Of a DNA stretch of 64,000 nucleotides, positions 1 to 64,000 are shown piece by piece. Source of the DNA: a virus; the IMG/VR virus record IMGVR_UViG_3300012357_000001, positions 1 to 64,000 of that record; one strand, given 5' to 3'. The translations under genes and the position numbers were made by a program. Each line of letters begins with the position of its first letter. Within the stretch, counting starts at the first letter, position 1. The notes below the pieces were generated by a model, which saw only the letters and a list, made by a program, of their open reading frames with translations, was not told the origin of the DNA and ran no database searches.

Positions 1-651
1 CCGCGCGTGGTGTTCACCCACGAGCGCGCGATGGCGATCATGGTCTCCGACGAGATGCGCCGCCGTCAGACCATCGACCCGGTGACCCGCCAGCTGCTGC
101 AGGTCAAGAACACGATGGTCTACAGCTGGAACACGGCTTTCTACTCCGCCGTGGTGGCCAACGCCTCGATCCAGACCCTCGCCGTGTCGAACGCCTGGTC
201 GTCCGCCTCGGCGACGATCCGCGCCGACATCGCCCAGGGCTGCTACCTGGTGGAGAACGCCAACATCGTGAGCCCCTCCGGGGTCACGCAGTGGCTTGGC
301 TTCGAAGCCGACACGCTGATCATCAACCACGGCACGAAGAACACGCTGCTGCAGAGCAGCACGTTCGCCGCGCCGTACATCGGCGACATCGCGTCGGAGA
401 ACCTGCTGTACACGGGCATGCTGCCGCAGAAGATCTTCAACCTGGACACGCTGGTCTCCCGGCAGGTCCCGGCTGGCAACGCGATCATCATGCAGCGGCA
501 CCGCGCCGGTTTCTACGCCGACGAGCTGCCGTTCCTCGCGGGTCCGCTGTACCGGGACGAGCCCCGCAAGACCTGGCGGTCGGACACGCAGCGGGCCAGC
601 GCCATCGGCCTGGACCAGCCGCTCGCCGTCTGCCTTCTGTCGGGGGTGTGA
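1..651 (+). CDS. putative major capsid protein, C-terminal 216 codons (5' end outside window)
   Basis: Frame open from nt 1, stop at 649-651, strong GC3 bias. Lies just upstream of head-tail joining genes. The call is positional; no diagnostic motif recognised. Confidence 0.45.
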   Translation, partial: PRVVFTHERAMAIMVSDEMRRRQTIDPVTRQLLQVKNTMVYSWNTAFYSAVVANASIQTLAVSNAWSSASATIRADIAQGCYLVENANIVSPSGVTQWLGFEADTLIINHGTKNTLLQSSTFAAPYIGDIASENLLYTGMLPQKIFNLDTLVSRQVPAGNAIIMQRHRAGFYADELPFLAGPLYRDEPRKTWRSDTQRASAIGLDQPLAVCLLSGV

Positions 652-653
652 GG

Positions 654-1049
654 ATGCCGCGCTGGCAGGCACTGATGAACATCTCGTTGCCCCGCAAGGG
701 CGACGTCGACAAGCAGTCCGACCTGATCACGCCCGGCGAGACGTTCGAGGCGGACGAGTCCCGGGTGCAGAACCTGCTCAACCCGAAGTACGGTCCGCCG
801 CGGATCCGCCGGATCGAGGAGCAGAGCCAGGAGATGCCGCAGATCCTGCCGCGGATGCTCTCCAACCGGCAGTTCGGCCCCCCGGCCGGTGTCCGTCCGG
901 ACCCCGGCGGCTCCAGCGGCGTCCAGGTTCTGCAGAAGATCCCGGAGATGGCCGAGCCGCAGCCGGACAGCGAGCAGAAGCCGATGGAGGAAGCGGTGGA
1001 CCTGCCGCCGCGGCGTGCCCGCGCGGGAGCGCGTGCCGGGACCGGGTGA
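654..1049 (+). CDS. hypothetical protein (virion module)
   Basis: ATG 654 follows the upstream stop by 3 nt. In-frame C-terminal part of track ORF 291..1049. High GC3, Pro/Glu-rich tail. Confidence 0.55.
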   Translation: MPRWQALMNISLPRKGDVDKQSDLITPGETFEADESRVQNLLNPKYGPPRIRRIEEQSQEMPQILPRMLSNRQFGPPAGVRPDPGGSSGVQVLQKIPEMAEPQPDSEQKPMEEAVDLPPRRARAGARAGTG

Positions 1050-1057
1050 GGTGAGCC

Positions 1058-1717
1058 GTGGCGTCGTCTGGGATTCCGAGCGAGCCGGTGGCCGCCGTGG
1101 TGGTCTGTCCGCGGTGCGGTACTCGCGTGCGGCACAACATGGTCAACATCAACGGGACCATCTCCCGGTGTGCTGGCTGTGAGTGGCAGTTCACGCCCGG
1201 CCTGGTGACCGTCGGATCCGCACCCGGCGTTCCCGCCAGCGGCACGGCGACCACCAACCTGGTCACCAACACCAAGGGCTCGATCGTCATCGTGACCCTG
1301 AGCGGGTTCACGCTGACCTTCGTCTACGTCAACGGCGTCCAGGTCGGCACCACCAACGCGGCCTACGCCGTGCCCGCAGGCGGCACCATCTCGGTCACGT
1401 ACTCCGTGGTCGGCACATGGACGTGGGTCCTACCCGTCAGCAACGGCTCGGTGGCGGCCAACGCGGTGGCGCTCCCGATCGCCGCGGGCGGAGCCGCGTT
1501 CACGGCTGGCGAGTCGCTGTACTTCAGCGACGCCGCGCTGTCGGAGATCGTGACCGTCGGCTCAGGCTCGACCGCGACCTCGATCGTGATCGCGGCCCCC
1601 GGTTTCGCGAACGCCCACAACACCGCCAAGAGCTTCGGCGATCTGGTGCTCACCTCCGCCTACTCCGGTTCCGGGGTCGGCGAGGCTGTCCCGGCCGCGC
1701 CAGGCTGGGGGTTCTGA
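1058..1717 (+). CDS. zinc-ribbon protein with beta-rich domain (virion module)
   Basis: GTG start. N-terminal CPRCG...CAGC zinc ribbon. A central segment of about 60 aa is paralogous to the product of 3192..3614. Confidence 0.7.
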   Translation: MASSGIPSEPVAAVVVCPRCGTRVRHNMVNINGTISRCAGCEWQFTPGLVTVGSAPGVPASGTATTNLVTNTKGSIVIVTLSGFTLTFVYVNGVQVGTTNAAYAVPAGGTISVTYSVVGTWTWVLPVSNGSVAANAVALPIAAGGAAFTAGESLYFSDAALSEIVTVGSGSTATSIVIAAPGFANAHNTAKSFGDLVLTSAYSGSGVGEAVPAAPGWGF

Positions 1718-2037
1718 TGGCGATCAACCGCTACCGCCTGAACTCCAAGATCACGGTGACGTCTGGGACGTTCCTCCCGGACGACAACAACTCCGGCACG
1801 GCGTCCACCGCCGTCGGCGTCGGCGCGCCCGCGAACTTCGGTACCGGCAGCTACGGTCCCGCAGGCGTGGGCACATGGGGCAGCGGAGCTGGCGCGGCCG
1901 GTGGGTCGACTACGTGGCTGCAGGGCATGGAGCTGCTGCTCGATCCGGCTGGCAAGCTCTACACTGCGATCGGCGCGGGAAATTTGACCCAGATCACCTC
2001 GGCCGACGACGTCGGACACTCCGGCCTGAGCAACTGA
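1717..2037 (+). CDS. hypothetical Gly-rich protein
   Basis: ATG shares 1 nt with the upstream TGA. Residue 179 onward of track ORF 1183..2037. High GC3. Confidence 0.55.
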   Translation: MAINRYRLNSKITVTSGTFLPDDNNSGTASTAVGVGAPANFGTGSYGPAGVGTWGSGAGAAGGSTTWLQGMELLLDPAGKLYTAIGAGNLTQITSADDVGHSGLSN

Positions 2038-2049
2038 GAGGAGCGGACC

Positions 2050-2346
2050 GTGCCAGCAGCGAGCAGCAAGCAGCCTGATGAGGGCAGCAAGCAGGAAGCT
2101 GAAGACCCCCGCGATGCGCGGATCGTCGAACTGGAGAAGCAGCTGGCCGCTCTTCGACGTTCACCGGCGGCGACTGTCAACGGCCTTCCGGTGCGCCTGA
2201 AGGTCGAACCGCCCCACTCGGAGCTGCACTTCGCTGGACGGATCATCGGCACCGAGTACACCGAGGTCCCCGCGGGCATGGCTGCTGCGTACGTGCAGGC
2301 CGCAGCCGACGCAGGCGTGACCCTTACTCAGGATCTGGAGGGCTGA
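2050..2346 (+). CDS. hypothetical protein
   Basis: Track ORF with GTG start, short coiled-coil-like N-terminus (IVELEKQLAALR), tightly packed with neighbours. Confidence 0.55.
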   Translation: MPAASSKQPDEGSKQEAEDPRDARIVELEKQLAALRRSPAATVNGLPVRLKVEPPHSELHFAGRIIGTEYTEVPAGMAAAYVQAAADAGVTLTQDLEG

Positions 2347-2347
2347 C

Positions 2348-2956
2348 ATGCCCGGTCCGCCTCTTGTCTACTCGCCGCCGAACTACACCACCACCAACGT
2401 CATCTACGGGACTGGCATCCTGTTCACCGCGGCCACCGGCACCTCGGTCCCGTCCGATCAGAACCTGGGCGTGGGCAGTTCGTGGACCGGCCTAGGCTGG
2501 GCGTACGTCGGCGCCACCGAGGCCGGAGTCACGGTCACGTTCAACCCGACCACGCAGAACATCATGATCGAGGAGCAGCCGACGCCGGTCGGCGTGTCCG
2601 TCAACACCGCCGACCTGCAGGTCACCACCTCGCTGACAGAGGAGACTCTGGCCAACGTCAACCTCGCCTACGGCAACTGCGGATCGATCGCAGTCACGCC
2701 GCCCGGCGCGGGCCAGCCAGGCAAGTCGGTGCTGACGCTGTCCACCACCTTCACGAACGTGGCGGTCGCGGTGGTCGGCAAGAACCTGTACGGATTCGCC
2801 CGGGTGGTCTACATCCCCACCGTCGTCTCCGCAGGCCAGGTTCAGACCGCCTACCGGCGCGCGGCACAGCAGCGGATCTACCCGCTGACCCTGACGGCGA
2901 TCTGCCCGTTCAACCAGATCACCTACACCGACCTGACCGCAATCGCGACGTCATAA
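2348..2956 (+). CDS. virion structural protein with tail-tube-like sequence pattern (role uncertain)
   Basis: 202-aa beta-rich ORF. The pattern GATEAGVTVTFNPTTQNI...LTEETLANVNLAYG resembles siphovirus tube-type proteins, but the gene lies upstream of the head-tail adaptor. Confidence 0.55.
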   Translation: MPGPPLVYSPPNYTTTNVIYGTGILFTAATGTSVPSDQNLGVGSSWTGLGWAYVGATEAGVTVTFNPTTQNIMIEEQPTPVGVSVNTADLQVTTSLTEETLANVNLAYGNCGSIAVTPPGAGQPGKSVLTLSTTFTNVAVAVVGKNLYGFARVVYIPTVVSAGQVQTAYRRAAQQRIYPLTLTAICPFNQITYTDLTAIATS

Positions 2957-2961
2957 GGAGC

Positions 2962-3192
2962 ATGGCGATGGGCGCGAACGTACGGATGGTGACCGTGGAC
3001 ACGACGTTCACCTACGACGGTGCCAGTCAGCGGATCCAGGCTGGCACCGTGGTCGACGTCCCGGTCGGCAGTGCGCTGGAGACGGCGATCGGCACCGGCA
3101 ACATGGTCAGTCTGTCCGTCGCACAGGACGTCATCGATGCCGGAGGCGGCGCGCCCTCGGACAACCCGGATTCGGGAGGAGGCACCAGCTGA
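2962..3192 (+). CDS. hypothetical protein
   Basis: RBS aaggag at 2955-2960. ATG at 2962, or 2968 with better spacing. C-terminal part of track ORF 2482..3192. Confidence 0.55.
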   Translation: MAMGANVRMVTVDTTFTYDGASQRIQAGTVVDVPVGSALETAIGTGNMVSLSVAQDVIDAGGGAPSDNPDSGGGTS

Positions 3193-3614
3193 TGTCAGTT
3201 CCGACTCCGGCTGTCCCGCTGACCACTGTGAAGGTCGCCAACACGACCGGCCAGACCGTGCGGGTCGCGCTCACGGGCGGCACGTCGACCTTCATCTACA
3301 CCTACGACCAGTCGGGCAACCAGACGCAGGTCGGCACCACTACGCCGCAGAACGTCCTGCTGCCGCCCGGCTACTCGATCTCGGTGACCTTCTCGGCCGC
3401 GCCGACCTGGGCGTGGACCGACCCGTACGACGTGTCGGACTACCCGCCCGTCTACTCGCAGCCGAATCTGATCACCGCGCAGGCCTCGCCGAACAACATC
3501 CTGCAGCAGCTGCCCGGCAACATCTGGGCGCCGACCCGCAGCCTGGCGGGCGGCACCGGCTGCTGGTCCGGCACCGGCTCGGCGACCGGGCTAGCGGTGG
3601 GAGTGAGCAACTGA
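3192..3614 (+). CDS. hypothetical beta-rich protein, domain paralogous to 1058..1717
   Basis: Track ORF. The segment VKVANTTGQTVRVALTGGTSTFIYTY...QVGTT...PPGYSISVTFSAAPTWAWT aligns with 1058..1717. Confidence 0.65.
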   Translation: MSVPTPAVPLTTVKVANTTGQTVRVALTGGTSTFIYTYDQSGNQTQVGTTTPQNVLLPPGYSISVTFSAAPTWAWTDPYDVSDYPPVYSQPNLITAQASPNNILQQLPGNIWAPTRSLAGGTGCWSGTGSATGLAVGVSN

Positions 3615-3615
3615 C

Positions 3616-3789
3616 ATGGCGCCGCGGACGGTAGGCAGCATCACGGTCCCGGGCTTCGTCTGGACGATCTTCTGGCTGCTGATCGTGATCCTTCTGATCA
3701 TCCTGGTGGCGTACATCATCCACCAGGCAGGCGGCGGAGCCCTGTCCCTGCACCTCGGGCACTTCTCCTTCGACATCGGTGTGACATGA
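3616..3789 (+). CDS. small membrane protein (57 aa)
   Basis: Translated by hand; below the track size cut-off. One clear TM helix (FVWTIFWLLIVILLIILVAYII). Its TGA overlaps ATG 3786 (ATGA). Confidence 0.4.
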   Translation: MAPRTVGSITVPGFVWTIFWLLIVILLIILVAYIIHQAGGGALSLHLGHFSFDIGVT

Positions 3790-4319
3790 CCACCCTGTAC
3801 GCGACGCTCGCCGACCTCCGGCTGACCATGGACAGCACCGACGCCGGTTCCGGCACCGCGGCGCAGCTGAGCGACGCACAGCTCACCCTCGCGCTGCAGG
3901 CCGCGTCCAACCGGGTCAGCGTGTACGCGGGCAACGTCTTCGACAGCTCCACGCCGCAGGCCGTACCGCCTGCCATCTTCCATGACCTGACCCTCGACCT
4001 GGCCACGTTCTGGGCGACCGTCACCTACATGAAGAGCAAGGTGCTGGCGGTCGACCACCCGGTCATGCTGCGGTACAAGGACGCACAGGGCATCCTCAAC
4101 GCCGTGCGCGACGGCAACCTGCGGCTCGACGTCGCGATCCCCGGCGGAGTCGGCGAAGTGCCCGGCGTAGTGATCAACAGGATTCCGAGCATCTTCAACG
4201 GGGACGACTCGAACACCACGATCAACCCGATGACCGGCGGCCTGCAGGCCGACGTGCCGTCGGACATGTGGCGGCCCGGGTACTCCGACATCTCGGGAAG
4301 CACGTGGTACCAGGGATGA
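3786..4319 (+). CDS. head-tail adaptor (gp6-like)
   Basis: The N-terminus MTTLYATLADLR... and the size are typical of gp6-type head-tail connector proteins. Positioned before the tail genes. Confidence 0.65.
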   Translation: MTTLYATLADLRLTMDSTDAGSGTAAQLSDAQLTLALQAASNRVSVYAGNVFDSSTPQAVPPAIFHDLTLDLATFWATVTYMKSKVLAVDHPVMLRYKDAQGILNAVRDGNLRLDVAIPGGVGEVPGVVINRIPSIFNGDDSNTTINPMTGGLQADVPSDMWRPGYSDISGSTWYQG

Positions 4320-4846
4320 CCTCGACGTTCGCCGATCAGATCGCACAGCTGCGGGAGATGACCGGCAGCTCCGAAGGCATGATCCGAGCCAGCGTCGAGG
4401 TCAACCAGGTGTACGCCCACTACCAGCACGAGCACCTGGAGTTCCACCACCCGCGCGGCGGCCAGGCGAAGTTCCTCGAGCAGCCGTTCCTCACGCACTA
4501 CCGGGAATACCTGGACGACTACGCGCACACCGTGCTGCACGACGGCGGCCAGGAGGCGATGAAGCGCTCGGCCGAGCACCTGTCCGACCAGGTCGAGCTG
4601 AGCGCTCCGCGCGAGTGGGGCGACCTGCTCAAGTCCGGCCACCCGCAGGTGCACCTCGGTGCGCGCGAGATCTACGACCGGCCGCCGAAGGTGCACCGGC
4701 TCACCAAGGAGGAGCTGCGGGCCAAGAGCCGCGCCACCCTCCGGGCACGGCTGGCGGCGGGCCTCACGGTCTACTTCATGCGCAACGGCAAGGTCATGCG
4801 CATCCCCGGGAAGAACGAGCCCCACGGGCTGCGGGGTCGGCTGTGA
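4316..4846 (+). CDS. head-tail joining / head closure protein (HK97 gp10-like position)
   Basis: ATGA overlap with the adaptor gene. M17 of track ORF 4268..4846. Call from synteny and size. Confidence 0.5.
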   Translation: MTSTFADQIAQLREMTGSSEGMIRASVEVNQVYAHYQHEHLEFHHPRGGQAKFLEQPFLTHYREYLDDYAHTVLHDGGQEAMKRSAEHLSDQVELSAPREWGDLLKSGHPQVHLGAREIYDRPPKVHRLTKEELRAKSRATLRARLAAGLTVYFMRNGKVMRIPGKNEPHGLRGRL

Positions 4847-5253
4847 CCGCGCAGACGAAGGTCATCATGGACTGGATCATCTCGATCGGCTGGGACGACC
4901 GGCAGGAGTCGGGCTACCCGCTGCTGCCCGGCCCGGAGATCCTGGAAGAGCCGGACAAGGTCGTGCACATCACCGGCTCCGGCGGCCCGGGGTATCTCAC
5001 CGAGGAGCCCGCCACCGACGGCTGGGCCTTCCAGGCACGGGTCCGCGGGCCGTCCGACGACCCGCTCGCCGCCGAGGACGCGGCACGGCAGCTGGACGCG
5101 ATGATCCTGGGTGCGAACTTCCCGACTACCGTGGACGGCGTGCACATCCAGCACGTGCACCGGCTGTCGGCACGGCCTGCTCCGCTTCCCCTCGACCCGG
5201 CGGACCGCCGCTTCGAGTACACCTGCAACTACGTGATGATCGCGGGAGTGTGA
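4843..5253 (+). CDS. tail terminator / tail completion-like protein
   Basis: GTGA overlap start (alternative ATG at 4867). Lies directly upstream of the tube candidate. Positional call. Confidence 0.45.
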   Translation: MTAQTKVIMDWIISIGWDDRQESGYPLLPGPEILEEPDKVVHITGSGGPGYLTEEPATDGWAFQARVRGPSDDPLAAEDAARQLDAMILGANFPTTVDGVHIQHVHRLSARPAPLPLDPADRRFEYTCNYVMIAGV

Positions 5254-5256
5254 GAC

Positions 5257-5742
5257 ATGTCTGCACGAGTAGCCGTCCTGCCGGTTCCCTTCAACCTGGG
5301 CGCGAACGGCAGTGCATTCCCGGTCGCCCCGGCGGCGGGTGTCGACGCGGTGGGGGCCGGTGGCACGGCGTTCGCCACCGCGTGGCCCGGCGTGATCTCG
5401 GGTGTGATCATCCCGAACAACGGCCAGGTCATGCTGTACTACGTGTGCGGGGCCACGCTCGCTGGTGCCACCCAGGTGCTCGTCGGCGACCTGGTCGGCG
5501 GTACGGGGCAAGTCCTCCCGGCAACGGCCTACCCATACACGATCGCGGCCAACTCGTCCGGCTGGCTGGGCCCGTGGTCACCGGCCACGTTCAATCAGCA
5601 GGCCCCGGCGAACGTGACGTACGCCGGAGCGATCAACGCCACGGCACTGACCGCCGCCGCGCAGGGCTGCGTCGTGGTCGACTTCACTACCACGACCACC
5701 CTGTCCGTCCGTGCGTACTCGCTGACCCCCATACAGCCGTAG
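5257..5742 (+). CDS. major tail (tube) protein candidate
   Basis: 161-aa beta-rich ORF immediately upstream of the chaperone pair and tape measure gene, which is the canonical synteny. Confidence 0.5.
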   Translation: MSARVAVLPVPFNLGANGSAFPVAPAAGVDAVGAGGTAFATAWPGVISGVIIPNNGQVMLYYVCGATLAGATQVLVGDLVGGTGQVLPATAYPYTIAANSSGWLGPWSPATFNQQAPANVTYAGAINATALTAAAQGCVVVDFTTTTTLSVRAYSLTPIQP

Positions 5743-5750
5743 GAGCCGCT

Positions 5751-6200
5751 ATGCCGAAATTCGATGCCGGAGCCGTAGTCGAGCCTCTCGACTACGACTT
5801 CACCACGGTCCGCGGCTACTCGCGCAAGTCGGCGAAGGGCACGATCACCGAGCCCAGCGACGAGAAGATCGCAGCCTTCCTCACCAGTCTTCGCGACACG
5901 ATGAAGGAGGCCGGAACGATCGTCGGGAACGGAGTCGGAGACGTCACCGACCCGACGGCCTTCTTCGGACAGCTCGACTCCTACGACCCGGAGAAGCTGC
6001 TCGGCGTGTTCCGCGGGCTGGCCACCGCCTACGCCGCCCTGTGCTCGGGGCACCCGTCAGCCGAGGAGATCATGGATCTGCCGCTGCGGGTCCGGGTCAA
6101 GTTCTTCGCCTGGCTGCAGGAGGAAGTGGTATCCCCGGAAGCCGGTCCCGGCGCTGGGATCGCGGCGGTGATTCCGCTTCGATCCGCAGCCGCCGGGTGA
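5751..6200 (+). CDS. tail assembly chaperone (gpG-like)
   Basis: RBS aggag at 5741-5745. Last 149 codons of track ORF 4659..6200. Lies directly upstream of the tape measure gene, with an overlapping -1 frame ORF. Confidence 0.65.
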   Translation: MPKFDAGAVVEPLDYDFTTVRGYSRKSAKGTITEPSDEKIAAFLTSLRDTMKEAGTIVGNGVGDVTDPTAFFGQLDSYDPEKLLGVFRGLATAYAALCSGHPSAEEIMDLPLRVRVKFFAWLQEEVVSPEAGPGAGIAAVIPLRSAAAG

Positions 6201-6469
6201 TCCTCTGCGTCGTCAGGCGCTACCTGGGCATCAGCCCGACCGAATGGGACTCGCTGGGCTGGGACTACCAGCAGATGTATCTGGACCACCTCGATGCGGA
6301 TGAGGAGATACCGTTCCACATCGATACGCCGACCCCCGGTGAGTCTTCGGGTGACGTAGGCCCGGCAACCAGGGAGAATGTGGACATCGGTGCGTCCGTG
6401 CTGGACCTTAACGCCATGCGCGCCGATCTCGAGGAGGCACGGAAGAGACGGAGAGGCGGTCCTGACTGA
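6197..6469 (+). CDS. tail assembly chaperone, -1 frame segment (gpT-like): frameshift extension or independently started
   Basis: The -1 frame relative to 5751..6200 is open from 6041 and protein-like (ISPTEWDSLGWDYQQMYLDHLDADEEIPF). GTG 6197 overlaps the upstream stop (GTGA). Ends 1 nt into the tape measure ATG. Confidence 0.5.
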   Translation: MILCVVRRYLGISPTEWDSLGWDYQQMYLDHLDADEEIPFHIDTPTPGESSGDVGPATRENVDIGASVLDLNAMRADLEEARKRRRGGPD

Positions 6470-9400
6470 TGTCGTTCGACGCTGGCAGCATCGAAGCCTC
6501 CCTGACCGTCCGCCTCGAACAGTTCAACCGCGACCTGGACAAGGCCGAGGCGCGTGTCCGCAAGATCGAGGCGGGCACGCACGAGGTCAAGGTATCCGCC
6601 GTCTTCGACACGGCCTCGATGACCCGGGCCCGCAAGATGTTCGCCGACCTGGACCAGCAGGTCTCCCGGGACGCGTCGATGCGGCTGCGCACCAGTCCGC
6701 AGGGGTCTGTGCTCGGCTCACTCAACGCGCTGTTCTCCCCGCACCCGGTAACGGGCTCTCCGACCGCCCAGCAGGCCGGGCAGCAGGGTCTGCTCGGCAA
6801 GATGTTCGCCACACCCGGCGGAGGCGGTGGCGGTACCGCCGGTGGTCCAGGAGGCGGCAACGCGGGCGGCGGCATCTTCGGCGGCGGCGGTTTCCTGTCC
6901 GGGATCCTCGGCCGGATCACGGGCGGCGGCGGGGCGTCCGACAAGGCTGCCATGGCCGCCGCCGCAGCGCAGACGAAGGCCGCCAAGGACATGGCGGACA
7001 ACTCCAAGCAGCAGACGTCACTGCTGCAGAAGGCACTGGCCGGAGACCGGTCCGGGGGTGGTTTCGCCAAGGGCCTGGCGGGCGGGATCGGTCCGGGGAT
7101 CCTCGGCATCGGGGCGAAGGCCACCGGGATCATCGCGGGGGGCGGGTCGCTGCTCGGCGCGCTACCCGCCACGTTCGCGGGCCTGGGCGCTCTCGGCATC
7201 GGCGGGATCGGGATCGGAGCCAGCGCGGCTCTGTTCAAGGGCATCCAGTCCCAGATCGCACCGGCCAGCGGGCTGTCCAGCCAGATCCAGGCGCAGCAGG
7301 CCGCCGGGCTCGGCTCGACCGCCGCGGGCGCCAAGACGATTGCCGGAGAGCAGAAGCAGCTCGCGGTCTCCCTGGCCGCCCTCAGCCCGGCCATGCGCTC
7401 CATCTACAACTCCGAGCAGCAGATCCAGAACACCTGGCAGAGTTTCACCGCCTCGTTCGCACCGCTGTTCGCCGGGGCCATGTCCTCGGTGGCCAGCGTG
7501 TTCCAGCGGCTGCAGCCCGCGCTCCAGGGCTTCTTCGGCAACGCGACCAAGCTTGTCCAGCCCTTTATACAAGGACTCGGCGACGTAGCACAGCAGATCC
7601 TGCCGCTGCTCGGCCAGGCGTTCGCCGCCGTCGCGCCGCTGATGCGCCCCATGCTCGACGGACTCGGCGGCCTGATCTCCGGACTGCTCCCCGGCTTGAT
7701 CACGCTGCTGAAGGGAGCGCAGCCAGCGGTAAACGCCCTGTTCGGAGGGCTGTCGATCATCGGCAAGGGGCTCGGGCAGATGTTCACAGCCTTCGCACCA
7801 GTGATCAAGGCTAGCGCTATTGTCCTGAATTCACTCCTGTCCGTCCTGTCCGCCCTGTTCCCGATCATCGGCCAGCTGGCAGCGATCTTCGCCTCGGCGC
7901 TGGCCCCTGTGTTCTCCGCCTTCGCCGGAACGATCAAGTCCCTGCTGCCGTTCCTGGCCATCGTCGGAAAGGTGCTGGCCTCCCTGGCGGGCGCCATCCT
8001 GGGTGATCTTGTATCCGCGTTCACCGCCCTGGCCCAGCTGCTGACCAACATCGCGCCCGGACTGAAGATCTTCGCGGACGTACTGTCGCAGGCCTTTGTC
8101 GTACTGGAGAACAGCGGGGTGTTCGCCGTGATCGGCAACGCCCTGGAGGCGATCGTCAAGCCGCTGGGTGCCTTGATCAATCTGCTTCTGCAGCAGCTGG
8201 CTCCGATACTGCCCGTGATCATCACTCTGATATCGCAGTTCGCCACGATCTTGGTCACCCTGCTGGCCGCCGGGCTGACCTCCATCCTGGAGGGGATCAC
8301 CTGGCTGCTGACCAAGATGCCCTGGCTGGTGCCGCTGATCGCCGCCGTGACCGCCGGGGTCTGGCTGTTCAACCTCGCCCTGGCGGCCAACCCCATCGGG
8401 CTGGTCGTGATCGCGATCGTCGGCCTGGTCGGGGCGATCACCCTGCTGGTCGTGCACTGGAAGCAGGTCTGGGGTGACATCAAGGCCTGGGCTGCGGACG
8501 CCTGGAACTTCATCTACAACGGCTTCGGCAAGTTCCTGCTGCCGCTGCTCGGGCCGGTCGGCCTGATCGCCCTGGGCGCCATCGAGCTCTACAAGCACTG
8601 GGCTCAGATCTGGGGTGACATCAAACAGGTCGGACTCGATTTCGGCCGGTGGTTCTGGGATGACTTCGGCGTGAAGATCATGCACTTCATCACCAAGACC
8701 GTGCCGAGCTGGTTCGACACGGGCGTGTCCGCGATCAAGACCGCCTGGGGCAAGATCGAACAGATCTTCAAGGACCCGATCAACTTCCTGATCAAGACCG
8801 TGTACGACAACGGGATCGAGCGGTTCTGGAACGACGTGATGGGTGCGATCGGCGGGCCCAAGCTGCCATACGTCCAACCGCTGGCTGCAGGCGGAATGAT
8901 CACGTCCGGCACCGGACCGACCGCCGACGACGTGCTGATCCGCGCCAGCCGCGGCGAGACCGTCGTGTCGGCCGCCCACTCGCGCATGCTCGCACCGTTG
9001 TTCGCGGCCGTGGGCGTTCCCGGTTACGCGACCGGCGGAGTCGTCGGCAGCATCCTCTCGTCCATCGCAACGGGCAGTCTGGGAGCCCTGTCCGGCGAGC
9101 TTCTCAAGCTGGTCGGCGTCGACTCGAACACGACCGGCGACCTGGCCAAGATGTTCACCCTGATCCCGAAGAAGATCGTAAGCACCGCCATGAGCTACGC
9201 CCTGGGCGTCCTGGGAGGCGGCGGCGGCAGCGGTGTCGGCCCGGGAGTCGGCAGCGGTGGCGGAGTGGCGGCGAACGCGGCGCTGGCGAGGGTGCTGTAC
9301 CCCGCGTGGGCGACCGGGCAGAACTGGATCAACTGGAACTACGTCGCGATGCGGGAGAGCGGCTGGTCCAACACCGCGATGAACCCGTCCTCCGGCGCGT

Positions 9401-9858
9401 ACGGCATCGCGCAGGCGCTGCCGTATACCAAGTACCCGAAGATGGGCCAGCCGCCGTTCGCCGGTGGCAGCTCCGATCCCGCCGTGCAGATCTGGTGGAT
9501 GGTCCAGTACATGCTGGGCCGGTACGGCGGCCCGGCCGGAGCGGCGTCGCACGAGAAGGCCTTCAACTGGTACGGCGGCGGGCTCGATGCGATCTTCAGC
9601 CACCCGACCGTGATCGGCGTCGGCGAGCGCGGACCCGAGGCGGTCAGCGTCACACCGCTGGCGTCCTACGGAGCGCGCGGCGGCGGCGGGATGGCCGGAG
9701 TCCTCGGACAGCTCATCGCGGCGGTCCGCAACGAGCGCCCGATGATCGGCACGTACCAGACGGCCTACTACGGCACCGGGGACACCGCCTACGCCCTGCG
9801 CGAGCTGACCAGCACACTGCGCATGACGGCGCTGCAGGCGACGGTGGTGGGACAGTGA
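6469..9858 (+). CDS. tape measure protein with C-terminal lytic transglycosylase (SLT-like) motif
   Basis: 1129 aa. Gly-rich N-terminal region, long Ala/Leu-rich hydrophobic centre, and the motif AMRESGWSNTAMNPSSGAYGIAQ. Position is typical of a tape measure gene. Confidence 0.9.
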   Translation: MSFDAGSIEASLTVRLEQFNRDLDKAEARVRKIEAGTHEVKVSAVFDTASMTRARKMFADLDQQVSRDASMRLRTSPQGSVLGSLNALFSPHPVTGSPTAQQAGQQGLLGKMFATPGGGGGGTAGGPGGGNAGGGIFGGGGFLSGILGRITGGGGASDKAAMAAAAAQTKAAKDMADNSKQQTSLLQKALAGDRSGGGFAKGLAGGIGPGILGIGAKATGIIAGGGSLLGALPATFAGLGALGIGGIGIGASAALFKGIQSQIAPASGLSSQIQAQQAAGLGSTAAGAKTIAGEQKQLAVSLAALSPAMRSIYNSEQQIQNTWQSFTASFAPLFAGAMSSVASVFQRLQPALQGFFGNATKLVQPFIQGLGDVAQQILPLLGQAFAAVAPLMRPMLDGLGGLISGLLPGLITLLKGAQPAVNALFGGLSIIGKGLGQMFTAFAPVIKASAIVLNSLLSVLSALFPIIGQLAAIFASALAPVFSAFAGTIKSLLPFLAIVGKVLASLAGAILGDLVSAFTALAQLLTNIAPGLKIFADVLSQAFVVLENSGVFAVIGNALEAIVKPLGALINLLLQQLAPILPVIITLISQFATILVTLLAAGLTSILEGITWLLTKMPWLVPLIAAVTAGVWLFNLALAANPIGLVVIAIVGLVGAITLLVVHWKQVWGDIKAWAADAWNFIYNGFGKFLLPLLGPVGLIALGAIELYKHWAQIWGDIKQVGLDFGRWFWDDFGVKIMHFITKTVPSWFDTGVSAIKTAWGKIEQIFKDPINFLIKTVYDNGIERFWNDVMGAIGGPKLPYVQPLAAGGMITSGTGPTADDVLIRASRGETVVSAAHSRMLAPLFAAVGVPGYATGGVVGSILSSIATGSLGALSGELLKLVGVDSNTTGDLAKMFTLIPKKIVSTAMSYALGVLGGGGGSGVGPGVGSGGGVAANAALARVLYPAWATGQNWINWNYVAMRESGWSNTAMNPSSGAYGIAQALPYTKYPKMGQPPFAGGSSDPAVQIWWMVQYMLGRYGGPAGAASHEKAFNWYGGGLDAIFSHPTVIGVGERGPEAVSVTPLASYGARGGGGMAGVLGQLIAAVRNERPMIGTYQTAYYGTGDTAYALRELTSTLRMTALQATVVGQ

Positions 9859-11270
9859 GCGATCCGATCCTCAGCTCGGGCCAGTACTCCATCGACGGCC
9901 TGGTGTTCGGAGCCGGTCAGTCCGTCTCGATCGCCAAGACGGCGATCAGCCCCGGCAATTCGATCGCGCAGGATGTCCAGCTGGTCAACAACGACGGGCG
10001 CCGGTTCGGCTTCGACGTGCTGCCCGGCATGGCCATCTCCTTCACCGGACAGGCGTTCCGCCAGGGCGACACCGGACTGGCGCAGATGGACGCGTACGAC
10101 GCGTTCGCCGCGGCCTGGGAGAAGAAGACCGTCCGATGGACCCCCGGCGCGATCAGTGTCCTGCGGATGTTCTATCGGGGCAGCTCCGTCACCCGGCGGG
10201 TCTACGGCCGGGGCCGCAACTGCGCTCCGGTGCTCGGCATGGTGAATCAGGGCTATGTGCCGTTCACCGCCGACTTCGACTGCGCCGACAACACGTTCTA
10301 CGGGGACGTGCTCAACTCCTTCACCCTGGGCACCGCCTTCGCGTTCTCCGGCGGCGGCGTGGCCCCTCCGCTCACCCCGCCGGTGGCACTGGCCGCGGTT
10401 CAGACGGCGAACAACATGGTGCCCGCGGCCGACTCCGACTTCGAGCTGCCGTGGACCGGCAACTGGGTCGCGCAGACGCTGATCTCCTCCCTCGGCCAGT
10501 CGACCGACTGGGCCGCGATCGGCACGTACTCGATGAAGGCGGCTATCACCGGGGCGGGCACCGCGTCGGTCAAGTACGCGAACCTGTCGGTGGTCGCGGG
10601 GCTGTCCTACGAAGCCGCCATGCGCGTGCGGGTCAGCTCGGGCAGCGGCACGGCCACGCTGACCGGGCAGTGGCTCAACGGAGCGCTGGCGAACATCGGG
10701 TCGCCGGTCACCTTCGGCACGGCGACGGCCACCACGGGCAGCACCGGGGTACAGATCAGCGGTCTGCAGGCCGCCCCGACCGGTGCGGCCTGGCTGGCTC
10801 TGTCCGTCAGCTACGCGGCGAGCGGCGCCGTCAGCTTCTACGTGGACACGGTCGTCGTGACGCAGGGTGTCTACTACGGCAACGCGATCCTGAACTCCGG
10901 CACCACGGACACCTGGCCGGTCATCACGATCACGGGACCGTGCACCAATCCGTCGATCATCTATCAGGGGAACTCGGTCTCTCTGCTGCTGCAGACCAGC
11001 CTGGCGGCGAACCAGACGGCGGTGATCTCCACCGTGCCGTGGAACCGGTACGTTGGCGTCACTAGCTCGATCGGAGCCGATCCGTACGGAGCTACCCCGG
11101 TCGCCGCGTCGCTGGCCGGAGTCGTGCGCGGCAACTCGCTGGACTCCCTGATGGTTCCGGGCGGGGCGTCGGTGCCGGTCACCTACTCGTCCCAGGATCT
11201 GACCGGGACCTCGCGCTGCACGGTGTCCTGGCGCAATGCTTTCAAGATGATAGGAGGCTCGGTGCCGTGA
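9855..11270 (+). CDS. distal tail protein-like minor tail protein
   Basis: GTGA overlap with the tape measure gene. It is the first gene after the tape measure gene. 471 aa with a long beta-rich C-terminal extension. Confidence 0.55.
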   Translation: MSDPILSSGQYSIDGLVFGAGQSVSIAKTAISPGNSIAQDVQLVNNDGRRFGFDVLPGMAISFTGQAFRQGDTGLAQMDAYDAFAAAWEKKTVRWTPGAISVLRMFYRGSSVTRRVYGRGRNCAPVLGMVNQGYVPFTADFDCADNTFYGDVLNSFTLGTAFAFSGGGVAPPLTPPVALAAVQTANNMVPAADSDFELPWTGNWVAQTLISSLGQSTDWAAIGTYSMKAAITGAGTASVKYANLSVVAGLSYEAAMRVRVSSGSGTATLTGQWLNGALANIGSPVTFGTATATTGSTGVQISGLQAAPTGAAWLALSVSYAASGAVSFYVDTVVVTQGVYYGNAILNSGTTDTWPVITITGPCTNPSIIYQGNSVSLLLQTSLAANQTAVISTVPWNRYVGVTSSIGADPYGATPVAASLAGVVRGNSLDSLMVPGGASVPVTYSSQDLTGTSRCTVSWRNAFKMIGGSVP

Positions 11271-12241
11271 CCTGGACGCAAGGACTGTGGGCGGTCGACG
11301 GGAACACCCTCGACGCATCGCTGTGGCGCCAGCAGCTCTACGCAAGCTCGCTCAAAAGGTCTGGAATCATGGCGCCGACGGACCTGAAGGTCACGGCGTT
11401 CAGCACGCCGGGCGCGGGTGTCAACGTGGCCGGTGGCTCCTGCGTCATCGCAGGACAGGAGCTCTCGGGCGGCCAGCAGGGCAGCTACTTCGGCTTCAAC
11501 AACGGCGTCGACACGGTGTCCGTGTCCGCCACCGGCGGGTCCATCCGATCCGACCTGATCATCGCCAGGGTCGAGGACCCGACGTTCAGCGGCACCCCCT
11601 GGTCGTGGAACCCGGCGACGCAGAACCTGATCTACTCGCGCGACATCTCGGGCGTGTCGGGCGGCACGGTTCTGGTGCCCGCCGGTACCACCGGCATCCC
11701 GCTCGCCCGGATCGACATCCCCGTCAGCACGTCGGCGATCACCAACGCGATGATCACCGACCTGCGTGCGCTGGCCAACCCGGCCCGCCAGACGGACCTC
11801 TACGTCAACACTCCGGTGTCGAACGACACGATGAACGCCGCCACGGACAGCAAGACGGTGATGCGCAACTGGGGGCCCGCGTTCCCCGCCGTCTACATCC
11901 CGACGTGGGCTGTGACGATGCGTGTCGTGTTCATGGTCGCGGCGAGCGCGATCGGAGGCGCCACCTATGGCATCGGCATCGTGATGCAGATAAAGGTCGG
12001 GTCGTCGATCGTGTCGCAAATCGGCGGCATGGGCGACCCGGGTGTGGGCGCGGTCCTCACCGGGTTCCAGTCGGTCGGCATGCTCGGCGACAACATCAAC
12101 GTCTCCTCGCTGCAGGGGCAGACCGTGACGGTCCAGCCGCAGGCGCGCATCGTCAACAGCGCCAACGTGCAGGGGACGATGCAGATCAACGGAGCCTCCA
12201 CGGAGACGCTCCAGTGCCACTTCCTCGAGGCACCGCAGTAG
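11267..12241 (+). CDS. minor tail protein
   Basis: Track ORF, GTGA overlap, tail-tip synteny. Confidence 0.55.
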   Translation: MTWTQGLWAVDGNTLDASLWRQQLYASSLKRSGIMAPTDLKVTAFSTPGAGVNVAGGSCVIAGQELSGGQQGSYFGFNNGVDTVSVSATGGSIRSDLIIARVEDPTFSGTPWSWNPATQNLIYSRDISGVSGGTVLVPAGTTGIPLARIDIPVSTSAITNAMITDLRALANPARQTDLYVNTPVSNDTMNAATDSKTVMRNWGPAFPAVYIPTWAVTMRVVFMVAASAIGGATYGIGIVMQIKVGSSIVSQIGGMGDPGVGAVLTGFQSVGMLGDNINVSSLQGQTVTVQPQARIVNSANVQGTMQINGASTETLQCHFLEAPQ

Positions 12242-13537
12242 ATGGCAGAGCACTGGCAGTACATCGCCCAGCGCATCCTGGACGGCACCTGGCTGGACCG
12301 GGTCGGTGCGCAGATGACGGCCGTCACGATGACCTGGGACCTGGCCACCGACCAGTTCCAGGGGACGATCTCCCCGCGGGACAAGGAGCGCACCGCGATC
12401 GACGGGCGCCCTCTCTTCGACGAGTGGTCGACCGCGATATACGCCGTCGAGTCCGGGGTCATCCGCTGGGGCGGGCTGCTGGTCGACTCCGATTTCACCG
12501 GGTCATCCTGGGTGCTCAACGCCATCGGCTTCCGCGGCTACCCGAACGGCAACATCTACAACGGAGCCGTCTACTCGCAGAACGCCGTCGACCCGCTGGC
12601 CGTGGTCCGGTTCATCTGGTCGTACCTGCAGTCTCAGCCCAACGGGAACATCGGCCTCACCGTCGACAGCACGACCAGCACGTCCCGGGTAGGTAAAGCC
12701 ACATACATCGTGTCGCTCGGGAGCCAGACGCTGACTCAGATCGCGGCGTCGATCAACCTGACCCTGGCACAGGTCCAGGCGCTGAACACGACGGCGAACC
12801 GGATAGCCAACGGTTTCACGTACCAGACGCTGCCCGCGACGGGCAACGTGCCAGCCGGAGTGCAGGTCATCACCGCCCTGAGCCCGTACATCCTCGCCTG
12901 GTACAACGCCAGCGACTGCGGGCAGGAGCTGTCCAACCTCGCGCAGACCACGCCGTTCGACATGTTCGAGACGCACGCATGGACGGACGCGACCCAGAAC
13001 ACCGTGGCCCACCGGCTGATCCTCGGCTACCCGCGGATCGGCAACCGGGAGCTCGATCTCCGGTTCGTCGAGGGCGAGAACATCACCGCGCTGGTCGACG
13101 TGTCGCGGAGCGGAACCGCGTACGCCAACGAGATCCTCGGGGTCGGCGCGGGCACCGGCTCGATCGCGATCAGAACCGGAGTCGGGGCGCCGGACACCTT
13201 CCGGCTGCGCAGGTGCGGATCCGTCGTCAATCAGACGATCACCGACGAGGACCGGCTGGAGGCCCTCGCCCAGCGGGCGCTGACGTCGCTGCAGGCCCCG
13301 CTGGCCGGGCAGATCAGCAGCTGCACCTGGCAGAACCACCCGAACGCGCCTCTCGGGAGCTTCCAGCAGGGTGATGACATCCTGGTCTCGGTCAGGAACG
13401 GCTGGCTGGCCGGACAGGACATCTGGCACCGGGTCAAGTCGTTCACCTACGACCCGGCGACCAGGATGGGGACGCTCACCCTGGCACGCAGCGACTCCTT
13501 CACCTACCAGCCGTCCGGCACTACGGTGACGTCATGA
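12242..13537 (+). CDS. minor tail / baseplate protein with LysM-like insert
   Basis: Track ORF. Residues 153-210 (YIVSLGSQTLTQIAASINLTLAQVQALN...GVQVI) follow the LysM pattern. Confidence 0.6.
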   Translation: MAEHWQYIAQRILDGTWLDRVGAQMTAVTMTWDLATDQFQGTISPRDKERTAIDGRPLFDEWSTAIYAVESGVIRWGGLLVDSDFTGSSWVLNAIGFRGYPNGNIYNGAVYSQNAVDPLAVVRFIWSYLQSQPNGNIGLTVDSTTSTSRVGKATYIVSLGSQTLTQIAASINLTLAQVQALNTTANRIANGFTYQTLPATGNVPAGVQVITALSPYILAWYNASDCGQELSNLAQTTPFDMFETHAWTDATQNTVAHRLILGYPRIGNRELDLRFVEGENITALVDVSRSGTAYANEILGVGAGTGSIAIRTGVGAPDTFRLRRCGSVVNQTITDEDRLEALAQRALTSLQAPLAGQISSCTWQNHPNAPLGSFQQGDDILVSVRNGWLAGQDIWHRVKSFTYDPATRMGTLTLARSDSFTYQPSGTTVTS

Positions 13538-15306
13538 TCGACCCCGGGCTGGCCAAGGCGATAGCCGCCCTCAACAACGAGGTGATCAGGCTTCAGGGCC
13601 AGGTCAAGACGCTGCAGCAGGCGCAGACCAGGGGGCAGCTGGGCCAGTCCAGCATCGACGACGGGTTCCTCACCGTCGTCAGCGGAGGAACGGTCCGCCA
13701 GATCATCGGCATGCAGCCTGACGGCACCGTCACCAGCATCGACCACAACGGCCCCGCCCCGCCGATCCCCTCGACGCCGACCGTGACCTCCGCGCCCGCC
13801 GGTCTGACGATCGCCTGGGACGGCACGTTCTCCGGCGGCACGGCGCAGCCGATGGACTTCGCAGACGTCGAGGTGCACGTCTCGACCTCGTCCGGCTTCA
13901 CCCCCAGCAGCGCCACGATGCGTGCGGTCCTCCTGAAGGCCGGGCAGATCACCGTGCAGCCGCTGTCCTTCGGCACCACCTACTACGTCGTCCTGGTGGC
14001 GGCCAACACGTCCAGCGTGAAGAGCGCGGTCAGCACCCAGGTGTCCGCCGTGCCGTCGACCGTCCTGATCTCACCGGTCACCGCCAGCGCCATCGGATAC
14101 ATCGGCGTCCTGAACGCCAACCCCTACTTCACCGGCGGCGACGTCACCGGCTGGGCCGAGCGCGCTGGCAGCGGCACCGTCAGCGTCGTCAACACCCAGC
14201 CGTCCGGCTCCCCCTACACCTACGCGCTGAAGCTGATCTCCGACAGCTCGGGCCTCGGCGAAGCCTGGGAGCCGGGCCCTCCGGCGTTCCCGGTGGTATT
14301 CGGATCGCAGTACATGGTGACCGGCCTGTTCTACACGCCGGGGACCTCGGTGAGCCTCGGGCTGTCGTTCCTGCTGGCCGGTTCCTGGGTGTCCGACGTC
14401 GTCAACACGTTCACGGTCACGCCGAACACCTGGACGCAGCTCACCGCGGTCGTCACCGCGCCGTCGTCCGGAGTAGACAGCGCCGGGCCGGTGTTCTCCA
14501 CACCCGGCCAGGTCAGCACGTACACCATGTACGGCCAAGCCGTCACGGCGCTGCCGCAGGTGCCCGGCGGCCTGATTCAGACGGGCACGGTCACCGCCAC
14601 CCAGATCGCGGCCGGTGTGGTCGTCGCCGGGATCATCAACGGCACCACGGTCGACACCGCCACGCTCGAGGTCGCCTCCTCGGGCACCGGCAACGGCATC
14701 TTCGTGTACAACGGCGTGCCGAACTTCGGCAACCTGATCATCTCGATGACGGGCCAGGCGGGTACGGACGCGTACGGCAACGTCTACACCGCCGGTATCA
14801 CCGTCGCTCCGAGCTTCGGATTCATCGACGGGTCCAACATCCCCGACGGGACGCTCGCGGGCACGGCCCTGGCCAACGACGCCATCACGGCGGTTCAGAT
14901 CGCCGACCAGGCCGTCACCACACAGCAGCTGGCCAACGCAGCCGTCGGCGCAGGCCAGCTCGCGGCTGGCGCGGTCTACCCCGGCGCGATCCAGACCGGG
15001 GCCGTCACCACCAACTCGATCGCGGCTAACGCCATCGTGGCCGGTCTCATCGCGGCCGGAGCAGTCGACGCGCTCAACATCAACACGGGCACGTTGACCG
15101 TGCAGGGCGGGCAGGGCCAGATCCTCGTCTACAACGGAGTGGCTGCGGTCGGAACCCTGTTCGTCTCGATCGCCGGACAGGCGGGGGTCGACGCCTTCGG
15201 CAACAGCTTCCCGGCCGGTATCGCGATCACGAACAACGGGACGATCATAGGGGCAGACCTCATCATCCAGCCCTCGCAGGGTGCTCTGATCGGATACAGC
15301 CAATGA
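13534..15306 (+). CDS. tail fibre-like protein
   Basis: N-terminal coiled coil, an FN3-like segment (PSTPTVTSAPAGLTIAWDG...YYVVLVAAN), I/A/V-rich fibre repeats, and a duplicated C-terminal module (IFVYNGVPNFGNLIISMTGQAGTDAYGN versus ILVYNGVAAVGTLFVSIAGQAGVDAFGN). Confidence 0.65.
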   Translation: MIDPGLAKAIAALNNEVIRLQGQVKTLQQAQTRGQLGQSSIDDGFLTVVSGGTVRQIIGMQPDGTVTSIDHNGPAPPIPSTPTVTSAPAGLTIAWDGTFSGGTAQPMDFADVEVHVSTSSGFTPSSATMRAVLLKAGQITVQPLSFGTTYYVVLVAANTSSVKSAVSTQVSAVPSTVLISPVTASAIGYIGVLNANPYFTGGDVTGWAERAGSGTVSVVNTQPSGSPYTYALKLISDSSGLGEAWEPGPPAFPVVFGSQYMVTGLFYTPGTSVSLGLSFLLAGSWVSDVVNTFTVTPNTWTQLTAVVTAPSSGVDSAGPVFSTPGQVSTYTMYGQAVTALPQVPGGLIQTGTVTATQIAAGVVVAGIINGTTVDTATLEVASSGTGNGIFVYNGVPNFGNLIISMTGQAGTDAYGNVYTAGITVAPSFGFIDGSNIPDGTLAGTALANDAITAVQIADQAVTTQQLANAAVGAGQLAAGAVYPGAIQTGAVTTNSIAANAIVAGLIAAGAVDALNINTGTLTVQGGQGQILVYNGVAAVGTLFVSIAGQAGVDAFGNSFPAGIAITNNGTIIGADLIIQPSQGALIGYSQ

Positions 15307-15357
15307 CGGAGATCTTCGCACCGCCCATCACCCTGACGCTTTCCGGAAAGGTAGACG

Positions 15358-15756
15358 ATGACCGCACTGACGACGACCCAGGCTGCGGCCCTGCTGAAGG
15401 CCAGTCTGGGTGTGGCGACGCTGACCGCGTTCTCGGGGTCGGCGAACATCAGGCTGACGACCAACTCTCCGACCGCCTCGACGGCTGGGACACAACTCAC
15501 AGGTAGTGGATATACGTCCGGCGGCCAGGCGGTGTCCTTCAGCTCGACGTCCTCCAACTCGACCACCGGTCCGACTAGCACGATCTCCTGGACGAATTCG
15601 TCCGGTTCGACCTGGTCCATCGTCGGCATCGAGATCTGGGACTCCGCCGGAACCCCGATTCGCTGGTGGTACGGCACTTGGAACGGCCAGCCCATCTCCG
15701 TCGCCAACGGCAACACGTTCACCGTGTCCGCCGGAGCGGTAACCGTCCAGATCTAG
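15358..15756 (+). CDS. small minor tail protein
   Basis: Track ORF of 132 aa, Ser/Thr-rich. The pattern resembles small fibre-associated proteins of actinophages. Positional call. Confidence 0.5.
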   Translation: MTALTTTQAAALLKASLGVATLTAFSGSANIRLTTNSPTASTAGTQLTGSGYTSGGQAVSFSSTSSNSTTGPTSTISWTNSSGSTWSIVGIEIWDSAGTPIRWWYGTWNGQPISVANGNTFTVSAGAVTVQI

Positions 15757-15765
15757 GAGGTTGCC

Positions 15766-17127
15766 GTGTCCGTCAGCTTCGTTCGTACGACGGCCAACCG
15801 CCTCACGGGCGGCGGTATCTCGGGGATGACGCTGGGCATCAGCGCGTCGGCTGGGCAGTTCGTCGTGGTCGAGGGGTATCCGTCCGGGGGGTCGTCCAGC
15901 GTCCCGGTCAGCTCCATCACGGACAACGGCGGCGGCAACACCTGGGCCCTTCCGGGGAACTACACGGCCAGCAACCCTCCGGCCATCTACACGGGCGGCA
16001 GCGGCTGCTTCCTCGCCTACTGCAACGTGGCCCACTCGCTGTCCTCGGTCACGGTGAACATCCCGACGGCCAGCGAGCTGACCGTCTGCGTGTCCGTCTA
16101 CAACGGCGTCAAGACCTCGTTCCCGTGGCGTCAGGACACGACCGGCCTAGGACAGGGCCTCACGCTGAGCGTCCTGGGCGGCGGCCTGTGCGTCGGCGGA
16201 GCCAACACCAGCAGCGCCACCGCAATCGGCGGCCTGGCCACGCTGACCACACTCCACAACAACCTGGCCGGTTACGGCCTGGCGGGCCCCAACGAGAACG
16301 TCACCTTCAACTGGGGTCCGTCGCAGAACGCCCCTGCGGTGTTCGCGGAGTTCCTGGCCGCTTCCACGATCACGACCATCCACGGCACCGCCACGCTGCA
16401 CGACTTCGAGTCGATGAACCCGGATGCCCTGTCGAGCATCGCGGCCACATCTTCGATGACCGAGTCCGAGATGCTGTCGGCCATCTCGGGCGCCAACCCG
16501 CACGTGGCCTTCAGCGCGATCACACCGGATCAGAACGACTCCAACGGAATCCCGCTGATCCACGGCCTCACCTCGTACCACTATCCGCTCACGACATCGG
16601 TGACGTACGACTACTGGATGTCGATCCAGGACGGCCAGCTCGGAGCCGGTCTCTACGGCGCGGCCAGGAACAGCGGCCTGACGGTCTCCAGCAGCGTGCC
16701 GAAGTGGACGGACTCGGGGAGCAACACGCTCGGGATGGTGCGAAGCTATGGTGCCGACGCCAGCAGCAATCTGGCGAGCTTCACCACCGAGGCCGATGTG
16801 CCCGGCGCCACCGTATCCGTTGTGGTCACCGGATCGAACGCCACTGTCGTCGTGTATGGACAGTTCGACTTCTCGTCCCAGGCGCCATCCACCAACATCA
16901 CCTTTATCGGTTTCCTCAACTGGAACGGATCAGACCGCAGCCAGCAGGCGGTGTTCGAGGCCGGGGCGGTCACGGCCCGATCCTGCTGCGCGCGCTCCTG
17001 GCGGATCACCGGAGTAACGGCAGGAACATACGTCGCCAAACTCCGCGCCAGCTGTAGCGTCAATTCGGCCAACAACGTCGTGAATGTCTCGCACACCGGA
17101 CTGACCGCCATCGTGATCGATATGTGA
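15766..17127 (+). CDS. minor tail protein
   Basis: Track ORF with GTG start, 453 aa, beta-rich, in the tail-module context. Confidence 0.5.
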   Translation: MSVSFVRTTANRLTGGGISGMTLGISASAGQFVVVEGYPSGGSSSVPVSSITDNGGGNTWALPGNYTASNPPAIYTGGSGCFLAYCNVAHSLSSVTVNIPTASELTVCVSVYNGVKTSFPWRQDTTGLGQGLTLSVLGGGLCVGGANTSSATAIGGLATLTTLHNNLAGYGLAGPNENVTFNWGPSQNAPAVFAEFLAASTITTIHGTATLHDFESMNPDALSSIAATSSMTESEMLSAISGANPHVAFSAITPDQNDSNGIPLIHGLTSYHYPLTTSVTYDYWMSIQDGQLGAGLYGAARNSGLTVSSSVPKWTDSGSNTLGMVRSYGADASSNLASFTTEADVPGATVSVVVTGSNATVVVYGQFDFSSQAPSTNITFIGFLNWNGSDRSQQAVFEAGAVTARSCCARSWRITGVTAGTYVAKLRASCSVNSANNVVNVSHTGLTAIVIDM

Positions 17128-17187
17128 GCGCTGTCGGGACACGGCTGTGAAGAGCACAATGACCCGTAAGGATACGAGGAGGCAACG

Positions 17188-17871
17188 ATGGCGACTGACC
17201 GAGGCCTGGCGGGCGATGCGATGGGTATCGGCGCCGTACTGACGGATGGCGGCCGGGAGACGGGCAGCATCCAGATTCAGAAGTGGGACGCCGACCAGAG
17301 TCACTGGGTCGCCCGCAAGCTCTTCGGACATCTGGGCGCGGTCAAGCTGGAGGACGTGCCCGGACTGCAGCTGCCCCGGGCGAAGTTCCGGCAGTTCGGC
17401 GTCGAACCGTCCGAGGTGTACACCAAGGACGACTGCAACCTGATCACCAAGGCCGGGTGGGACCACTGCCTGCTGGCGGCCAACTGGAACGGCGGCACGC
17501 ACACCACGCAGTTCACAGCCTCGGTCGGCCGGATCGGCATCGGCACCGGCTCGACGACCCCGGCGTACGGCGACACCGCTCTGACCGCGATCACGAGCCT
17601 GACCGGCACCGGCAACTGGGTGCTGTGCGGCGCGGCGCCGACGATCGTCGACACCGCGGCCCCGGCCACCGTCGCCTTCACATCGAGCTTCACCTCCGCC
17701 TACGGGACCGGCGCCGCCTGGCAGGAGTTCGCCGTCGACTCCGGCACCGCGACCGCGGTCTCGAACACCGTGACCGCGACCGCCGACATGGTCAACCACG
17801 GCCTGGCCACGCCCGGCACCAAGGGCGCGAGCACGACCTGGACCGTCACGGTCACGCTGAGCTTCACGTAG
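17188..17871 (+). CDS. hypothetical virion-module protein
   Basis: RBS gaggagg upstream of ATG 17188. Track ORF with high GC3. Confidence 0.55.
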   Translation: MATDRGLAGDAMGIGAVLTDGGRETGSIQIQKWDADQSHWVARKLFGHLGAVKLEDVPGLQLPRAKFRQFGVEPSEVYTKDDCNLITKAGWDHCLLAANWNGGTHTTQFTASVGRIGIGTGSTTPAYGDTALTAITSLTGTGNWVLCGAAPTIVDTAAPATVAFTSSFTSAYGTGAAWQEFAVDSGTATAVSNTVTATADMVNHGLATPGTKGASTTWTVTVTLSFT

Positions 17872-17884
17872 ACAGGAGATCTTC

Positions 17885-18214
17885 ATGGTGGGCGTCGGAT
17901 TCCCGGCCGGAACCAACACATCGCAGGTTGTGGCCACCGCGCAGAACGCGCTGACCGTGCTGCGGAACGCGCTGGTGGACTGCCACAACTTCCGCCAGTG
18001 GCTGGCTGCGTACTCGGCCGCCGACCTGGAGGCGGCGCCGGTAAGCCTGGACGCCACGAGCGCGTCGGCCATCCTCAGCGCGTTCGCGGACGCCGACGCG
18101 CTGTACCAGCTCTACAGCACGGGCGCCTTGACCAGCCCGCCGTCCGGATATACCACGCCGGGCACGTACTCGTTCGGCGCGAGCCAGCGCACCGTCATCG
18201 GCCCGCTCAACTAA
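17885..18214 (+). CDS. hypothetical protein
   Basis: Track ORF with RBS-like aggaga upstream. Confidence 0.5.
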   Translation: MVGVGFPAGTNTSQVVATAQNALTVLRNALVDCHNFRQWLAAYSAADLEAAPVSLDATSASAILSAFADADALYQLYSTGALTSPPSGYTTPGTYSFGASQRTVIGPLN

Positions 18215-18226
18215 CGGGGCTGGAAC

Positions 18227-18805
18227 ATGTCCTTCCTGACCGGCACGAACTGCGAACTGATCTACGCGAACGACACGGCGTTCACGGCGAAGAACACCTT
18301 CACCACCGAGGTGACGATCGACGACCAGACCGGCGGCGGTCCGGCGGCCTTCCTGCCTCAGGGATTCGTCAACTACTCGCGCAAGGGCCTGCGGATCGAA
18401 GCGCGCGGCATCCTGTCGAGCACCGGCACCCCGACGTACACGCTCACCCTCAGATCGGGCACGATCGGCAACATCACGGCCGCGATCCTCCTCGGATCGG
18501 CGGCGCTGACGACCGCGACGACGATCACGAACAAGGGCTGGGAGTTCGAGGGCAGCATCATCTTCAAGGACCCGTCCGGATCCGGAGCGGCGAGCTCGGG
18601 CACCGGCGCTGGGATGATCACCTGTCCGGCCGGACTGGCCTCCCCCTTCACCTACGAACTGTGGGGCGGCGCGGCGCAGCCCGGCTCGTTCTCGACGTTC
18701 GACCCGACGATTCAGAACTTCCTCAACTTCAACGTGGCGTGCTCCGCCTCCTCGGCCTCTAACTCGATCCAGCTGCTGGAGTTCCTCGTCTACGGACTCA
18801 ACTGA
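18227..18805 (+). CDS. hypothetical beta-rich protein
   Basis: Track ORF in the tail-module context. Confidence 0.55.
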   Translation: MSFLTGTNCELIYANDTAFTAKNTFTTEVTIDDQTGGGPAAFLPQGFVNYSRKGLRIEARGILSSTGTPTYTLTLRSGTIGNITAAILLGSAALTTATTITNKGWEFEGSIIFKDPSGSGAASSGTGAGMITCPAGLASPFTYELWGGAAQPGSFSTFDPTIQNFLNFNVACSASSASNSIQLLEFLVYGLN

Positions 18806-18825
18806 CCGGGTGAGGCAGCGGTGAT

Positions 18826-21513
18826 ATGACCATCTCATCCGCCGCGGCCTTCGCCACCTCCACTGGAACCGCTCTCACGACCCAGGCCGTAACCGCGACT
18901 GCGGTGAACGACCTCTGGGTTGTCTTCATAGTCGTCAAGAGCGCGAGTATCACCACCACGGGAGTCTCCGGCGGAGGCGCCACGGGGTGGGTTGACGTAA
19001 CAGGGAACTGGCTGGACGGCACCGGCACGGCGAACGAGTCGGTCTGGATCGGCACCATGAACGCCACCGGTGCCCAGACGATCACCTTCACCTACTCGGG
19101 CAGCGTCACCGGCATCGCCATGGACATCGATGCCCATCCGTTCCACTCGACACTGGCCAGTCCCGTCTGGACTCCAGACGGTTTCGGCACCCTGTCCAAT
19201 GCATCATCGACCACTGTCAGCTTCCCCACGCTGGCGCCGTCGATCGACACCGTGAACGGCGAGCTCTACTGGGGCCACTCCCGTGTTCCGGGCAGCGCGG
19301 GCACGCCGCTGCCCTCCGGATTCGTGGCGAACAGCGACGCCAACGGCAACCCCGAGATGTACAACGTGGCGGTCACGGGGTCCGTGTCCCCGACGATGAC
19401 CCAGACGGCTGGCATATCGAACTCGATTGCCATCATGGTGTCCGACCACCTCGCTCTGGTACCCGCGCAGATGCCGCAGCGCCCCGTACTGCGGATCACC
19501 GGACCGTCGGCGCGGCGGCGTCCCGCACAGCCGCTGTCGTCGTCCATCCCCGTGGTCGCGGTCTCCCTGACGGACTCCGGCGCAGGATCGGACGCTCTCG
19601 CAGTCGCAGTGCCGCTGGCAGACACGGGTGCCGGAGCGGACAGCCTCGCACTCGCGACCGCCGTTGTCGACACCGGCGCGGGAACGGACTCCCTCACCCC
19701 GGCGGTAGCGTTCACCGACTCCGGTACCGCCGCCGACGCACTCGCTCTGTCGGTGCCCCTCGCAGACTCCGGCACGGCCGCGGACACGTCCGCCTTCACG
19801 ATCCTGATCGCCGATACCGGCGCCGGGAGCGACACACTCACCGTGGTCGCAACGATCCCGCTGCCGGACACCGGCGCCGGGTCGGACACGCTTGTCATCA
19901 CAGTGCCTCTAGCCGACGCTGGCACAGGCGCTGACGCGGTCTCAGCCGCTCCCGCTCTGCCTGACTCAGGAACCGGCTCAGACAGCCTCACAGCGCTTGT
20001 GGTGCCCTTGGCTGACTCGGGCACCGCGTCCAACACGATCGTCATCGCGATCGGCCTGGCGGACAGTGGAACCGGCGCCGACTCACTCACCGCCTCGATC
20101 ACCGTGGCACTGTCCGACTCCGGTACGGGCTCCGATGCGCTGTCGGTTACGATCCCCCTGACGGACAGCGGCACCGGCTCGGACACAGCCTCGGTGACCG
20201 CCACAGTGCCGCTGTCCGACACGGGCTCGGCCGCAGACACGGTCGTCATCGGCATCGCGGCGGCCGACTCGGGCACCGCGTCGGACGCTCTCGCGGTCTC
20301 GCCCAAGCTGTCGGACTCCGGCGCAGGCGCCGACACCTTCCTGACCGCCGTCGCCCTGTCCGACGTCGGCGCGGGATCCGACGCTCCCGCGGTCACCGTC
20401 CTGCTCCTCGACTCGGGCACCGGCCTCGACACGCTCGTGATCGGCACGCCGGTCGCCCTGGCGGACGCGGGCGCAGGCTCCGACTCGCTCACGGTCGTCG
20501 CCGCGGTCCCGCTGTCCGACACGGGCACGGGATCAGACGCCTCGGCCGTCGTGGTGCAGATGACGGACACCGGAGCCGGTTCTGACGGCCTCGCGGCCAC
20601 GGTCCTGCTGCCTGACACGGGCACGGCGTCGGACGCGCTCGTTGCCGCCATAGGGCTGTCGGACGGCGGCACCGGGGCGGACGCGACTGCGGTCATGTTC
20701 GGAGTCACGGACACCGGCGTCGGCTCGGACGCCGTTGTGATCGCGTTCCTGCTTCCCGACGCGGGCAGTGCCGCCGACGCACTCGCCCTGTCGGTTCCTC
20801 TTACCGATGCGGGATCGGCCGCGGACGCACTCACACCTGCAGTCGCATTCGTGGTCTCGGGCGCCGGAGCCGACGTCATGGCGATCCCCGCGGCCACAGT
20901 GCTGCTCGGAGACGCCGGTACCGCGGCCGACACCGTTGTGATTGCCCTCCACGTCGCCGACGTCGGTACCGGGGTCGACACCCTGTTCGTTCCGGCGCCG
21001 GGCTTCACCGGCACGGTGACGTGGCGAGCCGGTGCACTGCCGCGCAGATGGCAGACGGCGGCGCAGCGCACGCGATGGGCAGCCGAGCCTGTTGCGGGCA
21101 GATGGACAATAAAGGCGACCCAGCGGTGGGCTGCCAAGCCCGCCAGCGCGAGATGGAAGGCGGTGCTCGTGGCCGGTTTCACGCCGATCGCCTCGATCAG
21201 CCTGCAGGAGATCAACATCCTGTGGACGTCAGACCTGGCCGGTACGGTCGTCGACCCGACGGTCCTGCCGCTCGTCGTGCAGATGGCGTTCCCGGTCTCC
21301 AGTGGCAATCTGAACGCGCCAGCCCAGCCGGTGACCTGGTATGCAGCCAGTTGGCTGCCGTCCACCACCGTCAAGGGGTGGGTCGCTCAGTGCCTGGTGG
21401 GCCCGGGTGGCATGCTGACGCTGACGGCCGGACAGAGCTACGACGTGTGGTCGCAGATCCAGGGGTCACCGGAGATCCCCAAGGTCTTCGCGGGCGTCCA
21501 GCAGGTGTACTGA
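18826..21513 (+). CDS. tail-module protein with about 29 tandem 16-18-aa D-[ST]-G-x-[GA]-x-D repeats
   Basis: 895-aa track ORF. The repeat block spans aa 244-723, with globular N- and C-terminal domains on either side. Confidence 0.8.
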   Translation: MTISSAAAFATSTGTALTTQAVTATAVNDLWVVFIVVKSASITTTGVSGGGATGWVDVTGNWLDGTGTANESVWIGTMNATGAQTITFTYSGSVTGIAMDIDAHPFHSTLASPVWTPDGFGTLSNASSTTVSFPTLAPSIDTVNGELYWGHSRVPGSAGTPLPSGFVANSDANGNPEMYNVAVTGSVSPTMTQTAGISNSIAIMVSDHLALVPAQMPQRPVLRITGPSARRRPAQPLSSSIPVVAVSLTDSGAGSDALAVAVPLADTGAGADSLALATAVVDTGAGTDSLTPAVAFTDSGTAADALALSVPLADSGTAADTSAFTILIADTGAGSDTLTVVATIPLPDTGAGSDTLVITVPLADAGTGADAVSAAPALPDSGTGSDSLTALVVPLADSGTASNTIVIAIGLADSGTGADSLTASITVALSDSGTGSDALSVTIPLTDSGTGSDTASVTATVPLSDTGSAADTVVIGIAAADSGTASDALAVSPKLSDSGAGADTFLTAVALSDVGAGSDAPAVTVLLLDSGTGLDTLVIGTPVALADAGAGSDSLTVVAAVPLSDTGTGSDASAVVVQMTDTGAGSDGLAATVLLPDTGTASDALVAAIGLSDGGTGADATAVMFGVTDTGVGSDAVVIAFLLPDAGSAADALALSVPLTDAGSAADALTPAVAFVVSGAGADVMAIPAATVLLGDAGTAADTVVIALHVADVGTGVDTLFVPAPGFTGTVTWRAGALPRRWQTAAQRTRWAAEPVAGRWTIKATQRWAAKPASARWKAVLVAGFTPIASISLQEINILWTSDLAGTVVDPTVLPLVVQMAFPVSSGNLNAPAQPVTWYAASWLPSTTVKGWVAQCLVGPGGMLTLTAGQSYDVWSQIQGSPEIPKVFAGVQQVY
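19555..20994 (+). repeat. in-frame coding tandem repeats, about 29 units of 48-54 nt
   Basis: Units counted from the translated repeat D-[ST]-G-x-[GA]-x-D-x-L-x-V-x-V/I-P-L-x within 18826..21513. Confidence 0.8.
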
Positions 21514-21515
21514 GG

Positions 21516-21842
21516 ATGTTCGAGCTCGGGATATCCGCACTTCAAGCCAGTGCGGGCGCGATGCTGTGCCTGACCATCGTCCTGGTGCTCACCGGGAAGC
21601 TGGTCTGGCACAAACAACTGAAGGACGTCCGACAGGACTGCGACAAGCGGGTTGAGCAGTCGAACAACGAGGCGGCCCGCTGGCGCATCGCCTACGAATA
21701 CAGCGAGGAGGCGCGCAGGATCGATGCACGGCACGCAGAGCACCTACTGGAACTGGGCTATGCCAGCAACCGGATCATCGCTGCGCTACCCATCGCGCCC
21801 AAGGAGGAGCCAGATGCGTCTGCGCCTGCCGTGGAAAGATAA
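21516..21842 (+). CDS. membrane protein (N-terminal TM helix)
   Basis: M166 of track ORF 21021..21842, 3 nt after the upstream stop. TM segment AGAMLCLTIVLVLTGKLVW. Confidence 0.5.
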   Translation: MFELGISALQASAGAMLCLTIVLVLTGKLVWHKQLKDVRQDCDKRVEQSNNEAARWRIAYEYSEEARRIDARHAEHLLELGYASNRIIAALPIAPKEEPDASAPAVER

Positions 21843-22068
21843 GGAGGATGATTCCGGCCTACTGCAGGAGGGCCGGGATGGGATGCAAGAGGCTACGACC
21901 GCAGAGAGGGTCGCAAAGGAAGCGGTGGCCGAGGCCAAGGCCCGAGAGCCGGAAGTGCAGCGCCTGCTGAAGAGGGTCCGGGAGATGCAGCGGGTGAACC
22001 ACATCGGGGAACGCGTGGCAAAGGCGCTGCGCGACGGATACGAAGGAGAGGGGCAGCATGGTCATTGA
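21814..22068 (+). CDS. hypothetical protein
   Basis: RBS aaggagga at 21801-21808, then ATG 21814 (M55 of track ORF 21652..22068). Confidence 0.45.
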   Translation: MRLRLPWKDKEDDSGLLQEGRDGMQEATTAERVAKEAVAEAKAREPEVQRLLKRVREMQRVNHIGERVAKALRDGYEGEGQHGH

Positions 22069-22426
22069 CCTCCTGAAGTCTGGGTTCTTCGTCGCATTCT
22101 TCTGCTCGGTCGCGTACATCATCGGCTACAGCATCCTCGCCCCCTGGTGGAAAAACCCCTGGGGCCGCGGCATGGTGTCCTTCTCCGCAGCCAGCCAGCT
22201 GCTGCTGCTGCCGACCCTGCTGCACATCACGTTCGGTATCAACTTCAGCAGCGGATTCGCCGCCTGGTACTACATCGTGTCGCTCTACCTGGACGGGCTG
22301 ATCGAGGTATACCGACTCCGATGGGCCTACCGCATCCAGCAGCACGACACCCCGCGCGGACGCAGGCAGAACGAAGTGAACCGGGTCAGGGCAGATCACG
22401 ATGAGAGTGATCCGCTGAACCGTTGA
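22058..22426 (+). CDS. integral membrane protein (3-4 TM helices)
   Basis: Track ORF with several hydrophobic helices. Lies at the end of the tail block, so a holin-like or exclusion role is possible. Confidence 0.6.
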   Translation: MVIDLLKSGFFVAFFCSVAYIIGYSILAPWWKNPWGRGMVSFSAASQLLLLPTLLHITFGINFSSGFAAWYYIVSLYLDGLIEVYRLRWAYRIQQHDTPRGRRQNEVNRVRADHDESDPLNR

Positions 22427-22448
22427 CGTCAGCGGTTAGCATGTGGAT

Positions 22449-22712
22449 ATGCGCAGGCAGGATGTGGACCGCACCGTCGCGGCGATGGAGACGCTGCTGG
22501 AGTCCGGCGTCGAGCAGGTCGGTGTGCGCCGGGTGCTGCGGCTGCTCGGCCGCGACGTGCCCGACCGCGAGGGCGCACCAGAACCGCAGCCACGGCTCGA
22601 CCCGCGGGCGGATCCGATAACCGGCTGCCTGCCGGTGACAGCACAGGGAGGCCGGAATGACGGCTCAGGCAAGGAAGAGCACCGGGTCCGCCAAGGCGGC
22701 TTCCGCGGCTAA
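22449..22712 (+). CDS. possible small protein
   Basis: ATG 22449. High GC3 only in the first 40 or so codons. Overlaps the next gene by 56 nt. Confidence 0.3.
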   Translation: MRRQDVDRTVAAMETLLESGVEQVGVRRVLRLLGRDVPDREGAPEPQPRLDPRADPITGCLPVTAQGGRNDGSGKEEHRVRQGGFRG

Positions 22713-22866
22713 GGCCAAGAAGGCGCAGCCCGAGCTCGAGCCCACGCACCGGGTGATCCGGGAGATCGTGATCGACGGCGTTCCGTTCGCGGTCGACGAC
22801 CTCGTGGCCCTGGACGGGCTGAACGCGGCCGAGCTGGAGAGCCACGGCTACGTGCTGAAGGTGTGA
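22657..22866 (+). CDS. small protein with Lys/Ala-rich N-terminus
   Basis: Track ORF preceded by cacagggagg (22642-22651). Last + strand gene before the strand switch. Confidence 0.5.
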   Translation: MTAQARKSTGSAKAASAAKAKKAQPELEPTHRVIREIVIDGVPFAVDDLVALDGLNAAELESHGYVLKV

Positions 22867-22873
22867 ACGACGA

Positions 22874-22943
22874 GCTCCCCGGGCGGGTCTCGAACCCGCT
22901 CCCTCCGCGGCGCGCACCGCTTCGGGCCTCCAACTGCCGGGGA
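22874..22943 (-). other. tRNA-like element (acceptor stem + T arm, no canonical anticodon arm)
   Basis: On the - strand, TCCCCGG...GCGGG-TTCGAGA-CCCGC-CCGGGGA-G: a 7-bp acceptor pairing and a 5-bp T stem with a TTCGAGA loop. Lies between convergent genes. Confidence 0.4.
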
Positions 22944-22957
22944 CTGCAGCCTGCTGC

Positions 22958-23935
22958 TTACAGGGCACCCTGTTCGACCAGGTGCTCCCTGACCATGGCG
23001 TAATTGTCCGCGATGGCGTCCAACTCCACCCGCTCTCGTCCTTCGCGGTCTAGACGCACCTGGCGCAGGTCGTCGTCCAGGTGCTCGCGGATCTTCCCGT
23101 CCACCAGGTCGGTCAGCACCTGGGGCTCCAGCGCGTCCAGCTCCCAGCAGTCGGTACCGTACTGCTCGACGTAGCCGTCGAACCGGCTGTCGGTGGCCTT
23201 GGCGTAGTTGGGCGGCGGGTTGTACTGCTCAACCTGGTCCATCGTCAGCGCGATGCGCTCGACGTAGCACCGGCTGCCGAACAGTGCCAGCCGCTCCTGG
23301 ATGTCCCGGGGGATGTCGAGCCCGGTCGGGTCGTGGTCGCCCAGGTACAGGATCCGGGTCTTCACGCTGTCCCGCTCGAACCTCTTCAGCCGCAGGGCGG
23401 CGTCGTGGATCAGCGAGTGCGAGGGCGAGCCCTTGCACGCGGTGTAGCTGACGTCCAGCGGCGCCGCCGCACGGGCGATGACGTCGACCAGCGCGTCCTT
23501 CTCCACCCAGGCCTCCACGTGCTCGGGCTGGCCGTCCCAGTGGGTGATGCCGTACTGCTGCGCGATCGAGTTGACCGCACGCTCGGGGCTGGACCATCCG
23601 AAGTCGCCACCGGCCGACGCCCGGCCGCGGTCCTCGATGTGGTCCCAGTCGACGAGGCCGGAGACACGGCCGTCGGCGATCAGGTCGCCGAGCCACTTGT
23701 AATTCTGCTGGCAGTTCTTGGTGCCGGTGCCGTCCGGGTTGCCGGGGGTCCGCTTGCCAGCGGTGAAGTAGCGCTCATCGGGGAACGCGTCGGTGGCGAT
23801 GAACCGGTAGTAGAGCTGGCGCAGCGTCAGCCGCAGCCCCTGGTCCGCATACTGGTCGCAGATAGCGTCGGCGGCCTGCACGACCGCCAGTCCGGCGGGG
23901 GTGAACGACCGCATCTCATATCGGATCTTGCTCAT
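22958..23935 (-). CDS. Spo11 / topoisomerase VI subunit A-like protein (5Y-CAP + Toprim), orphan
   Basis: Three motifs in canonical order: LTLRQLYYRF (aa 37-46), AWVEKDALV (aa 142-150) and YLGDHDPTGLDI (aa 197-208). Start-associated motif at 23942-23953. Confidence 0.7.
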   Translation of the reverse strand: MSKIRYEMRSFTPAGLAVVQAADAICDQYADQGLRLTLRQLYYRFIATDAFPDERYFTAGKRTPGNPDGTGTKNCQQNYKWLGDLIADGRVSGLVDWDHIEDRGRASAGGDFGWSSPERAVNSIAQQYGITHWDGQPEHVEAWVEKDALVDVIARAAAPLDVSYTACKGSPSHSLIHDAALRLKRFERDSVKTRILYLGDHDPTGLDIPRDIQERLALFGSRCYVERIALTMDQVEQYNPPPNYAKATDSRFDGYVEQYGTDCWELDALEPQVLTDLVDGKIREHLDDDLRQVRLDREGRERVELDAIADNYAMVREHLVEQGAL

Positions 23936-23954
23936 GTGTGTCTTCCCTGATCTC

Positions 23955-24251
23955 TCAGTACGTCAGCCGGTAGGCCTTGGCCACGACCGCCCTGATAATG
24001 CGCTCCGTCGCGTCATTCGTATATTCGGTCCGCGGTCCGCATTCCACCGACCGCGAGCCGTACCAGCCGAGCCACTCGCGCACCCGGCTCTGCACCTGGC
24101 CGCGCTCCATGTACTCCGCAGGCCCGTACATCACGGCGTATTCAGCCTGGTCTGCGCCGCCCGTTGCGTTCACCAGCGCATCCCAGTAGATCGCCATCAG
24201 GCAGCCCAGGCTGAGCTGCTCGCGCACCTGGATCGTTGCGAAGTTCGTCAC
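23955..24251 (-). CDS. hypothetical protein
   Basis: Track ORF. GTG start overlaps the upstream stop (GTGA). Confidence 0.5.
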   Translation of the reverse strand: MTNFATIQVREQLSLGCLMAIYWDALVNATGGADQAEYAVMYGPAEYMERGQVQSRVREWLGWYGSRSVECGPRTEYTNDATERIIRAVVAKAYRLTY

Positions 24252-24832
24252 GACGTCGCCTCCGACGTGTTGTGGAACGTGGCGTACAGGTACGCCGCGA
24301 TCCCGTCGTCGTAGGCCTCGCGCTCCGAATCCAGCTTGTACGTGGGGCGCTGGTATGCGTTGGCGGCGTCCCTGATATCGCCGGGGCCGTAGCCGTGCTT
24401 GGTGTGCAGCTTGCGCGCGTAGACGAAGCCGTCATCCCACGCGCCCTTCGGCGCCACGGTGAACTCCGCCTTGAACTGCTCGGCTGGCATGCCCTCGTAG
24501 CCGGTGCCGGTCTGCGTGCGGATCACGACGCGGCCCGCGTACTGGGACGCGGCCCACACGTAGTCCTGCGGATCGGCGTTGCGGCGGTAGCGCATTCCGA
24601 CTTCGAGGTGCCTGGTATCCGTCATGATCTTCCTGTCTTCCCTGATCGTTACTTCTTGGCCCGGCGGGCGGGATCGGGCCGGGGTGAACTCGGCTTCGAA
24701 CTGCTCGACAGGCATGCCCATCCAGCCGGTCTTCGTGTGGACCAAGACGCTTCCGTCGCCCTTCGATGTGAGCCATACGTATTCGTGCGGCTCCGCGTTG
24801 CGACGGTACCTGCCTAGTTCTAGATCCGTCAT
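24248..24832 (-). CDS. protein with internal tandem duplication (possible second start at 24625)
   Basis: ATG 24832 is M14 of the track ORF. Two copies of about 55 aa (MTDLELGRYRRNAEPHEYVW... and MTDTRHLEVGMRYRRNADPQDYVW...), each preceded by the TCAGGGA motif. Confidence 0.6.
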   Translation of the reverse strand: MTDLELGRYRRNAEPHEYVWLTSKGDGSVLVHTKTGWMGMPVEQFEAEFTPARSRPPGQEVTIREDRKIMTDTRHLEVGMRYRRNADPQDYVWAASQYAGRVVIRTQTGTGYEGMPAEQFKAEFTVAPKGAWDDGFVYARKLHTKHGYGPGDIRDAANAYQRPTYKLDSEREAYDDGIAAYLYATFHNTSEATS

Positions 24833-24861
24833 GATCTTCCCTGTCCCTGATCTTGGTGTAT

Positions 24862-24878
24862 CTGATGACAACTACAAC
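24862..24878 (-). promoter_or_regulatory. class-1 promoter-like box, variant (GTTGTAGTTGTCATCAG)
   Basis: -10-like TGTAGT followed by the conserved TGTCATCAG, 30 nt upstream of ATG 24832 and right after the stop of 24872..25201. Confidence 0.5.
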
Positions 24879-25201
24879 TTAGCAGACTCCCCGGCCTTGG
24901 CGGAAGGGTACTTCCACCCGGATCCGTAGGGGCCGGGGATGCCCCGGCGAAGCCAGCTGTCCACCTGCTCGATGTCGAACCACCGGTAGCCGCGCGGCGA
25001 GCCGTCGACCTTGTGGGTGATATCCACAGGCTGTGGAAAAGCCTCTCCGGCCGCGTTCTTGGTGCCGCGGTGCCACCAGTCCCGGATCCGTCGGCGGTCC
25101 AGCGGCGGGTCGATGGCGTAGCGCTCAGACAGGATGGCCGCCAGGCCCTGGAATCCGGCCCTGCCGTCCTTCTCCTCCCACAGCCTGCCGACGGGCGACA
25201 T
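24872..25201 (-). CDS. possible excisionase/MerR-like winged-helix DNA-binding protein
   Basis: Track ORF with RBS aggagaggag upstream. The C-terminal pattern YRWFDIEQVDSWL is reminiscent of Xis/AlpA-type HTH proteins. Weak call. Confidence 0.4.
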   Translation of the reverse strand: MSPVGRLWEEKDGRAGFQGLAAILSERYAIDPPLDRRRIRDWWHRGTKNAAGEAFPQPVDITHKVDGSPRGYRWFDIEQVDSWLRRGIPGPYGSGWKYPSAKAGESAKL

Positions 25202-25228
25202 CGCACCGTCTCCTCTCCTACACGGGGG

Positions 25229-25258
25229 CAGGGCCGCCGCCTGGCGGCGGCGACCCTG
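25229..25258 (-). terminator. terminator-like hairpin after the DUF932-like gene
   Basis: 8-bp stem GCCGCCGC/GCGGCGGC extended by CAGGG/CCCTG, 16 nt after stop 25274-25276. No clear U tract. Confidence 0.5.
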
Positions 25259-25273
25259 CGGTCAACTACTAGG

Positions 25274-26530
25274 TTATCGCCGGACGGAGACGAGCTCCAG
25301 GGCGGGAACCGCGAGGCGCTCGACCTCGTAGGCCCGGTCCGGGTCCTCCAGCGTCTGCGCGAAGGCGGTGATCGCGTTGGCGACACCGCCAGCGGTCGGC
25401 TGGCCGGACAGGATGAAGAAGTCGAGGACCGACTTCGACTCGTCGGCGGTGAAGCCGAGTCCGGTGCAGACCTTCGGCACGACCTCGGTCGGGCTGGCGA
25501 TCGTGACGGCGGCCTTCTCCTCGAAGCCCGTGATCATGCTGGCCAGGTAGTCGACGGTCAGCCACTGCGAGACCGCGTCGGAGGTCTCCGACTTGATCAG
25601 CTGACCGGCCGCGCGGACCGTGCCCAGCGAGGGGCGGATGACGCCCTCGGACAGGACGCGGCCGAGGTGGACCTTGCGGATGCCCTTGCGGACGTCGGTC
25701 CAGCCGTTGGTGCAGCGGACCAGGCAGACCACGGGGGTCAGGTTGTAGGCGCCGGAGCCGGTCTCGGAGTTGTCGAAGTCCAGGCCCATGTAGGCCAGGG
25801 GCTCGTCGCCGTGGTTGAAGATGTGGTGGTCGCCGTACTGGCGGCGCAGCGCGGTCAGGTCGCGGTGTCCGGCGCGGCGCGGGCCGTTGTCGGTGCCGCC
25901 GCTGCCGTCGAACGGGCTGCGGTAGCCGTCCAGCAGGCCCTCGGCGCGGGCGTAGACCTCGGGGAACTCGAACCGGACGCGCATCCGGGTCTCGCTCAGG
26001 TCCGAGACGTTGACGATCGGCTGCACACCGGCGGCCTGGATGCCCTGCGTGACGGCCATCAGCATGTCGAGGTTGTCCATCGACAGGTTGAACCGGTCGG
26101 ACAGGAACGCGCGGGCCACACCGGGCTCGCCAGCGTCGCCGCGGAACAGCCGCAGCAGGAAGCTGCGGTCGTCGGCCGCGTGCAGCAGGGTGCCGTCGGC
26201 GCCCTTGTTGCCGTGCAGCCATCCGTTGACGTTGCCGTCGATCAGGTCGTTGCGGCCCGCCTCGCGCAGCTTGCGGAAGTAGGTCGTGCCGATGCCCAGC
26301 TTGTCGGCCAGACCGCGGTCGGCGATGTCCGTGAGCGAGTAGGTGCCCGCCGCGGAGGTGACGCCCTCCTCGGTGACCTCGGCGACGGTGCTGGCGACCA
26401 CGAGCTGGCCGTTGCGGCTCCAGACCGAGCGGGCCGGGGCCACGACGTCGAGCTTGTGCGCCTTCTGCGAGTTGAGGATCTCGAGCAGTTCGGCGGCGGA
26501 GGCGTTGCGGGCGGTGAGCTGTACGGTCAT
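25274..26530 (-). CDS. DUF932-like phage/plasmid protein
   Basis: ATG 26530 is M27 of the track ORF. The pattern LDFDNSETGSGAY...VVCLVRCTNGW matches my recollection of the DUF932 core. Confidence 0.65.
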   Translation of the reverse strand: MTVQLTARNASAAELLEILNSQKAHKLDVVAPARSVWSRNGQLVVASTVAEVTEEGVTSAAGTYSLTDIADRGLADKLGIGTTYFRKLREAGRNDLIDGNVNGWLHGNKGADGTLLHAADDRSFLLRLFRGDAGEPGVARAFLSDRFNLSMDNLDMLMAVTQGIQAAGVQPIVNVSDLSETRMRVRFEFPEVYARAEGLLDGYRSPFDGSGGTDNGPRRAGHRDLTALRRQYGDHHIFNHGDEPLAYMGLDFDNSETGSGAYNLTPVVCLVRCTNGWTDVRKGIRKVHLGRVLSEGVIRPSLGTVRAAGQLIKSETSDAVSQWLTVDYLASMITGFEEKAAVTIASPTEVVPKVCTGLGFTADESKSVLDFFILSGQPTAGGVANAITAFAQTLEDPDRAYEVERLAVPALELVSVRR

Positions 26531-26569
26531 CTTCCCTGATCTCCTTGATCCGGGGCCGCTGCGGCCCCA

Positions 26570-26590
26570 CTGATGACAACTATACCCGGT
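26570..26590 (-). promoter_or_regulatory. class-1 promoter-like box (ACCGGGTATAGTTGTCATCAG)
   Basis: One of three identical 21-bp copies. -10-like TATAGT. 40 nt upstream of ATG 26530, with a 7-bp-stem hairpin (26552-26568) in the leader. Confidence 0.6.
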
Positions 26591-26669
26591 CTTCGGCCGT
26601 TCACACAAGCTGGCACGCAGAAAGGGCCCTCTGCGGCGGCAGATGACCCTTCCCGCACCCCGTTAGTAC

Positions 26670-26735
26670 CCCGGCCGCGCGGTTGTAGCTCTCTCCAGTG
26701 GGGGAGTGGAGATAGCCGGTTCACGCGCGGCCGGG
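26670..26735 (-). terminator. large compound hairpin after the SSB-like gene
   Basis: 12-bp outer stem (26670-26681 pairs with 26724-26735) enclosing an inner 6-bp hairpin, 12 nt after stop 26747-26749. Confidence 0.5.
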
Positions 26736-26746
26736 TGCTTCGCAGC

Positions 26747-27790
26747 CTACTGGGCCCAGGGCGGCGGCGGCGCGCCCTGCGGTCCGGCCTGCTCGGGCTG
26801 CGCCGGAGCGCCCTGGCCGTTCCACGGCGCGTTGCCGGGGGCGGGCGCAGGCGCGGGCGCCGCGGGCTGCTGCGGCTGGGGCTGGCCCTGCTGCGGCTGC
26901 TGCGGTGCCTGCTGCTGCGGCTGGTAGGGCGCCGGGGCCGCGCCGTAGCCCGGGGCGGGCTGCTGCGGCTGCTGCATCGGGTTCCACGGCTGCGCGGCGG
27001 GCGCCTGCGGTGCCTGCTGCGGAGTCGCCCACGGCGGGACAGCCGCGTTGCCGCCGGGCTGGGCACCGTTGGGGGCTGCTGCAGGCGCTGGCGTCTGCCA
27101 CGGGTCAACGGGCGCGGGCGCTGCGGCGGGCTGCTGCGGGCCTCCGTAGCCCGGCTGGGGCTGCTGCCACGGATCCTGCTGCGGCGGCGCGTAGCTCGGC
27201 TGGCTGTAGTCCTGCTGCGGCTGCGGGGCGTAGCCCTGCTGCGGCTGCGCGTACTGAGGCTGCGCGTACTGCGGCTGCTGAAACGGCGACTGCCCGTAGC
27301 CGGGCTGCTGCCCATAGCCGGGCATCGCGGCGGGCTGCTGCGGCTGGTAGGTCGGCCAGGTCGTCGGGGCGCCGGGGCGCGGCGGGCGCACGTCGCGCAC
27401 CTTGTTGCGCTGCACGCCCTCGTACTCGTCGAGCACGATCTTCAGCAGCACCGGCTTGCCGACCATCGCCTGTGCGATCTGCTCTTCCGGAGGGTTGCTC
27501 TTGACCCAGTCGGCCGGGATCCCCATGGCCTCCAGGTGCCGGAACATGATCCCGAGCGACTGGGCCGCCGACGGGCCGTCCGTGGTGATCGTCATCGGGA
27601 ACCGGATCTGCGCGCGTCCGGCGTTGGGACCGGTCGTCACGCGGAACCGGACGTCCCACTGTCCCTTGGCGCCGTCCTTGGTCCGGCCCCACGTGCTCGA
27701 CTCGACCACGGCGTCGACCTCATTGGTGTCGTAGACGAAGATCGAGCTGTCGGCCTGGCCGTACAGCGAGTTGAAGTCGTACTGACCCAT
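26747..27790 (-). CDS. ssDNA-binding-like protein with a Pro/Gln-rich tail of about 210 aa
   Basis: Track ORF. Globular N-terminal domain of about 135 aa directly downstream of the Sak4-type ATPase (typical module order), followed by PQ/Y/G low complexity. Confidence 0.55.
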   Translation of the reverse strand: MGQYDFNSLYGQADSSIFVYDTNEVDAVVESSTWGRTKDGAKGQWDVRFRVTTGPNAGRAQIRFPMTITTDGPSAAQSLGIMFRHLEAMGIPADWVKSNPPEEQIAQAMVGKPVLLKIVLDEYEGVQRNKVRDVRPPRPGAPTTWPTYQPQQPAAMPGYGQQPGYGQSPFQQPQYAQPQYAQPQQGYAPQPQQDYSQPSYAPPQQDPWQQPQPGYGGPQQPAAAPAPVDPWQTPAPAAAPNGAQPGGNAAVPPWATPQQAPQAPAAQPWNPMQQPQQPAPGYGAAPAPYQPQQQAPQQPQQGQPQPQQPAAPAPAPAPGNAPWNGQGAPAQPEQAGPQGAPPPPWAQ

Positions 27791-27793
27791 GAT

Positions 27794-28570
27794 CTAGTTC
27801 CTTCTTCCCTGGAGAACCTGCGTGAGCATGGTTTCCGCTGTGAATCCGGGGTGAGAGGGATCCCCGATCTTCATGGTGTAGGGCAGGCGTCCTCCCAGGC
27901 GCTCGCCGGTCTCGTACTGCGGATGCGGGCCGATGAACATCAGCCGGTTGCCGTCCCGCTCGGCCCCGAGATATCCGAGCACGTCCACGTAGTACGGCAG
28001 GTAGTCCTGGGCCTGGCCCTGGACCATCGGGCGCCAGCGGCCCTCCTTCAGGTGCGTACCGGCCACGAAGGTCATCGTCCACATCGGCTTGACCGGGTGT
28101 GTGATCAGGTCGCGGTACTGGCGGACCATCGAGGACACCTGACGGAGCAGCGCGTTCCAGTGGTCCCTCTCGATCTTGCCGTTACCGGCCAGGTCGTCGA
28201 TCACCCGCTGCTGGACCTCGGTGACCGAGTCCATCGAGCAGGAGTTGAACGGGTGCTGGCCGGAGTTCAGGACCCGGTAGGTGGCGGACACCGTCCGTGC
28301 CTCGCGCACGAGCACGATCGCGGTGTCCCAGCTGCCGTCCGGCCGCGGCGGGGGCTCGCGCAGCGGATCCCAGTAGACCTTGCGGGACGGGGTCCAGTAC
28401 GAGGAGCCCTCGACGTCGAGCACGAGGCGCGGCGTCGGGCCGGAGTCGGCGAAGGTGGACTTGCCAGCCTTCGGCAGCCCGTGCACCAGGAACGAGAGTC
28501 CCTGGGCCCTCCGCGGCTGCGGCGTTGCAGGCGCGGGGGCGTGCACCTGAGCGTACTGCTGGGCTGTCAT
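27794..28570 (-). CDS. RecA-like AAA ATPase (Sak4-type recombination protein)
   Basis: Walker A motif HGLPKAGKST, Walker B-like LVLDVEG. Size and the neighbouring SSB and exonuclease genes are typical. Confidence 0.7.
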   Translation of the reverse strand: MTAQQYAQVHAPAPATPQPRRAQGLSFLVHGLPKAGKSTFADSGPTPRLVLDVEGSSYWTPSRKVYWDPLREPPPRPDGSWDTAIVLVREARTVSATYRVLNSGQHPFNSCSMDSVTEVQQRVIDDLAGNGKIERDHWNALLRQVSSMVRQYRDLITHPVKPMWTMTFVAGTHLKEGRWRPMVQGQAQDYLPYYVDVLGYLGAERDGNRLMFIGPHPQYETGERLGGRLPYTMKIGDPSHPGFTAETMLTQVLQGRRN

Positions 28571-28809
28571 CCGACGACCGCGTCCCAGATCGCGAGGCAG
28601 CCGATCCCCATGCCGAACACGAGCGCCAGGGTGAACACCGCGTGGGAGAACGTCGTGATGCTTTCGTTGATCCTCTTGTGCTTGGACTCGCGGATCGCGT
28701 CGCGCTCCGCGATCCTGTTGGCCGTTTCCATGTGACGGGCCGCCTGCTCGCCGAGGATGCCCTCAACGAGGGTGCGCGGGACGCGGGGGGTGTTCGATGA
28801 TTGCTCCAT
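28567..28809 (-). CDS. small C-terminally membrane-anchored protein
   Basis: Track ORF. TM segment AVFTLALVFGMGIGCLAIW. ATGA and TGATG coupling to neighbours. Confidence 0.45.
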   Translation of the reverse strand: MEQSSNTPRVPRTLVEGILGEQAARHMETANRIAERDAIRESKHKRINESITTFSHAVFTLALVFGMGIGCLAIWDAVVG

Positions 28810-29786
28810 CAGACCTTTGCCATCTCTTCCCTGATCGTACGGAGTGCGTCGTCCCTGTAGTACTCGTAGGGGTCCGCCTGCCGGAATCTTCCACTGCGGA
28901 CAAGACTAGCAGACCAGTCGCTGCCGTCGTCCATCATCGGGCAGATTTCTCGGAAAGTGCACCACCACTTGCAGTCGTTCGGGATCTGCGTCGGATACAT
29001 CTGCGAGCGCTGTACCTGGTCGATCACGGCCAGGTCGCCGCCGCTGCGCTGGTATGCGTCGTCGAGCAGCGCGCGTGCCGCCATGATCTGCGACGCCACC
29101 GTCTGCACCTTCAGCAGCGTCGCGTGGACCTCCTCCGGGGTGTAGAGGAACGGGTCCCGCCGGTAGTACGGCGGATTGGCGCGAGCGGTCCGCTTCACCC
29201 TGCGCAGCGTGTCGATCGTGCCCCCCGCGATCTTCGGTCCGTCGGGCGGCGACGCGAGGTGCTGCACCAGCGTGTAGAACCTCATCTGCGGATTCATCCG
29301 CAGCTGCTCGGCGACCTCGAAGTTGGACCCGGTCTTGTAGTCGCGGAACAGCAGCGCGCCGTCGGAGATCCGCTCGGACACCTGGTCCATCCTGGCCCGC
29401 AGCTGCACACCGGGAACGCCCGGCAGGTCGACCCGCACGTCCGTCTCGGTGGCGACGGTCCGGAAGTCGGCGTCCACGCCCTCGGTGGCCAGCCACTCCA
29501 GGTAGCCGGACACCATCGCGTCGGCCATGTCCGCCTCGGTGGCCAGGTCGGACGCAAACTCGGGAGTGCGGTTCGCCTCGATCTTGTATAGCAGCGCGAG
29601 CACCGCGAGCGGGTCGAGCTGGTAGCCGTAGTAGGCCTCCAGCGCGGTGTGTACCCGAGTGCCGAGCTGGCGGGCGCCGGTCGGCGCTTCGTCGGCTGGC
29701 ACGAATCCCAGGTAGTACGTCAGGTACCAGTTCCTGCGGCACCTGGTCCACGCGTAGATCTCGGACTGCGAGATCATCGTCGTCAT
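28809..29786 (-). CDS. PD-(D/E)XK exonuclease, Cas4/RecB-like with Fe-S cysteines
   Basis: DYKTG motif, one N-terminal Cys (WTRCRRNW) and a C-terminal CKWWCTFREIC cluster. Confidence 0.8.
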   Translation of the reverse strand: MTTMISQSEIYAWTRCRRNWYLTYYLGFVPADEAPTGARQLGTRVHTALEAYYGYQLDPLAVLALLYKIEANRTPEFASDLATEADMADAMVSGYLEWLATEGVDADFRTVATETDVRVDLPGVPGVQLRARMDQVSERISDGALLFRDYKTGSNFEVAEQLRMNPQMRFYTLVQHLASPPDGPKIAGGTIDTLRRVKRTARANPPYYRRDPFLYTPEEVHATLLKVQTVASQIMAARALLDDAYQRSGGDLAVIDQVQRSQMYPTQIPNDCKWWCTFREICPMMDDGSDWSASLVRSGRFRQADPYEYYRDDALRTIREEMAKV

Positions 29787-29995
29787 CTCTGCTCTCCCTT
29801 CAACACTTCGCCGTCGATTACCCGGACACGGGGACGTACGGCCACGGACATCTCGCCGCGGGCGATCTCGGCCGACAGCTCGGAGACGAACGGGATCTCG
29901 ATCACGAGTTCGCCGTCGCGGTAGGCGACCTCGACGCCGCTGTAGGGCCGCGGGAAGGTGATCTCCAGCACCGCCCCGGCCTCTGCGCTACTCAC
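29783..29995 (-). CDS. hypothetical protein
   Basis: 70-aa track ORF coupled to both neighbours by overlaps. Confidence 0.45.
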   Translation of the reverse strand: MSSAEAGAVLEITFPRPYSGVEVAYRDGELVIEIPFVSELSAEIARGEMSVAVRPRVRVIDGEVLKGEQR

Positions 29996-31865
29996 CGTCT
30001 CCGCCGATCAGCCAGCGCAGTATGTCGGCGTCGCGGATGACCTCTGCGGCCCGCTCGCCCTTCTCCTCGCCGAGCTGGAAAAGCCGCTCCTCGACCGTTT
30101 TCGGGGTGATGGAGTAGACGACGCGGATGCCGCCCTGCGCCATGCCCTCCTGCCCGATGCGGTCGATGCGGGCGATCTTCTGCTCGCGTGAGCGCCAGCT
30201 CGGATCCGGCTGCATGAAGTAGATCGTGTGCGCCGCAGTGAGCGTGATGGACTCCGCACCGGCCGCGGTGATGAAGATCACCCGGCAGTCGCCTCGTTGG
30301 AACCAGGTGACCGCCTGATCCATGGCGTCCGCGCTCATCCCTCCGACGATCTTGCAGTGCGTGATCTTCTTCACGGCGAGGGCCTTCTCCGCGAGCGCGA
30401 CCAGCTGCGGCGAGTTGGCGGCCACGACCAGCTGGCCATCCTCGTCCTCCAGGAAGTCGAGCAGGTCGGCCACCTTGGATGACGGCGCGACCATCCTGGG
30501 ATTCGCCGTGGTGAACCCGTCGGAGTCCTCCCCCTCGACGACCTCCAGCATGGACGACGCCAGCTGGCACAGGCGGGAGAACGACACCAAGTCGTTCTGC
30601 GCGACGACCAGCCGACCCTCGAGCTCGACCATGGCCTGCTTGGCGATCTTGTCGTAGGTGCGCTTCTGCGCCGGGGCCATGGCCGGGTAGCGGAACACGG
30701 GCTCGAGCCGCTGCGGCAGGAACGGCAGCGCGATGGCCCGCGGGATGCGCCGAATCAACGGCTGCACGAAGCTGTGGAAGGTGTCCGCGCTGTCCGGCCG
30801 GATGCCGAGCACGGTGGACCCGCCGTGGAAGTTGATCTCCTTGACCGCGAACAGGTCCAGGTACCGGCTGCGGGACGGCGCCGTCGCGATGTCGAGACCG
30901 TGCAGCAGCGGCCACAGCTGGCCGATGTTGTCGGCGATCGGGGTCCCCGTGGCCAGCCAGCGGTACTCCGCCTGGTGCAGCAGCCACCACAGCGCGCGGG
31001 TCTGCTTCGAGCGCGCGTCCTGCATCCGGTGCGCCTCATCGGCGATCACCGTGCGCCAGGGTCGTTCGGTCAGGTTCAGATCCTTCGGGTGCACCTCGCA
31101 GCGGGCCGCCGCGATGCCGTCGTCGATGCCGCCGCACACCTTGCACCGGATGAACCGGACGCCGGGGTACGCCTCGAGCCGGGTGTGCGCGCGCACGTTC
31201 GGCCAGCCCACGATCCACACGTCCGCGTCGGTGCGCTCGATCGCCTGGCGTCGGCGCAGCGCCGTGCCGTCCACCACGACCGTGCGCAGCTCCGGAGCCC
31301 AGTTCGCGATCTCGCGCTCCCAGTTGCGGATCGCCGCGACCGTGCACACGACCAGCGCGGGGAAGGGGCCGGAGCCCATGGGCCCGAGCGCGGCGGCGAG
31401 CTGCAGCGCCCGGATCAGCTGCGCGGTCTTGCCCTGGCCCTGCTCGTCGCCGAGGATGCCGCGTCGGCGGTCGGCCAGGTAGGCGGCCCCGCCGCGCTGG
31501 AACGGATAGAGGCGGCGCGGGCGGCCGTCCGGGAACGGGACGCTGGCCTCGTCGAGACCGTCGAGGATCACAGCGACGTCGCCGTCCTCCTGGCACGCGC
31601 GGTCGTCGAGCGCGCCGCGCAGCGACCAGGCGTGCAGCACGTCCTCGTACGCCTCCTTCGACCACGCCTGTAGCTCGGGTCCGCGGTCCAGCTGCTGGCC
31701 GGACCACAGCATGTGCATCGTGACGACCGTCGCCCAGGACAGCGGGGCGTGCCAGGTCCCGGCCTTCTTGTCGAAGTTGCATCCGGGGATCTGGGTGGCC
31801 AGGTGGTTCTCCACCGTGCTGCACCCGATTGTGATCTTGCCGTCGATGATCTCGGTCCACGCCAT
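29988..31865 (-). CDS. SNF2-family helicase
   Basis: ATG 31865 is M23 of the track ORF. Motifs LGDEQGQGKT, VIADEAHRMQ and the C-terminal helicase motif RIDRIGQ. Contains a Cys/His insert, CKVCGG...CEVH. Confidence 0.85.
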   Translation of the reverse strand: MAWTEIIDGKITIGCSTVENHLATQIPGCNFDKKAGTWHAPLSWATVVTMHMLWSGQQLDRGPELQAWSKEAYEDVLHAWSLRGALDDRACQEDGDVAVILDGLDEASVPFPDGRPRRLYPFQRGGAAYLADRRRGILGDEQGQGKTAQLIRALQLAAALGPMGSGPFPALVVCTVAAIRNWEREIANWAPELRTVVVDGTALRRRQAIERTDADVWIVGWPNVRAHTRLEAYPGVRFIRCKVCGGIDDGIAAARCEVHPKDLNLTERPWRTVIADEAHRMQDARSKQTRALWWLLHQAEYRWLATGTPIADNIGQLWPLLHGLDIATAPSRSRYLDLFAVKEINFHGGSTVLGIRPDSADTFHSFVQPLIRRIPRAIALPFLPQRLEPVFRYPAMAPAQKRTYDKIAKQAMVELEGRLVVAQNDLVSFSRLCQLASSMLEVVEGEDSDGFTTANPRMVAPSSKVADLLDFLEDEDGQLVVAANSPQLVALAEKALAVKKITHCKIVGGMSADAMDQAVTWFQRGDCRVIFITAAGAESITLTAAHTIYFMQPDPSWRSREQKIARIDRIGQEGMAQGGIRVVYSITPKTVEERLFQLGEEKGERAAEVIRDADILRWLIGGDGE

Positions 31866-31899
31866 CGTCGTGCCTCTCTTCCCTGATCTTCCGGCTGGC

Positions 31900-32364
31900 C
31901 TACAAGATGTCAGCAGTGTGGAGCGTAGCACGCCAGCTGGTCGGCAGGTTCCCGCTCCGCAGGCACCACGCGACGAGGTGCTGGGCTGCGCTCTGCGCGT
32001 CGTCCTTGCCGGACGGCCACAGGCCCAGGGAGCGCAGCATGGCCGGGCTGGCGGGCTTGCGGTCGTCGGGTGCGGCCGGAGTCAGGATGCGCACGTGGCT
32101 GGCGATGGCCAGGTACCGGGCCACGCCGATCATCTCGATCGTCTGGTGCACCGGCTCCTGCGTGAGCTTGTGCGTCTGCGGGCCGATGTGGAATCTCTCC
32201 CACCCGATCATGCCGCCGTGGTTCGAGTGCTCGCAGAACGATGCGATGAGATCCCCGGCCTGCTGCGGCGGGAACTCGTTGGCCCAGAAGAATCTGCCAT
32301 CCATCAGCGTCGCCAGGCCGGTCATCCCGCCGGGATCGATCCACATCACGGCAGGCGGCAGCAC
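31900..32364 (-). CDS. RuvC-like Holliday junction resolvase
   Basis: N-terminal WIDPGGMTG (the RuvC GIDPG-type motif) and C-terminal DDAQSAAQH. 154 aa. Confidence 0.65.
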   Translation of the reverse strand: MLPPAVMWIDPGGMTGLATLMDGRFFWANEFPPQQAGDLIASFCEHSNHGGMIGWERFHIGPQTHKLTQEPVHQTIEMIGVARYLAIASHVRILTPAAPDDRKPASPAMLRSLGLWPSGKDDAQSAAQHLVAWCLRSGNLPTSWRATLHTADIL

Positions 32365-32365
32365 G

Positions 32366-32683
32366 TCAGTTCCTCGCGTCGATGAGCAGCGGGGTCAGAG
32401 AGCCGCCGTCGAAGTCGGCGGACGGCGGGATCTTGGTCCACACTCGCCCCTTCTGGTCTAGCCAGCCGACCCGGCGCAGCGTCGCGAAGTGCTGGCACGC
32501 GGCGTCCCATGCCTGCTCCATCAGCTCCAGATCCTTGACCGCGGTCGGGTGGACACCTGTCCTCTTCTGCCGTTCTACTTCCCAATGGGTGAATGTGTAC
32601 TCGATGCTCCGTGGATCGACGACGACCTTCCACGGCTCGCCCTCGTACGCCTTCATGTCGGTCTGGGCTCCGGGGTACCTCAT
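32366..32683 (-). CDS. hypothetical protein
   Basis: ATG 32683 (M5 of the track ORF) overlaps the upstream stop (ATGA). Confidence 0.5.
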   Translation of the reverse strand: MRYPGAQTDMKAYEGEPWKVVVDPRSIEYTFTHWEVERQKRTGVHPTAVKDLELMEQAWDAACQHFATLRRVGWLDQKGRVWTKIPPSADFDGGSLTPLLIDARN

Positions 32684-32889
32684 GCCTTGTCCCACCTCTC
32701 CAGCGCGTCCATCGCGGTCAGCTCCGGCACGACCTGGTCACCGTACTGGCCCGTCGTCGCGTGCGCGATGACCCGGATGGCGCACTGGTACACGAGCCTG
32801 CGGGGCAGCTTCCAGACGAACCAGCGAAACAGCCTCTCGGCCTTCCGCTTGATCCAGTACTTGAAGTCGTAGTACTTGAACTTGATCAT
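32680..32889 (-). CDS. hypothetical basic protein
   Basis: ATG 32889 (M18 of the track ORF), ATGA overlap. Sequence begins MIKFKYYDFKYW. Confidence 0.45.
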   Translation of the reverse strand: MIKFKYYDFKYWIKRKAERLFRWFVWKLPRRLVYQCAIRVIAHATTGQYGDQVVPELTAMDALERWDKA

Positions 32890-33188
32890 GACAGCACCCC
32901 TCCGATCTTGAAGTCCCTGATGACGTGGACCAGGCGCCACTCCCCCGACTTCAGATCCATGGTGATCTTCACCGGGATGCTGAGCTTCCCGAACACGCCT
33001 GCCGGTGTGCGCGGGTTGGTGGGGTCGCGCAGGATCATGAGTCGGGTGTTCGGGTGCATCTCGATGACCAGGCCCTGCGGCACCCGCTGCGGGTCGCCCA
33101 CCCAGTAGGGGTACTGCTCGTCCAGGTAGTCGGTGATGTCCGCCTCCAGGGACTGGCGCGGGCCGAGCTTGGCGTCCTCTTTCGTCAT
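32886..33188 (-). CDS. hypothetical protein
   Basis: Last 100 codons of track ORF 32886..34907. ATGA overlap with the polymerase stop. Confidence 0.5.
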   Translation of the reverse strand: MTKEDAKLGPRQSLEADITDYLDEQYPYWVGDPQRVPQGLVIEMHPNTRLMILRDPTNPRTPAGVFGKLSIPVKITMDLKSGEWRLVHVIRDFKIGGVLS

Positions 33189-34969
33189 GACTTGATCCAC
33201 CTTTCTTCCAGGATCTTCCCGTCCCAGGTGATCGGCACCTGGTACGTCTCGCGGTCGGTCAGGATCCTGGTCATCGTGGCCAGGGCGTCCTTGGCGATCT
33301 CCTTCGGGAACTCGCCCATCACCTCGTCGTGGATCGTGAGGCGCAGGTACGGGGTGAGCCCGGCCGCGTCCAGCTCGATCACGCCCGTCTTCAGGATCTC
33401 GGCCGAATGGCCCTGGACCTTGTAGTTCAGGCCCGCGTACTCCCTGCCCCGGTCGGTGTAGAGCACCCGGCCCGTCGGCGTGGTCACGAAGCCGCGCCGT
33501 CCGGCGCGCACCTCCGCCTTGCACCGCTGGATGATCTGCTGCATCAGCCGGTCCGGGCCCGGATAGAGCTGGCCGAACGCGTTGTACACCGGCGACGCCT
33601 GCTCGACCGGCACACCGGCCGTCAGCGCCATGCGGTCCAGGCCCGACCCGTAGATCCTCGCGTAGGTGGAGTTCTTGGTCAGCTGGCGGCGCACGTCGGA
33701 CTTCGGGATCTGCTCCGGGTCGGTCTGGTAGATCCGACCGGCCATCAGCCGGAAGAAGTCGATGCCGCTCTCGTCGGCCTGGCGGAACATCTCGATCATG
33801 CCCCGGTCGTTCGAGAAGTGCGCGGTGATGCGCGCCTCGATCTGGTCCGCGTCTACCGTCACGAACGCGTTGCCCGGCCGCGGCCGGTAGGACCCGCGGA
33901 TCATCGGCACGTCCCGGTCGAAGGTCTGCATCGGCGGGTCGGTGACGGACTGCCGGGAGGTGCGCGCCTGGCAGGTGTTGATCGAGGCGTGGATGACGTC
34001 GTCCTCGTCGCGCAGCTCGAGGAACTTGCGCAGGTGCGTGTTGACGATCTTGCCGGTCTTGCGTGCGTAGGCGATGGTCTCGATCAGCTTGCGGTGCTCC
34101 GGATACGTGTTCGAATACAGCTTCAGCGTGTCCTTGTCGGTCGACGCCTGGCCGCCCTTCGTCCACACGGACGTCGGGATGCCGACGGAGTTCAGCGCCC
34201 GTTCGATCTGCGCGGCCGAGTTGACCGAGCTGATGCCGAACTCCTTGTGGAGCCAGGTGGTCGCCTCGCGCTCCCACGCCTCCAGCCGCTCGATCTGCCG
34301 CTCGATGTACGGCACGTCGAGCATCATCCCGGCGTCCATCATGCTCGCGGCGATCCGGGCGGTGGACCTCTCCAAGTCGTACGCCTGGCGGAACTTGGAC
34401 ATGGTCTCCGGCCCGTGCTTGTGCCACAGGTGCGCCGTGAGCACCGGGTCCAGCGCGGCGTACGCGGTGTAGCCCGGATAGTCGAGCGGCACGGTGGCCC
34501 ACGTCCAGTGGTTGGCCGACATCGCCTCCTGCAGGACACGCTCGCCGATCATCGCCCGCGGGTCGATGTCCTGCGCGGCACGCGGCTTCAGGCCGTGCGC
34601 GCCGATCGAGTCGTGCAGGTGGGTCACGAACAGCGTGTCGTGGATCTTCGCCCAGTTCAGCTTCAGACCCAGCTGGCGGTGGATCACCCGCCAGTCGTAG
34701 CCCATGTTGTGCGCGCCGAGTTCGCCGCGGTAGTCCCGCAGGATCTCCAGGATGCCGCCGCCCCACAGCTTCGCCGGGGCGGCCCATCCGGTGTGCATGT
34801 CGCCGATCTGGATCAGGCGGCACTCGTCCCGGTACGGGCTGAGGCCCGACGACTCCGTGTCGAAGCACAGCGGACCCTCGCGCCTCTCCCCGGCCCACCG
34901 CTTGCACTCGGCCAGCTCGTCGATCGAGGTGATCGTGCGCAGGCTGACGCCGTCGAGTACGCCGGTCAC
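33185..34969 (-). CDS. DNA polymerase I (family A) with 3'-5' exonuclease domain
   Basis: Exo motifs FDTES, HNMGYDW and YAALDP. Pol motifs DADQIEARI, RRQLTKNSTYARIYG and IHDEV. GTG 34969 overlaps the upstream stop. Confidence 0.9.
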   Translation of the reverse strand: MTGVLDGVSLRTITSIDELAECKRWAGERREGPLCFDTESSGLSPYRDECRLIQIGDMHTGWAAPAKLWGGGILEILRDYRGELGAHNMGYDWRVIHRQLGLKLNWAKIHDTLFVTHLHDSIGAHGLKPRAAQDIDPRAMIGERVLQEAMSANHWTWATVPLDYPGYTAYAALDPVLTAHLWHKHGPETMSKFRQAYDLERSTARIAASMMDAGMMLDVPYIERQIERLEAWEREATTWLHKEFGISSVNSAAQIERALNSVGIPTSVWTKGGQASTDKDTLKLYSNTYPEHRKLIETIAYARKTGKIVNTHLRKFLELRDEDDVIHASINTCQARTSRQSVTDPPMQTFDRDVPMIRGSYRPRPGNAFVTVDADQIEARITAHFSNDRGMIEMFRQADESGIDFFRLMAGRIYQTDPEQIPKSDVRRQLTKNSTYARIYGSGLDRMALTAGVPVEQASPVYNAFGQLYPGPDRLMQQIIQRCKAEVRAGRRGFVTTPTGRVLYTDRGREYAGLNYKVQGHSAEILKTGVIELDAAGLTPYLRLTIHDEVMGEFPKEIAKDALATMTRILTDRETYQVPITWDGKILEERWIKS

Positions 34970-35475
34970 CGGATGACCGCGGACTGCGGGATCAGCGCGA
35001 GGATCTCCGGGTGCTTGAGGCCCGCGGCGGCGAGCAGCTCGACGACCGGCTGGGACCAGTACGGGGTGCCGGTGCGGCGGTCCATCGTCAGGTCGTCCAC
35101 GACCTGCTTCGCGGTGTCGAGCATGTGCACGTTGTCGCGCGGGATCTCGATGCGCACCGCGGCGTCGGGGTCGAGCGCGGTCGGCTCCGGCGGGCGGCAC
35201 TTCGCGCACGGCTCCGCGTCGCCGAGCAGGTCGGCCGCGGTGCTGCGCACGCCGGGGCGCGCCTGCTTCGGGGTGCGGCACGACGTGTCGATGCGGTGGT
35301 AGAGGACCGACCTCGAGCAGCGGTGCACCACCCACCCGCCGTCCTCGCGGTGGTACAGCGACATCTCGATCCACCGGGCCCGCTCGCCGTCGTCGCTGGT
35401 CACCTCGGCGGCAAGCTCTCCCTCGAAGTCGGCTAGCGTCCTGCCGTGGTGATCCTGGATGGTGACATGTGCCAT
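34966..35475 (-). CDS. hypothetical protein, first gene of the leftward block
   Basis: ATG 35475 is M19 of the track ORF, preceded by TTCAGGGAGGAA. Confidence 0.55.
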   Translation of the reverse strand: MAHVTIQDHHGRTLADFEGELAAEVTSDDGERARWIEMSLYHREDGGWVVHRCSRSVLYHRIDTSCRTPKQARPGVRSTAADLLGDAEPCAKCRPPEPTALDPDAAVRIEIPRDNVHMLDTAKQVVDDLTMDRRTGTPYWSQPVVELLAAAGLKHPEILALIPQSAVIR

Positions 35476-35481
35476 CTCCGT

Positions 35482-35514
35482 GTTCCTCCCTGAACTTGTC
35501 CTCAGATCAGGATA
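35482..35514 (-). promoter_or_regulatory. class-2 promoter-plus-leader element (TATCCTGATCTGAGGACAAGTTCAGGGAGGAAC)
   Basis: 28 of 33 nt identical to 41634-41666. Lies upstream of ATG 35475, in the 75-bp divergent intergenic region. Confidence 0.5.
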
Positions 35515-35526
35515 CACTGGAATCAG
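35513..35526 (+). promoter_or_regulatory. rightward -10-like element (TACACTGGAATCAG)
   Basis: TACACT followed by an ATCAG-containing discriminator resembling class 1. Overlaps the leftward -10 (AGGATA at 35509-35514) back to back. Upstream of the Prim-Pol gene. Confidence 0.35.
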
Positions 35527-35550
35527 CACCAGCGTTCAGGGAGGATTGCG

Positions 35551-36471
35551 ATGGACTGTCACCACCAGGATTTCGACGCAGGGGATCCCATCACCGAGCA
35601 GTACGGGCTGGGCTCCGCCGCGCTGCGCTACCAGGGCCAGGGGTACGCGGTGCTCGCGCTGGCCCGCGGCCGGAAGAAGCCGCACCGGATGCTCGGCGAG
35701 TACGGCGGAGTGCACTGGGCCTCGATCGACGGCCGCGCCGCCAAGTGGTCGTGGTCGCAGGACCGCGCGGCCAACATCGGGGTCGCCTGCGGCTCGCCGT
35801 CCCGGCTGGTCGTGGTCGACCTGGACGTGAAGAACGGGCAGGACGGCCCCGGGCAGCTGACCCGCTTCATGACGGAGCACGGCTTCGGCATCCGGGACGC
35901 CCCCATCGCGGAGACGCCGTCCGGCGGCGTGCACCTGTGGCTGCGCACCCCGCGCGGCATGCGCGTGCAGGGCCGTCCCGGGATCCTGCCGGGCATCGAC
36001 ATCCTCGGGGACGGCAACCTCGTGGTCGCCCCGCCCTCGATGGCGGTGGTCTCCTCGCGCACCGGGGAGTCGGTCCCGATCCCATACCGGTGGTCGCGCG
36101 GCTGCTTCTGCTCGGCGCCGGACGCTCCGCCGTGGCTGCTGGAGTGGGTCGCGTCGGCAGGTCCCGCGACCTCCTCGGGTGGCAGCACGTACAGCGGCGA
36201 CGACGTCGACATCGGCGAGCTGAAGGAGCGCGGCGCGCCGGTCGGCAGCCGGAACCGGGAGCTGTACCGCGCCGCCTGCTCGCTGCACCGCAGGCTGCCG
36301 CCGGACCGTGTGCTCGACGAGCTGCGCGCGATCTGGATGGCCGGGGACGTGTCCGGCATGCCGTGGCGCGAGGTTCTGGTGCTGAGCGAGAGCGCCCGGA
36401 AGTTCATCGACGGACAGCGGGCGCGCGAGTACGCGCTGCGCGACGCGTGGCTCAAGAGGGGGACGCGGTGA
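35551..36471 (+). CDS. primase-polymerase (Prim-Pol) domain protein
   Basis: Motifs VVVDLDVKNG and SGGVHLWL are typical of bifunctional Prim-Pol N-terminal domains. First gene of the rightward block. Confidence 0.75.
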   Translation: MDCHHQDFDAGDPITEQYGLGSAALRYQGQGYAVLALARGRKKPHRMLGEYGGVHWASIDGRAAKWSWSQDRAANIGVACGSPSRLVVVDLDVKNGQDGPGQLTRFMTEHGFGIRDAPIAETPSGGVHLWLRTPRGMRVQGRPGILPGIDILGDGNLVVAPPSMAVVSSRTGESVPIPYRWSRGCFCSAPDAPPWLLEWVASAGPATSSGGSTYSGDDVDIGELKERGAPVGSRNRELYRAACSLHRRLPPDRVLDELRAIWMAGDVSGMPWREVLVLSESARKFIDGQRAREYALRDAWLKRGTR

Positions 36472-36650
36472 GGAGCCGGACGCTGGCGGTCACCGCGTCC
36501 GGCCCCTCGCCGACCCCGGATGCCAGCACTAGGCTGGCACGCACCCCCTCTGGTGGAGAGGGGACGCTCAGAGCATTCCTGGCTGAAAGGAACACTCGGA
36601 TGAACATGCTACTCGACTCGTCCGCGCCCGCGTCAGGGGTGCGCAGGTGA
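36468..36650 (+). CDS. possible 60-aa coupling ORF
   Basis: GTGA overlaps at both ends (Prim-Pol stop and helicase start). Intermediate GC3. Contains two hairpins. Confidence 0.3.
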   Translation: MRSRTLAVTASGPSPTPDASTRLARTPSGGEGTLRAFLAERNTRMNMLLDSSAPASGVRR

Positions 36651-38053
36651 CAGCCACGGCGACAGCCCCGGCGGCCGTGGACACGCTGATGGGGATCCTG
36701 CAGAAGGACTACTACGTGGCGGCCACCACGGACGGGAGACCGTTCGCGGTGCGGCTGGACGCCCCCTCGGTCATGGTCCCGATGCGCGGAGCCTTCGGCA
36801 TGCGGCAGCGGTTGGCCGTGGACATGTACGCGCAGACCGGCCGGGTGGCGAACAACGACGCGCTCTCCTCCGCGCTGAACCTGGCCGAGGGCGCGGCCAT
36901 GGGCAAGGGCAGGGTCACCCCGCACCTGCGGATCGCCGCATGGCAGGGGTCGATATTCCTGGACCTGGGCCGTGCGGACGGCAAGGCCGTGGAGCTCCGG
37001 CCCGGCGCGTGGCGCGTGGTGGACCGGCCGCCCGTGCTGTTCACCAGGACCGCGCTGACGGCCGAGCTGCCGCTGCCCGCCGAGGACGGCCGGATGGAGG
37101 CTGCCCGCGACCTGATCAACATCCGGTCGGTGGACGACTGGGCCCTGTACGTCGCGTGCCGGGTGGCGTCCCTGTTCCCCGGCATCACGCACCCGATCGA
37201 GGTGATGAGCGGACCTCCGGGAAGTGCGAAGACGGCGGCCACCCGGATCACCACGAACTGGATCGACGCCTCGCCCGCCATGCAGCCGGTCCCGCGGGAC
37301 GGGCGGACCTGGGCCGCGCTGGCGGGCGGCCGGTACGTGCTGGCGCTGGACAACGTGTCCTCGGTGGCGCGCTGGTGGTCGGACGCGCTGTGCAAGGCGG
37401 CTAGCGGCGACGGATGGGTGGACAGAGCCCTCTATACGGACGGCGACCTGTACGTGGCGGCTTTTCAAAGCGTGATCGTGATGAACGGGATCACCCTGGG
37501 CGGTCTCGAGGGAGACCTGGCGGACCGGCTGGCGGCGCACAAGCTGGCGAGGATCACGGCGTACCGGTCGGACGACGAGGTCGCAGCCGTATGGGCGCTG
37601 GCGCACCCCGAGGCGCTGGCCTGGCTGCTGGACCAGACCGTCGCGATCCTCGCCGACATGGCGTCCATGCCGCAGCCGGTGGGGCAGGACCGCCTGATCC
37701 GGTTCTCGCAGATCGTGCAGCTGATCGACCGCCGCTGGCGGACCAATGCGATCGGTGCCTGGCGTTCGGGGCGGTATGCGGCCCTGGAGGACATCGCAGA
37801 CGGGGACGCGGTCGCGGTCGCGCTGCGCGAGGGGGTGCGCGCCGAATGGCGGGGCACGGCCACGGAGCTGGTGCACCACCTGGTGATGCACGGAGGGCTA
37901 CAGGACGAGTTCGGGCGCAAGTGGTCGCCCCGGATGCTGTCCGAGCGGTTGGAGCGGTCGAGCCAGGCCCTGGCGGCCATCGGCTGGCGGGTCGAGCGGT
38001 TCCGCGAGGGGCACGACCGGAAGCGGATGATCCGGATCCTGCCGCCGCAGTGA
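36647..38053 (+). CDS. P-loop NTPase, primase-associated helicase-like protein
   Basis: Walker A motif GPPGSAKT, Walker B-like YVLALDNV. Lies directly after the Prim-Pol gene. First in-frame start after stop 36584-36586. Confidence 0.65.
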   Translation: MTATATAPAAVDTLMGILQKDYYVAATTDGRPFAVRLDAPSVMVPMRGAFGMRQRLAVDMYAQTGRVANNDALSSALNLAEGAAMGKGRVTPHLRIAAWQGSIFLDLGRADGKAVELRPGAWRVVDRPPVLFTRTALTAELPLPAEDGRMEAARDLINIRSVDDWALYVACRVASLFPGITHPIEVMSGPPGSAKTAATRITTNWIDASPAMQPVPRDGRTWAALAGGRYVLALDNVSSVARWWSDALCKAASGDGWVDRALYTDGDLYVAAFQSVIVMNGITLGGLEGDLADRLAAHKLARITAYRSDDEVAAVWALAHPEALAWLLDQTVAILADMASMPQPVGQDRLIRFSQIVQLIDRRWRTNAIGAWRSGRYAALEDIADGDAVAVALREGVRAEWRGTATELVHHLVMHGGLQDEFGRKWSPRMLSERLERSSQALAAIGWRVERFREGHDRKRMIRILPPQ

Positions 38054-38068
38054 GGGACCGGATGAGAG

Positions 38069-38094
38069 GCCCGGACTACGGTCCGGGCTTTTCC
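38069..38094 (+). terminator. intrinsic terminator (GCCCGGAC-TACG-GTCCGGGC + TTTTCC)
   Basis: 8-bp GC stem, tetraloop and T tract, 16 nt after the helicase-like gene stop. Confidence 0.75.
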
Positions 38095-38096
38095 AC

Positions 38097-38402
38097 GTGC
38101 GGACGCATGCGGACGGAGGTCGCACGGTTGTCCCTTTACTCTTCCTCTCTATTTACCCCCTACCAGAGAAGGTATAGGGCGGACTGTCCTCCTGCGTCCG
38201 CGCGTCCGCAGAGAGGAAGTGGGAGGCTGTAAATGTGCGTCCGTATGGTCCGCATCGTCCGCATGAATCAGTTGCGGAGTGCGAGATGTGCGTCCGCATA
38301 GACGGATCATGCGAGGTGTGCGTCCGCGTCGGTGGGTGTGCGACCGCATGCGGACGCAGGATTCGTGGGTGTCAGATGGATAGTGCGAGATGTGCGTCCT
38401 CA
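38097..38402. repeat. array of at least 11 GCGTCCGC / GTCCGCAT-type short repeats in both orientations (iteron- or operator-like)
   Basis: Copies at 38099, 38108, 38193, 38202, 38234, 38247, 38256, 38287, 38317, 38337-38358 (palindrome) and 38391. An 18-bp direct repeat lies at 38278-38295 and 38382-38399. Confidence 0.8.
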
Positions 38403-38454
38403 CAGGTCAGGTACCAAGATCAACTTACCCTATGGCTTTGGGATCATCGGGCCG

Positions 38455-38469
38455 TATCATGACCGCATG
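38455..38469 (+). promoter_or_regulatory. -10-like TATCAT placed for a leaderless transcript of the TerS-like gene
   Basis: TATCAT at 38455-38460. The A of ATG 38467 lies 7 nt downstream, and no SD-like sequence intervenes. Confidence 0.3.
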
Positions 38470-39099
38470 GACGAGCAGGAGCGGCGCTCAATGGACGCGG
38501 TCATGGCGAATCTGCTGGGCCCGATCCCGACACATCAGTGCAAAGGGCACAATAAGGCCGGAGGGCCGTGCGGACAGGCTCCGGCAGCCGGATCAGAGGT
38601 CTGTCACCTCCACGGGGGCAAGGCGCCTCAGGTGATCTCCAAGGCGCAGGACCGGATGGCGCACCGGCAGGCGGTGATCGACGCGAAGAAGAGCGTGCTC
38701 GACCTGACGGACGAGGAGCTGATCGCGCAGTACGGCAACCCGGCCGAGACGCTGCAGTGGATCATGGCGATCTCGCGAGCGCTGGCGAGCCGGATGCAGG
38801 CCGTGCTGGCCGACAAGGAGGAGCTGACCTATTACGACGCGTTCGGCAACATCCACGTGCGCGGCGAGGTCGGCGCGATGCTCAAGGCGGCCGACCTGGC
38901 TGGGACGCACGCCGAGCGCGCGCTGCGCCTCGGATTGGACAAGCGGGGCCTGGACCTGCAGGAGAAGCAGCTGCTGCTGCTGGATAGGGCGCTGGATACG
39001 GCTCTGACGCAGGCCGGGCTGAACACGGAGATGCAGAAGACCGTGCGCCGGGTGCTCCGGAGTGAGATTCTTGCTGCGGACAACGCCATGACGGAGTAG
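38467..39099 (+). CDS. terminase small subunit-like protein (zinc-ribbon N-terminus)
   Basis: M46 of the track ORF. The motif CKGHNKAGGPCGQAPAAGSEVCHLHGG followed by a helical body matches my recollection of actinophage TerS proteins. Unverified. Confidence 0.4.
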   Translation: MDEQERRSMDAVMANLLGPIPTHQCKGHNKAGGPCGQAPAAGSEVCHLHGGKAPQVISKAQDRMAHRQAVIDAKKSVLDLTDEELIAQYGNPAETLQWIMAISRALASRMQAVLADKEELTYYDAFGNIHVRGEVGAMLKAADLAGTHAERALRLGLDKRGLDLQEKQLLLLDRALDTALTQAGLNTEMQKTVRRVLRSEILAADNAMTE

Positions 39100-39140
39100 G
39101 CTGGTGACAAGTAGTCATCTGGTCAGGGAGGAGCAACCGA

Positions 39141-39608
39141 ATGAAGGTAGCCACCATGCAGGACTTCGGCGGCAACAGGGTGCACGTCAGTAGGGACGGG
39201 ATCTTCAGCGCCGTGGTCGACGGCATCACGTACGAGGCGGACACGCTCGTCGGGCTGCGGGACGCGGTCATGTTCCGCACGTATAAGAAGCCTGACAAGG
39301 TCGAGGTGCCGTTCACGGTCATCGAGGACGGCCAGATCCGCAACGGCACTGCACTGGGGATCCGCGGGATAGACGGCCACATCCAGGTGCTGTGGGCCGA
39401 CACCGACCGGCTCGGATTCATCACCTGGACCCACCGGGCCCTCAAGCGGCTGGGTACGGGCGACGCGGACACGTACCGTCGGCTGTGCGCCGCACGGGAT
39501 GCGGCGATACACGCCGTCGAGCGGTTCGAGCGCACGCACTCGATCAACATCAAGGACGAGATCGCTGCGGCGCTCGCCGCGGACGGTGAAGGGAAGAGGA
39601 CCGAATGA
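39141..39608 (+). CDS. hypothetical protein
   Basis: Track ORF preceded by GTCAGGGAGGA at 39122-39132. Confidence 0.55.
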   Translation: MKVATMQDFGGNRVHVSRDGIFSAVVDGITYEADTLVGLRDAVMFRTYKKPDKVEVPFTVIEDGQIRNGTALGIRGIDGHIQVLWADTDRLGFITWTHRALKRLGTGDADTYRRLCAARDAAIHAVERFERTHSINIKDEIAAALAADGEGKRTE

Positions 39609-40129
39609 GCAGCGAGAAGACGTTCGGCGCGTGGCTGCTGGAGCAGCGCGAGCGCCAGGACACCACCGGCACGCTGGCGCGAGCCTGGGGCCAGCTGCGC
39701 GACGCGCGCGGCTACAACCGGCACACCCGGGTCAAGTCCATCAGAGAGCTGCTGTCCGCATCCCTCGGCGAGGACTGGCAGGCGCTGCACGGCGACGAGT
39801 CCATCGACGCGGCCGAAGCCGAATGGAAGCTGGGCAGCGAGGCCGTGCCCGGAGAGCCGGTCAACGGCAGCGAGCAGCTGCCCATCCCACTGCTCGCGGC
39901 CCCCATGGCCGTGCTCAAGGTCGACGAGATCACCTACGAGCTCACCCCCGGCAGGCACTACGTGCTGGTACTCCAGCCCGTGCTGCGCGAGGCACCGGAT
40001 GAGGCGCCCGAGCAGTCCATCACGCTCACTGGCGAGCCGCACCTGACCGTGCTGACCAGGCCCGACGGCGGGTACGACTGGTCGGCTCTCTATGGGCTGG
40101 CGGACCACAGCGCGGAGTCGACCGAATGA
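39605..40129 (+). CDS. hypothetical protein
   Basis: Track ORF with ATGA coupling. Confidence 0.55.
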   Translation: MSSEKTFGAWLLEQRERQDTTGTLARAWGQLRDARGYNRHTRVKSIRELLSASLGEDWQALHGDESIDAAEAEWKLGSEAVPGEPVNGSEQLPIPLLAAPMAVLKVDEITYELTPGRHYVLVLQPVLREAPDEAPEQSITLTGEPHLTVLTRPDGGYDWSALYGLADHSAESTE

Positions 40130-40329
40130 GCGGCCCGGCACGCACCGCGCTGCTCACGGTGGTGCTCGACATGAGGGTCACCGACACCGCTACCGAGGGC
40201 GAAATGCTCGATGCGGTGACAACTGCGCTCCGGGAGGTGCAACCTGGGATGCAGCACTCCGGCGCCGTCATCACGGTGACCGGGGTCACCACGAGCATCC
40301 AGACCGAGAGCACAGGAGGATCCCTATGA
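40126..40329 (+). CDS. hypothetical protein
   Basis: Track ORF with ATGA coupling. Confidence 0.45.
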   Translation: MSGPARTALLTVVLDMRVTDTATEGEMLDAVTTALREVQPGMQHSGAVITVTGVTTSIQTESTGGSL

Positions 40330-40526
40330 GCGCGCTGGATCAGTTCCGCCCCATCGGCGAGCTGGCGGAGGCCGAGGAGAACGCGGTGGTCATCGAGCGG
40401 CGCGATCCCGCCCGCTGGCAGGGCCCGCTGGCCGACGCGGTCGACCGGGCCGTGGACGACGGAGACACGGTCTACCTCGTCGAGGACGGCCGCCGGGTGG
40501 CCGTCATCACGCCGCTGGGCGACTGA
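40326..40526 (+). CDS. small acidic protein with Phd/YefM-antitoxin-like pattern
   Basis: M79 of track ORF 40092..40526, ATGA coupling. The segments AVVIERR... and TVYLVEDGRRVAVITPL give only a weak resemblance. Confidence 0.3.
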   Translation: MSALDQFRPIGELAEAEENAVVIERRDPARWQGPLADAVDRAVDDGDTVYLVEDGRRVAVITPLGD

Positions 40527-40531
40527 GCCGG

Positions 40532-40789
40532 GTGGCCAGGGAGGGCTTCTTCGAGGCCGGGCACAAGTACGTGCGCACCGACCTGGAGGACACCGGATGC
40601 GAGTTCTGGTGCTTCCACGCGTCCGAGGCGCCGCAGCCCGGCGCCCTGGGGCGGTTCGCCTTCGGGTTCGAGATCTCGAGAGGGGAGGACAGGCTGAACC
40701 GGTGGCTGCCCTTCATCGAGTGCGAGCGGATGGGCGCACCGTCCGAGGGCATGTGGACCGACGCCGGTCTGTTCGTACTGGAGGTCTGA
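40532..40789 (+). CDS. hypothetical protein
   Basis: Track ORF with GTG start. Confidence 0.45.
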   Translation: MAREGFFEAGHKYVRTDLEDTGCEFWCFHASEAPQPGALGRFAFGFEISRGEDRLNRWLPFIECERMGAPSEGMWTDAGLFVLEV

Positions 40790-40998
40790 TGATCTTCCCC
40801 GAGTCGCTGTCCGGATGGCTGATCACGGACGAGGGGCACGTGTTCGGCCTGCTGGACGGGCCCTGGGCCGGGTGCAGGGAGCAGACGGTCTTCTGGCCGG
40901 ATGACGAGGCCTGCGACGCCGAGTGCTGCCTACCGGCCGGGCACGATCCGGATGAGTCGCACTATGACCAGATCCTCGGCTGGTGGGAGTCGGTCTGA
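40789..40998 (+). CDS. hypothetical Cys-containing protein
   Basis: M65 of track ORF 40597..40998. TGATG junction. Confidence 0.45.
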   Translation: MIFPESLSGWLITDEGHVFGLLDGPWAGCREQTVFWPDDEACDAECCLPAGHDPDESHYDQILGWWESV

Positions 40999-41043
40999 CG
41001 CACATCGCACACTGATATCAACACACATAGGAGGGGAACAGCC

Positions 41044-41535
41044 GTGAAGCACAAGGCACTGAAGATCGTCATAGGCGCCGCCATCGTCATCGGCGTCATC
41101 GCCGTGGCGTCATCGTCGGCCTCGAACAACACACCGGCCGCATCGAGCTCGGCGACCGCATCCACATCGGCCACGACCGGCCTGCCCACGCTGTATTCGC
41201 AGCCCACCACATCCGCGCCCATCACGCCAGTCACCGTGCCCGCGACGGTGACCTACTCCTGCACGGGGCAGGCGCCGGACGGGGTCGACATCACCTACGG
41301 ACCGGACGGCAGCTCCTACCACGCCTCGAAGCTGCCGTTCAGCAAGACTGCCGCGCTGCCCGCCAGCGCCCTGTACGTGGACACCGAGGCGCAGCTGCAC
41401 GGCAGCGGCGAGGTGACCTGTACCACCACCGTGAACGCTGACGGGACGACGGCCACCAAGTCCGGCACCGCGCAGGGCGGGTACAACCTGGCGCTGGCGG
41501 AGGTCTGCGACATGGGCGGCTGGAGCCCCTGCTGA
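41044..41535 (+). CDS. membrane-anchored secreted protein, MmpS-like pattern
   Basis: RBS aggagggg. N-terminal signal/anchor KIVIGAAIVIGVIAVASS. VTYSCTG...ITYGPDG...LPF...C...C resembles the MmpS fold. Confidence 0.45.
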   Translation: MKHKALKIVIGAAIVIGVIAVASSSASNNTPAASSSATASTSATTGLPTLYSQPTTSAPITPVTVPATVTYSCTGQAPDGVDITYGPDGSSYHASKLPFSKTAALPASALYVDTEAQLHGSGEVTCTTTVNADGTTATKSGTAQGGYNLALAEVCDMGGWSPC

Positions 41536-41633
41536 CGACGTTCCTGGACGTGATCCTGGCCGTCGTGTGCACCGTCGCCGTCGGCCAGGTTTCATTCATC
41601 GTCTGGGCCTTCCGCAACCGGACGTCGCGGGAG

Positions 41634-41666
41634 TACCGTGAAGTGAGGACAAGTTCAGGGAGGAAG
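41634..41666 (+). promoter_or_regulatory. class-2 promoter-plus-leader element (TACCGTGAAGTGAGGACAAGTTCAGGGAGGAAG)
   Basis: 28 of 33 nt identical to 35482-35514 on the - strand. Ends 5 nt before GTG 41672. Confidence 0.5.
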
Positions 41667-41671
41667 TAACC

Positions 41672-42172
41672 GTGAAGGTGAATACACCGCCACCGCTGCC
41701 CAAGCACGAGATCACCGTGCACGAGCGGCTGGACAACCAGGCACAGGCCATCTGCTCCTGCGGCCGGTACAGGTCGGTCATCGGGACGCCGTACCGGGTC
41801 AACAGGCTGGGAGCCAGGCACAGCACGAACCAGATCGAGAAGGCCGCCGCGGCACGCGCTGCCGAGGCCGCGCTCAGGGAGGCCGCAATGGCGCCGATGT
41901 CCCGGCACGACGAGCTGGCACAGCGCTTCGACTCCGACCCGGATGCGGTCGAGTGGGCGCACGCGAAGATCCTGCGGCTGATCGAGCGGGCCGAGGGCTT
42001 CGAGAGGCACTCGAACGACAGCGGCAGCCTGCAGACGGCCGCGCGCTGGCACCTCGTCGCGGCCTTCATGCGCCAGACGCTGATCGGCGGCGAGGGCTGC
42101 GTGGTCGCGGCCTTCGACCCCCGCCTGCCGGAGTGGACCCGGGCAGTGCGCAGGGGCGGTGACACCGGATGA
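41672..42172 (+). CDS. hypothetical protein
   Basis: GTG start preceded by the 22-bp leader TGAGGACAAGTTCAGGGAGGAA. Confidence 0.55.
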   Translation: MKVNTPPPLPKHEITVHERLDNQAQAICSCGRYRSVIGTPYRVNRLGARHSTNQIEKAAAARAAEAALREAAMAPMSRHDELAQRFDSDPDAVEWAHAKILRLIERAEGFERHSNDSGSLQTAARWHLVAAFMRQTLIGGEGCVVAAFDPRLPEWTRAVRRGGDTG

Positions 42173-42558
42173 CGGTCGAGGAGATCAAGCAGGCGCATCT
42201 GGCGTACTGGAAGCACACCGAGTCGTGCTGGCAGGTCGGCAACCCCGGCGACTGCCCGGAGCACCGGAAGCTGTACGACGCCTGGCAGGCCGGACTGTGG
42301 GACTGCTGGGGCGTGTACGTCAACACGGCCTCGATCTACGCGACAGGCCGCGGCAAGGCGTGGTGGAACGACTTCCTGCAGTACCGCAGCACGCACCGCG
42401 TCCTGCAGCTGAACCCGGCCGAATGGCACGTCATGTGCGACAGCGAGGACGACGCGTGGCTGCTCGCCCTGACGATGGAGGAGGCCGGGATCCCGGATCA
42501 GGCGACCAGGGTCAAGAAGTTCTCGCAGTGCCGCCACCTGATGGACGGGAGAGGCTGA
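42169..42558 (+). CDS. hypothetical protein
   Basis: Track ORF with ATGA coupling. Confidence 0.55.
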   Translation: MTVEEIKQAHLAYWKHTESCWQVGNPGDCPEHRKLYDAWQAGLWDCWGVYVNTASIYATGRGKAWWNDFLQYRSTHRVLQLNPAEWHVMCDSEDDAWLLALTMEEAGIPDQATRVKKFSQCRHLMDGRG

Positions 42559-42770
42559 TGGACGCGATCGGCTGGTACATCGCCACCATGCACGCGCTGC
42601 TCGGCCATGACGCGGCATCGGACGCACTCGGACAGGACCGGGGCGACAAGACCAAGTGCGTGATCTGCCGCTACGAGCAGCAGCTCACCGCAGACAGCGA
42701 GCAGGCGGTCAATGAAGCACTCAGGCCGCGCACGGAGGTGCTTCCGGATGTCGGATCTAACCCCTCTTGA
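42558..42770 (+). CDS. hypothetical protein
   Basis: M134 of track ORF 42159..42770. TGATG junction. Confidence 0.45.
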   Translation: MDAIGWYIATMHALLGHDAASDALGQDRGDKTKCVICRYEQQLTADSEQAVNEALRPRTEVLPDVGSNPS

Positions 42771-42966
42771 GCAGGCCAAGGCCTTCCTCGAGATGACCAG
42801 CCCCGCACTGGACGACGCGTGGCTGGCCAAGGTGCACGACCGGGGCGACTCGTGCTCCCTGACCTACGGCGTCCTGCGCGCCCTGGTCGCGCAGATCGAT
42901 CTCGACGCGAAGCGGCTGAAGGACTACGCCGCGTACTGCGCCGAGATGCAGGAGGACGAGACGTGA
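42748..42966 (+). CDS. hypothetical protein
   Basis: M13 of track ORF 42712..42966, with ggaggtg upstream. Confidence 0.45.
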   Translation: MSDLTPLEQAKAFLEMTSPALDDAWLAKVHDRGDSCSLTYGVLRALVAQIDLDAKRLKDYAAYCAEMQEDET

Positions 42967-43223
42967 AGAACATCGACGAGTGGGACGGCTCGGTCCTGAA
43001 TATGCCGGGATGCAACTGCCTGTGCACCATCGCCCACCCCGGCAAGGACATCTGCAATATTGAGGCGCCCCGCGCGCTGTTGACGATGGACGTCTACGGC
43101 ACCCTGCTCGGCAAGGGCACGCGCGAGGTCGTCATGTGCGCGCCGTGCGCCGAGGACGGGATGGCCAGCCACCCGAGGGCGCGCGGCATCGTGGTGCTCG
43201 CGGCCGAGGAGAAGACCCCGTGA
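42963..43223 (+). CDS. hypothetical Cys-rich protein
   Basis: GTGA coupling. Residue 49 onward of track ORF 42819..43223. Confidence 0.45.
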   Translation: MKNIDEWDGSVLNMPGCNCLCTIAHPGKDICNIEAPRALLTMDVYGTLLGKGTREVVMCAPCAEDGMASHPRARGIVVLAAEEKTP

Positions 43224-43384
43224 GGCTCTTCGGCTCGGTGGGCATCGGCCCGTTCCGCTTCGGCCTGAGCGGCCGACCGCGCATCCTGCGCCGCAGGCCG
43301 CGCCCCTACTACATCCACTCCGGATGCCCCATCAGGCACCGTCGGCCGGACACGGCGGACCGCTGCCCCAACGGAAGGATCTGA
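43220..43384 (+). CDS. small basic Cys-containing protein (54 aa)
   Basis: GTGA coupling. Residue 29 onward of track ORF 43136..43384. Confidence 0.35.
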   Translation: MRLFGSVGIGPFRFGLSGRPRILRRRPRPYYIHSGCPIRHRRPDTADRCPNGRI

Positions 43385-43387
43385 CCG

Positions 43388-43750
43388 ATGCCCGCTGAGG
43401 TGCTGTACAAGGGCCCGAAGCCGCTGCCCGGGGAGCGCTGGTGCTTCGCCTGCGCGTACACCTGGAAGGCCGCCGTCAACGAGCGGTTCGCCCTGACCAT
43501 CGATCAGGCCATGAGTGCGCCCGACGGCTCGCCGACCGTGTGGATCGACGCCACGGGCACCGAGGATCTGCCGCCGCTGGCGACCGCCGTCGGCGTCGGG
43601 CTGTTCGGCCCCATGACGCACCTCGGGGTGCTCGAGCTGTGCTGGAGCCACCTGACCGCGATCCGCCTGCAGTCCACCGGCGGCCTGCACCTGCCCGCGC
43701 CCGGCCAGGGCGTGCCCGGCATGAACGGAATGGGAGGGCTGCTCGGATGA
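43388..43750 (+). CDS. hypothetical protein
   Basis: Track ORF. Confidence 0.5.
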   Translation: MPAEVLYKGPKPLPGERWCFACAYTWKAAVNERFALTIDQAMSAPDGSPTVWIDATGTEDLPPLATAVGVGLFGPMTHLGVLELCWSHLTAIRLQSTGGLHLPAPGQGVPGMNGMGGLLG

Positions 43751-44229
43751 CGGCCATGCAGGAGCAGGAGCAGGAGATCCTCGACCTGCTCAACCGGAAC
43801 TGGTCCAGGGGACCGCTCGTCATCGAGGCGGAGACCGCCGTCGAGATCCGCGCGATCATCGCCGACAACCGGGCGCTGCGGCGGCAGGTCGGCACGATGC
43901 GCCATGCGTTCGCCACGCTGTCCCCGGTCATCCAGAACCTGTGGCGCACCGCCGTCATGCACGTGACGCCGGTGCTGGCCCTGATCGGGCCGTACCTGGA
44001 GGCGACCGCGCCGATGGGAGCCGAATGGGACGTCAAGGTCATGGCCGGGTACGAGGAGGACCCCGAGCCCAGGCCGCGCTACGGCGACCGCGGCACGTGC
44101 GCCGTCTGCAGCGGCGAGATCATGTACTTCCAACTGGAAGCAGGTGACGGCGAGGTGCTGAAGACCGGCTGGGATCACACCGGTCACACGGCTGACGGGC
44201 ACGGCGCGCAGCTCGGAGGTCCGGCGTGA
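43747..44229 (+). CDS. hypothetical protein with C-terminal CxxC
   Basis: M103 of track ORF 43441..44229, ATGA coupling. Confidence 0.5.
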   Translation: MTAMQEQEQEILDLLNRNWSRGPLVIEAETAVEIRAIIADNRALRRQVGTMRHAFATLSPVIQNLWRTAVMHVTPVLALIGPYLEATAPMGAEWDVKVMAGYEEDPEPRPRYGDRGTCAVCSGEIMYFQLEAGDGEVLKTGWDHTGHTADGHGAQLGGPA

Positions 44230-44423
44230 AGCTGAACGAGTGGCACAAGGCCGCCGCCTCGAACGGCGGGACCAACTGCGTCGAGGTTATGGAGACCGCG
44301 GACGGCTTCCTGGTGCGGGACACGAAGGACGGCGGCACCGGCCCGACGCTGGCCTTCACCCACGCCGAATGGGCCGCCTTCCTGGCGGGTGTGGGTGAGG
44401 GGGAGTTCGATGACCGGCGCTGA
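44226..44423 (+). CDS. DUF397 domain protein (BldB / WhiJ-associated family)
   Basis: The pattern WHKAAASNGGTNCVEV...GFLVRDTKDGGTGPTLAFTHAEWAAFLAGVGEGEFD is the classic DUF397 pattern. GTGA coupling. Confidence 0.75.
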   Translation: MKLNEWHKAAASNGGTNCVEVMETADGFLVRDTKDGGTGPTLAFTHAEWAAFLAGVGEGEFDDRR

Positions 44424-45063
44424 GTCGGATCACGAGCCCTGGCACGGCACGCTGGGCGGGTACACCAACCACCACTGCCGGGGCGACCAGTGCGTTGCGG
44501 CGCACCGCGAGCACTACACGCGCGTACGCGCCGACCGTATCGCCACCACGCCCTGGGACGAGATCCCGCACGGCACGTACAACGGATACAACAACTACAA
44601 GTGCCGGTGTATCCCGTGCACGGGCGCCATGGCACTGACCCGCAAGACGTGGCCGTCGGTCATCAACAGAGACCGCCGTAAGAATCAGCCGAACAGCAGG
44701 GGACGGAGTTCCGGAATGGCCATCTACGTGGACGACTACCGCGTTGAGGCGCGTGTCGGCGGGCTGCACAGCCGCTGGTCGCACCTGATCGCCGACACAC
44801 CCGAGGAGCTGCACGCCTTCGCCGCGCGCATCGGGCTGCGCTACCAGTGGTTCCAGGACCCCACCGTCAACGGCAAGCCGAAGGCCGAGCCCGGGACGCG
44901 GCTGGCGGAGAACTGGCACTACGACGTCACGGACAGCAAGCGCAAGGAGGCGATCCGGCTCGGCGCGAAGCAGGTCTCCTGGCGCAGGCTGCCGGAGATC
45001 ATCGAGGCGCGGTGGCAGGCCAAGCAGAACGGGACCGCGCCGGTAGCGGGGATGCCGCTATGA
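44410..45063 (+). CDS. DUF4031 domain protein with two N-terminal HGTxxGYxxxxCRxxxC motifs
   Basis: The C-terminal half (MAIYVDDY...WSHLIADTPEELHAFAARIGL...HYDV...AIRLGA) fits DUF4031. The N-terminus has two Cys-rich repeats. Confidence 0.6.
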   Translation: MTGAESDHEPWHGTLGGYTNHHCRGDQCVAAHREHYTRVRADRIATTPWDEIPHGTYNGYNNYKCRCIPCTGAMALTRKTWPSVINRDRRKNQPNSRGRSSGMAIYVDDYRVEARVGGLHSRWSHLIADTPEELHAFAARIGLRYQWFQDPTVNGKPKAEPGTRLAENWHYDVTDSKRKEAIRLGAKQVSWRRLPEIIEARWQAKQNGTAPVAGMPL

Positions 45064-45245
45064 GGTGGGAGAGCGCGCTGCTCGACAAGCGCCCTGCGGA
45101 CACCTCGGGCCTGCGGGGGTGGATCCGGCTGGCCTGGTTCAGGCACCGGCGCCGCACGCTGGAGGCCCAGCTGTTCAGCTACGGGTCGATACACCTGTGG
45201 CACGTCGTGAAGGAGCAGAACAACCGGATGGGAGTGTGGAGATGA
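45060..45245 (+). CDS. hypothetical small protein
   Basis: M72 of track ORF 44847..45245. ATGA coupling at both ends. Confidence 0.4.
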   Translation: MRWESALLDKRPADTSGLRGWIRLAWFRHRRRTLEAQLFSYGSIHLWHVVKEQNNRMGVWR

Positions 45246-45931
45246 GTCGGCAGACGGTCGGCATCGTCGGCCTGGCCGACCTGGTGCGCGAGTTCCACGA
45301 GAAGTTCGGCCTGCCGCTCGCCGACATGCCCTGCCGGATCAGCACGTCCCTGGCCTGGCAGCGCCACCGGATGCTCACGTCCGAGATCAGGGAGCTGCAG
45401 GACGCGGTGGCCGAGGGCGAGCTGCCGGGCATCGCGCACGAGCTCGCCGACTGCGTGTACGTGCTCTACGGCACCGCGCTGACGTACGGCATCGACCTGG
45501 CCGCGGTGCTCGCCGAGGTGCACGCCTCGAACATGACCAAGCTCGGCGACGACGGCAAGCCGATCATCGTGGACGGCAAGGTTCAGAAGGGCCCCCGATA
45601 CCGCAAGCCGGACGTGGCCGGAGTGCTGGCGAGGCAGCAGCCGCGGGTCCCTGAGACAGGCCACGACACCGGGCCGGTGCACCGGCTGACCGTGAGCATG
45701 TCCGCGCTCTCCGAGATCGGCGGCCCGCACGTCCTGTACCAGCTTCAGCACCCGGCCGAGTGCGACCGGCTCCCGTACGGGGAGCGCTGCGCGCTGGACC
45801 ACGGCGAGCGGACGGGCTGGCCGGAGATGACAGGCGAATACATGATCTCGGCGTGGTGGTCGAAGTCCTGGACCGATCTGGGCTGGGAATACGATGCTGG
45901 CGTCGACTGGGACAAGGAGGTAGTACGTTGA
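45242..45931 (+). CDS. MazG-like nucleotide pyrophosphohydrolase with C-terminal extension
   Basis: The segments EFHEKFGLP...LTSEIRELQDAV...AHELADCVYVLYGTALTYGIDL...VHASNMTK fit the all-alpha MazG/HisE-like fold pattern. Confidence 0.55.
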   Translation: MSRQTVGIVGLADLVREFHEKFGLPLADMPCRISTSLAWQRHRMLTSEIRELQDAVAEGELPGIAHELADCVYVLYGTALTYGIDLAAVLAEVHASNMTKLGDDGKPIIVDGKVQKGPRYRKPDVAGVLARQQPRVPETGHDTGPVHRLTVSMSALSEIGGPHVLYQLQHPAECDRLPYGERCALDHGERTGWPEMTGEYMISAWWSKSWTDLGWEYDAGVDWDKEVVR

Positions 45932-46776
45932 CAAGCATTGCGACGCACGCGGCGCCGTCCGTGCGCAGCCCGGGATGGTTCGCCCGGCTGCGGGAGTGGT
46001 GGATGATCCGCAGGGAGCCGGAGCCCGACTGGACGGAGCCCGGACAGCTCCCTGACCTGGATCCGGATCCGGACCCGGTGCCCGAGCAGCGCATGCGCTC
46101 GTCCGCCCCGCCGCTCGGCAGCGGAGGCAGCTGGCCGACGATCCCGCCTCCGCAGCCCCCGCGCCCGCCGGAGCCGGTACACCCGCCGTTCGCTCCGCGT
46201 CCCGCCCAGCACACGCACGTGGCGATCCGGATGCAGCGGATCCTGACCGAGGCGTCGTGGGATCCGGGCCTGACACCGAAGAAGCTGTGGAACGCCATGG
46301 GCCCGCTCGCCGCCGAGCTGCAGGGGCTGGCGGCGCAGCAGGAGGACCAGGAGCGGCGGATGGACCGCAACCAGGAGACCGCGCAGGCTCAGCGGGTGCT
46401 GCTGGAGGACGCGGTGCTGCGCGGCGTGCCGGACGAGGTCGCGGTGGAGCAGGCCACGGCCGGGATCCTCGGGCGCGCGGTGCACGTGGCGGACGAGAAC
46501 CGCACCGGCACCATGCCGAAGATCACCGAGGACACCCCGGATCCGCGCACCGTCGCCGAACCACGGGACGTGAACCCGGGAGACGTCGAGGCGCCGCCGG
46601 AGGAGTCTCCGGTGCACGAGCCGGAGGACCCGATGCCGCTGCCCACGCAGGAGTTCGTGGCCGGTGCCGACCCGGAGCCGGATGTGAAGCAGGATGTGAA
46701 GCCGAAGCCCAAGCCGCGCAGCTCGCCGCGCACGAAACGCGCCGCGCCCGTGCCGCAGGAGGCGGGGAGCACGTGA
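45928..46776 (+). CDS. hypothetical Pro-rich/acidic protein
   Basis: RBS aaggagg at 45914-45920, then TTG 45928 overlapping the upstream stop (TTGA). Alternative ATG about 75 nt downstream. Confidence 0.5.
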   Translation: MTSIATHAAPSVRSPGWFARLREWWMIRREPEPDWTEPGQLPDLDPDPDPVPEQRMRSSAPPLGSGGSWPTIPPPQPPRPPEPVHPPFAPRPAQHTHVAIRMQRILTEASWDPGLTPKKLWNAMGPLAAELQGLAAQQEDQERRMDRNQETAQAQRVLLEDAVLRGVPDEVAVEQATAGILGRAVHVADENRTGTMPKITEDTPDPRTVAEPRDVNPGDVEAPPEESPVHEPEDPMPLPTQEFVAGADPEPDVKQDVKPKPKPRSSPRTKRAAPVPQEAGST

Positions 46777-46868
46777 TCTGGCCGTACATCGTCGTGGGCG
46801 CCGAGTCGATGGCGATGCTGTGGATCGGGTGGGCGCTGCTGAAACCATCCAAGAGCGACGACGATTGA
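46773..46868 (+). CDS. possible 31-aa membrane peptide
   Basis: GTGA coupling, hydrophobic core (IVVGAESMAMLWIGWALL). Very short. Confidence 0.25.
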   Translation: MIWPYIVVGAESMAMLWIGWALLKPSKSDDD

Positions 46869-46883
46869 CCCATCCCACCGGCG

Positions 46884-46918
46884 CGGCCCCGCAGCAATTT
46901 GCGGGGCCGTTCTGTGTT
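46884..46918 (+). terminator. intrinsic terminator
   Basis: 10-bp stem CGGCCCCGCA/TGCGGGGCCG, 6-nt loop, then TTCTGTGTT. 16 nt after stop 46866-46868. Confidence 0.7.
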
Positions 46919-46932
46919 GCGTCCGGGCGTGG

Positions 46933-46953
46933 ACCGGGTATAGTTGTCATCAG
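46933..46953 (+). promoter_or_regulatory. class-1 promoter-like box (ACCGGGTATAGTTGTCATCAG)
   Basis: Identical 21-mer, 24 nt after the terminator hairpin at 46884-46909. Confidence 0.6.
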
Positions 46954-47249
46954 TAGGACACGCCGGGGCCCCTCGGGGCACCAGGAAGCCGAGCGAGTAG
47001 CGCCCGATGAACTCGGGGTCTAGCGAAAAGGGATCTTCGATCCCCTGCTGCGGAGCGACGCAGGTCCAAATCCTGCGCACGGCGCGCAACCGACAAGTCC
47101 GTAGCCAATCGGAGCAGCCGGGCCGCCGTACAAGGACCCAATGGCACGGAGGCGCGCGAGCGCCAAACCACCAGCAACCAGGGGACGTACGGCGGTGCAC
47201 AGCAGATCAGGCGGGCACCACGCCCGCCGACCGTTCAGGGAGGATCACC

Positions 47250-47615
47250 ATGCACCGCAACTTCACCGATGTCTCCGCCGAAGTGGTCGCGCTCGCCGAG
47301 CGCATGTCCGAGCTGTCCGGCCTCATGTACGCCGACGCAGTCCAGACGATGAACCGGCTCCGCGGCGAGCTCTGCCGGATCCGGGGTGTCGCCGAGCAGG
47401 ACATCAGCGCCGACGGCTACGAGATCTCGCAGCGCGCCTACGAGCGCTCGCGCGACCGCTGGATCCAGGAGATCTCGTCCCCGCACGCCGAGGACTGGCA
47501 CTGGGACGGGGCGCACGAGGCGTACGCCTGGTGGATCCAGCTGCGCCCCGATCTGGTCATCCAGGACCGCTGCTGGTTCGCCGCCGTGCCCGCGCTCGCC
47601 GGTTCGGAGGTCTGA
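47250..47615 (+). CDS. hypothetical protein
   Basis: M82 of track ORF 47007..47615, preceded by TTCAGGGAGGA at 47234-47244. The upstream in-frame part has poor GC3. Confidence 0.55.
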   Translation: MHRNFTDVSAEVVALAERMSELSGLMYADAVQTMNRLRGELCRIRGVAEQDISADGYEISQRAYERSRDRWIQEISSPHAEDWHWDGAHEAYAWWIQLRPDLVIQDRCWFAAVPALAGSEV

Positions 47616-47617
47616 CC

Positions 47618-47827
47618 GTGAACGTCTACCGCATCAGCGCGGCCACCAGGACCGACAGCAGGCTGTCGATCGAGTACGCGCCCACCAAGGACGCCGCGGT
47701 GCACCAGGCCGCGGACCGCTGGCTGGACGAGGGCATGCGCATCGTGGAGATCTATCCCGCCGAGTACCTGGGCGTCGTGGAGCAGTACGAGGCGCGGAAC
47801 CCGGGACGGCCGGTGCGGAAGTCATGA
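47618..47827 (+). CDS. hypothetical protein
   Basis: GTG 47618, in frame with track ORF 47141..47827. Confidence 0.45.
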   Translation: MNVYRISAATRTDSRLSIEYAPTKDAAVHQAADRWLDEGMRIVEIYPAEYLGVVEQYEARNPGRPVRKS

Positions 47828-48366
47828 TGGACGACGACAACGCCGTGCACGCCGCCCGCGAGCTGCACGAGGACCGGGTGTCCGAGAACGTCGCCCGGAT
47901 CCAGAAGCGGCTGACCGGCAAGCTGTGGATCCTGTTCCACGCCAAGAGCTACCTGCTCGGCGTGCTGCAGCTGCTGGAGAACGCACACCTCCTGCGCGAC
48001 ACCGTGCAGGAGGAGAAGGACGCCGAGCACCGCAGGCAGATGATGAAGGCCTTCGGCCCGGCCCTCGGCGAGCGGGAGAAGGCCTACCGCAAGCTGGCGT
48101 CGCAGGCCGCGTACTGGTCGGGCATCCCCGGCGTCGTCGAACGGCTGGAGCTGATCGAGAGAGCTCGCGACGCCGACGAGTACATGGCGCTGACCGCCAG
48201 GTTCGAGTCCGACGAGCTGCCCCGGCTGGTCCAGGCCTGGCGCGAGGCGCGCAAGGCCAGCGCCGAGGCCGCGGTGCAACGCGTCGCCAGGCTCCTCGAC
48301 CCCAAGCGCAAGACGGTGTCCATGCAGGCCCTGCGCGACGCGCTCGGCATTAGGGAAGAGGAGTAG
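47824..48366 (+). CDS. hypothetical helical protein
   Basis: ATGA coupling. Last 180 codons of track ORF 47386..48366. Confidence 0.55.
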   Translation: MMDDDNAVHAARELHEDRVSENVARIQKRLTGKLWILFHAKSYLLGVLQLLENAHLLRDTVQEEKDAEHRRQMMKAFGPALGEREKAYRKLASQAAYWSGIPGVVERLELIERARDADEYMALTARFESDELPRLVQAWREARKASAEAAVQRVARLLDPKRKTVSMQALRDALGIREEE

Positions 48367-48369
48367 ATC

Positions 48370-48621
48370 ATGGCCAGCTACACACACGAGCAGCAGCGCG
48401 CCCTACGGAGCCTGGACCTCCCGGCTGACACCAAGGTGCGCGACCGCAACGGGTACCAGTGGCGGCGCGGCGGCGGCACCGGGCGGTTCTGGTACCGGGA
48501 GTTCAAGCTGCAGTCGTACGCCGCCAGCTGGCGCGAGCTCCTCAAGAGTGGACCGCTTGAGCGCTGGGACGCCGAGAACGAGACCTGGTCGGCCATCGAG
48601 CCGGGAGGGGAAGACCGATGA
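48370..48621 (+). CDS. hypothetical protein
   Basis: Track ORF. Confidence 0.5.
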   Translation: MASYTHEQQRALRSLDLPADTKVRDRNGYQWRRGGGTGRFWYREFKLQSYAASWRELLKSGPLERWDAENETWSAIEPGGEDR

Positions 48622-49037
48622 ACCTTCTCAACGTACTCACCCCGGCGCAGCTCGCGGTGCTCCAGGCCGTCGAGGACGCGTCGCACGTCACGCGCCCGGA
48701 ACGGCCGGAGCTGAAGGTCGGTGACACGGTCATCGCCTCGGGCTCCGGTGTCCGTGGACGCACCACGACCGTCACGAAGATCGGCCCCAAGTGGATCACC
48801 ATCGGCCAAGGGACCGCGACATCGCGGTTCGACCGACAGACCTGGCGCGGTGGGCACGGGTACGGCATCGGAGCCTCCATCCGCACTCCGGAGCAGGTCG
48901 CCTACGACCAGCGGATCGCCACAGCTAGGAGTCGGCTGACCAATGCCGGTCTGCGGATCCCTTACTTGGCCGACGTCTCCGACGGCCGACTGCTAGCCGT
49001 CGCCGCGCTACTGGAGCTGTTGGATGAGGAGGTCTGA
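48618..49037 (+). CDS. hypothetical protein
   Basis: Track ORF with ATGA coupling. Confidence 0.5.
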   Translation: MNLLNVLTPAQLAVLQAVEDASHVTRPERPELKVGDTVIASGSGVRGRTTTVTKIGPKWITIGQGTATSRFDRQTWRGGHGYGIGASIRTPEQVAYDQRIATARSRLTNAGLRIPYLADVSDGRLLAVAALLELLDEEV

Positions 49038-49043
49038 CCAGCC

Positions 49044-49352
49044 GTGACATCGAGCGACACAGCACAGGCAGCGGCGCTCTCGCGGGCGCTGCGGAAGGCC
49101 GGATGGAACCCGGTCAGCTCGGACAGTCCGCGCCGGTACGACGCCGGTCTGACCGTGCGGCGCGGCCCGCTGGGCCTCGGCGCCACGGTGTGCCTGAGCT
49201 CGCCGAAGACCCGGGAGCTGGACGGATGGTCCAAGGAGATGGCCGCGGACCTGACGAAGATGGGCTACGTGTTCGAGCGCAGCGAGATGGAGTGCGACAG
49301 CTCCGGATACACCGTGTGGTTCCGCCGGGTGAGGAAGATGATGGTCCTGTGA
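49044..49352 (+). CDS. hypothetical protein
   Basis: Track ORF with GTG start. Confidence 0.5.
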   Translation: MTSSDTAQAAALSRALRKAGWNPVSSDSPRRYDAGLTVRRGPLGLGATVCLSSPKTRELDGWSKEMAADLTKMGYVFERSEMECDSSGYTVWFRRVRKMMVL

Positions 49353-49702
49353 CCGGCCGACGGAGGGTCCGGATCCGGATCACCTGCGTCAACTGCCTGC
49401 GTGCGGATCAAGCGCACCGAGGCCACGGCTGGTGCCAGGCCTGCTACATGCGCTGGTCTCGCGCCGGACGGCCCGACACCGGACCGCCCGCGCCCTACGA
49501 GGTGCAGCTGGTCGACGACGTCGCCATTGAGCTCGCCGTGAAGGGCGCGCGCCCGTGGCTCACCCCGCGCGAACGCCGCATCGCCGTCGCCGAGCTGCGT
49601 CTGCGCGGCCTGTCCCTGAACGCCATCGCCGACCGGCTCGGCTGCACCCAGCGCACCGTCGTGCGCCACGTATCCGCGATCAAGAAGGGGGCGTACGCAT
49701 GA
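49349..49702 (+). CDS. DNA-binding protein: zinc finger plus sigma70-region-4/LuxR-like HTH
   Basis: GTGA coupling. CVNCL...HGWCQACY, then LTPRERRIAVAELRLRGLSLNAIADRLGCTQRTVVRHV. Confidence 0.6.
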   Translation: MTGRRRVRIRITCVNCLRADQAHRGHGWCQACYMRWSRAGRPDTGPPAPYEVQLVDDVAIELAVKGARPWLTPRERRIAVAELRLRGLSLNAIADRLGCTQRTVVRHVSAIKKGAYA

Positions 49703-50015
49703 TGGCACGCTACGCGGCCGGTACCGAGGTGTCCTCGGACCGGTCCCGCACCGAGATCGAGAGGACGCTGCGCCGCTACGGCGCCACGCAGTTCCTGTAC
49801 GGCTGGAGCGGGCGCCGCGCCACCGTGGGCTTCACCGCGCACGGCCGCAGCATCCGCTTCGAGCTGCCGATGCCCGACGCGAACGACCGCGAGTTCACTC
49901 GCACCGACACCGGGCGGACGCGCTCCGAGACCACGTCGCCGAGGCGTACGTCACCGGCCGCGTGCCCGCGCTGCTGCCGGACTACCGGATCGCCATCGAA
50001 TCAGGAGGACACTGA
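49699..50015 (+). CDS. small phage protein with an apparent reading-frame break near 49900-49930
   Basis: The N-terminal 77 aa are protein-like in the ATG 49699 frame. The protein-like, GC3-rich continuation (DHVAEAYVTGRVPALLPDYRIAIESGGH, stop 50013-50015) is in the -1 frame. Confidence 0.35.
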
Positions 50016-50016
50016 T

Positions 50017-50280
50017 ATGCCGACCTATAAATTCGAGCGGGTCACCCGCTATGTCACCAAGTACGTCAAGTGTCGCGGGTGCAGTGCGCGGCTCAAGCGC
50101 TCCGCCACCCTCGGCCAGACCATCAACCCGTTCAACAAAGGGGCGAACGGCGTTCCCAAGACTCGCCTGCAGATCGTCTTAGAGCTCGAAGACGAGGCGG
50201 GCACCTGGTACCCGGCCAACGACATCTGCCGCAAGTGCGACAACCTGGCCCACGCCAGGCATCTGCTCGAGGAGTGCTGA
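50017..50280 (+). CDS. zinc-ribbon protein
   Basis: RBS aggagga at 50003-50009, then ATG 50017. CRGC...CRKC pairs. Confidence 0.55.
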   Translation: MPTYKFERVTRYVTKYVKCRGCSARLKRSATLGQTINPFNKGANGVPKTRLQIVLELEDEAGTWYPANDICRKCDNLAHARHLLEEC

Positions 50281-50296
50281 GCGGTACATTGCGGAC

Positions 50297-50527
50297 ATGA
50301 CCACTCGACTGCAGGCGCTCGTGAGGATCCAGGCCGGGACGGAGCGGGCGCGCTGGCCGGACATCATGCCCGGCGACGTGTGGGACGACGCCGACGACGT
50401 CAACGCCTCCCGGCTGATCAGCAACGGATCGGCGGTCGCCGCTCCGGCTGGCACGGTCAGCTACCCGCATCAAGACCTGAGGCTGCTCGACGGCGTGCCG
50501 GGGCTGCGCAAGGCGGTGAGCAACTGA
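50297..50527 (+). CDS. hypothetical protein
   Basis: Track ORF. Confidence 0.45.
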   Translation: MTTRLQALVRIQAGTERARWPDIMPGDVWDDADDVNASRLISNGSAVAAPAGTVSYPHQDLRLLDGVPGLRKAVSN

Positions 50528-50793
50528 TGACGATCTACAGCCGCCACCCGCTGTGGGCGCCGAGCGCCACGCAGCGGATGCCGCGTCCCGAGCAGACCCT
50601 GCGGATCAGCATTCGTCCGGGTGTGCTCACCAGCCTGTACGCAGCTATTAGCCGGGACGTCTCGAAGGGCGCCCCGCAGGCGACGCGCACCCCGGTGCGC
50701 CCGGCCAATGAGACCGACTTCACCGCGGACGGCGTAGCCGATCCCGACACCGAGGTGCCGATGCCGCAGTGGCACCGTGGTGTGACCAACTAG
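50527..50793 (+). CDS. hypothetical protein
   Basis: M50 of track ORF 50380..50793. TGATG junction. Confidence 0.45.
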   Translation: MTIYSRHPLWAPSATQRMPRPEQTLRISIRPGVLTSLYAAISRDVSKGAPQATRTPVRPANETDFTADGVADPDTEVPMPQWHRGVTN

Positions 50794-50796
50794 CGG

Positions 50797-50817
50797 ACCG
50801 GGTATAGTTGTCATCAG
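50797..50817 (+). promoter_or_regulatory. class-1 promoter-like box (ACCGGGTATAGTTGTCATCAG)
   Basis: Identical 21-mer, 4 nt after stop 50791-50793 and 30 nt upstream of ATG 50847. Confidence 0.6.
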
Positions 50818-50846
50818 AAGTATCGGAAACCAGGTCAGGGAGAGAC

Positions 50847-51308
50847 ATGAAGGTCACGCGCACACGCACGCACAGGAAGATCGCGGCCGTCATAGCGGCT
50901 GCCGTCGCGGCAACCGTTTTCACGATGTACGAGACGTCCGGGAACAGCGACGCCGGTCCACCGGTGCAGGTGCAGGCCGCCCCGGCGCAGCCCGTCGATC
51001 CGGCCGCGGTGCTGGCGTCAATGCACGTCCCGACCGACGGTCGGATCTCCGGCCCGATCGACACCGAGGGCGACCAGTACGCCAGCGGCTCGTTCGCCGA
51101 CGGCGAGCAGGTCACGGTGTATACGTACACATACACATCCGCCCAGGCCATGGCCGCCGACGCCGAGTACTTCAAGATCCCCGGACCCGGCAACGCGGAC
51201 AGGGTGCTGCTCGGCTCCAGATTCATCGTCGTGGTGACCGGCGTCGGCAGCGCCTTCCCGGAGAACCCGGCCACGCTGGCGAAGGAGTCCGGCACGACTC
51301 TTGACTAG
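50847..51308 (+). CDS. secreted or membrane-anchored protein
   Basis: M14 of the track ORF. N-terminal basic stretch plus hydrophobic helix (KIAAVIAAAVAATVF). Has its own promoter-like box and start motif. Confidence 0.55.
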   Translation: MKVTRTRTHRKIAAVIAAAVAATVFTMYETSGNSDAGPPVQVQAAPAQPVDPAAVLASMHVPTDGRISGPIDTEGDQYASGSFADGEQVTVYTYTYTSAQAMAADAEYFKIPGPGNADRVLLGSRFIVVVTGVGSAFPENPATLAKESGTTLD

Positions 51309-51314
51309 GCCTGC

Positions 51315-51329
51315 TAGACTTGTCATCAG
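51315..51329 (+). promoter_or_regulatory. class-1 promoter-like box, variant (TAGACTTGTCATCAG)
   Basis: -10-like TAGACT plus TGTCATCAG, 7 nt after stop 51306-51308 and 37 nt upstream of ATG 51366. Confidence 0.5.
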
Positions 51330-51365
51330 TAGACAGTTCAGGGAAGATCAAGAAGGAAGGCCCCC

Positions 51366-51932
51366 ATGACCAACACGACCCGCCCGCTCTCCCAGATCGC
51401 GCGTGAGATCGTGCGCGACTGGAAGAGCCCGTATTTCGGCGCCGTGCCTTACCTCGAGGCGATGCTGAGGCTCAACACGATCAACGACTCGTTCGGGCAC
51501 GATGAGGCGGACGACATCGTCCGCTACTTCCTGTCCAACGCAGCCACGTGGCGCGGCGAGACCGCTCGGCGCGTCAAGGTCGAGCTGAAGGCGATGCTGA
51601 AGGCCACCCTGGCGCGCCGCGCGTCCGGCGTTGCCGACACGCAGCGCGCTGACCTCGCTCCGGATACCGACACTGGTTCAGACCTGCGGCCGGTTTCTTT
51701 CAGAGCTGCGCACCGCGCCGCATACCTCGCGGGCGACGCGGCCCGCTATGAGGCGGAGATGATCGAGGAGGCGTGCTGGCGGGTCTACGACTACGAGAAA
51801 GACGCCTACCTCGGCCTGGTCCGCGACCCCAACGAGTACTACGAGGTCACCGACTTCGGCTGCGCGGACTACGTGGCGTACGCGCTGAACCACAGCCACG
51901 CGCGCCAGCTGCTCGGCAAGGGTAGGGGCTGA
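51366..51932 (+). CDS. hypothetical protein
   Basis: Track ORF preceded by a promoter-like box and TTCAGGGAAGA. Confidence 0.55.
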   Translation: MTNTTRPLSQIAREIVRDWKSPYFGAVPYLEAMLRLNTINDSFGHDEADDIVRYFLSNAATWRGETARRVKVELKAMLKATLARRASGVADTQRADLAPDTDTGSDLRPVSFRAAHRAAYLAGDAARYEAEMIEEACWRVYDYEKDAYLGLVRDPNEYYEVTDFGCADYVAYALNHSHARQLLGKGRG

Positions 51933-51934
51933 CC

Positions 51935-52135
51935 ATGGATCGCTGTTGGTGCGGATACGAGGCGGCCGGATCCACCGTGGCCGGTCGCCTGGCGCGGTGG
52001 AACGCGGCGGCCGACGCGGTGAACCGCGCGGTGTACGGAGCCAACGAAGCCCAGGCGCGCGAGGAGCAGGAAGCCTGGGACGCGATGGCGGACCACGATG
52101 ACCCCGAGTACGTGAAGCGCGTGGAGGCGACATGA
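51935..52135 (+). CDS. hypothetical protein
   Basis: Track ORF. Confidence 0.45.
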   Translation: MDRCWCGYEAAGSTVAGRLARWNAAADAVNRAVYGANEAQAREEQEAWDAMADHDDPEYVKRVEAT

Positions 52136-52485
52136 CGAAGATCAATGTGGAGAGGGAGATCACCACTACCACGCTGACGGTGCTGCTCCCCGCAGACACG
52201 CCGCAGTTCGACAGGCCGTACAGCAACGAAAAACTGCAGCTGGTCAAGCTGCAGTTGTCGTACACCACCATCACCCAGGGAGAGTCGTGGGCTCTCTCAG
52301 ACGGACGTGTCGTCGGCTACGTCATCCGCAAGGACGGCAGCCTGGGCCAGCCCAGGGACAACGCTCTGTATGTCCACATCAACGGCCAGCCGAGCAATGC
52401 GTGGCCGGACTGGGCAAAGGCCCTGGCCGAGGAACTCGCACCGAGGCCGGGCTCCGGCCCTGTCAGATCGAGGAGCACGTCGTGA
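52132..52485 (+). CDS. hypothetical protein
   Basis: Track ORF with ATGA coupling. Confidence 0.5.
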   Translation: MTKINVEREITTTTLTVLLPADTPQFDRPYSNEKLQLVKLQLSYTTITQGESWALSDGRVVGYVIRKDGSLGQPRDNALYVHINGQPSNAWPDWAKALAEELAPRPGSGPVRSRSTS

Positions 52486-52739
52486 GCCACACCAAGGAAA
52501 AGACCCCGGAGATCTTCATCATGATCAAGGACTGCTGCTGCGGTGTGGACCATCGCATGAAGCGGTCCGCGTGGACGAAGTACCGCGACTCCGTGAAGGA
52601 CAAGCTGCCCACGATGCCGGTCGGCAGCGGCCTCGCCTGCTGGCGAGTGCCGCGGATCTACGTCACCTGCCACGGCATCGCGGCGGCCGACGTGCCGGGG
52701 CTGGCCAAGCTCTACGGCTGGGAAGAGGTGACGCCGTGA
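52482..52739 (+). CDS. hypothetical Cys-rich protein
   Basis: GTGA coupling. Residue 66 onward of track ORF 52287..52739. Confidence 0.45.
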   Translation: MSHTKEKTPEIFIMIKDCCCGVDHRMKRSAWTKYRDSVKDKLPTMPVGSGLACWRVPRIYVTCHGIAAADVPGLAKLYGWEEVTP

Positions 52740-52984
52740 CGCAGTGCCCGTGGAAGATCCACTGGGCGGCCGGTCAGGAGCACACCACGCAGTGCGGCAG
52801 GAACAGGCACAGCGACCAGCACCACCGGGGCAGGCATCCCAACCCGGACTCCTCGACCGGCTACACGGTGATCCAGTGGATCGCCGGTGACCGCCGCGAG
52901 TACACCGGCGAGTGGCCCGGCCCGTGCGTCGAGACGCCTGGGTGCGTCCTGCACACCCGGCACAAGGGAAGGTGTGCGACGTGA
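52736..52984 (+). CDS. hypothetical Cys/His-rich protein
   Basis: GTGA coupling. In frame with track ORF 52307..52984. Confidence 0.45.
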   Translation: MTQCPWKIHWAAGQEHTTQCGRNRHSDQHHRGRHPNPDSSTGYTVIQWIAGDRREYTGEWPGPCVETPGCVLHTRHKGRCAT

Positions 52985-53469
52985 TCGAGATCATCGCGTT
53001 CCTGACCGCGCAGTACGACGAAGAGGAAGCCGCCGCGCGTGCGTCCGCCGAAGCCGACCCGGCGCCGTGGACCGCCTACGCCGTCGGCGAGCAGAGCACC
53101 GGCCTGGGAACCGGCCTGCGCAGCGGCCACGGCTACGGGTCCGTCTCCGCGGCCGACGACGTCGACCTGTGGGACTGCGAGGGCAGCAGCATGCTGTGCA
53201 TGACGGCGCCGACGGCGCGGCACACCGCGATGCACGACCCGGCCCGGGTATTCGTCGAACTGGAAGTCAAGCGGGCTCGGCTCAAGCTGCATAGCCCCGA
53301 CACACGCAGGATGCCGTCACGCTGCCTGGTGTGCCTGAGCGACCGGGCCGGACGCATGTCCGACGACTGGGAGCCGGACGTGTGGCCGTGCAAGACGGTC
53401 CTGTTGGACGCGGCCGTCTACGTCGGCCGACCCGGCTACCAGAAGGAGTGGATCATCGATGACGACTGA
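52981..53469 (+). CDS. DUF6221-like protein
   Basis: GTGA coupling. The pattern FLTAQYDEEEAAARA...HDPARVFVELEVKRARLKLH...CLVC...WPCKT matches my recollection of this actinobacterial/phage family. Confidence 0.5.
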   Translation: MIEIIAFLTAQYDEEEAAARASAEADPAPWTAYAVGEQSTGLGTGLRSGHGYGSVSAADDVDLWDCEGSSMLCMTAPTARHTAMHDPARVFVELEVKRARLKLHSPDTRRMPSRCLVCLSDRAGRMSDDWEPDVWPCKTVLLDAAVYVGRPGYQKEWIIDDD

Positions 53470-53767
53470 CGTGGACGCGCGAACCCGGCTGCGGATGGCC
53501 CGGTACGGGGTTGCGGGCAACCCCGACGCCCTGAGGATCTACGAGCTGGCGAACGCAGCGCTGGCCGAGCAGGACGCCGAGATCTACCGGTTGAAGGATG
53601 CCCTGGCGGCTCTGGCGGACCAGGCCGTGCTGCACGCCACCGGAGCGCAGTGCGAGGTGATCATCGCGTCCGGGGTGGTGGACAACGAGACGCCTGGTAC
53701 GATCTTGCGCTCGACCGATGACACGAGGAGCTGGGAGCTCACAGGCGGTGGGTGGCAGCTGAGGTGA
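53459..53767 (+). CDS. hypothetical protein
   Basis: Track ORF. Last gene before the terminator at 53785-53804. Confidence 0.5.
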   Translation: MTTDVDARTRLRMARYGVAGNPDALRIYELANAALAEQDAEIYRLKDALAALADQAVLHATGAQCEVIIASGVVDNETPGTILRSTDDTRSWELTGGGWQLR

Positions 53768-53784
53768 GGATGGATACCAGCGAG

Positions 53785-53804
53785 GCCCGGACTACGGTCC
53801 GGGC
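53785..53804 (+). terminator. terminator hairpin identical to 38069-38088 (weak T tract)
   Basis: Same 20-bp hairpin (23-bp identity including the GAG flank), 18 nt after stop 53765-53767, followed by CTTCGTCGT. Confidence 0.55.
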
Positions 53805-53824
53805 CTTCGTCGTGCCTGGTGGCA

Positions 53825-53841
53825 TATCATTGTCCGCAGTA
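53825..53841 (+). promoter_or_regulatory. class-1 promoter-like box, variant (TATCATTGTCCGCAGTA)
   Basis: -10-like TATCAT plus TGTCCGCAG, 21 nt after the terminator hairpin and about 50 nt upstream of ATG 53890 (lysis/late unit). Confidence 0.45.
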
Positions 53842-53889
53842 CGCTTGTCCCGAATCGACCTTGTCGTCAGCCGTCAGGAGATCTAGATC

Positions 53890-54171
53890 ATGGGTAACTT
53901 CGGCAGTTTCCTCGCATCGGCCAAGCACCTGCTCAGCGAGATCACGGGCGAGGCGGCCCGCGCGGCCGAGGCGGCCCTGCTGAACCTGGAGTCCGAGGCC
54001 CAGAACGTGCGCAGCACGGTCGACGACCTGCTGGCGAAGGCCAAGTCCGACGCCGAGGCGGCGGTCGCCGCAGCCGAGCCCGAGGTCAAGTCGGCGGTCA
54101 CCGCGCTGGTCGCCAATCTGGAGGCCGACCTGAAGGCCGCGCTCGCCCAGCTGGCCGTCCACGGTCTCTGA
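53890..54171 (+). CDS. amphipathic helical protein, first gene of the lysis/late unit
   Basis: Track ORF. Ala/Glu/Leu-rich helical sequence with no TM helix. Preceded by a promoter-like box and GTCAGGAGATC. Confidence 0.5.
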   Translation: MGNFGSFLASAKHLLSEITGEAARAAEAALLNLESEAQNVRSTVDDLLAKAKSDAEAAVAAAEPEVKSAVTALVANLEADLKAALAQLAVHGL

Positions 54172-54178
54172 TCCGCCG

Positions 54179-54349
54179 GTGGTAGCCACGATCAACGCGT
54201 TCTTCGCCTGGCCCGGCGGAGGCGTGTGGTCCAATCTGCTCGCCTCCGTCGTGTGGACCGTTCCGGCTCTGATCTGGCATCACAAGACGGTCATGAAGAA
54301 GCTGGACAGGCACCACGAGGAGACGATGCGAGAGGTGAGGTCGAAATGA
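54179..54349 (+). CDS. holin-like small membrane protein (56 aa)
   Basis: Translated by hand; below the track cut-off. GTG start, two hydrophobic segments, basic C-terminus. ATGA overlap with the endolysin start. Confidence 0.4.
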   Translation: MVATINAFFAWPGGGVWSNLLASVVWTVPALIWHHKTVMKKLDRHHEETMREVRSK

Positions 54350-55323
54350 CGATCTGGTATCCGGACGTCTCCAACTACAACAAGTCCATGCCTCTCGAAG
54401 CGGGCACGGTCGCGGTGTGTGCGAAGGCGTCCGAAGGAACCGGCTACACGGACCCGTACTACGGGCACTTCAAGGCGGAGGCCGCCCGCGTCGGCGCAGT
54501 CTTCTTCGGGTATCACTTCCTGCACGCCGGGTACGGCGCGGCGCAGGCCGACCACTGCTTCGCCGTGACCGGCCCCGGCATCAACATCATGATCGACCAG
54601 GAGCCGACGGGGAGCAGCAACCCGAGCGTCCAGGACGCGGTCGACTTCGCCGTGCGCTACCGGCAGCATGGCGGGCTGTGCACCGTGGACTACCTGCCGA
54701 AGTGGTACTGGGGGCAGATCGGATCCCCGGCGCTCGCGCCGCTGCGCTCCTCGGGTCTGCACCTGGTCTCCAGCAGTTACGTCACCTACTCGGACAACGG
54801 CTCCGGCTGGCAGCCGTACGGCGGCTCGACCCCGGAGATCTGGCAGTACACCGACCGTCAGCCGTACTCCGGGCTGCTCGTGGACTTCAACGCCTACCGA
54901 GGGACCGTCGACCAGCTCAAGACGCTGCTCGGCTACACCTCCGTGGTGACTCCGCCTCCGCCGCCTCCGCCTCCGCCGCCCCCCGTCGTACCTCCAGGAG
55001 AGATCTTCATGGACCTCATCAGCGTCAGCCCCGACCCCACGCAGCCCGGATCCACCGGCACCACCGGGTTCTTCGGCGTGTACGAAGGCCTCGGAGTCGT
55101 CCACTTCGACCAGGCCACCTGGAAGGACTCCGGACCGGCTTACGTCACCCGGTACGGCCCGGTGAAGCCGGTCAGCCTGGACTACTACAACCGGGTGTCC
55201 GCCATGAGCGGAAAGACCGCGATCAGCCTCACCGACGCGCAGGTCGCCGCCCTCGGCGCGGCCATCGGCGCGGCCGTGAAGCTCCCGGCCTTCCCGACCA
55301 CGGTCACCGGAACGTTCAAGTGA
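54346..55323 (+). CDS. endolysin: GH25 muramidase, poly-Pro linker, C-terminal domain
   Basis: M41 of the track ORF. YPDVSNYN...AKASEGTGYTDPYY...GYHFL...IWQYTD is the GH25 pattern, followed by PPPPPPPPPPP and a domain of about 100 aa. Confidence 0.8.
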   Translation: MTIWYPDVSNYNKSMPLEAGTVAVCAKASEGTGYTDPYYGHFKAEAARVGAVFFGYHFLHAGYGAAQADHCFAVTGPGINIMIDQEPTGSSNPSVQDAVDFAVRYRQHGGLCTVDYLPKWYWGQIGSPALAPLRSSGLHLVSSSYVTYSDNGSGWQPYGGSTPEIWQYTDRQPYSGLLVDFNAYRGTVDQLKTLLGYTSVVTPPPPPPPPPPPVVPPGEIFMDLISVSPDPTQPGSTGTTGFFGVYEGLGVVHFDQATWKDSGPAYVTRYGPVKPVSLDYYNRVSAMSGKTAISLTDAQVAALGAAIGAAVKLPAFPTTVTGTFK

Positions 55324-56312
55324 GCCGCTCGGACAGCACTCGAGAGCGCCGTCGCGGCAAGTACGGACGACTGCCCAACGACCCGAGTCGTCCGCGACTG
55401 CACTTGTCCCGCTCGCTGACCGGCGTCGTGCTCAGCTACCCGCCCGCCGACGACAACCTCGCCAGGCTCAGCGGGTGGCAGATGCTGGGCAACGACAGCC
55501 TCGGCGACTGCGTCGCCGTCACCTGGTCGAACCTGCGCAGGCTGACCACGGCCTGGCTGAGCAGCGAGGTCTACCCGCCGCTCTCCCAGGTGCTGAAGGT
55601 CTACGCCACGCAGAACCCAGGCGGCGGCGACAACGGCATGGACATCCAGACGCTGCTCGAGTACCTGGTGTCGACCGGAGGGCCTGACGGTGTCAAGGCG
55701 CTCGGCTTCGCCGCGGTCGACCACACCAACCCGGACGAGGTCAAGGCCGCAATCGCGATCTTCGGCGGCGTGTGGGTCGGCTTCGACGTGCTGGCGGCCA
55801 ACGAGACCGAGTTCGACTCCAGCCAGCCGTGGGACTACGTTCCCGGCTCGCCCGATGTCGGCGGGCACAGCGTGCTGGTCGGCGGGTACGGCGCCGCTCC
55901 TCCGAGCAGCGCACCGCAGTTGGGCGCCGACGAGAAGTTCATCACCTGGGCCGAGGAGACGTCGTTCACCGACTCGTTCTGGTCTCACCAGGTCAGTGAG
56001 TGCTGGGTGGTCGTCTGGCCCGAGCACCTGGGCTCGAAGGAGTTTCTGGCCAGTGTCGATCTGGCGCAGCTCGCCGCCGACTACACCGACATCACCGGAA
56101 AGCCGTTCCCGGCGCCGGTACCGGCCCCGGCCCCGACTCCCGCGCCCACGCCGACGCCGCCCCCGCCGATCCCGACGCCTGTGCCGCCGCTGCCGCCGGT
56201 GCCGGTCCCGCCCGCGCCGCCGGTGCCCGTGCCCCCGGAGCCCAACGTCATCAAGTGGCTGATTCAGGCTCTGGAGCACCTGATCGCTGTCCTGAAGAAG
56301 ATGCTTCCGTGA
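55320..56312 (+). CDS. papain-like cysteine peptidase (second lysin candidate)
   Basis: GTGA coupling. GNDSLGDCVAV (Cys) and GGHSVLVGGY (His). Pro-rich linker and a C-terminal amphipathic helix, NVIKWLIQALEHLIAVLKKMLP. Confidence 0.5.
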   Translation: MSRSDSTRERRRGKYGRLPNDPSRPRLHLSRSLTGVVLSYPPADDNLARLSGWQMLGNDSLGDCVAVTWSNLRRLTTAWLSSEVYPPLSQVLKVYATQNPGGGDNGMDIQTLLEYLVSTGGPDGVKALGFAAVDHTNPDEVKAAIAIFGGVWVGFDVLAANETEFDSSQPWDYVPGSPDVGGHSVLVGGYGAAPPSSAPQLGADEKFITWAEETSFTDSFWSHQVSECWVVVWPEHLGSKEFLASVDLAQLAADYTDITGKPFPAPVPAPAPTPAPTPTPPPPIPTPVPPLPPVPVPPAPPVPVPPEPNVIKWLIQALEHLIAVLKKMLP

Positions 56313-56860
56313 CCGCATTCCAGCCGGGGGACGTCTGGGCGGTCGACGCCGTCGGGTTCGGACGCATCCCGATCATCATCGGGTCGTGGCTGGCCGGGCA
56401 CCGCGCTCCGGTCGACCACGTCGTCACCGTCCACCACCAGGACAAGAACGGCGTGTGGTGGGGTATCGAAGGCCGTCCGTCCGGCGTCGGCTGGGTCGAC
56501 ATGTCCAGCTACTTCGCCACCCGCGCGCAGCTGCGCGCGGCACGCGGCAACTTCAGCCAGCCCCGGACGCTCGCGCAGCGGCAGGCCGTCTGCAAGCTGA
56601 TGGAGGGCCTGCTCGGCACGAGCTACGACTGGGTCGGCGGAATCGTCGCCGACTTCGACGCGTCTCTGCACGCCGAGGATCTGGCCAAGATCGTCGACCG
56701 CTGGTGGGGCTGGAACGACGGAGTCTCCCGGCCGCCGCACGTGGTGTGCTCCAGCGCTGCAGCGTGGGCGTATGGCAAGCTCGGACTTGCGCACCCCGGC
56801 GGCGCGCAGGAGCTGGTTACGCCCGCCGACTGGTGGCGCTTCAACGGACAGTGGCAGTAG
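56309..56860 (+). CDS. NlpC/P60- or YiiX-like permuted papain-fold amidase/peptidase
   Basis: GTGA coupling. HVVTVH...GIEG...VVCSSAAAWAY pattern. Weak call. Confidence 0.4.
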   Translation: MTAFQPGDVWAVDAVGFGRIPIIIGSWLAGHRAPVDHVVTVHHQDKNGVWWGIEGRPSGVGWVDMSSYFATRAQLRAARGNFSQPRTLAQRQAVCKLMEGLLGTSYDWVGGIVADFDASLHAEDLAKIVDRWWGWNDGVSRPPHVVCSSAAAWAYGKLGLAHPGGAQELVTPADWWRFNGQWQ

Positions 56861-56875
56861 AGAGGAACAACCATC

Positions 56876-57244
56876 ATGAGTGGCCAGTACACCGACGAGC
56901 AGTTGCACGTCGACATCGAGGCGAGCGGGCACACCGCGCCGCGGGTCACCCCCGAGCACATCGACGGGAAGATCTCCGGTGCGAAGTACTGGAACCCCGA
57001 CGGCACGTCGCTGACGGTCTGCGTGCTGACGCTGGAGAACGGCTTCCAGGTGGTCGGCTACTCCGCCTCGGCCAGTGTGGACAACTTCGACGCGGAGATC
57101 GGTCGCAAGCTTGCCTATGACAAGGCCCGCGAGCACGTCTGGGCCCTAGAGGGATACCTGCTGCGCCAGCAGCTACACGAGGAGGAGCTATATCCGATGC
57201 AGCCTGTTCACCTCGGCGACGGCGGCACGGGGACGGACCTGTGA
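56876..57244 (+). CDS. Gp49-like protein (N4 gp49 / Sf6 gp66 family)
   Basis: The pattern RVTPEHIDGKI...LTVCVLTLENGFQVVGYSASASVDNFDAEIGRKLAYDKAREHVWALEGYLL matches my recollection of this family. Confidence 0.55.
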   Translation: MSGQYTDEQLHVDIEASGHTAPRVTPEHIDGKISGAKYWNPDGTSLTVCVLTLENGFQVVGYSASASVDNFDAEIGRKLAYDKAREHVWALEGYLLRQQLHEEELYPMQPVHLGDGGTGTDL

Positions 57245-57507
57245 CGACATCGCGCGGGGAGATCTCCCGCGGCGACGCGAGCCACCTCAACGAGCGGCTG
57301 GCCGGGAAGGTCTGGCTGGCCCAGAACCGGGGCGAGTGGCCGGTCACGCTGATGACCAGCGAGAGCCAGGTGGTCACCTGGCTGGCCAAGAATCCCAACG
57401 GTGCCGCCTGGGAGTACGTGATCACACCAGTGCGCCGAGTGCAGACGGTCAATCCGGTGCCGTTTCTGAAGGAGTTCGAACCGCCGACGGAGGCCACAGC
57501 CACATGA
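57241..57507 (+). CDS. hypothetical protein
   Basis: Track ORF with GTGA coupling. Confidence 0.45.
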   Translation: MTTSRGEISRGDASHLNERLAGKVWLAQNRGEWPVTLMTSESQVVTWLAKNPNGAAWEYVITPVRRVQTVNPVPFLKEFEPPTEATAT

Positions 57508-58109
57508 CGGACGACCCGCGCATCGCCGAATTCGGGGTCTTCACACCCGAGCAGCAGCTCACCCCCGGCTACGGCGACCACTACCTGTTCTTCGTCGGCA
57601 GGGACGACGTGCACGGCATCCTGCTCGCGCTGCTCGCTGCTGAGACTCTCGGGCTGAAGCTGAACATGTTCGGCTACGACGACGACGAGCTGAACACCAC
57701 GATCCTCGCGCTGATGGGAAACCCGAACGTGCGCGTGCAGGGCACCCTCGACAAGTCTCAGGCTGGCGGCGTGCACGAGCGAGCGATCCTCGCCCACGAC
57801 GCGGCCAACGACCCGGAGTTCTTCAACTCGTTCGTGGTCGGCCAGTCGGCGACGCATCAGATCAGCCACACCAAGGGCGGCGTCCTGCTCGGCCAGGGCC
57901 TCGGATTCGAGGGCTCCACCAACTGGTCGGCCTCGGGCGAGGGCACCGGGATCAAGCTCGACCCGACGCAGAAGCCGAAGCCCGGCTTCAAGGCGCAGAA
58001 CAACACGTTGATGGTGTCGGCCAACCCGGTGTTCCTGTCCAGGTTCGGCGCCCGGCTGGACGCCGAGCACATCACGGCTTTGCAGCAGGCGCACAAGACG
58101 TCATCCTGA
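57504..58109 (+). CDS. phospholipase D / Nuc-like HKD-motif nuclease
   Basis: M57 of the track ORF, ATGA coupling. A single HKD-type motif, SHTKGGVLLGQGLGFEGSTNWS. About 200 aa, as in Nuc-type enzymes. Confidence 0.6.
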   Translation: MTDDPRIAEFGVFTPEQQLTPGYGDHYLFFVGRDDVHGILLALLAAETLGLKLNMFGYDDDELNTTILALMGNPNVRVQGTLDKSQAGGVHERAILAHDAANDPEFFNSFVVGQSATHQISHTKGGVLLGQGLGFEGSTNWSASGEGTGIKLDPTQKPKPGFKAQNNTLMVSANPVFLSRFGARLDAEHITALQQAHKTSS

Positions 58110-58113
58110 GCAC

Positions 58114-59835
58114 ATGGTGAACCTGCTGGCCGAGTGGGCGCGGCGGATGGACCCCGAGGCGGTCGTCGAGAAGGCATCGGCCGTCTGGCGTCGGGAGGCC
58201 CGTCCGGAGCAGCGGCTGCCCGAAGGCGACTGGCGAGTCGTCTACTACCAGGGCGGCCGTGGCAGCGGGAAGACCCGGTCGGGATCCGCCGGACTTGCCG
58301 AGCTGATCGAAGCTGACATGGACTTCGATCCGCCCGGCGAGTACGGCATCATCGCACCCACCTACCGGGACGCCTGGACGGTGTGCGTCGAGGGCGAGGC
58401 CGGGATCCTGCGGGCGCTGGGCACCACGGCCGGTGAGGTCAAGCACGGCAAGTCCCAGTCGGTCGAATACGCCTACCGCAGCTACGGGGAGATCGGCCTG
58501 CGCAGCGGGCACGTGATCTACGTCGACTCGGCCGACGACGGCGCACTGCGCGTCCAGGGCAAGAACCTGCGGGCGGCGTGGGGCGACGAGATCGGCCTGT
58601 GGAAGCGCTGGCAGGTCGCCTGGGAGGAGTCGGTCCGGTTCGCCGTCCGTAAGGGCGTGTCAAAGATCATCGTCACCGGAACGCCGAAGGCCTCCCGTCC
58701 GGCCCGCAAGCTGGTGCGTCGGCTGATCCGCGCCGGACGCGGCGACGACGAGTTCAGCGACGGGCCGGTGATCGTGCGGAAGCTGCGCACGATCGACAAC
58801 ATCCTGAACCTGTCGGAGTCGTTCTTCCGATCGGTGGTCGGCGCGGCCAAGGGCACCCGGCTCGAGCGCCAGGAGCTCGAGGGCGAGCTGCTCGACGACG
58901 TCGCCAACGCGCTGTGGACGCGCGAGATGCTCGAGGAGGCGCAGAGCCCCGGCATCGGCGAACCGGGCGGTCCCGAGTACCTGACCTCGATCAAGATGGG
59001 CGTCGACCCGTCCGACGGCACCGAGGAGTCCGATGAGCAGGCGTACACCGTCGTCGGCCTCAACCCGATGCGGGACCAGATCTACGTCGTCGAGTCCTGG
59101 GGTGGGCAGGAGGCCCCGGCACCGTTCGCCCGCCGGTTCCTGATCCGTGCGGCACAGCTGGACGCCACCGTCGTCGTGGAGAAGAACCACGGCGGCGAGT
59201 GGATGATGCAGCTGATCGAGCAGATCCAGCGCGGCCTGCTCAAAGAGGGGGTCATCAAGAAGCGGGTGCGCGTGGAGAAGATCCACGCCAGCGAGTCCAA
59301 GCGCACCCGCGCCGAGCCGATCTCCGGGCTGTACGAACGCGGCATCGTCAAGCACTGCCAGAAGGTCAACCGCTTCCAGATGGTGGACCTGGACACCGGC
59401 GAACTGCAGTGGCGCGAGGAGACGGAGCGGTTCACCGAGCTGGAGGACCAGCAGGCCACCTTCACCGGTGCGCACGGCGAGCGGTCCCCCGACCGGCTCG
59501 ACTCCCTCGTGTGGGCGGCCAGCCCGTTCCTGTCGCTGAGCTTCGGCCCGGTGCAGCGCGCGCTCGTGGCCAAGTGGGCGCGCAACGGCGGCCCGCTGGC
59601 GGACGCCGTGCCGCTCGAGCGCGAGCGCGGAGGCGACCCCATCGCCGCGCCGAACCCCGAGGACGACCGCCTCGCGGTGCCCCGGGGGGTGCGCCGCATG
59701 CAGCTCCAGCAGGCGGCTGCGGCGGGCGGCTTCGGAGACCTGGACGCCTGGGGTCCGCAGGACCCTGACGATGCACCCGAGCACGGGCGGCGCGGCAACG
59801 TGCGCTCGTGGTCGACCGACTCATCGCCGTTCTAA
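58114..59835 (+). CDS. terL: terminase large subunit
   Basis: 573 aa. Walker A motif YYQGGRGSGKT, Walker B-like region, C-terminal nuclease-like half. Lies directly upstream of the portal gene. Confidence 0.9.
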   Translation: MVNLLAEWARRMDPEAVVEKASAVWRREARPEQRLPEGDWRVVYYQGGRGSGKTRSGSAGLAELIEADMDFDPPGEYGIIAPTYRDAWTVCVEGEAGILRALGTTAGEVKHGKSQSVEYAYRSYGEIGLRSGHVIYVDSADDGALRVQGKNLRAAWGDEIGLWKRWQVAWEESVRFAVRKGVSKIIVTGTPKASRPARKLVRRLIRAGRGDDEFSDGPVIVRKLRTIDNILNLSESFFRSVVGAAKGTRLERQELEGELLDDVANALWTREMLEEAQSPGIGEPGGPEYLTSIKMGVDPSDGTEESDEQAYTVVGLNPMRDQIYVVESWGGQEAPAPFARRFLIRAAQLDATVVVEKNHGGEWMMQLIEQIQRGLLKEGVIKKRVRVEKIHASESKRTRAEPISGLYERGIVKHCQKVNRFQMVDLDTGELQWREETERFTELEDQQATFTGAHGERSPDRLDSLVWAASPFLSLSFGPVQRALVAKWARNGGPLADAVPLERERGGDPIAAPNPEDDRLAVPRGVRRMQLQQAAAAGGFGDLDAWGPQDPDDAPEHGRRGNVRSWSTDSSPF

Positions 59836-59881
59836 CCTACCGGCGATATCCTGCAGACAGCGATCACCAGCGAGGAGAGCC

Positions 59882-61480
59882 GTGGCCAAGGCGCAGAGCA
59901 GTGCAGCAGCGTCGGATCCGCCAGCGTCCGGTTCGGCGAAGATCTACGCGTTCCCCGACATCAAGCCGTCCGCGAAGCGGGATCTGCTCGGCAAGGAGCT
60001 GGGCACGCAGTTCGACCTGGGCCAGCGGCTGTTCGCCTGGTACGGCGAGGGCGACGTCTTCGACTACGGCGAGTACACAGCCCGGGACATGAAGGCGATG
60101 TTCCGCCGTGACGGCATCTGCTCGGCCGTCGAGTCGGTGCTCACCCTGCCGATCCGCGAGGCCGCATTCTCGATCGAGCCCACCAAGGGCGACTCGGGCG
60201 AGACCGCGTTCGTGCGCAGCGTGATCATGACTCCGGACACCGAGGGCGGCATGGCGACCCCCGTGCACGAGCTGGTCGGGCAGGTCACCAGCGCGCAGAT
60301 CTACCGACGGGCGTTCTTCGAGAAGATCTGGAAGGTCCGCGAGGACGACGGCAAGATCATATACGACAAGATCGCCTTCCGTCCGCCCGCCACCTGCCAG
60401 GCCCGGTACAACTCGCGCACCGCCGTCCCCAACGGATTCCGTCAACAGGTCTGGCTGTTCGGCGGCAACCTGATGCTCACCAAGGAGCAGAAGGTCCCCG
60501 GCTACGTCGACATCCCGAAGGTCCGCTCCTTCATCCACACCCACGGCAAGTACCGCGAGCCGCTGATCGGGGTGTCGGAGATGGACGTCAGCTACTGGGT
60601 GTATCAGACCAAGATGAAGCTGCTGTTCCTCTGGTACTACTTCCTGGAGAACCAGGCGATGCAGCGCATCATCGTCTACGGGTCCGACCAGCCCGAGGCC
60701 AACGCACACGCCGACGACATCGCCCAGCTGAAGGGCTCCGGCGTGGTCGGTCTCGTCCACCCGCCGGACGCCAAGAAGGCCTTCGAGGTCATCCCGCAGC
60801 CCACTGACGCCGGGAAGTTCTTCTCCGACGCCATGATGTTCCTGGAGGGCTGGCAGACGCAGAGCGTGCTCGCCGGATTCATGGGCCTGGTCGGCGGCGC
60901 GACCGCCGGGAAGGGCGCGTACTCGCTGTCCCAGGACCAGAGCGCGTTCTACCTCAAGTCCCGGCAGGCCGTCGCCAAGGAGATCGGCGAATCGCTGAGC
61001 TACGACGTCATCCGACCGCTGGTGATGCTGAACTTCGGACCCGGCGCGGCGTTCCCCACCTGGAAGTTCGGCCCGCTGCAGGACGAGCAGATGCAGGCGC
61101 TGCTCACTCTGTTCGGACAGCTGGCCGCCGCGCCCGCGCTGCACATCCCCGTGCCGGTGCTCGACCTGATCACCGAGCGGATGGCCTCGATCCTGCAGCT
61201 CGACCTCGACCAGGTGCACCAGGCTCTGGTGTCCACCGTCCAGCAGCGCTCCGAGCAGATGGCCGCCCAGCCGCCCCCGGGGATGCCCGCCTCGGCCGCC
61301 GCCGGGCTCGGCCAGGTGCAGGGCCTTGTCGGCGCGGCGCAGAACCTGACCAAGCAGGCCGCCCAGAAGCAGGGCGGCGTGCCCGAGGGGCTGCGCGGCG
61401 TGCCCGCCGGTCCTCCGGCGCCGCCGCCGCAGCCGTCCCGCCTCGGCGCGGGCGGCCAGAACCCGCCGCGGTCGCCGTGA
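59882..61480 (+). CDS. portal protein
   Basis: RBS gaggagag, then GTG 59882 (residue 38 of the track ORF). 532 aa. Lies between terL and the MuF-like gene. Confidence 0.7.
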   Translation: MAKAQSSAAASDPPASGSAKIYAFPDIKPSAKRDLLGKELGTQFDLGQRLFAWYGEGDVFDYGEYTARDMKAMFRRDGICSAVESVLTLPIREAAFSIEPTKGDSGETAFVRSVIMTPDTEGGMATPVHELVGQVTSAQIYRRAFFEKIWKVREDDGKIIYDKIAFRPPATCQARYNSRTAVPNGFRQQVWLFGGNLMLTKEQKVPGYVDIPKVRSFIHTHGKYREPLIGVSEMDVSYWVYQTKMKLLFLWYYFLENQAMQRIIVYGSDQPEANAHADDIAQLKGSGVVGLVHPPDAKKAFEVIPQPTDAGKFFSDAMMFLEGWQTQSVLAGFMGLVGGATAGKGAYSLSQDQSAFYLKSRQAVAKEIGESLSYDVIRPLVMLNFGPGAAFPTWKFGPLQDEQMQALLTLFGQLAAAPALHIPVPVLDLITERMASILQLDLDQVHQALVSTVQQRSEQMAAQPPPGMPASAAAGLGQVQGLVGAAQNLTKQAAQKQGGVPEGLRGVPAGPPAPPPQPSRLGAGGQNPPRSP

Positions 61481-62193
61481 CCACCCCGACGACGCAGCAA
61501 CCGCCGCAGCAACCGGTACAGCAACCGCCGCAGCAACCGAGCGATGACGACCTGGCGGCTGCGGCTGCGGCGGCGCTCGCTGTAGCGATCACCGTGGACG
61601 CGGCTTCGGCTGCGCTCGCGAAGCTGTACAGCCGGGCAGGTGTCGAGGGTCCGGCCCTGCAGGGTGCGTTGCAGATCGTCATGTCGATGCCACCCGAGGC
61701 GACCGGGATTGCCGGACCGGCGACCGCCCAGGTCTCCTACCTCAATCAGGTCAGGCGCGGGCAGATGGTCCTGTCGATCGGCCGACGGCTGACCGGCGAC
61801 ATGCGCAGCGCGCGCTCGAACGGCAAGAGCGCGCTCCGGGCGCTGCTCGACGGCGTGACGCGAGAACGGCGGTACTTCGGCATGCACCGGGACGCGATCT
61901 GGTCCCGCGCCAAGGCGGCCATGGCCGTCGACATGGCCGCGATGGAGCATGGGCTGCTGCTCGGCTGGATGACGCACCGGGACGACCGGGTCACGCCGGA
62001 CTGCCTGGCGGCCGACGGGAAGAACTTCCGGGCCGACCAGATGCCGCTGATCGGCTTCCCCGGCACCGTGCACGCGAAGTGCCGGTGCACGCCGGTCGGG
62101 CCGTTCCCCGGCGCTCCGATGCTGCCGTCGGCGGGTGCTCCGGTGCCCGGCGCCCGGCTGCAGCGCCGACTCGGTCAACTGCTGGGAGGGTGA
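61477..62193 (+). CDS. MuF-like minor capsid / head morphogenesis protein
   Basis: GTGA coupling. DDRVTPDCLAADGKNF...HAKCRCT is the Mu F / SPP1 gp7 C-terminal motif. Gln/Pro-rich N-terminus. Confidence 0.7.
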   Translation: MTTPTTQQPPQQPVQQPPQQPSDDDLAAAAAAALAVAITVDAASAALAKLYSRAGVEGPALQGALQIVMSMPPEATGIAGPATAQVSYLNQVRRGQMVLSIGRRLTGDMRSARSNGKSALRALLDGVTRERRYFGMHRDAIWSRAKAAMAVDMAAMEHGLLLGWMTHRDDRVTPDCLAADGKNFRADQMPLIGFPGTVHAKCRCTPVGPFPGAPMLPSAGAPVPGARLQRRLGQLLGG

Positions 62194-62194
62194 C

Positions 62195-62785
62195 ATGGGG
62201 GTCCCGCTGATCATCGCCGAGCCGACCGGCCTGTACCGCCGCGACCTGCGCCGGTTCACTTACGGCAGCCGCGGCACGCCCTGCCCCGGACGTGTGCAGG
62301 GGCAGTTCCCGATGGGGCACGACGCCACCGCGACGATCGAATACATCCCCGAGGCTGCGGCCGAGCTGGTCCACGGGGACAACTGGCCGCGCGAAGACGA
62401 GCGATGGCCGTCACAGTGCGAGAACTGCGACTACCACTTCGCCGACGCGGACGAGTGGCAGCGCAACGACCTCAAGATGTATCGCAGGCCGGACGGCTTC
62501 GAATTCGCACACTGGGGCAGCCTGGCCGCCGTCCCGCCCGGCACCATGTGGCGGCTTCCGTGGGCTGACGCGCACTTCTCCGTCCGCCATCCGCAGCACG
62601 TCGAGTCATGGTGCGTCGCCCTGCCGGACGGCGGTCAATGGATCACCAGCCAGGGCGCGTCCGGAGGCGGGTTCTGGACGGTCAACGGCACTCCGCCTGC
62701 GATCGACGTCAATCCGTCAATCTGGCACAGCCAGCCCGACGGCTGGCACGGGTTCATCCGCAACGGAGAAATGGTGGATGCATGA
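62195..62785 (+). CDS. DUF6527-like protein
   Basis: M21 of the track ORF, RBS gggaggg. The C-terminus TPPAIDVNPSIWHSQPDGWHGFIRNGEMV resembles the DUF6527 signature. Confidence 0.4.
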   Translation: MGVPLIIAEPTGLYRRDLRRFTYGSRGTPCPGRVQGQFPMGHDATATIEYIPEAAAELVHGDNWPREDERWPSQCENCDYHFADADEWQRNDLKMYRRPDGFEFAHWGSLAAVPPGTMWRLPWADAHFSVRHPQHVESWCVALPDGGQWITSQGASGGGFWTVNGTPPAIDVNPSIWHSQPDGWHGFIRNGEMVDA

Positions 62786-63105
62786 TGGGCAGACTGACCA
62801 CCGACCCGAACGACCCGGAGCTCACGCATGGCAACGACGAGGAGCCGGTACCGCAGGCCTCCGCGTACCTGGTGCTGAGCGAGGAGGAGCGCGCCAAGGG
62901 CTTCGTCCGGCCGGTGCGGCGAAGCTACGTGCACACCGGCGCAGAGCCCCCGTGCGGCACCCTCACGACGATGAGCACGGCCCTGGCTGAGACGTACGCG
63001 CGCAACCCGAAGTTCTACGGCGGCACCTACTGCTGCGGCTGCCATAAGCACCGCCCGGTGGAAGAGTTCGTCTGGGACGGCACGAGCGAGAAGGTGGGCA
63101 GCTGA
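62782..63105 (+). CDS. small Cys-rich protein
   Basis: ATGA coupling (M59 of track ORF 62608..63105). Contains PPCG...YCCGCHK. Confidence 0.45.
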   Translation: MMGRLTTDPNDPELTHGNDEEPVPQASAYLVLSEEERAKGFVRPVRRSYVHTGAEPPCGTLTTMSTALAETYARNPKFYGGTYCCGCHKHRPVEEFVWDGTSEKVGS

Positions 63106-63106
63106 C

Positions 63107-64000
63107 ATGACGTTCGCGCGCAAGAACGCGGTCCCTCTGTCCCAGATGAAGGAGCGCACCGCCAGCGGCATGCGCGCCCTGGCAGGGAAGATCGACGAGG
63201 AGCTTCCCGGCATGGCCGCGCCGCAGCACCTGCGCGACGCGGCGCGCGCGCTGGAGTCCGGCAACCACACGGGCGCGAAGCGCCACCTGCAAGCCGCGAT
63301 GCACACCATGGCTCCGCTGTCGCTGATGCGCCACGGCATCCTCGACGACGACGGCCACGCCAAGGCCAAGGTCAACATGGACCTGATCAACCGGCACCAC
63401 ATGCTGGTCAGTGACCTGGAGGACGGCGAGGCGCACAACCAAGGTCTGCGCGCCACACCGGCCACCTTCACCCAGCCGGGCAACCTGCCGATGGGTGATT
63501 CCATGAACCCTCTGAAGCTCCCCGGCGCCGCCGGTCCCGACGGCGGACCCGGCGTGCCCAAGACGGTGCGCGCCGCGATGGTGCCCGCCCCGGCGCAGAA
63601 CACCGGCACCGATCGGGCGATGGCCGGTGGCCCGAAGGCGCCGAGCGGGAAGGAGCGCCAGCTGCCGGGACGTCCGATGCCGCAGGCGGTGCTGTCCTGG
63701 GACGACATCGATCGGATGATCGAGCTGTCCGCGCAGACGGCCCGACTGGCGGCCACACCAGCCCCGCGCGGGCGGCCGGGCGGTCCCGGTCTGTACGACG
63801 TCGAGGGCATGGGCCACACCGCCTACCTCCAGCAAATCGTCAAGGCGCTGATCCGCAAGCGTGGGATGGACCCCGGCAAGGCGTACGCCATCGCCCGCGG
63901 TGCGATCCGCCGCTGGTCGTCCGGCGGCGGCAAGGTGCACCCCGAGGTGCGCGCAGCGAGCGCGGCGGCTGAAGGCGGGGAGCTGACCCGGCAGGCACGC
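63107..64000 (+). CDS. head-assembly (scaffold-like) protein, N-terminal 298 codons (3' end outside window)
   Basis: Translated by hand. ATG 63107, 1 nt after the upstream stop, and open to the window end (absent from the track because it has no stop). High GC3. Positional call. Confidence 0.4.
   Translation, partial: MTFARKNAVPLSQMKERTASGMRALAGKIDEELPGMAAPQHLRDAARALESGNHTGAKRHLQAAMHTMAPLSLMRHGILDDDGHAKAKVNMDLINRHHMLVSDLEDGEAHNQGLRATPATFTQPGNLPMGDSMNPLKLPGAAGPDGGPGVPKTVRAAMVPAPAQNTGTDRAMAGGPKAPSGKERQLPGRPMPQAVLSWDDIDRMIELSAQTARLAATPAPRGRPGGPGLYDVEGMGHTAYLQQIVKALIRKRGMDPGKAYAIARGAIRRWSSGGGKVHPEVRAASAAAEGGELTRQAR

Follow-up and report, generated by a model that had tools for sequence, protein, structure and literature searches.

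A phage tail-module protein with 29 tandem D-x-G-x-G-x-D units as a candidate accessory fibre

Among cultured phages, the repeat described here is carried by gp38 of Patience, gp25 of FF47, Orf64 of REQ1 and a giant protein of SP-15. Patience gp38 and FF47 gp25 bear the annotation 'minor tail protein', and the former appears as a 'minor tail subunit' in Table 1 of a study in which mass spectrometry of virions was used (PMC4324244). Host range is a poorly understood trait in phages of Actinomycetota, and the majority of their 'minor tail proteins' lack assigned domains.

Phage fibres are usually anchored by the N-terminus. The triple beta-spirals of the adenovirus fibre and reovirus sigma1 consist of pseudo-repeats, each about 15-16 residues long, in which hydrophobic residues alternate and a Gly/Pro turn is conserved; these shafts link the attachment end to a binding domain, and the number of repeats sets the length of the fibre. 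A fibre gene is followed by the gene of its assembly or tip protein in lambda and Mu (Tfa) and in T2 (gp38), and K1F endosialidase and T5 pb1 possess C-terminal intramolecular chaperones. Virion-borne depolymerases with glycosidase-type enzyme domains are common. In RTX proteins, one coil comprises 18 residues.

Genomic setting and anatomy of the protein

The window consists of 64,000 nucleotides, positions 1 to 64,000 of the IMG/VR virus record IMGVR_UViG_3300012357_000001, with a G+C content of 67-69%. Its gene order runs from the tape measure gene through Dit-like and minor tail genes to the repeat gene, which is the last large tail gene, and then to the holin gene (Table 1), so that a first-pass annotation of this DNA was right to place the repeat protein in the tail module. 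The repeat gene shares the strand of the tail genes, lies 20 nt after the preceding gene, and is adjoined by the lysis cassette. It starts with ATG, has GAGG 11-14 nt on the 5' side of this codon, and has a GC3 of 0.83 that fits the + coding frame. The same ORF was called by gene callers in four public assemblies, across which it is DNA-identical, and no near-identical DNA match for positions 17000-23000 was found among 50,697 phage records. A 702-aa antisense ORF (19266..21374) that overlaps the array was rejected as a GC-rich artefact on the basis of the ORF list and GC3.

Table 1. Features of the repeat gene and its context in the window
Feature	Position	Strand	Evidence
Gene of 895-aa modular tail-module protein	18826..21513 (stop codon included)	+	ORF list, GC3, gene callers
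N-terminal beta-sandwich, ~aa 1-210, probably a binding module	18826..19455	+	AlphaFold2 all-beta, pLDDT ~80-90
Basic, proline-rich linker, aa 211-249 (...PQRPVLRITGPSARRRPAQPLSSSIPVV...)	19456..19572	+	pLDDT <50
29 tandem units of D-x-G-x-G-x-D plus amphipathic beta-strand, aa 250-727	19573..21006	+	Regex and position-specific scan
Junction GFTGTVTW and five 9-aa x-x-x-P-x-x-x-R-W units, aa 728-783	21007..21174	+	
Conserved 112-aa C-terminal domain, aa 784-895	21175..21510	+	47 homologues
Tape measure protein, marking the start of the tail-tip genes (context)	6469..9858	+	Many PHROG tape-measure families, best E 9.8e-29
Putative holin, marking the end of the tail module (context)	22058..22426	+	PF23778 Phage_holin_2, 34.5 bits versus a cutoff of 32

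The array is the middle of a four-part protein, between the modules of the N-terminal side and the RW units with the C-terminal domain. The 29 consecutive units reported by the first-pass annotation were confirmed by both a regex and a position-specific scan; the span that it gave them (19555-20994, aa 244-723) was a few residues off at each end. Twenty-two units are 16 aa in length, one is 17, five are 18 and one is 19, with the consensus D-[ST]-G-[TA]-G-[SA]-D-[AT]-L-x-V-x-V-P-L-x, and the extra residues of the longer units sit within the hydrophobic tail, where the alternation is preserved. D1 and D7 are each present in 28 of the 29 units and G3 in all 29, G5 is present in 20 and replaced by A in the remainder, positions 9, 11, 13 and 15 are hydrophobic, and position 14 is P in ten units. 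The 29 motif heads compare with a mean of 4.8 and a maximum of 13 in 1000 shuffles of the whole protein, and with a mean of 5.7 and a maximum of 14 in shuffles of the repeat region only. At the DNA level the units are diverged, as had been stated: any two of them share 57% identity on average, exact DNA repeats reach at most 18 nt, and no array was reported by Tandem Repeats Finder. A property absent from the earlier description is the composition of the array, with 56 Asp, 0 Glu, 1 Lys and 0 Arg giving a net charge of about -55, for which counter-ions would be plausible.

The flanking domains are indeed unrelated to the repeat, as had been claimed. The N-terminal beta-sandwich is probably a ligand- or glycan-binding module. 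Its relatives, 451 among 1.84 billion representative proteins, include stand-alone forms, N- or C-terminal domains and up to five tandem copies, and the domains found alongside them are TIG, FN3, phosphoesterase and RHS. Foldseek matched it to the N-terminal parts of Mycobacterium phage minor tail proteins; it had no match in Pfam, PHROG or PDB, where a sequence search with its profile gave nothing below E 0.01. It is 60-62% identical in P0011, P0013 and P0014, the rest of which differs, and the P0011 gene is adjoined by a capsid gene. The linker is kept at the related locus L005 (71%) and also at L006, despite a different N-terminal domain.

The C-terminal part comprises two modules that the first-pass annotation had not described, namely the RW nonapeptides and the 112-aa domain. 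Trp residues occupy positions 733, 742, 751, 760, 768 and 777 of the junction and RW region. An RW tail of three to five units precedes the C-terminal domain in seven homologues (P0001-P0004, P0122, P0127 and P0128) and ends the upstream fibre gene at loci L014 and L015. Most of the 47 homologues of the C-terminal domain are stand-alone proteins of 113-131 aa, encoded by the last tail-module gene ahead of the lysis genes. At L015, the RW-tailed fibre gene stops at 1860 and the C-domain gene begins 4 nt on, at 1864; at L014 one gene lies between the two. In both of these loci, an unrelated, non-acidic repeat (SGxGTL, about 15-16 aa) fills the place of the array before the RW tail and C-terminal domain. 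At L007, the C-domain gene is kept alone, with no RW-tailed fibre in the portion of the locus read. Neither aa 724-895, aa 784-895 nor the stand-alone homologues P0134 and P0138 matched any family of Pfam or PHROGs, the Pfam families Caudo_TAP (PF02413) and Peptidase_S74 (PF13884) were not matched by the domain, and it had no PDB match, its profile giving nothing below E 0.01 in a sequence search.

The repeat family, its divergence and its predicted structure

The full-length protein has at least 250 metagenomic matches, nearly all of which possess the motif, and the modal unit period across these relatives is 18 aa, followed by 16, 19 and 20. Over about 1200 family units, 700 of them 18-mers, D1, G3, G5 and D/E7 are near-invariant and the rest of the unit drifts; the strictness with which D1, G3, G5 and D7 are conserved suggests something beyond a passive spacer. 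All five of the repeat-bearing contigs that were examined are phage, and in all three that were checked for it the repeat-bearing gene closes the late operon beside lysis genes. In REQ1, P0027 and P0017 the repeat gene follows an endolysin gene, an order that would also fit a lysis-associated protein. The partner domains in repeat-bearing homologues (Laminin_G_3, GH16 and apiosidase) are typical of phage fibres, and in P0027 and similar proteins arrays flank an enzyme domain of about 660 aa on both sides.

By sequence comparison, the unit is common among phage tail proteins and has no entry in any domain or structure library searched. That it belongs to no named family, as the first-pass annotation had it, was borne out in Pfam, NCBIfam and PDB, and PHROGs gave two weak matches only. 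The whole 895-aa protein matched 0 Pfam families at E<=1, Phage_fiber (PF03335), Phage_fiber_2 (PF03406), PTR (PF12789) and collagen (PF01391) among those not matched, and had no meaningful match in NCBIfam. Sequence searches of PDB with the full protein, a 3-unit profile, Patience gp38 and REQ1 Orf64 gave nothing below E 0.01. An SdrD match in NCBIfam (E 0.66) and PDB matches to designed helical repeat proteins (E 0.017 and 0.25) were rejected as composition effects. The 18-mer-type array of P0021 gave no match by tblastn, the query probably having been masked by the low-complexity filter. No published description of the repeat was found through motif strings, fibre repeats or the mycobacteriophage cryo-EM literature.

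Close relatives are 75-88% identical in the neighbouring genes, 83-89% in the C-terminal domain, 57-70% in the RW units and 37-50% in the repeats, and the N-terminal domain is either 55% identical or replaced. Over the four closest relatives, identity in the C-terminal domain spans 79-89%, a level like that of the baseplate genes; judged by these identities, it is the C-terminus that is conserved, rather than the N-terminus. The close relatives have 29, 29 and 32 units in collinear arrays with a conserved unit register, differing by one 1-unit and one 2-unit indel. Of the suggestion in the first-pass annotation that recombination could change the copy number, the whole-unit differences between relatives are thus real, but ongoing recombination appears doubtful, because exact identity between units extends over at most 18 nt and the gene shows no DNA difference among four assemblies.

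The beta-solenoid or rod that had been proposed for the array is weakly backed: the AlphaFold2 monomer is all-beta, with strands across the array about every 8 residues, but at a mean pLDDT of 55-58, and the full model had no Foldseek match in PDB at E<=1e-3. A repeat-only prediction with a 30-row alignment of array segments reached a pLDDT of 55, no gain over the full-length run. Low pLDDT in a monomer would be compatible with an obligate oligomer. The long-stretch Foldseek alignments of the array were to solenoids only, including RTX751, and none was significant; all matches of the repeat-only model were likewise non-significant and are not counted as fold evidence. Matches to depolymerase, GH87 and PL6 structures had E values of 0.07-1.5 and a TM score of about 0.1. 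In a mutual information analysis of adjacent units, aimed at parallel stacking versus hairpins, only same-position pairs stood out, which shared ancestry within the protein would explain equally well. Since AlphaFold2 gave no confident fold for the array, the term 'stalk' as used below rests on the sequence pattern and on analogy.

Candidate function and rival explanations

On balance, the 895-aa product is probably an accessory, fibre-like 'minor tail protein' of a siphophage of about 70 kb from soil Actinomycetota, assembled from exchangeable modules. Its 29 units may form an elongated, strongly acidic, all-beta stalk, in which each unit would contribute a seven-residue Asp/Gly turn and then a strand of 8-10 residues with one hydrophobic face. 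The role of this stalk would be geometric, with a fixed spacing kept between the N-terminal beta-sandwich and the conserved C-terminal end. The latter, made up of the RW units and the 112-aa domain, is the invariant core of the locus and most likely joins the protein to the virion, either directly or as an adaptor. Stalk length would evolve through insertions and deletions of whole units, with the unit sequence drifting fast under the constraint of the motif.

This polarity is the reverse of the usual one. With the N-terminal domain on the tail, the repeats would be a shaft and the C-terminal domain would be either a distal tip or adhesin, or a fused assembly protein or intramolecular chaperone acting on the RW tail. 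Such an arrangement is somewhat unlikely, although the N-terminal domain shared by P0011, P0013 and P0014 with their differing C-terminal parts speaks for it; the C-domain gene 4 nt after the RW-tailed fibre gene at L015 is a classic layout of a fibre and its assembly or tip protein, and fusion of the two in the window would resemble the C-terminal intramolecular chaperones of K1F and T5 pb1. However, beside the same baseplate genes it is the N-terminal domain that is swapped and the C-terminal domain that is retained, contrary to what an anchor and a tip should show; at L007 the C-domain gene is present with no RW-tailed fibre in the portion read; and the C-terminal domain has no Pfam match, Caudo_TAP and Peptidase_S74 included. 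The N-terminal domain is also present in cellular TIG, FN3 and RHS surface proteins and in P0011, beside a capsid gene, which argues that it is not a baseplate-specific anchor. It is unlikely that the array itself is the binding element, as a Ca2+-dependent RTX-like beta-roll or solenoid with Asp/Gly turns that bind metal and, via the metal or directly, cell-wall polymers. The near-invariant positions in an otherwise drifting unit, the net charge with no Arg, the family period equal to one RTX coil and the solenoids, RTX751 among them, in the non-significant Foldseek alignments are consistent with such an element, but Pfam gave no RTX match at E<=1, each stretch of 16-18 residues holds a single Gly/Asp motif instead of two nonapeptides, and AlphaFold2 yielded no confident solenoid. 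Moreover, the non-acidic SGxGTL repeat can replace the array before the same C-terminal modules, which argues for a generic spacer role.

A location outside the virion, as a late-expressed lysis-associated protein or a released envelope-binding protein acting on the host wall or on neighbouring cells, would suit a gene that abuts the lysis cassette and has homologues next to endolysin genes or with GH16 and apiosidase domains. It is nevertheless very unlikely, considering the tail-gene strand and the 20-nt spacing, the annotation of Patience gp38 and FF47 gp25, the frequency of such enzyme domains in virion-borne depolymerases, and the lack of any signal peptide or membrane segment noticed in the protein by inspection. 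The G+C content of the window and the overlapping antisense ORF might suggest that GC-rich, low-complexity sequence produced the periodicity as a side effect, or that the ORF was mis-called; this is effectively refuted by a motif count far above every shuffle, by GC3 in favour of the + frame, by the full-length homologues, and by the unit register conserved between relatives.

The accessory-fibre explanation could be carried further, to a proposal that we regard as improbable: the array would be a new metal-stabilised beta-solenoid or beta-roll, with coils of 16-18 residues that have one Asp/Gly turn each and an origin independent of RTX, used as a stalk that varies unit by unit in phages of several bacterial phyla; the fibre would here be reverse-mounted, with the C-terminal domain as virion adaptor, the Arg/Trp nonapeptides as docking tail and the N-terminal module as distal binder. 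If a Ca2+-dependent solenoid is true, the repeat would be a new fold; if it is only a spacer, it would be a useful, ordinary addition to the catalogue of fibre shafts. The repeat would mark out a whole class of minor tail proteins, with at least 250 members from one search, including those of Mycobacterium, Rhodococcus and Bacillus phages. The suggested fibre grammar, in which an exchangeable binder and an interchangeable repeat stalk are followed by an RW tail and a C-terminal domain, fused or separate, could guide annotation and engineering, for example swaps of the N-terminal domain or trimming of the stalk.

Comparison with known systems

Like the array of the window, Patience gp38, FF47 gp25, the corresponding proteins of the Madruga and Maco phages and REQ1 Orf64 have tandem D-x-G-x-G-x-D heads and short hydrophobic strands, repeated about every 16-20 aa; in tblastn with the window protein, REQ1 was matched at E 7e-8 and the mycobacteriophages at 4e-5 to 5e-4. 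In Patience and FF47, as in the window, the motif gene ends the series of minor tail genes, and the lysis cassette follows. In contrast to the 29 units of the window protein, gp38, gp25 and Orf64 possess only about 7-12. Those of gp38 and gp25 are N-terminal and followed by a glycine-rich domain, whereas the window protein has no glycine-rich C-terminus; conversely, its beta-sandwich, RW tail and C-terminal domain are absent from gp38-type proteins and Orf64. Because the window protein ends in RW units and the 112-aa domain, it has the repeat in common with gp38 and gp25 but is not their orthologue. SP15_064 of the Bacillus (Firmicute) phage SP-15, named a 'pectate lyase', also has many D-x-G-x-G-x-D heads with hydrophobic strands and was matched by tblastn at E 8e-8 and 23% identity over aa 248-720 of the window protein; phrog_11333, which the window protein matched at E 1.5e-9, probably represents it. 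At about 4400 aa, SP15_064 differs in its longer, irregular period (about 20-25 aa) and its richness in Cys and Glu.

RTX repeats (PF00353) resemble the array as tandem acidic repeats with a Gly/Asp-rich turn and then a short beta-strand, and the length of their coil equals the modal period of the family. However, the RTX unit is a nonapeptide, GGxGxDxUx, present twice per coil, whereas the array has one D-x-G-x-G-x-D per 16-19 residues, and no significant structural match to RTX was found. The right-handed parallel beta-helix of pectate-lyase fold (PF12708, PF13229), with neither a Pfam nor a significant structural match, has three-sheet coils of about 22 or more residues, compared with units of 16-19 aa in the window. 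The adenovirus fibre and reovirus sigma1 resemble the array in unit length and hydrophobic alternation but differ in motif; no PDB sequence or profile match, nor any Foldseek match at E<=1e-3, was found to solved triple beta-spiral or beta-helix shafts (adenovirus fibre, reovirus sigma1, T4 gp5C and gp12). Unlike the partners in the K1F, T5 and Tfa systems, the C-terminal domain has no family match and no known cleavage site, and it persists at L007 without a recognisable partner fibre. The arrangement at L015, where the small C-domain gene is directly on the 3' side of the fibre gene, is like that of Tfa or T2 gp38, and in the window the same domain is fused to the fibre.

Repeat array of the 895-residue tail-module protein

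The open reading frame for the 895-residue protein has a GC3 of 0.83, in line with the coding pattern of the window, and a GAGG 11-14 nt on the 5' side of its ATG. It contains 29 consecutive D-x-G-x-G-x-D units of 16 (22 units), 17 (one), 18 (five) or 19 residues (one), the added residues of longer units lying within the hydrophobic tail with its alternation kept. Asp is found at positions 1 and 7 in 28 of the 29 units each, Gly at position 3 in all and Gly at position 5 in 20 (otherwise Ala); positions 9, 11, 13 and 15 are hydrophobic, and Pro occupies position 14 in ten units. In 1000 shuffles, the number of motif heads averaged 4.8-5.7 and never exceeded 14, against the 29 observed. The DNA of the units has a mean identity of 57% and a longest exact repeat of 18 nt, and Tandem Repeats Finder detected no array. 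Given the motif count, the unit scan and the DNA divergence, the first-pass annotation, which had described about 29 tandem D-[ST]-G-x-[GA]-x-D repeats with diverged DNA, was correct apart from the array boundaries (19555-20994), which were off by a few residues. On the minus strand, a 702-residue open reading frame with much Ser, Ala, Pro and Val (19266-21374) covers all of the array; most likely it is an artefact that arises because the complement of the repeats is GC-rich and poor in stops, and GC3 supports the plus-strand frame only.

Coordinates of the features and their identity to proteins of related phage loci (positions in the window unless a locus is named)
Feature	Residues	Position	Strand	Identity to relatives	Remarks
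Major head protein		7-651			cut by window start
Tape measure protein		6469-9858
895-residue protein	1-895	18826..21513	+		GC3 and upstream GAGG
N-terminal domain	1 to ~210	18826-19455		55% in L005; unrelated domain instead in L006 and L019	all-beta in AlphaFold2 model
Basic proline-rich linker	211-249	19456-19572			R-I-T-G-P-S-A-R-R-R-P...
29-unit array	250-727	19573-21006	+	37-50%	regular expression and position-specific scan agree
RW segment	728-783	21007-21174		57-70%
C-terminal domain	784-895	21175-21510		79-89%	112 residues, well conserved
Phage_holin_2 gene		22058-22426
Large terminase		58114-59835
Portal		59771-61480
Neighbouring structural proteins				75-88%
Stand-alone C-domain gene, L014		10001-10345
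Stand-alone C-domain gene, L015		1864-2211
Stand-alone C-domain gene, L007		8960-9358

The protein has no Pfam match at E<=1 and no meaningful NCBIfam match, and neither it nor a three-unit profile matches any PDB sequence; PHROGs gave two weak matches, phrog_11333 (function unknown, 1.5e-9) and phrog_1696 ('major tail protein', 2.3e-6). The first-pass annotation had not recognised the repeat as a named family, in agreement with these libraries, and a literature search on D-x-G-x-G-x-D motif strings found no paper. The unit is widespread, though not in the libraries searched: at least 250 matches to the protein were found among 5.8 billion proteins, with the motif in nearly all of the 120 listed. 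The commonest period in the family is 18 residues (700 units collected), followed by 16, 19 and 20, and the 18-residue consensus is D-[STA]-G-[TAS]-G-[AST]-[DE]-[AT]-L-x-V-x-A-x-V-[AP]-L-[ATS]. Partner domains include Laminin_G_3, GH16, apiosidase/DUF4038 and Beta_helix, and in the homologue P0027 and similar proteins arrays flank an enzyme domain on both sides. All five contigs that were examined are phage, and in the three checked for gene order (P0027, P0059 and P0017) the repeat gene ends the late operon, adjoining lysis genes.

Predicted structure and flanking domains

In the full-length AlphaFold2 monomer model, pLDDT averages 57.6, ranging from about 80-90 in the confidently modelled N-terminal domain, through 50-80 in the array, where strands recur about every eight residues, to below 45 in the C-terminal part; a repeat-only run (residues 244-480, 30 aligned array segments) gave a pLDDT of 55 and a pTM of 0.41. 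No significant match to the models was found by Foldseek in the PDB; its long non-significant alignments are all to beta-solenoids (phage depolymerase, GH87, PL6, LpxA/LpxD, RTX751, FapC and SRRP). The array is thus predicted to be beta-rich. The sequence pattern of each unit would suit a seven-residue Asp/Gly turn and one amphipathic strand, which may be kinked near Ala13 or Pro. By general estimates, a rod of this array would be ~14 nm long at 4.8 Å per coil and one unit per coil, or ~38 nm at an adenovirus-like rise of ~13 Å per unit. With 56 Asp, no Glu, one Lys and no Arg, the array has a net charge of about -55, and bound cations are therefore plausible if the Asp columns stack.

An exhaustive HMMER search of 1.84 billion representative proteins found 451 relatives of the N-terminal domain, which occurs as a stand-alone protein of ~230 residues, at either terminus, or, in proteins longer than 2000 residues, as up to five copies in tandem; such large proteins also have TIG, FN3, phosphoesterase or RHS domains. 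Foldseek ties it to the N-terminal portions of several minor tail proteins from Mycobacterium phages. This unnamed, mobile extracellular beta-sandwich is plausibly a binding module. One relative (P0011) adjoins a capsid gene.

Whereas the array is acidic, the RW segment that follows it is basic. Its six Trp residues (733, 742, 751, 760, 768 and 777) are spaced by 9, 9, 9, 8 and 9, and five are preceded by Arg, giving the unit x-x-x-P-x-x-x-R-W, of which homologues have 3-5. The C-terminal domain has 47 homologues, most of them stand-alone proteins of 113-131 residues. As a separate gene of 113-132 codons in other phages, it always closes the tail module, just ahead of the lysis genes. In two loci with such a gene, the fibre genes (L014, 5815-9315; L015, 1-1860) have an SGxGTL repeat of ~15-16 residues (...A-[AM]-[LM]-S-G-[LVT]-G-T-L-[SG]-A-x-P...) in place of the D-x-G-x-G-x-D array, with the same RW tail after it. 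Repeat types appear to be interchangeable ahead of one C-terminal module.

Genome setting and related loci

The window is a phage genome, in which Dit-like and minor tail genes come after the tape measure gene, then one fibre-like gene of 590 codons, several small genes and the 895-codon gene. On the 3' side of the latter are a 108-codon gene, a DUF7620 gene and the holin gene, after which the replication genes are on the opposite strand. The 895-codon gene has no mismatch in 2688 positions among four public assemblies (JGI, NCBI, ENA and Logan), which may share one sample. Among species-representative genomes, the sole relative lies on a contig from a Kineosporiaceae metagenome-assembled genome, which, together with the window's G+C content of 67-69%, points to an actinobacterial host. 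The C-terminal region of the tape measure protein (residues ~938-1081) matches transglycosylase/endolysin PHROGs (phrog_12661 and phrog_971) and is probably a cell-wall-hydrolysing domain. A 132-residue protein (15358-15753) matches PF23140, 'Podophage GP4 fiber I protein gp80', barely over the curated cutoff (29.0 versus 27 bits) and within a siphophage tail module.

The window was compared with four relatives sharing its baseplate genes (L005, L006, L019 and L007). Because the C-terminal domain is much better conserved than the array and the N-terminal domain is diverged or swapped, sequence comparison indicates that the C-terminal domain is the conserved core of the locus; L007 has only a 132-codon C-domain gene there. 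The linker is kept in L006 despite the unrelated N-terminal domain, which places the recombination boundary of the modules upstream of it. The arrays have 29 units in the window, 29 in L005, with long units in almost the same order, and 32 in L006, collinear with the window save for two indels, of one unit and of two units. Copy number does vary among relatives, as the first-pass annotation had suggested it could, but only by occasional whole units, and recombination as a continuing source of change is doubtful. The array evolves fast in sequence with its motif kept. Two other tail-module proteins, of 453 (15766-17127) and 192 residues (18227-18805), have 55-65% and 48-77% identity to their counterparts, versus 75-88% for their neighbours, and may likewise serve in host recognition. 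To visual inspection, the 453-residue protein has an N-terminus resembling the N-terminal domain pattern.

Possible role and comparison with known phage proteins

On balance, the protein is somewhat likely to be an accessory tail protein of fibre-like build. Its array would be a stalk, with an exchangeable binding module on the N-terminal side and, on the C-terminal side, a conserved core (RW tail and domain) that would tie the protein to the virion or an adaptor. The polarity is the less certain part. A fibre of the usual polarity, with the C-terminal domain as a fused tip or assembly protein, is the main alternative and a lesser possibility; it is favoured by the gene order of L015, where the small C-domain gene begins 4 nt past the end of the fibre gene with the RW tail, but the conservation gradient and the solitary C-domain gene of L007 argue against it.

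The invariant Asp and Gly positions and the charge would also suit a Ca2+-dependent RTX-like binding array, which is compatible with the fibre reading; this is a rather doubtful candidate, as the RTX model has no match and an unrelated repeat can stand in for the array. Although the gene adjoins lysis genes, a non-virion, lysis-associated role is improbable and not favoured.

Repetitive shafts are a known kind of structure in phage fibres, but this unit is without description in the searchable literature or libraries, and structural novelty is possible. Database entries already list proteins containing it as 'minor tail protein' or 'hypothetical', and the unit, with its neat grammar of modules, is useful for annotation. 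Among cultured actinobacteriophages, it is found in REQ1 Orf64, Patience gp38 and FF47 gp25. The latter two have ~7-8 units and then a glycine-rich domain, and each is encoded by the final minor tail gene ahead of the lysis cassette, like the window gene before its holin; Patience gp38 is classed as a minor tail subunit in a virion mass-spectrometry study (PMC4324244). SP15_064 of Bacillus phage SP-15 (record positions 56443-69648; ~4400 residues, 'pectate lyase') has long runs of D-x-G-x-G-x-D heads, and the motif therefore extends to phages of Firmicutes, there with a longer, Cys- and Glu-rich repeat of ~20-25 residues.

Follow-up and report, generated by a model that had tools for sequence, protein, structure and literature searches.

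A conserved 12-base start-associated element upstream of early and DNA-replication genes in an uncultured actinobacterial phage

A 12-base signal, G(A/T)TCAGGGA(A/G)GA, directly precedes about 13 early and DNA-replication genes of an uncultured actinobacterial phage of ~72 kb that is known only from metagenome contigs. In the window (the whole stretch of 64,000 nucleotides that was analysed) the element lies close to gene starts, occurs there on the sense strand only and is restricted to early genes. Our best guess, a tentative one, is that a trans-acting factor recognizes it in the mRNA, at the ribosome-binding site.

Copy number and placement of the motif

Exact copies of GWTCAGGGARGA number 10 against 0.02 expected, a count reached in 0 of 100 shuffles, and one further copy with a single mismatch to the 12-mer, GGTCAGGGAGGA, lies at 39121. 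The shorter form TCAGGGARG has 13 matches (1.24 expected), and CAGGGA was the top enriched hexamer in an unbiased scan of positions -30..-1 before starts. With two mismatches allowed, the 12-mer merges into noise (39 vs 13.5 expected). The start-association and gene-class counts for TCAGGGA use the collection's independent gene calls. Twelve of its 26 occurrences have a same-strand start at most 23 nt downstream, where about 0.5 were expected (p=2e-14), and it stands upstream of 12 of 59 early genes but of none of the 43 late ones (p=0.001). All 11 robust 12-mer sites are on the sense strand with a start 0–19 nt downstream (Table 1); two exact 9-mers, at 6497 (-) and 41874 (+), lack a start association. 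The 12-mer is confirmed as a real start-associated observation.

The first-pass annotation had listed 16 sites, described their spacing to the start as variable and found none in front of virion genes. All 16 sequences were located where it had placed them, the spacing range was borne out, as were, quantitatively, the association with starts and the restriction to non-virion genes, and 13 of the sites hold. The sequences at 22642 (ACAGGGAGG) and 27804 (CCAGGGAAG) are degenerate as copies, yet both are conserved in relatives as weaker variants. The sequence at 53873 (GTCAGGAGATC) is without the core, is not conserved in the related loci L031 and L032, and is an ordinary Shine-Dalgarno (SD) site; the gene at 53890 heads the lysis/late block and has an ordinary SD only.

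Table 1. Motif sites and promoter-like elements in the window
Sequence	Position	Strand	Start codon and context
weak variant GCACAGGGAGGC	22641..22652	+	4 nt to ATG 22657; membership doubtful; kept in L004
GATCAGGGAAGA	23941..23952	-	5 nt to ATG 23935, confirmed by independent gene call; 325-aa topoisomerase-like protein, phrog_6247
GATCAGGGAAGA	24636..24647	-	10 nt to ATG 24625; second copy of tandem paralog pair
overlapping double copy GATCAGGGACAGGGAAGA	24835..24853	-	precedes ATG 24832, confirmed by independent gene call
GATCAGGGAAGA	26530..26541	-	abuts ATG 26530 (418-aa protein, phrog_1362); separate AAGGAG upstream; arrangement identical in L002, L004, L006
variant CTCCAGGGAAGA	27803..27814	-	12 nt to ATG 27790 (13 nt from GGGAAG end); within last codons of AAA_24 gene
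GATCAGGGAAGA	28825..28836	-	15 nt to ATG 28809; within 3' end of PD-(D/E)XK nuclease gene
GATCAGGGAAGA	31877..31888	-	11 nt to ATG 31865 (SNF2 helicase); then GAGAGG
GTTCAGGGAGGA	35484..35495	-	8 nt to ATG 35475 (169-aa protein), first gene of leftward replication operon
GTTCAGGGAGGA	35534..35545	+	5 nt to ATG 35551 (Prim-Pol)
GGTCAGGGAGGA (1 mismatch)	39121..39132	+	8 nt to ATG 39141
GTTCAGGGAGGA	41653..41664	+	7 nt to GTG 41672
GTTCAGGGAGGA	47233..47244	+	5 nt to ATG 47250; far end of 381-nt gap, directly after hairpin 47210-47228
variant GGTCAGGGAGAG	50833..50844	+	2 nt to ATG 50847
GTTCAGGGAAGA	51336..51347	+	18 nt to ATG 51366; second SD GAAGGAAGG between
promoter-like TTGTCATCAG	24862..24871	-	after ctgCTAAG..TGTAG; 8 nt upstream of double copy at 24853 (9 nt to GATC)
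promoter-like TATAG/TTGTCATCAG	26570..26579	-	-35-like TTGTGT 18 nt upstream of -10; followed by 5'-UTR hairpin
promoter-like ctgCTAGTC/TTGTCCGCAG	28894..28903	-	within nuclease gene, 57 nt upstream of 28836 12-mer; conserved in L001-L004 and L006
TTGTCCTCAG	35496..35505	+	divergent promoter region; adjoins reverse complement of leftward motif
two other-orientation copies, CTGCGGACAA and TAGG/CTGGTGACAA/G	39074..39110	+	upstream of 39121 motif
promoter-like repeat GGACCGGGTATAGTTGTCATCAGTAG	46931..46956	+	after terminator-like hairpin 46883-46910
promoter-like repeat GGACCGGGTATAGTTGTCATCAGAAG	50795..50820	+	15 nt upstream of 50833 variant (16 nt to GTC)
promoter-like repeat ctgCTAGACTTGTCATCAGTAG	51307..51332	+	6 nt upstream of 51336 motif
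two TTGTC(CG/GT)CAG elements	53830..53870	+	before gene 53890

In the window and nine related loci taken together, a coding start lies within 24 nt for 48 of 53 sites, and the start codon is ATG at 45 of these 48. The motif has two flavours, which in the same loci differ in spacing: GGGAGG lies mostly 5–9 nt before the start, which is SD spacing, and GGGAAG lies 0–20 nt before it, with six cases abutting the ATG and often with a separate SD. In gaps of 41–381 nt the 12-mer is always at the start-proximal end, and it is never antisense at gene boundaries. It is found preferentially at genes that come first after a promoter, where no constraint acts on the sequence; the sites at 23941, 24636 and 27803 are operon-internal without a nearby promoter. 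ATG 24625 lies in frame inside ORF 24248-24832. Its status as a real start is supported by this ORF being made up of two paralogs in tandem, which in L002 and L004 are two separate genes with the motif before each.

About half of the motif sites are preceded by a second element, TTGTCNNCAG (11 occurrences against 1.3 expected), which stands behind an extended -10. Three of the promoter repeats, of 26 nt, share longer similarity, and many motif sites lie 6–30 nt downstream of putative transcription starts. Such positions would suit an asymmetric operator or roadblock at which a phage DNA-binding protein, with the small HTH protein 49448-49702 as candidate binder, shuts down early transcription units, a reading that we consider unlikely. 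The motif sites would then resemble in action the stoperators of Cluster A mycobacteriophages, the L5 gp71 sites (PMC3203893), which likewise are asymmetric 13-bp repeats, occur many times per genome within short intergenic regions and are oriented with transcription. The locked orientation is consistent with such a role, as are an encoded HTH/sigma-r4-like protein and the inverted pair at 35484-35495 and 35534-35545, which brackets divergent promoters and keeps its 38-nt spacing in the window, L001, L002 and L004 despite a diverged spacer sequence. However, the motif is start-proximal even in large gaps, is also operon-internal, never runs antisense at gene boundaries, and incorporates an SD core with spacing flavours that track SD logic. 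Stoperators, in contrast, work at the DNA level, independently of start codons and without an SD core. The phages that carry them are temperate and have an immunity repressor; in the present phage, neither an integrase nor a repressor was recognised. Strand and position alone do not strictly separate RNA-level from DNA-level action.

Conservation and the Shine-Dalgarno question

The same signal was independently rediscovered in the relatives L001, L002, L004 and L006. The relatives compared have helicases 79–84% identical. In four orthologous intergenic regions, 10 of the 12 motif columns show 100% identity in each of the four sets, the W and R columns each vary in one set, and the columns flanking the motif are 20–60% identical, the motif standing out as a sharp conservation island in diverged spacers. 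Where it is embedded in coding sequence, rare codons (AGA 2%, AGG 10%, GAA 11%, GGA 14%) are kept: GGA, AGA and AGG at 27803..27814, and AGG and GAA at 28825..28836. The motif is under purifying selection, unpairable positions included. That the copies have no function of their own, being remnants of intergenic cassettes that were duplicated or recombined, or chance, is strongly disfavoured and extremely improbable. Longer similarities do exist, as in the 33 nt (88%) common to the 41.65k site and the 35.49k leader and in the 26-nt promoter repeats. The 51.3k cassette is joined to different genes in relatives; it is conserved in L031 and L032, where the spacers differ. Against this stand the excess of exact copies, the flanks without information outside -4..+8, the conservation island, the rare codons retained at embedded sites, and a length of 12 bases, too short for homogenising copies by gene conversion.

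The actinobacterial 16S rRNA ends in ...GAUCACCUCCUUUCU-3', and the flank therefore cannot pair with the anti-SD, as the first-pass annotation had held. This flank (G at -3, 1.0 bits; T at -1, 1.5 bits) is conserved to the same degree as the core; CAGGGA away from starts (n=33) has flat flanks. Anti-SD pairing is no better in motif genes than in other genes (-8.75 vs -9.05 kcal/mol). The claim of an unpairable flank is reinforced by this lack of better pairing, by the informative -3 and -1 positions and by their 100% conservation in orthologs. The 12-mer goes beyond an ordinary ribosome-binding site without being a stronger SD.

That the element is an optimised ribosome-binding cassette, acting purely in cis and boosting initiation without a dedicated factor, is possible but rather unlikely. 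The whole 12-mer would then contact the ribosome itself, be it at a part of 16S rRNA other than the anti-SD, at a ribosomal protein such as bS1, or at a standby site. The SD core, the canonical 5–9 nt of the GGGAGG flavour, the preference for ATG and the position at first genes behind promoters are in keeping with it. But pairing is not improved and is weak for the GGGAAG flavour (-5.5 to -8 kcal/mol), the strongest SDs of the genome have heterogeneous flanks, and spacings of 0–20 nt with a frequent separate SD are hard to fit with a fixed ribosome contact. The motif's absence from a control phage of Streptomyces, where AAGGAG is used instead, may also speak against it.

Possible recognition at the ribosome-binding site

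Under the favoured reading of mRNA-level recognition, G(A/T)UCAGGGA(A/G)GA would be a lineage-specific start-associated element acting on early and replication mRNAs inside the region covered by the 30S subunit during initiation. The GGGARG part could act as an SD, as the GGGAGG flavour probably does, and the invariant G-W-U-C-A flank and exact block identity would most likely be read by a sequence-specific trans-acting factor. We infer RNA-level action, the existence of this factor and the direction of its effect. The factor would be expected to be a phage-encoded protein, or possibly a host protein, that binds the ribosome-binding site or cuts there and switches a regulon of about 13 genes together. 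Sites at any position within the ribosome footprint are easier to reconcile with a factor that occludes or cleaves than with a ribosome contact that depends on geometry. Transcription and translation signals may form one cassette, since many motif genes are first behind host-type promoters (extended -10 plus TTGTCNNCAG). Among about 90 window proteins, CsrA, S1, KH and DUF3310 domains were not found (Pfam); the sole RNA-related match was a ProQ-C-like protein, 48618-49037, without a homolog in isolated phages. Around the motif, no conserved signal of RNA structure or accessibility was found.

Phage T4 may serve as a working model, by analogy of mechanism only. Its RegA is a repressor that binds ribosome-binding sites and its RegB an endonuclease that cuts GGAG in early SDs, a phage factor thus recognising a sequence in the ribosome-binding site of many early mRNAs and switching them off together. 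The T4 targets are short or degenerate, whereas the present motif has 12 invariant bases, and no RegA or RegB homolog was found in the present phage. Processing of the RNA, by host RNase E or a phage nuclease like RegB at GGAG, might cut between the lone U and C and leave mRNAs that start with CAGGGARGA and have altered stability or translation. The one invariant UC, its purine-rich and not especially structured context, and the presence of the motif at operon-internal junctions agree with such a cut, which is nevertheless very unlikely: RNase E specificity is loose and would not call for 12 invariant bases, the base at +3 is G and not U, the GTTC flavour has no purine at -2, and a RegB-like protein was not detected. 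CsrA/RsmA sites have GGA in an A(N)GGA or CAGGA context overlapping the SD, and UCAGGGA contains the CA-GGA core typical of them, which is a lead only. To our knowledge CsrA is generally absent from Actinobacteria; unlike CsrA sites, the motif has no hairpin-loop presentation, and a CsrA-family protein was not detected in the window (Pfam).

Relation to other start-associated sequences

By analogy, the motif can be seen as a third, sequence-distinct example of what are called 'start-associated sequences' (SAS) in actinobacteriophages. Cluster K SAS have been reported in 2011 (PMC3203893) and from Adephagia (PMC11373665). The parallel drawn in the first-pass annotation, whose interpretation is supported overall, holds feature by feature. 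Both are short (12–13 nt) asymmetric repeats in roughly 11–19 copies (PMC3203893, PMC11373665), on the sense strand only, just upstream of non-structural gene starts with ATG preferred, and both combine an SD core with conserved positions unable to pair with 16S rRNA. About half of the sites in each have an upstream companion containing a host-type promoter, and the motif with TTGTCNNCAG mirrors SAS plus ESAS. The sequences are unrelated, GWTCAGGGARGA here and GGGATAGGAGCCC in Cluster K, and the phage belongs to an unrelated, uncultured and apparently lytic lineage. Unlike Cluster K SAS, the motif has two flavours; its conserved non-SD part is 5' of the core rather than on both sides, and its companion is an extended -10 plus TTGTCNNCAG rather than a 17-bp inverted repeat. 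Cluster K SAS lie 3–9 nt from the start (PMC3203893, PMC11373665), whereas the distance is looser here (0–20 nt); for several genes the motif clearly does not act as the SD.

Jacobs-Sera et al. (2020, PMC7302621) have described an SAS/ESAS-like motif, GGGAAAGGACCCC, in ten copies in Cluster EF Microbacterium phages. Searches of the present phage found neither the Cluster K consensus nor that of Cluster EF, and the likeness to both is therefore one of analogy, not of sequence membership. The Cluster EF motif and the present one are both lineage-specific and in ribosome-binding-site position; in Cluster EF this position holds throughout, and a variable-spacing class is not described (PMC7302621). 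Upstream of the Cluster EF motif, and linked to it, is a weakly conserved element with GTAGAG at its centre (PMC7302621), a core that resembles the TAGAGT/TAGACT-type -10 sequences of the present phage.

Distribution and conservation of the motif

The phage genome is about 72 kb, of which the window covers 64 kb, and it is known solely from metagenome assemblies. The same proteins are encoded on the NCBI contig WNGR01000128.1 (GCA_009787515.1, 71.7 kb) and on ENA/JGI contigs, and the isolated-phage collection contained no close relative at the DNA level. The helicase and the portal protein are about 35% and 38% identical, respectively, to proteins of Micrococcus, Microbacterium, Gordonia, and Streptomyces phages. 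The window has a G+C content of 68% and encodes DUF397, DUF6372, and DUF6221 domains, which are typical of Streptomyces-type actinomycetes. With the portal protein as query, reference genomes gave no match to a host or prophage, and neither tRNA genes nor Rfam families were found in the 64-kb window. The genome is laid out in three blocks, which are listed in the table together with other features. In addition, CTAG is depleted across the whole window (26 observed vs 55 expected under a Markov model), and GATCATG is enriched (25 vs 7.9 expected) and takes in the start codons at 24625, 24832, 27790, 48370, and 53890.

Genome blocks and individual features of the window
Feature	Position	Strand	Description
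Late genes	~53.9 kb through window end, then 1-22.9 kb	+	Lysin 54346, terminase 58114, portal 59882, tape measure 6469, holin 22058
Leftward replication block	22958-35475	-	PolA, SNF2 helicase, PD-(D/E)XK nuclease, AAA_24, topoisomerase-like protein
Rightward early block	35551 to ~53.8 kb	+	First gene Prim-Pol
Topoisomerase-like gene	22958-23935	-	End of leftward arm; GATCAGGGAAGA, no promoter
Fused ORF	24248-24832	-	Two tandem paralogous units fused in frame (MTDLELGRYRRNAEP... and MTDTRHLEVGMRYRRNADP...)
Repeat in fused ORF	24453-24505 / 24678-24730		53 nt, 79% identity
Hairpin, 418-aa gene	~26551-26569	-	G+C-rich, right after predicted transcription start
Gene for 347-aa protein	26747-27790	-	Degenerate GCTGCTGCGGCTG-type repeats at 26866-27278, six copies of a 35-nt family; low-complexity Gln/Pro-rich protein segment
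Divergent motif copies	35485-35545		Inverted repeat CCTCCCTGA(A/C)C-N38-GTTCAGGGA(A/G)G
Non-coding gap	38054-38466		413 nt; direct-repeat pairs 38097-38132/38338-38373 and 38268-38301/38372-38405, 75-82% identity
Intergenic gap	46869-47249		381 nt; terminator-like hairpin 46883-46910, promoter-like repeat 46931-46956, then ~280 nt without a gene by either method; hairpin 47210-47228 just before the motif
ProQ-C-like gene	48618-49037	+	Phage_ProQ_C_like (PF24203, E=3e-16)
HTH gene	49448-49702	+	84 aa, HTH/LuxR/sigma-70-region-4-like; near the ProQ-C-like gene, right arm

All 16 sequences quoted in the first-pass annotation as preceding early and middle gene starts were found where it had located them. 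The 9-mer TCAGGGARG occurs 13 times in the window vs 1.24 expected, and the 12-mer GWTCAGGGARGA in 10 exact copies vs 0.02 expected. GGTCAGGGAGGA at 39121 is a copy with a single mismatch, and the tally for the 64 kb is ten exact, one single-mismatch, and 2-4 degenerate copies. With two mismatches allowed the 12-mer pattern is lost in noise (39 vs 13.5 expected), so that weaker variants need to be judged by conservation. In an unbiased hexamer scan of the -30..-1 regions of all starts, CAGGGA ranked first (15 genes vs 0.99 expected). Alignment of the start-proximal copies yields a 12-13-nt element, aG(A/T)TCAGGGA(A/G)GA; numbered with C as 0, G(-3) is present in 15/17 copies and T(-1) in 13/17. 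In the 33 other CAGGGA copies of the genome, the flanks are flat.

All 11 robust sites lie in the sense orientation 0-19 nt before the start of the downstream gene, and the sole antisense 9-mer (6497) is away from gene boundaries. Statistics were redone on the collection's own 102 gene calls to guard against bias of our gene caller, and these calls confirmed every motif-associated start. Association with starts was upheld, since 12 of the 26 TCAGGGA occurrences are followed by a start no more than 23 nt away (p=2e-14). The claim that virion genes lack the motif also stood, with 12/59 early and 0/43 late genes carrying it (p=0.001), and the 5.8 kb beyond the window contained no copy. Gaps upstream of motif genes measure 381, 216, 136, 75, 75, 57, 41, 34, 19, and -1 nt (>50 in 6/10). 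As the 12-mer is always at the start-proximal end of gaps 41-381 nt long, its start proximity reflects more than a lack of other non-coding room. Motif genes in the window begin with ATG in 11/12 cases vs 60/90 for other genes, a trend within one genome (p=0.10).

Relatives were represented by six IMG/VR contigs with helicases 54-84% identical, and a terminase query added three further loci, including one on the 72.9-kb contig that also carries the relative L002. IMG/VR relatives include UViG_3300003320_000592, 3300046817_000745, 3300025915_000004, and 3300036794_000042. The search of related phages suggested earlier bore out the motif, as the top upstream hexamers in each close relative were again CAGGGA, TCAGGG, and AGGGAA. 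The top upstream hexamer of the control Streptomyces phage Intolerant was AAGGAG, and its annotated starts do not use the motif. The late-gene locus L032 gave no comparable upstream hexamer. Essentially no start-proximal copies were found in unrelated loci used as negative controls, which came from queries with the proteins at 51366 and 45236 and represent unrelated phages sharing a domain. Footprinting of four intergenic ortholog sets (helicase, 418-aa gene, 169-aa gene, and Prim-Pol) showed 100% pairwise identity in columns -3 to +8, against 20-60% in neighboring columns; only W in one set and R in a second set departed from this. Two copies are located inside the 3' ends of upstream genes, where rare codons (AGA 2%, AGG 10%, GAA 11%, GGA 14%) are kept in all relatives. 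The distant relative L005 has (A/T)TCAGGGAGA at three genes only, with a weaker flank elsewhere and the start motif cut down to AGGGAGA. A pooled census of the window and nine loci comprised 53 sites with at most one mismatch, 48 of which have a coding start within 24 nt (ATG in 45/48). Overall, the results establish a discrete cis-element under purifying selection that is bound to the region of translation initiation in early genes, and hitchhiking or chance is essentially excluded.

Some individual sites required correction. The site at 53873 (GTCAGGAGATC) had been counted as a copy, but it lacks the core and is not conserved in the related loci L031 and L032; it is an ordinary Shine-Dalgarno (SD) sequence at the head of the late block. 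The sequences at 22642 and 27804 are degenerate, yet relatives keep both. An additional candidate, CCAGGGAGAG at 52275 before GTG 52287, was rejected, being inside gene 52132-52485 by frame analysis and independent gene calls. The start assigned earlier at ATG 24625 is an internal in-frame ATG of the fused ORF, which has a coding-potential dip and an out-of-frame TAA between its paralogous units. Relatives have two separate genes in its place with the motif before each, and these together with the tandem paralogs indicate that ATG 24625 is a real start; the ORF is either a true fusion or the product of an assembly indel.

Two observations concern gene order. In the relatives L004 (4152-5129) and L006 (4161-5144), the topoisomerase-like gene is beside Prim-Pol on the opposite arm and carries a TTGTCATCAG promoter of its own and GTTCAGGGAGGA; motif flavor thus tracks genomic context and not the gene. 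The spacer between the divergent motif copies is exactly 38 nt in four genomes (window, L001, L002, and L004) with diverged sequence, unlike other leaders, where indels are frequent. In L006 this spacer is longer and GTTCA is duplicated.

Relation to Shine-Dalgarno and start-associated sequences

The actinobacterial 16S rRNA 3' end, GAUCACCUCCUUUCU-3' (PMC3203893), pairs with AGGGAGG and has no pairing with the G-W-U-C part of the motif. The proposal that the flank lacks an anti-SD partner therefore holds, and the flank is nevertheless conserved. The best duplex energy in -30..-1 is -8.68 for motif genes vs -8.60 for others (-8.75 vs -9.05 with independent gene calls, p=0.70), and the GATCAGGGAAGA flavor pairs weakly (-5.5 to -8). 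Flanks are heterogeneous at the genome's strongest SDs, which are GGAGGT types and include those of virion genes. Spacing differs by flavor: GGGAGG is mostly 5-9 nt from the start, and GGGAAG stands anywhere from 0 to 20 nt before it, in many cases beside a separate SD. Six GGGAAG copies abut the ATG and have AAGGAG or AAGGGAG about 10 nt upstream, and many others are 11-20 nt before the start with a second purine tract between. From the spacing of the flavors and the separate SDs, the 12-mer may serve as the SD, stand ahead of it, or occupy the space between SD and AUG. A plain SD site was rejected on the conserved flank, the lack of pairing gain, and the 0-20-nt spacing of one flavor; the motif is not merely an SD site.

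Start-associated sequences (SAS) have been described in Cluster K mycobacteriophages, where 11-19 copies of GGGATAGGAGCCC are found 3-9 nt before starts of non-structural genes; ATG is preferred, some conserved bases are unpairable with 16S rRNA, and an extended element (ESAS) is upstream of about half of the copies (PMC3203893). The definition also includes a location mostly at genes set off by more than 50 bp from the gene upstream, and rarity of the motif in the host genome (Pope et al. 2011). In Adephagia, the ESAS has been interpreted as an inverted repeat combined with a SigA-like promoter, with the role of SAS still called unknown (PMC11373665), and a survey from 2025 that covered 188 genomes of Cluster K likewise called it unknown (PMC12699233). 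Cluster EF Microbacterium phages have GGGAAAGGACCCC and an ESAS centered on GTAGAG (PMC7302621).

The present element has most of the features by which Pope et al. (2011) define SAS operationally, in line with the first-pass parallel with Cluster K. It is a short asymmetric repeat with a copy number in the SAS range, in a single orientation that matches the downstream gene and limited to non-structural genes. In addition, it combines an SD core with conserved positions lacking a 16S partner, prefers ATG starts in the pooled set (in the window alone as a trend only), and has a promoter-type companion upstream of about half of its copies, TTGTCNNCAG, whose putative promoter activity recalls the ESAS. 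Sequence membership does not extend the parallel. With up to two mismatches near starts, GGGATAGGAGCCC had one match in the window vs 1.9 expected, inside the tape-measure gene, and GGGAAAGGACCCC two vs 1.7 expected, neither at a start, so that the present element is a different sequence. Unlike the Cluster K and EF elements, it also has two flavors and a looser position, and it is a member of neither sequence family. In Intolerant (MN224565), a different repeat, (G)GAG/GGNCGTGTAAACG, directly abuts ATG/GTG at 2664, 4849, 12703, 24908, and 37132, and its reverse complement GCGTTTACAC is upstream of 755, 15510, 24263, and 28436. The repeat appears to be a further lineage-specific motif associated with starts or promoters.

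The companion promoter-like element

The companion TTGTCNNCAG occurs in 11 copies in the window vs 1.29 expected, and 39 copies were found in the window and seven loci. A longer form of 26 nt, GGACCGGGTATAGTTGTCATCAG, is present in three copies on the + strand and as an inverted match at 26.58k. The element, typically preceded by tgCTAnnn, reads as an extended -10 (TGnTANNNT; TAGACT, TAGTCT, TATAGT, TAATGT) that leads into a conserved discriminator, transcription being predicted to start at the final AG, and we infer from this a promoter function. A scan of the window for the canonical sigma-70 consensus returned no matches; as a consensus -35 is absent, the companion was defined through repeats and footprinting. 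In each of the four genomes, the -10 of the 418-aa gene is preceded at 17-18 nt by a -35-like TTGTGT/TTGTGG/TTGACA, and a related form, TAG(G/A)CT-GNTGACA-AG, is present at 39.1k and in L001, L002, and L006. L005 has its own promoter-like repeat, TAG(G)CTGTTGACAA(c/a)TA with a perfect TTGACA, at 9036, 11864-11880, 13860-13880, and ~15950.

Most companion copies are 6-60 nt upstream of a motif copy, which places many motif copies roughly between +6 and +30 on the predicted transcript. The motif copies at 23941, 24636, and 27803 are without a nearby promoter, and at the head of the late block (53890) the promoter element is present without the motif. Two other promoter models were rejected. A fixed -10 upstream of the motif, with the motif as transcription start region, was dismissed because positions -12 to -5 hold at most 0.3 bits, and a T7-type promoter with a GGGAGA start because no upstream bases are conserved and no phage RNA polymerase was found.

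The hairpin of the 418-aa gene is kept as a structure in L002, L004, and L006 with varying sequence (GGGGCCGC-agc-GGCCCC, CCGCC-gca-GGCGG, and others), and may be a 5' stabilizer or attenuator. The 381-nt gap at 46869-47249 may hold a long leader or a small RNA.

Possible readers of the motif

As the identity of the motif is unexplained by 16S pairing, something else must read it. Placement anywhere in the ribosome footprint, never more than about 20 nt from the start, favors a trans-acting factor. We tentatively prefer a sequence-specific factor of this kind that would bind or cut the mRNA at the ribosome-binding site and would co-regulate the motif regulon. T4 RegA and RegB are conceptual precedents for mRNA binding and cutting at such sites. 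The same variable placement misfits a purely cis-acting ribosome enhancer, an unlikely reading that would suit the GGGAGG flavor. An operator or roadblock acting at the DNA level is less likely still; the inverted pair brackets divergent promoters with its 38-nt spacing conserved in four genomes, and a small HTH protein is encoded, but start proximity inside operons and in large gaps would be left unaccounted for. Processing by an RNase E-type enzyme at the lone U|C seems very improbable, the RN|CNU preference (PMC10641625) being matched in part and the fit incomplete.

RNA partners and structure were also considered. The motif as an antisense-RNA target was rejected, as each strong duplex partner proved to be the opposite strand of a motif site and Rfam families are absent; no partner RNA complementary to the motif was found. 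The unpaired probability of the motif is 0.46, equal to its flanks (p=0.82), with no common hairpin. A GATC/Dam link was discarded on a global GATC ratio of 1.03 and the existence of GTTC and GGTC flavors without GATC.

SAS have been known since 2011 and are still without a mechanism. A third SAS family of unrelated sequence, in an uncultured soil phage lineage, indicates that the phenomenon recurs across actinobacteriophages and adds two constraints that are less clear from the Cluster K data, namely that the motif gives no extra anti-SD pairing and that one flavor stands at any 0-20 nt from the start beside a separate SD. We argue from both that the conserved block has a reader other than the 16S 3' tail. 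It is conceivable, if rather doubtful, that SAS can be physically separate from the SD (upstream of it, coincident, or filling the SD-AUG spacer), and that SAS-type motifs are operators of undiscovered actinobacteriophage translational regulators or ribosome-binding-site-directed nucleases and not unusual SDs, with Cluster K, Cluster EF, and this lineage as three independent instances. If such a factor exists, it would offer a compact, portable switch for co-regulating gene sets in Streptomyces-type hosts.

DUF3310 has been speculated to be the factor in Cluster K (PMC11373665). Among the ~90 window proteins no DUF3310, CsrA, or S1/KH domain was detected, and PDB sequence searches with three proteins gave no match. 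The ProQ-C-like protein, without a tblastn homolog in 50,697 isolated-phage records, and the 84-aa HTH protein are the sole recognizable nucleic-acid-binding candidates in the window. Elsewhere in the rightward block, the repeat-bearing non-coding gap at 38054-38466 could be an origin-like or regulatory region; the gene after it starts at 38491 by the independent caller vs 38467.

Follow-up and report, generated by a model that had tools for sequence, protein, structure and literature searches.

What is an orphan relative of the topoisomerase VI A subunit doing among the replication genes of a soil phage? The window, by which we mean the whole 64,000-nucleotide stretch of DNA analyzed here, derives from an uncultivated phage with a GC content of 68%, and no near match to its DNA was found among deposited phages. 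It encodes capsid, tail tube, Mu-type portal, MuF, TerL, holin, GH25 lysin, PolA and Prim-Pol, and its TerL, portal and tail genes give the source the look of a siphovirus that packages double-stranded DNA by terminase. The protein under study is nameless or "hypothetical" in every source. We conclude that it is very probably a Mini-A, a virus-borne, stand-alone homolog of the type IIB topoisomerase A subunit, and that its gene is a previously unannotated, ordinary member of an already described and very common family. The gene and its landmarks are as follows.

22958..23935, minus strand: putative Mini-A gene, 325 amino acids plus stop codon (open reading frame and translation)
23531..23935, minus strand: N-terminal domain, residues 1-135, predicted to be divergent 5Y-CAP-like and winged-helix-like
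23801..23830, minus strand: LTLRQLYYRF, residues 36-45, with R39, Y42 and Y43 invariant
23081..23530, minus strand: predicted Toprim domain with C-terminal elaboration, residues 136-285 (AF2 model and hhalign)
23486..23512, minus strand: AWVEKDALV, residues 142-150, with the Toprim metal-binding glutamate E145; E145 and K146 invariant
23312..23347, minus strand: YLGDHDPTGLDI, residues 197-208, the Toprim DxDxxG motif with D200, D202 and G205, invariant
23129..23146, minus strand: WELDAL, residues 264-269, the Mini-A-specific C-terminal signature

The reading frame begins with ATG and has a GC3 of 0.92, and all motif positions were checked by translation of the exact coordinates. An earlier note on this DNA had listed the first three of these motifs, and all three are present and invariant in homologs; its Y42/Y43 numbering stands, but LTLRQLYYRF occupies residues 36-45 rather than 37-46. 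The tyrosine motif reads R39-Q-L-Y42-Y43, in which R39 corresponds to R99 of M. jannaschii and Y43 to the catalytic Y103 (residue roles from PMC7671362). The Toprim motif reads D200-H-D202-P-T-G205, and the C-terminal box lies in the context C263-W-E-L-D-A-L269. The full-length AF2 model has a pLDDT of 92.6. The AF2 domain model of the N-terminal part (pLDDT 87.7) is helical, with helices at 13-31, 38-47, 76-91 and 117-127, while the Toprim part is predicted to alternate between strands (138-144, 163-166, 192-198 and 224-229) and helices (147-160, 173-188 and 205-218).

What identifies the protein as a Mini-A? The family was defined by Takahashi et al. 2020 from a published set of 23 sequences, and its xWELDAL signature, the "T2BI box" of those authors, distinguishes it from Topo VI and Topo VIII (PMC7671362). 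The published features all occur here: a stand-alone protein shorter than Top6A (325 residues against about 300 in the family), RxxY/FY, a Toprim glutamate followed by DxDxxG, a viral genome and no GHKL gene nearby, together with the xWELDAL box, which had escaped the earlier note when it likened the product to Mini-A. Set beside the published proteins, ours falls in the same length class, carries the RxxYY form of the motif and shows nothing different in kind. It matches phrog_6247, labeled "DNA topoisomerase", at E=2e-85, and that PHROG has members from Salmonella, Pseudomonas, Xylella and Haloarcula viruses. Homologs were detected in 78 phage records, among them those of Salmonella and Pseudomonas phages and of the archaeal virus HCIV-1. 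Many of these records are annotated "DNA topoisomerase", and the matches so annotated from Salmonella, Pseudomonas and Haloarcula viruses represent host groups named in PMC7671362. Identity reaches at most 41% to annotated phage proteins and at most 46% to species-representative genomes, and an identical protein (P0001) is found on 22 metagenomic or MAG contigs. Named and described in 2019-2020, the family already has a PHROG to itself and counts some 11,800 clusters at 50% identity from bacterial and archaeal viruses and proviruses, and a single further gene adds little to it.

Conservation was assessed in 61 homologs of 47-100% identity and in a more diverse set of 150 representatives clustered at 50% identity. 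R39, Y42, Y43, E145, K146, D200, D202, P203 and G205 are invariant in all 61, as is W264-E-L-D-A268. Among the representatives, RxxY/FY is kept in 147, [VIL]E[KR] in 148, DxDxxG in 149 and the WELDAL motif in 146 of the 150. Given this invariance, the motifs are not chance matches. Length is also well maintained, with 122 of the 150 representatives at 270-360 residues; the longer members (410-461 residues) carry no recognizable additional Pfam domain. New in this analysis are inteins in two homologs (P0136 and P0251), each inserted three residues before E145, directly ahead of the Toprim glutamate strand, a position that suggests a functionally critical site.

How close, then, is the protein to Top6A and Spo11? 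Judged by sequence profiles and a predicted structure, it is genuinely related to them, at a very great distance, and is not an ortholog. A Pfam search of the protein returned no match even at E<=10, with the TP6A_N and Toprim models included, and neither NCBIfam nor the PDB, searched both with the protein alone and with a profile of 61 sequences, yielded a Top6A or Spo11 match; PDB sequence matches to a chemokine and to TtrD were dismissed as noise. Precomputed Pfam domains were likewise absent from every homolog, while genuine Top6A proteins all have PF04406, PF21180 and PF20768. A first hhalign comparison against four PDB-derived Top6A/Spo11 sequences aligned the Toprim region alone, with a probability of 2%. 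Deeper profiles aligned all motifs over the full length, yet a reversed-sequence control scored equally high (25.7 versus 22.6), so that the full-length statistic was discarded in favor of domain-wise comparison with shuffled controls.

Compared in this way, the N-terminal domain aligns to that of Top6A with a score of 25.4 (E=0.0021; single-column shuffle mean 13.1) and the Toprim part to the Top6A C-terminal domain with a score of 23.1 (E=0.009; shuffle mean 14.4), and in neither case did any of 40 single-column shuffles reach the observed score. Block-6 shuffles, which preserve the motifs, attained it in 2 of 40 trials for the N-terminal and 1 of 40 for the C-terminal domain, and the support for Top6A is therefore real but modest. 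The alignments are in register over four co-linear blocks, RxxYY, the Toprim glutamate, DxD and IALxMDQ/LGxxPSD. RxxYY, the tyrosine motif, falls on STLRELYY of Top6A, E145 on the IET/VEK glutamate and DxD on TDGDPWS/TDADPYG. Positions 1-32 of the Top6A profile remain unaligned in the N-domain comparison, the next 40 or so face the short, gap-interrupted N-terminal tail of Mini-A, and Mini-A helix 13-31 lies opposite Top6A positions 76-95 or thereabouts. With the full model as query, the top Foldseek match among 350,542 PDB chains is 9o7o_A, the M. mazei Topo VI-A, a weak match (probability 1.00, E=2e-3, TM 0.29 over 181 columns). The N-terminal domain alone retrieved nothing significant from the PDB; its best TM-score, 0.37, was again to a Top6A (1d3y_B), and the remaining weak matches were winged-helix proteins; the domain model itself looks winged-helix-like. 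A search of the viral BFVD library with the full model gave nothing significant.

Mini-A shares with Top6A and SPO11 (PF04406 TP6A_N plus PF21180 Toprim) a CAP-like domain with an arginine and a tyrosine on a helix, followed by the Toprim glutamate and DxD, and by analogy would share their chemistry of a 5'-phosphotyrosyl intermediate, Mg2+ and dimeric hybrid active sites. It differs in an N terminus some 50-70 residues shorter, from which the B-binding part is missing; in having no Pfam match, no B subunit and no partner resembling Top6BL or Rec102-104; in being viral rather than chromosomal; and in its C-terminal box, which is WELDAL instead of xAEQQ/LEIEA and was not placed opposite the Top6A T2BI box in the alignment. 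The "Spo11" label of the earlier note is accordingly right about a distant, in-register relationship and overstates its closeness, and of the profile matches it proposed to seek, the domain-wise hhalign alignment was obtained but a Pfam TP6A_N or Toprim match was not. Topoisomerase VIII is also borne on mobile elements and has an A-type core lacking the first half of the 5Y-CAP. That plasmid-borne enzyme, a fused or split B-A protein, possesses a Bergerat ATPase and transducer that are absent from Mini-A, as well as an RVELNAM signature and an arginine three residues after the tyrosine, neither of which occurs in Mini-A, where WELDAL is found instead.

Is there a B subunit after all? The earlier note saw no GHKL reading frame in the window, and we agree: a Pfam scan of 50 ORFs gave no HATPase_c or Topo-VIB match, and a six-frame scan of the window for co-linear N/G1/G2 Bergerat motifs gave none. 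Nor did a GHKL B subunit appear near the homologs in seven annotated phages and three metagenomic contigs. For a partner of any other kind, ORFs of at least 70 amino acids within 6 kb of the Mini-A gene were clustered across 80 diverse related loci, and no neighbor family recurred in more than 10 of the 80, a result that is new here; such clusters as were widespread consisted of spurious ORFs that overlap the Mini-A gene. Archaeal Topo VI-A requires its B subunit and ATP for cleavage, so that activity of a partner-free Mini-A is not guaranteed.

The surroundings of the gene bear on its role. It is the final gene of a minus-strand replication and recombination block of about 12.5 kb, in which PolA, an SNF2 helicase, a Cas4-like PD-(D/E)XK exonuclease and a Sak4-like AAA_24 protein are encoded on the same strand, as the earlier note's placement in a phage replication block had it. 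That note had also made it the last gene of a separate three-gene unit with its own promoter-like box and a tRNA-like hairpin at the end. It is indeed the last gene, but the gap between it and the gene before is only 39 nt, and it forms the tail of the larger block. Neither a sigma-70-like promoter nor an intrinsic terminator was found in 21500-27000, and the hairpin (22883-22899, GCGGG-TTCGAGA-CCCGC) is no tRNA by ARAGORN or Rfam; shuffled versions of its region fold equally well (z=+0.40). Elsewhere, Sak4, Cas4-like exonuclease, RecT, RuvC, NinB/NinG and SSB genes recur near homologs. The association is loose, and the immediate neighbors vary between phages. The recurrence of Mini-A in early, replication and recombination regions of phages is a further new observation.

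Taken as a whole, the protein is best explained as a Mini-A encoded at the end of the phage's replication and recombination block, a reading we hold to be likely and one in which the earlier note was right on the central point, a stand-alone A-subunit-like protein with no B subunit. Cleavage by tyrosine and Mg2+ chemistry, proposed by analogy, is somewhat favored. The architecture would run from a shortened 5Y-CAP-like domain (R39/Y43) through Toprim (E145, D200xD202xxG205) to the WELDAL box. On the model of Topo VI-A and SPO11, the protein would dimerize to form hybrid active sites, in which Y43 of one subunit would attack a phosphodiester held by the Mg2+-loaded Toprim domain of the other. 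The product would be a resealable, protein-linked (5'-phosphotyrosyl) break, and the chemistry itself should need no ATPase. During infection, transient or programmed breaks might be made in replicating DNA and passed to the Cas4-like exonuclease, the Sak4-like annealing protein and a putative SSB, leading to recombination-dependent replication or to the resolution of replication intermediates. This specific role, the supply of breaks in replicating DNA to the adjacent recombination machinery, is speculative and no more than tentatively put forward. There is precedent in mouse SPO11, dimers of which alone make covalent double-strand breaks in vitro with no B-like partner (PMC11922746). Literature searches from 2021 onward turned up no functional data on Mini-A; biochemical activity has been reported for none, and reviews to December 2024 list the function as unknown. 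The boldest version, a partner-independent, Spo11-like break-maker whose homodimer would cut replicating phage or host DNA to leave protein-linked double-strand breaks or nicks, which the phage exonuclease, annealing protein and SSB would then process so as to start recombination-dependent replication, seems to us rather unlikely.

Could the Toprim domain belong to another kind of enzyme? Pfam, NCBIfam and PADLOC gave no match to DnaG-type primase, OLD-family nuclease or RecR, and where the model does match RecR, the small Toprim protein 2i5r and Topo I/IV in structure (TM 0.18-0.25), the overlap is confined to the generic Toprim core. The sole PADLOC match, and hence the sole claim of another Toprim family on the protein, is JetD3 over the 28 residues at DxD (188-215; 16 bits, E=0.0015). 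MksG and JetD, from the MksBEFG and Wadjet plasmid defense systems, do resemble Mini-A in their Top6A-like Toprim domain on an ATPase-free polypeptide and in forming a dimeric DNA-cutting module, as is presumed by analogy for Mini-A, and MksG is an ATP-independent nuclease (PMC10123090). A hydrolytic Toprim nuclease of this type, degrading host or competitor DNA or countering defense with no covalent tyrosine intermediate, would fit that local match. MksG and JetD, however, lack the tyrosine in their CAP-equivalent domain and are accompanied by operonic, SMC-like MksBEF/JetABC (PMC10123090), whereas the near-universal RxxYY of the Mini-A representatives retains it and SMC-like genes were not found near the gene in the window. 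The location in a replication block, away from typical early anti-defense genes, also speaks against such a nuclease, which we consider improbable. Still further from the evidence is a non-catalytic DNA-binding protein, or a resemblance to Top6A that is a coincidence of short motifs. SEA-PHAGES does label the homologs in the Microbacterium/Curtobacterium phages BirdInFrench, Fizzles and Nonagon "DNA binding protein", and every statistic of Top6A similarity is weak. Against this stand metal-binding and tyrosine residues invariant across thousands of clusters, four co-linear blocks outscoring all 40 single-column shuffles (although a few block-6 shuffles, as given above, reach the score), a Top6A at the head of the PDB chains, and independent published analyses that agree on Top6A kinship (PMC7671362; bioRxiv 10.1101/2021.07.29.453957). 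We regard either form of this explanation as very improbable.

If the tyrosine is catalytic, why not a complete topoisomerase? An ATP-independent enzyme whose dimer cleaves and reseals DNA, relaxing supercoils or unlinking replicated phage genomes, would account for the complete complement of residues that reversible transesterification requires, for the adjoining polymerase and helicase genes of the replication module and for the "DNA topoisomerase" label in PHROGs and many GenBank records. Yet strand passage would lack an ATPase or transducer and any conserved partner, relaxation has been reported for no Mini-A, and the annotation rests on homology alone; this reading is also unlikely. A replication initiator that makes a nick at a specific origin and remains covalently bound to the 5' end, like HUH rolling-circle initiators, has been proposed for the Asgard skuldviruses, in which Mini-A is the sole recognizable replication protein (bioRxiv 10.1101/2021.07.29.453957), and SPO11 is able to nick and reseal single strands (PMC11922746). 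The present phage is already equipped with PolA, Prim-Pol, an SNF2 helicase and recombination proteins, and its resemblance to terminase-packaged siphoviruses with double-stranded DNA argues against an initiator of this kind, which is distinctly unlikely here.

Why should such a gene matter beyond this phage? The question is one for the family, as Mini-A alone among type IIB cleavage cores has persisted through long evolution without an ATPase partner. Were it a self-sufficient DNA breaker or resealer, it would shed light on where Topo VI and Spo11 came from and on how cleavage is controlled in the absence of a B subunit. Should the partner-independent break-maker prove true, a type IIB cleavage core would work in vivo without any B subunit, and the initiation of meiotic double-strand breaks would have in Mini-A a viral counterpart, perhaps even one of ancestor-like form. 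Tractable phages that carry Mini-A are better test systems than an uncultivated soil phage. Such carriers include Pseudomonas NP1/PaMx25, Salmonella Chi-like phages and Microbacterium cluster phages.

The gene at 22958..23935 (-) encodes a fairly divergent Mini-A protein, new and unannotated. Mini-A is a viral family that has been described already and is extremely common, and this member represents neither a novel type of system nor an unusual case within the family. Its GC3 of 0.92 matches the third-position bias of real genes in the 68%-GC window. The earlier note had read three Top6A/Spo11-type motifs in the product. Translation of the exact coordinates recovers all three, with the numbering of LTLRQLYYRF corrected by one residue, and adds a WELDAL box.

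22958..23935, (-): Mini-A ORF, ATG start, 325 aa
aa 36-45, (-): LTLRQLYYRF
aa 142-150, (-): AWVEKDALV
aa 197-208, (-): YLGDHDPTGLDI
aa 262-271 of the window protein: D-C-W-E-L-D-A-L-E-P, with the Mini-A WELDAL box

Across 61 homologues (47-100% identity) R39, Y42, Y43, E145, K146, D200, D202, P203 and G205 are invariant, catalytic residues included, as is WELDA. Among 150 representatives of 50%-identity clusters, RxxY/FY is present in 147, [VIL]E[KR] in 148, DxDxxG in 149 and WELDAL in 146. Given this conservation, the motifs are not chance matches. By homology, Y43 is the counterpart of M. jannaschii Y103 and R39 that of R99 (PMC7671362).

What kind of protein is this? Sequence searches of Pfam, NCBIfam and PDB returned no match, and PHROGs places it in phrog_6247, "DNA topoisomerase" (E=2e-85). 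Takahashi et al. defined Mini-A as proteins of ~300 aa from viruses and proviruses of bacteria and archaea, with the 5Y-CAP domain's latter half bearing RxxY/FY, a Toprim domain bearing E and DxDxxG, no Bergerat-fold partner, and a C-terminal xWELDAL box that sets them apart from Topo VI and Topo VIII (PMC7671362). The window protein has RxxYY, the Toprim residues and WELDAL and lacks a partner; it therefore matches the published definition in every element, and the name given in the earlier note is correct. By tblastn, homologues of 25-41% identity occur in 78 deposited phage genomes, including Pseudomonas NP1/PaMx25-like, Xylella Sano/Salvo, Salmonella Chi-like, Roseobacter RDJL, Microbacterium and Curtobacterium phages and the archaeal virus HCIV-1, under labels that vary among DNA topoisomerase, DNA binding protein and hypothetical. 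A word-indexed search matched at least 4,514 clusters at 90% identity. An exhaustive profile search found 11,849 representatives at 50% identity with E<=1e-3 (2,579 of them at 1e-30), nearly all 290-350 aa long, and a scan of species-representative genomes found 351 loci spanning Actinomycetota, Bacillota, Planctomycetota and Chloroflexota, to Methanosarcinales and Nanoarchaeota.

How is the family related to Top6A and Spo11? Authentic sequences of both were pulled from the PDB library by bait query, and 120 full-length Top6A proteins were gathered, all with PF04406, PF21180 and PF20768. In a first profile-profile comparison the Toprim region alone aligned, weakly. Full-length profiles (122 diverse Mini-A versus 34 Top6A) gave a single co-linear alignment with LTLRQLYY/STLRELYY, VEK/IET and GDHDPTG/TDGDPWS in register (Mini-A/Top6A); a reversed-sequence control scored equally high, so we give this score no weight. 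The N domains alone recovered the RxxYY register (score 25.4, E=0.0021; reversed control 12.0, mismatched domain 10.4), and the C domains aligned E, DxD and an IALxMDQ/LGxxPSD block (score 23.1, E=0.009). In 40 single-column shuffles the null was 13.1±2.8 (N) and 14.4±2.9 (C), and none of the 40 reached the observed score for either domain; motif-preserving block shuffles attained it in 2 of 40 (N) and 1 of 40 (C) runs. Alignment of the tyrosine motif to Top6A had been set beforehand as a refutation test: the domain-wise profiles put RxxYY in register. The window protein is thus genuinely homologous to the type IIB A subunit, though very distantly so, and its catalytic elements are in register; it is not an orthologue of Top6A or Spo11. 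A second WELDAL-like string, VELDAI, lies in the C-terminal helix at aa 303-308 (about 23012-23029). Family members do not conserve this string, so it is probably coincidental. It was with VELDAI, not with the true WELDAL box, that hhalign aligned the Top6A T2BI box, the published equivalent of WELDAL (PMC7671362).

An AlphaFold2 model of the full protein, built from the alignment (pLDDT 92.6, pTM 0.78), had as its top Foldseek match among 350,542 PDB chains M. mazei topoisomerase VI subunit A, 9o7o_A (probability 1.00, E=2e-3), but with a TM-score of only 0.29 over 181 columns. Its other matches are generic Toprim/Rossmann-like folds (Topo IV, Topo I, RecR, a small Toprim protein). A separate model of residues 1-135 (pLDDT 87.7) had no significant PDB match; the best weak ones, TM-scores 0.37 and 0.32, are both M. 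jannaschii Top6A, and several others are winged-helix DNA-binding domains (Rex, Fur, CymR, ZBP1).

Two homologues, P0136 (680 aa) and P0251 (693 aa), each contain an intein made up of a Hint domain and a LAGLIDADG homing endonuclease. Both inteins occupy one common site directly before the [C/A]WVEK strand, 3 residues upstream of Toprim glutamate E145, corresponding to E141|A142 (about 23512/23513) in the window protein. Inteins tend to occupy conserved functional sites, which lends mild extra support to a critical function for this strand.

The absence of a GHKL ORF from the window, as first read, was confirmed. Pfam searches of 50 plausible ORFs spanning the entire window found PolA, SNF2 helicase, PD-(D/E)XK nuclease, AAA_24, Prim-Pol, MazG-like, DUF4031, DUF6221, GH25 lysin, TerL, Mu-type portal, MuF, and capsid and tail proteins, with no HATPase_c or Topo-VIB, and scanning all six frames for co-linear Bergerat N/G1/G2 motifs gave 0 matches. 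Nor was a GHKL gene found near homologues, either in seven annotated phage neighbourhoods or on three further metagenomic contigs with homologues of 47-54% identity. When every ORF of 70 aa or more lying no further than 6 kb from the gene was clustered for 80 diverse loci, the commonest neighbour family occurred in 10 of 80 (Mini-A itself in 80/80, spurious overlapping ORFs set aside). With no GHKL gene and no neighbour family beyond 10 loci, Mini-A is a self-contained module.

The identical protein is encoded on 22 contigs; one of them, 71.7 kb long, belongs to NCBI assembly GCA_009787515.1, and others are from JGI soil metagenomes. In the window, its gene is the last of a minus-strand replication/recombination block that converges on holin and tail genes, listed here in transcription order with the hairpin beyond it.

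33185-35374, (-): PolA
29988-31931, (-): SNF2 helicase
28809-29786, (-): Cas4-like PD-(D/E)XK exonuclease
27794-28570, (-): Sak4-like AAA_24 protein
26747-27790, (-): Pro/Gln-rich 347-aa protein
25274-26608, (-): phrog_1362 protein
after the phrog_1362 gene, (-): three small ORFs without family match
22883-22899, (-): hairpin GCGGG-TTCGAGA-CCCGC, perfect 5-bp stem, 7-nt loop, T-arm-like, between convergent stops 22958 and 22866

The local features proposed in the earlier note fared less well. The supposed three-gene unit is not separate: only 39 nt with an RBS-like GGGAAG lie between the Mini-A gene and the preceding gene, and no promoter-like box or terminator-like site was found in 21500-27000. 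The hairpin is T-arm-like in sequence, yet neither ARAGORN nor Rfam finds a tRNA; it has no second copy in the window, and the fold of its region does not surpass that of shuffled sequence. It may represent a bidirectional terminator that lacks a U-tract, or what is left of an attachment site. The 347-aa protein, between the Sak4-like and phrog_1362 genes, occupies the SSB position of related phages; its C-terminal half is long, low-complexity and Pro/Gln/Ala-rich, and its one match, to phrog_2300 (unknown function), is weak.

Elsewhere, the Mini-A gene is flanked by ATP-dependent ligase and Sak4 in NP1, adjoins ThyX in BP12C, is the last before the lysis genes in Salvo, immediately follows PolA in RDJL Phi 2, and lies among NinB, NinG and SSB genes in PDS1. 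Recurrent neighbours in cellular genomes are prophage early-region genes: Cro/CI-type repressors, integrases 3-4 kb upstream, SNF2 helicase, AAA_24, RecT, an RNase T-type exonuclease and an HD protein. In Parabacteroides phage PDS1 the homologue (4663-5549) is annotated as two overlapping ORFs, gp28 ('DNA topoisomerase', 152 aa) and gp29 ('DNA primase', 143 aa). In gp29's frame, the Toprim match reaches 39 codons further upstream than the start annotated for that ORF, and the pair may reflect a split gene, a frameshift or a start called in the wrong place.

What does Mini-A do? Reviews up to December 2024 assign it no function, and our literature searches turned up no later functional study. 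By homology with Topo VI-A and SPO11, it may form a homodimer with hybrid active sites, in which Y43 would attack a phosphodiester positioned by the other subunit's Mg2+-bound Toprim, leaving a resealable 5'-phosphotyrosyl break. In vitro, mouse SPO11 dimers produce covalent DSBs with no partner present (PMC11922746), so the cleavage chemistry has no intrinsic need for a B subunit. The role that we favour is speculative and, taken by itself, rather unlikely to be right: break formation or resealing for recombination-dependent replication, together with the neighbouring genes for the exonuclease, Sak4 and SSB.

Mini-A might instead be an ATP-independent topoisomerase, a DNA binder without catalysis, or a covalent nicking replication initiator, the role proposed for skuldviruses (bioRxiv 10.1101/2021.07.29.453957). 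A hydrolytic nuclease of the MksG/JetD kind is a further rival reading; the PADLOC match to JetD covers only 28 residues, at the DxD, and MksG lacks the CAP tyrosine (PMC10123090) whereas Mini-A has RxxY/FY. What Mini-A does is a real question, for which phages that have the gene and can be cultivated are the better systems.

Several other features of the window were observed. Divergent from the PolA block, at 35551-38053 (+), a Prim-Pol gene is followed by a 468-aa ORF without Pfam or PHROG match at the position expected for a replicative helicase. An 895-aa ORF at 18826-21513 (+), in the tail-fibre position, matches no Pfam family and consists largely of dozens of ~13-14 aa tandem repeats, (L/V)xD(S/T)G(T/A)(G/A)xD(A/T/S)L. 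The holin (PF23778) and DUF7620 genes at 22058-22426 (+) come after the tail genes, ~32 kb from the GH25 muramidase gene at 54226-55323 (+), so lysis functions are apparently split over two loci. With capsid and tail genes at 1-6400 and TerL, Mu-type portal and MuF at 58114-63105, the gene order looks like a circular permutation of the usual map. The window may amount to the whole, or nearly the whole, of a phage genome, the 71.7-kb source contig being only ~8 kb longer.
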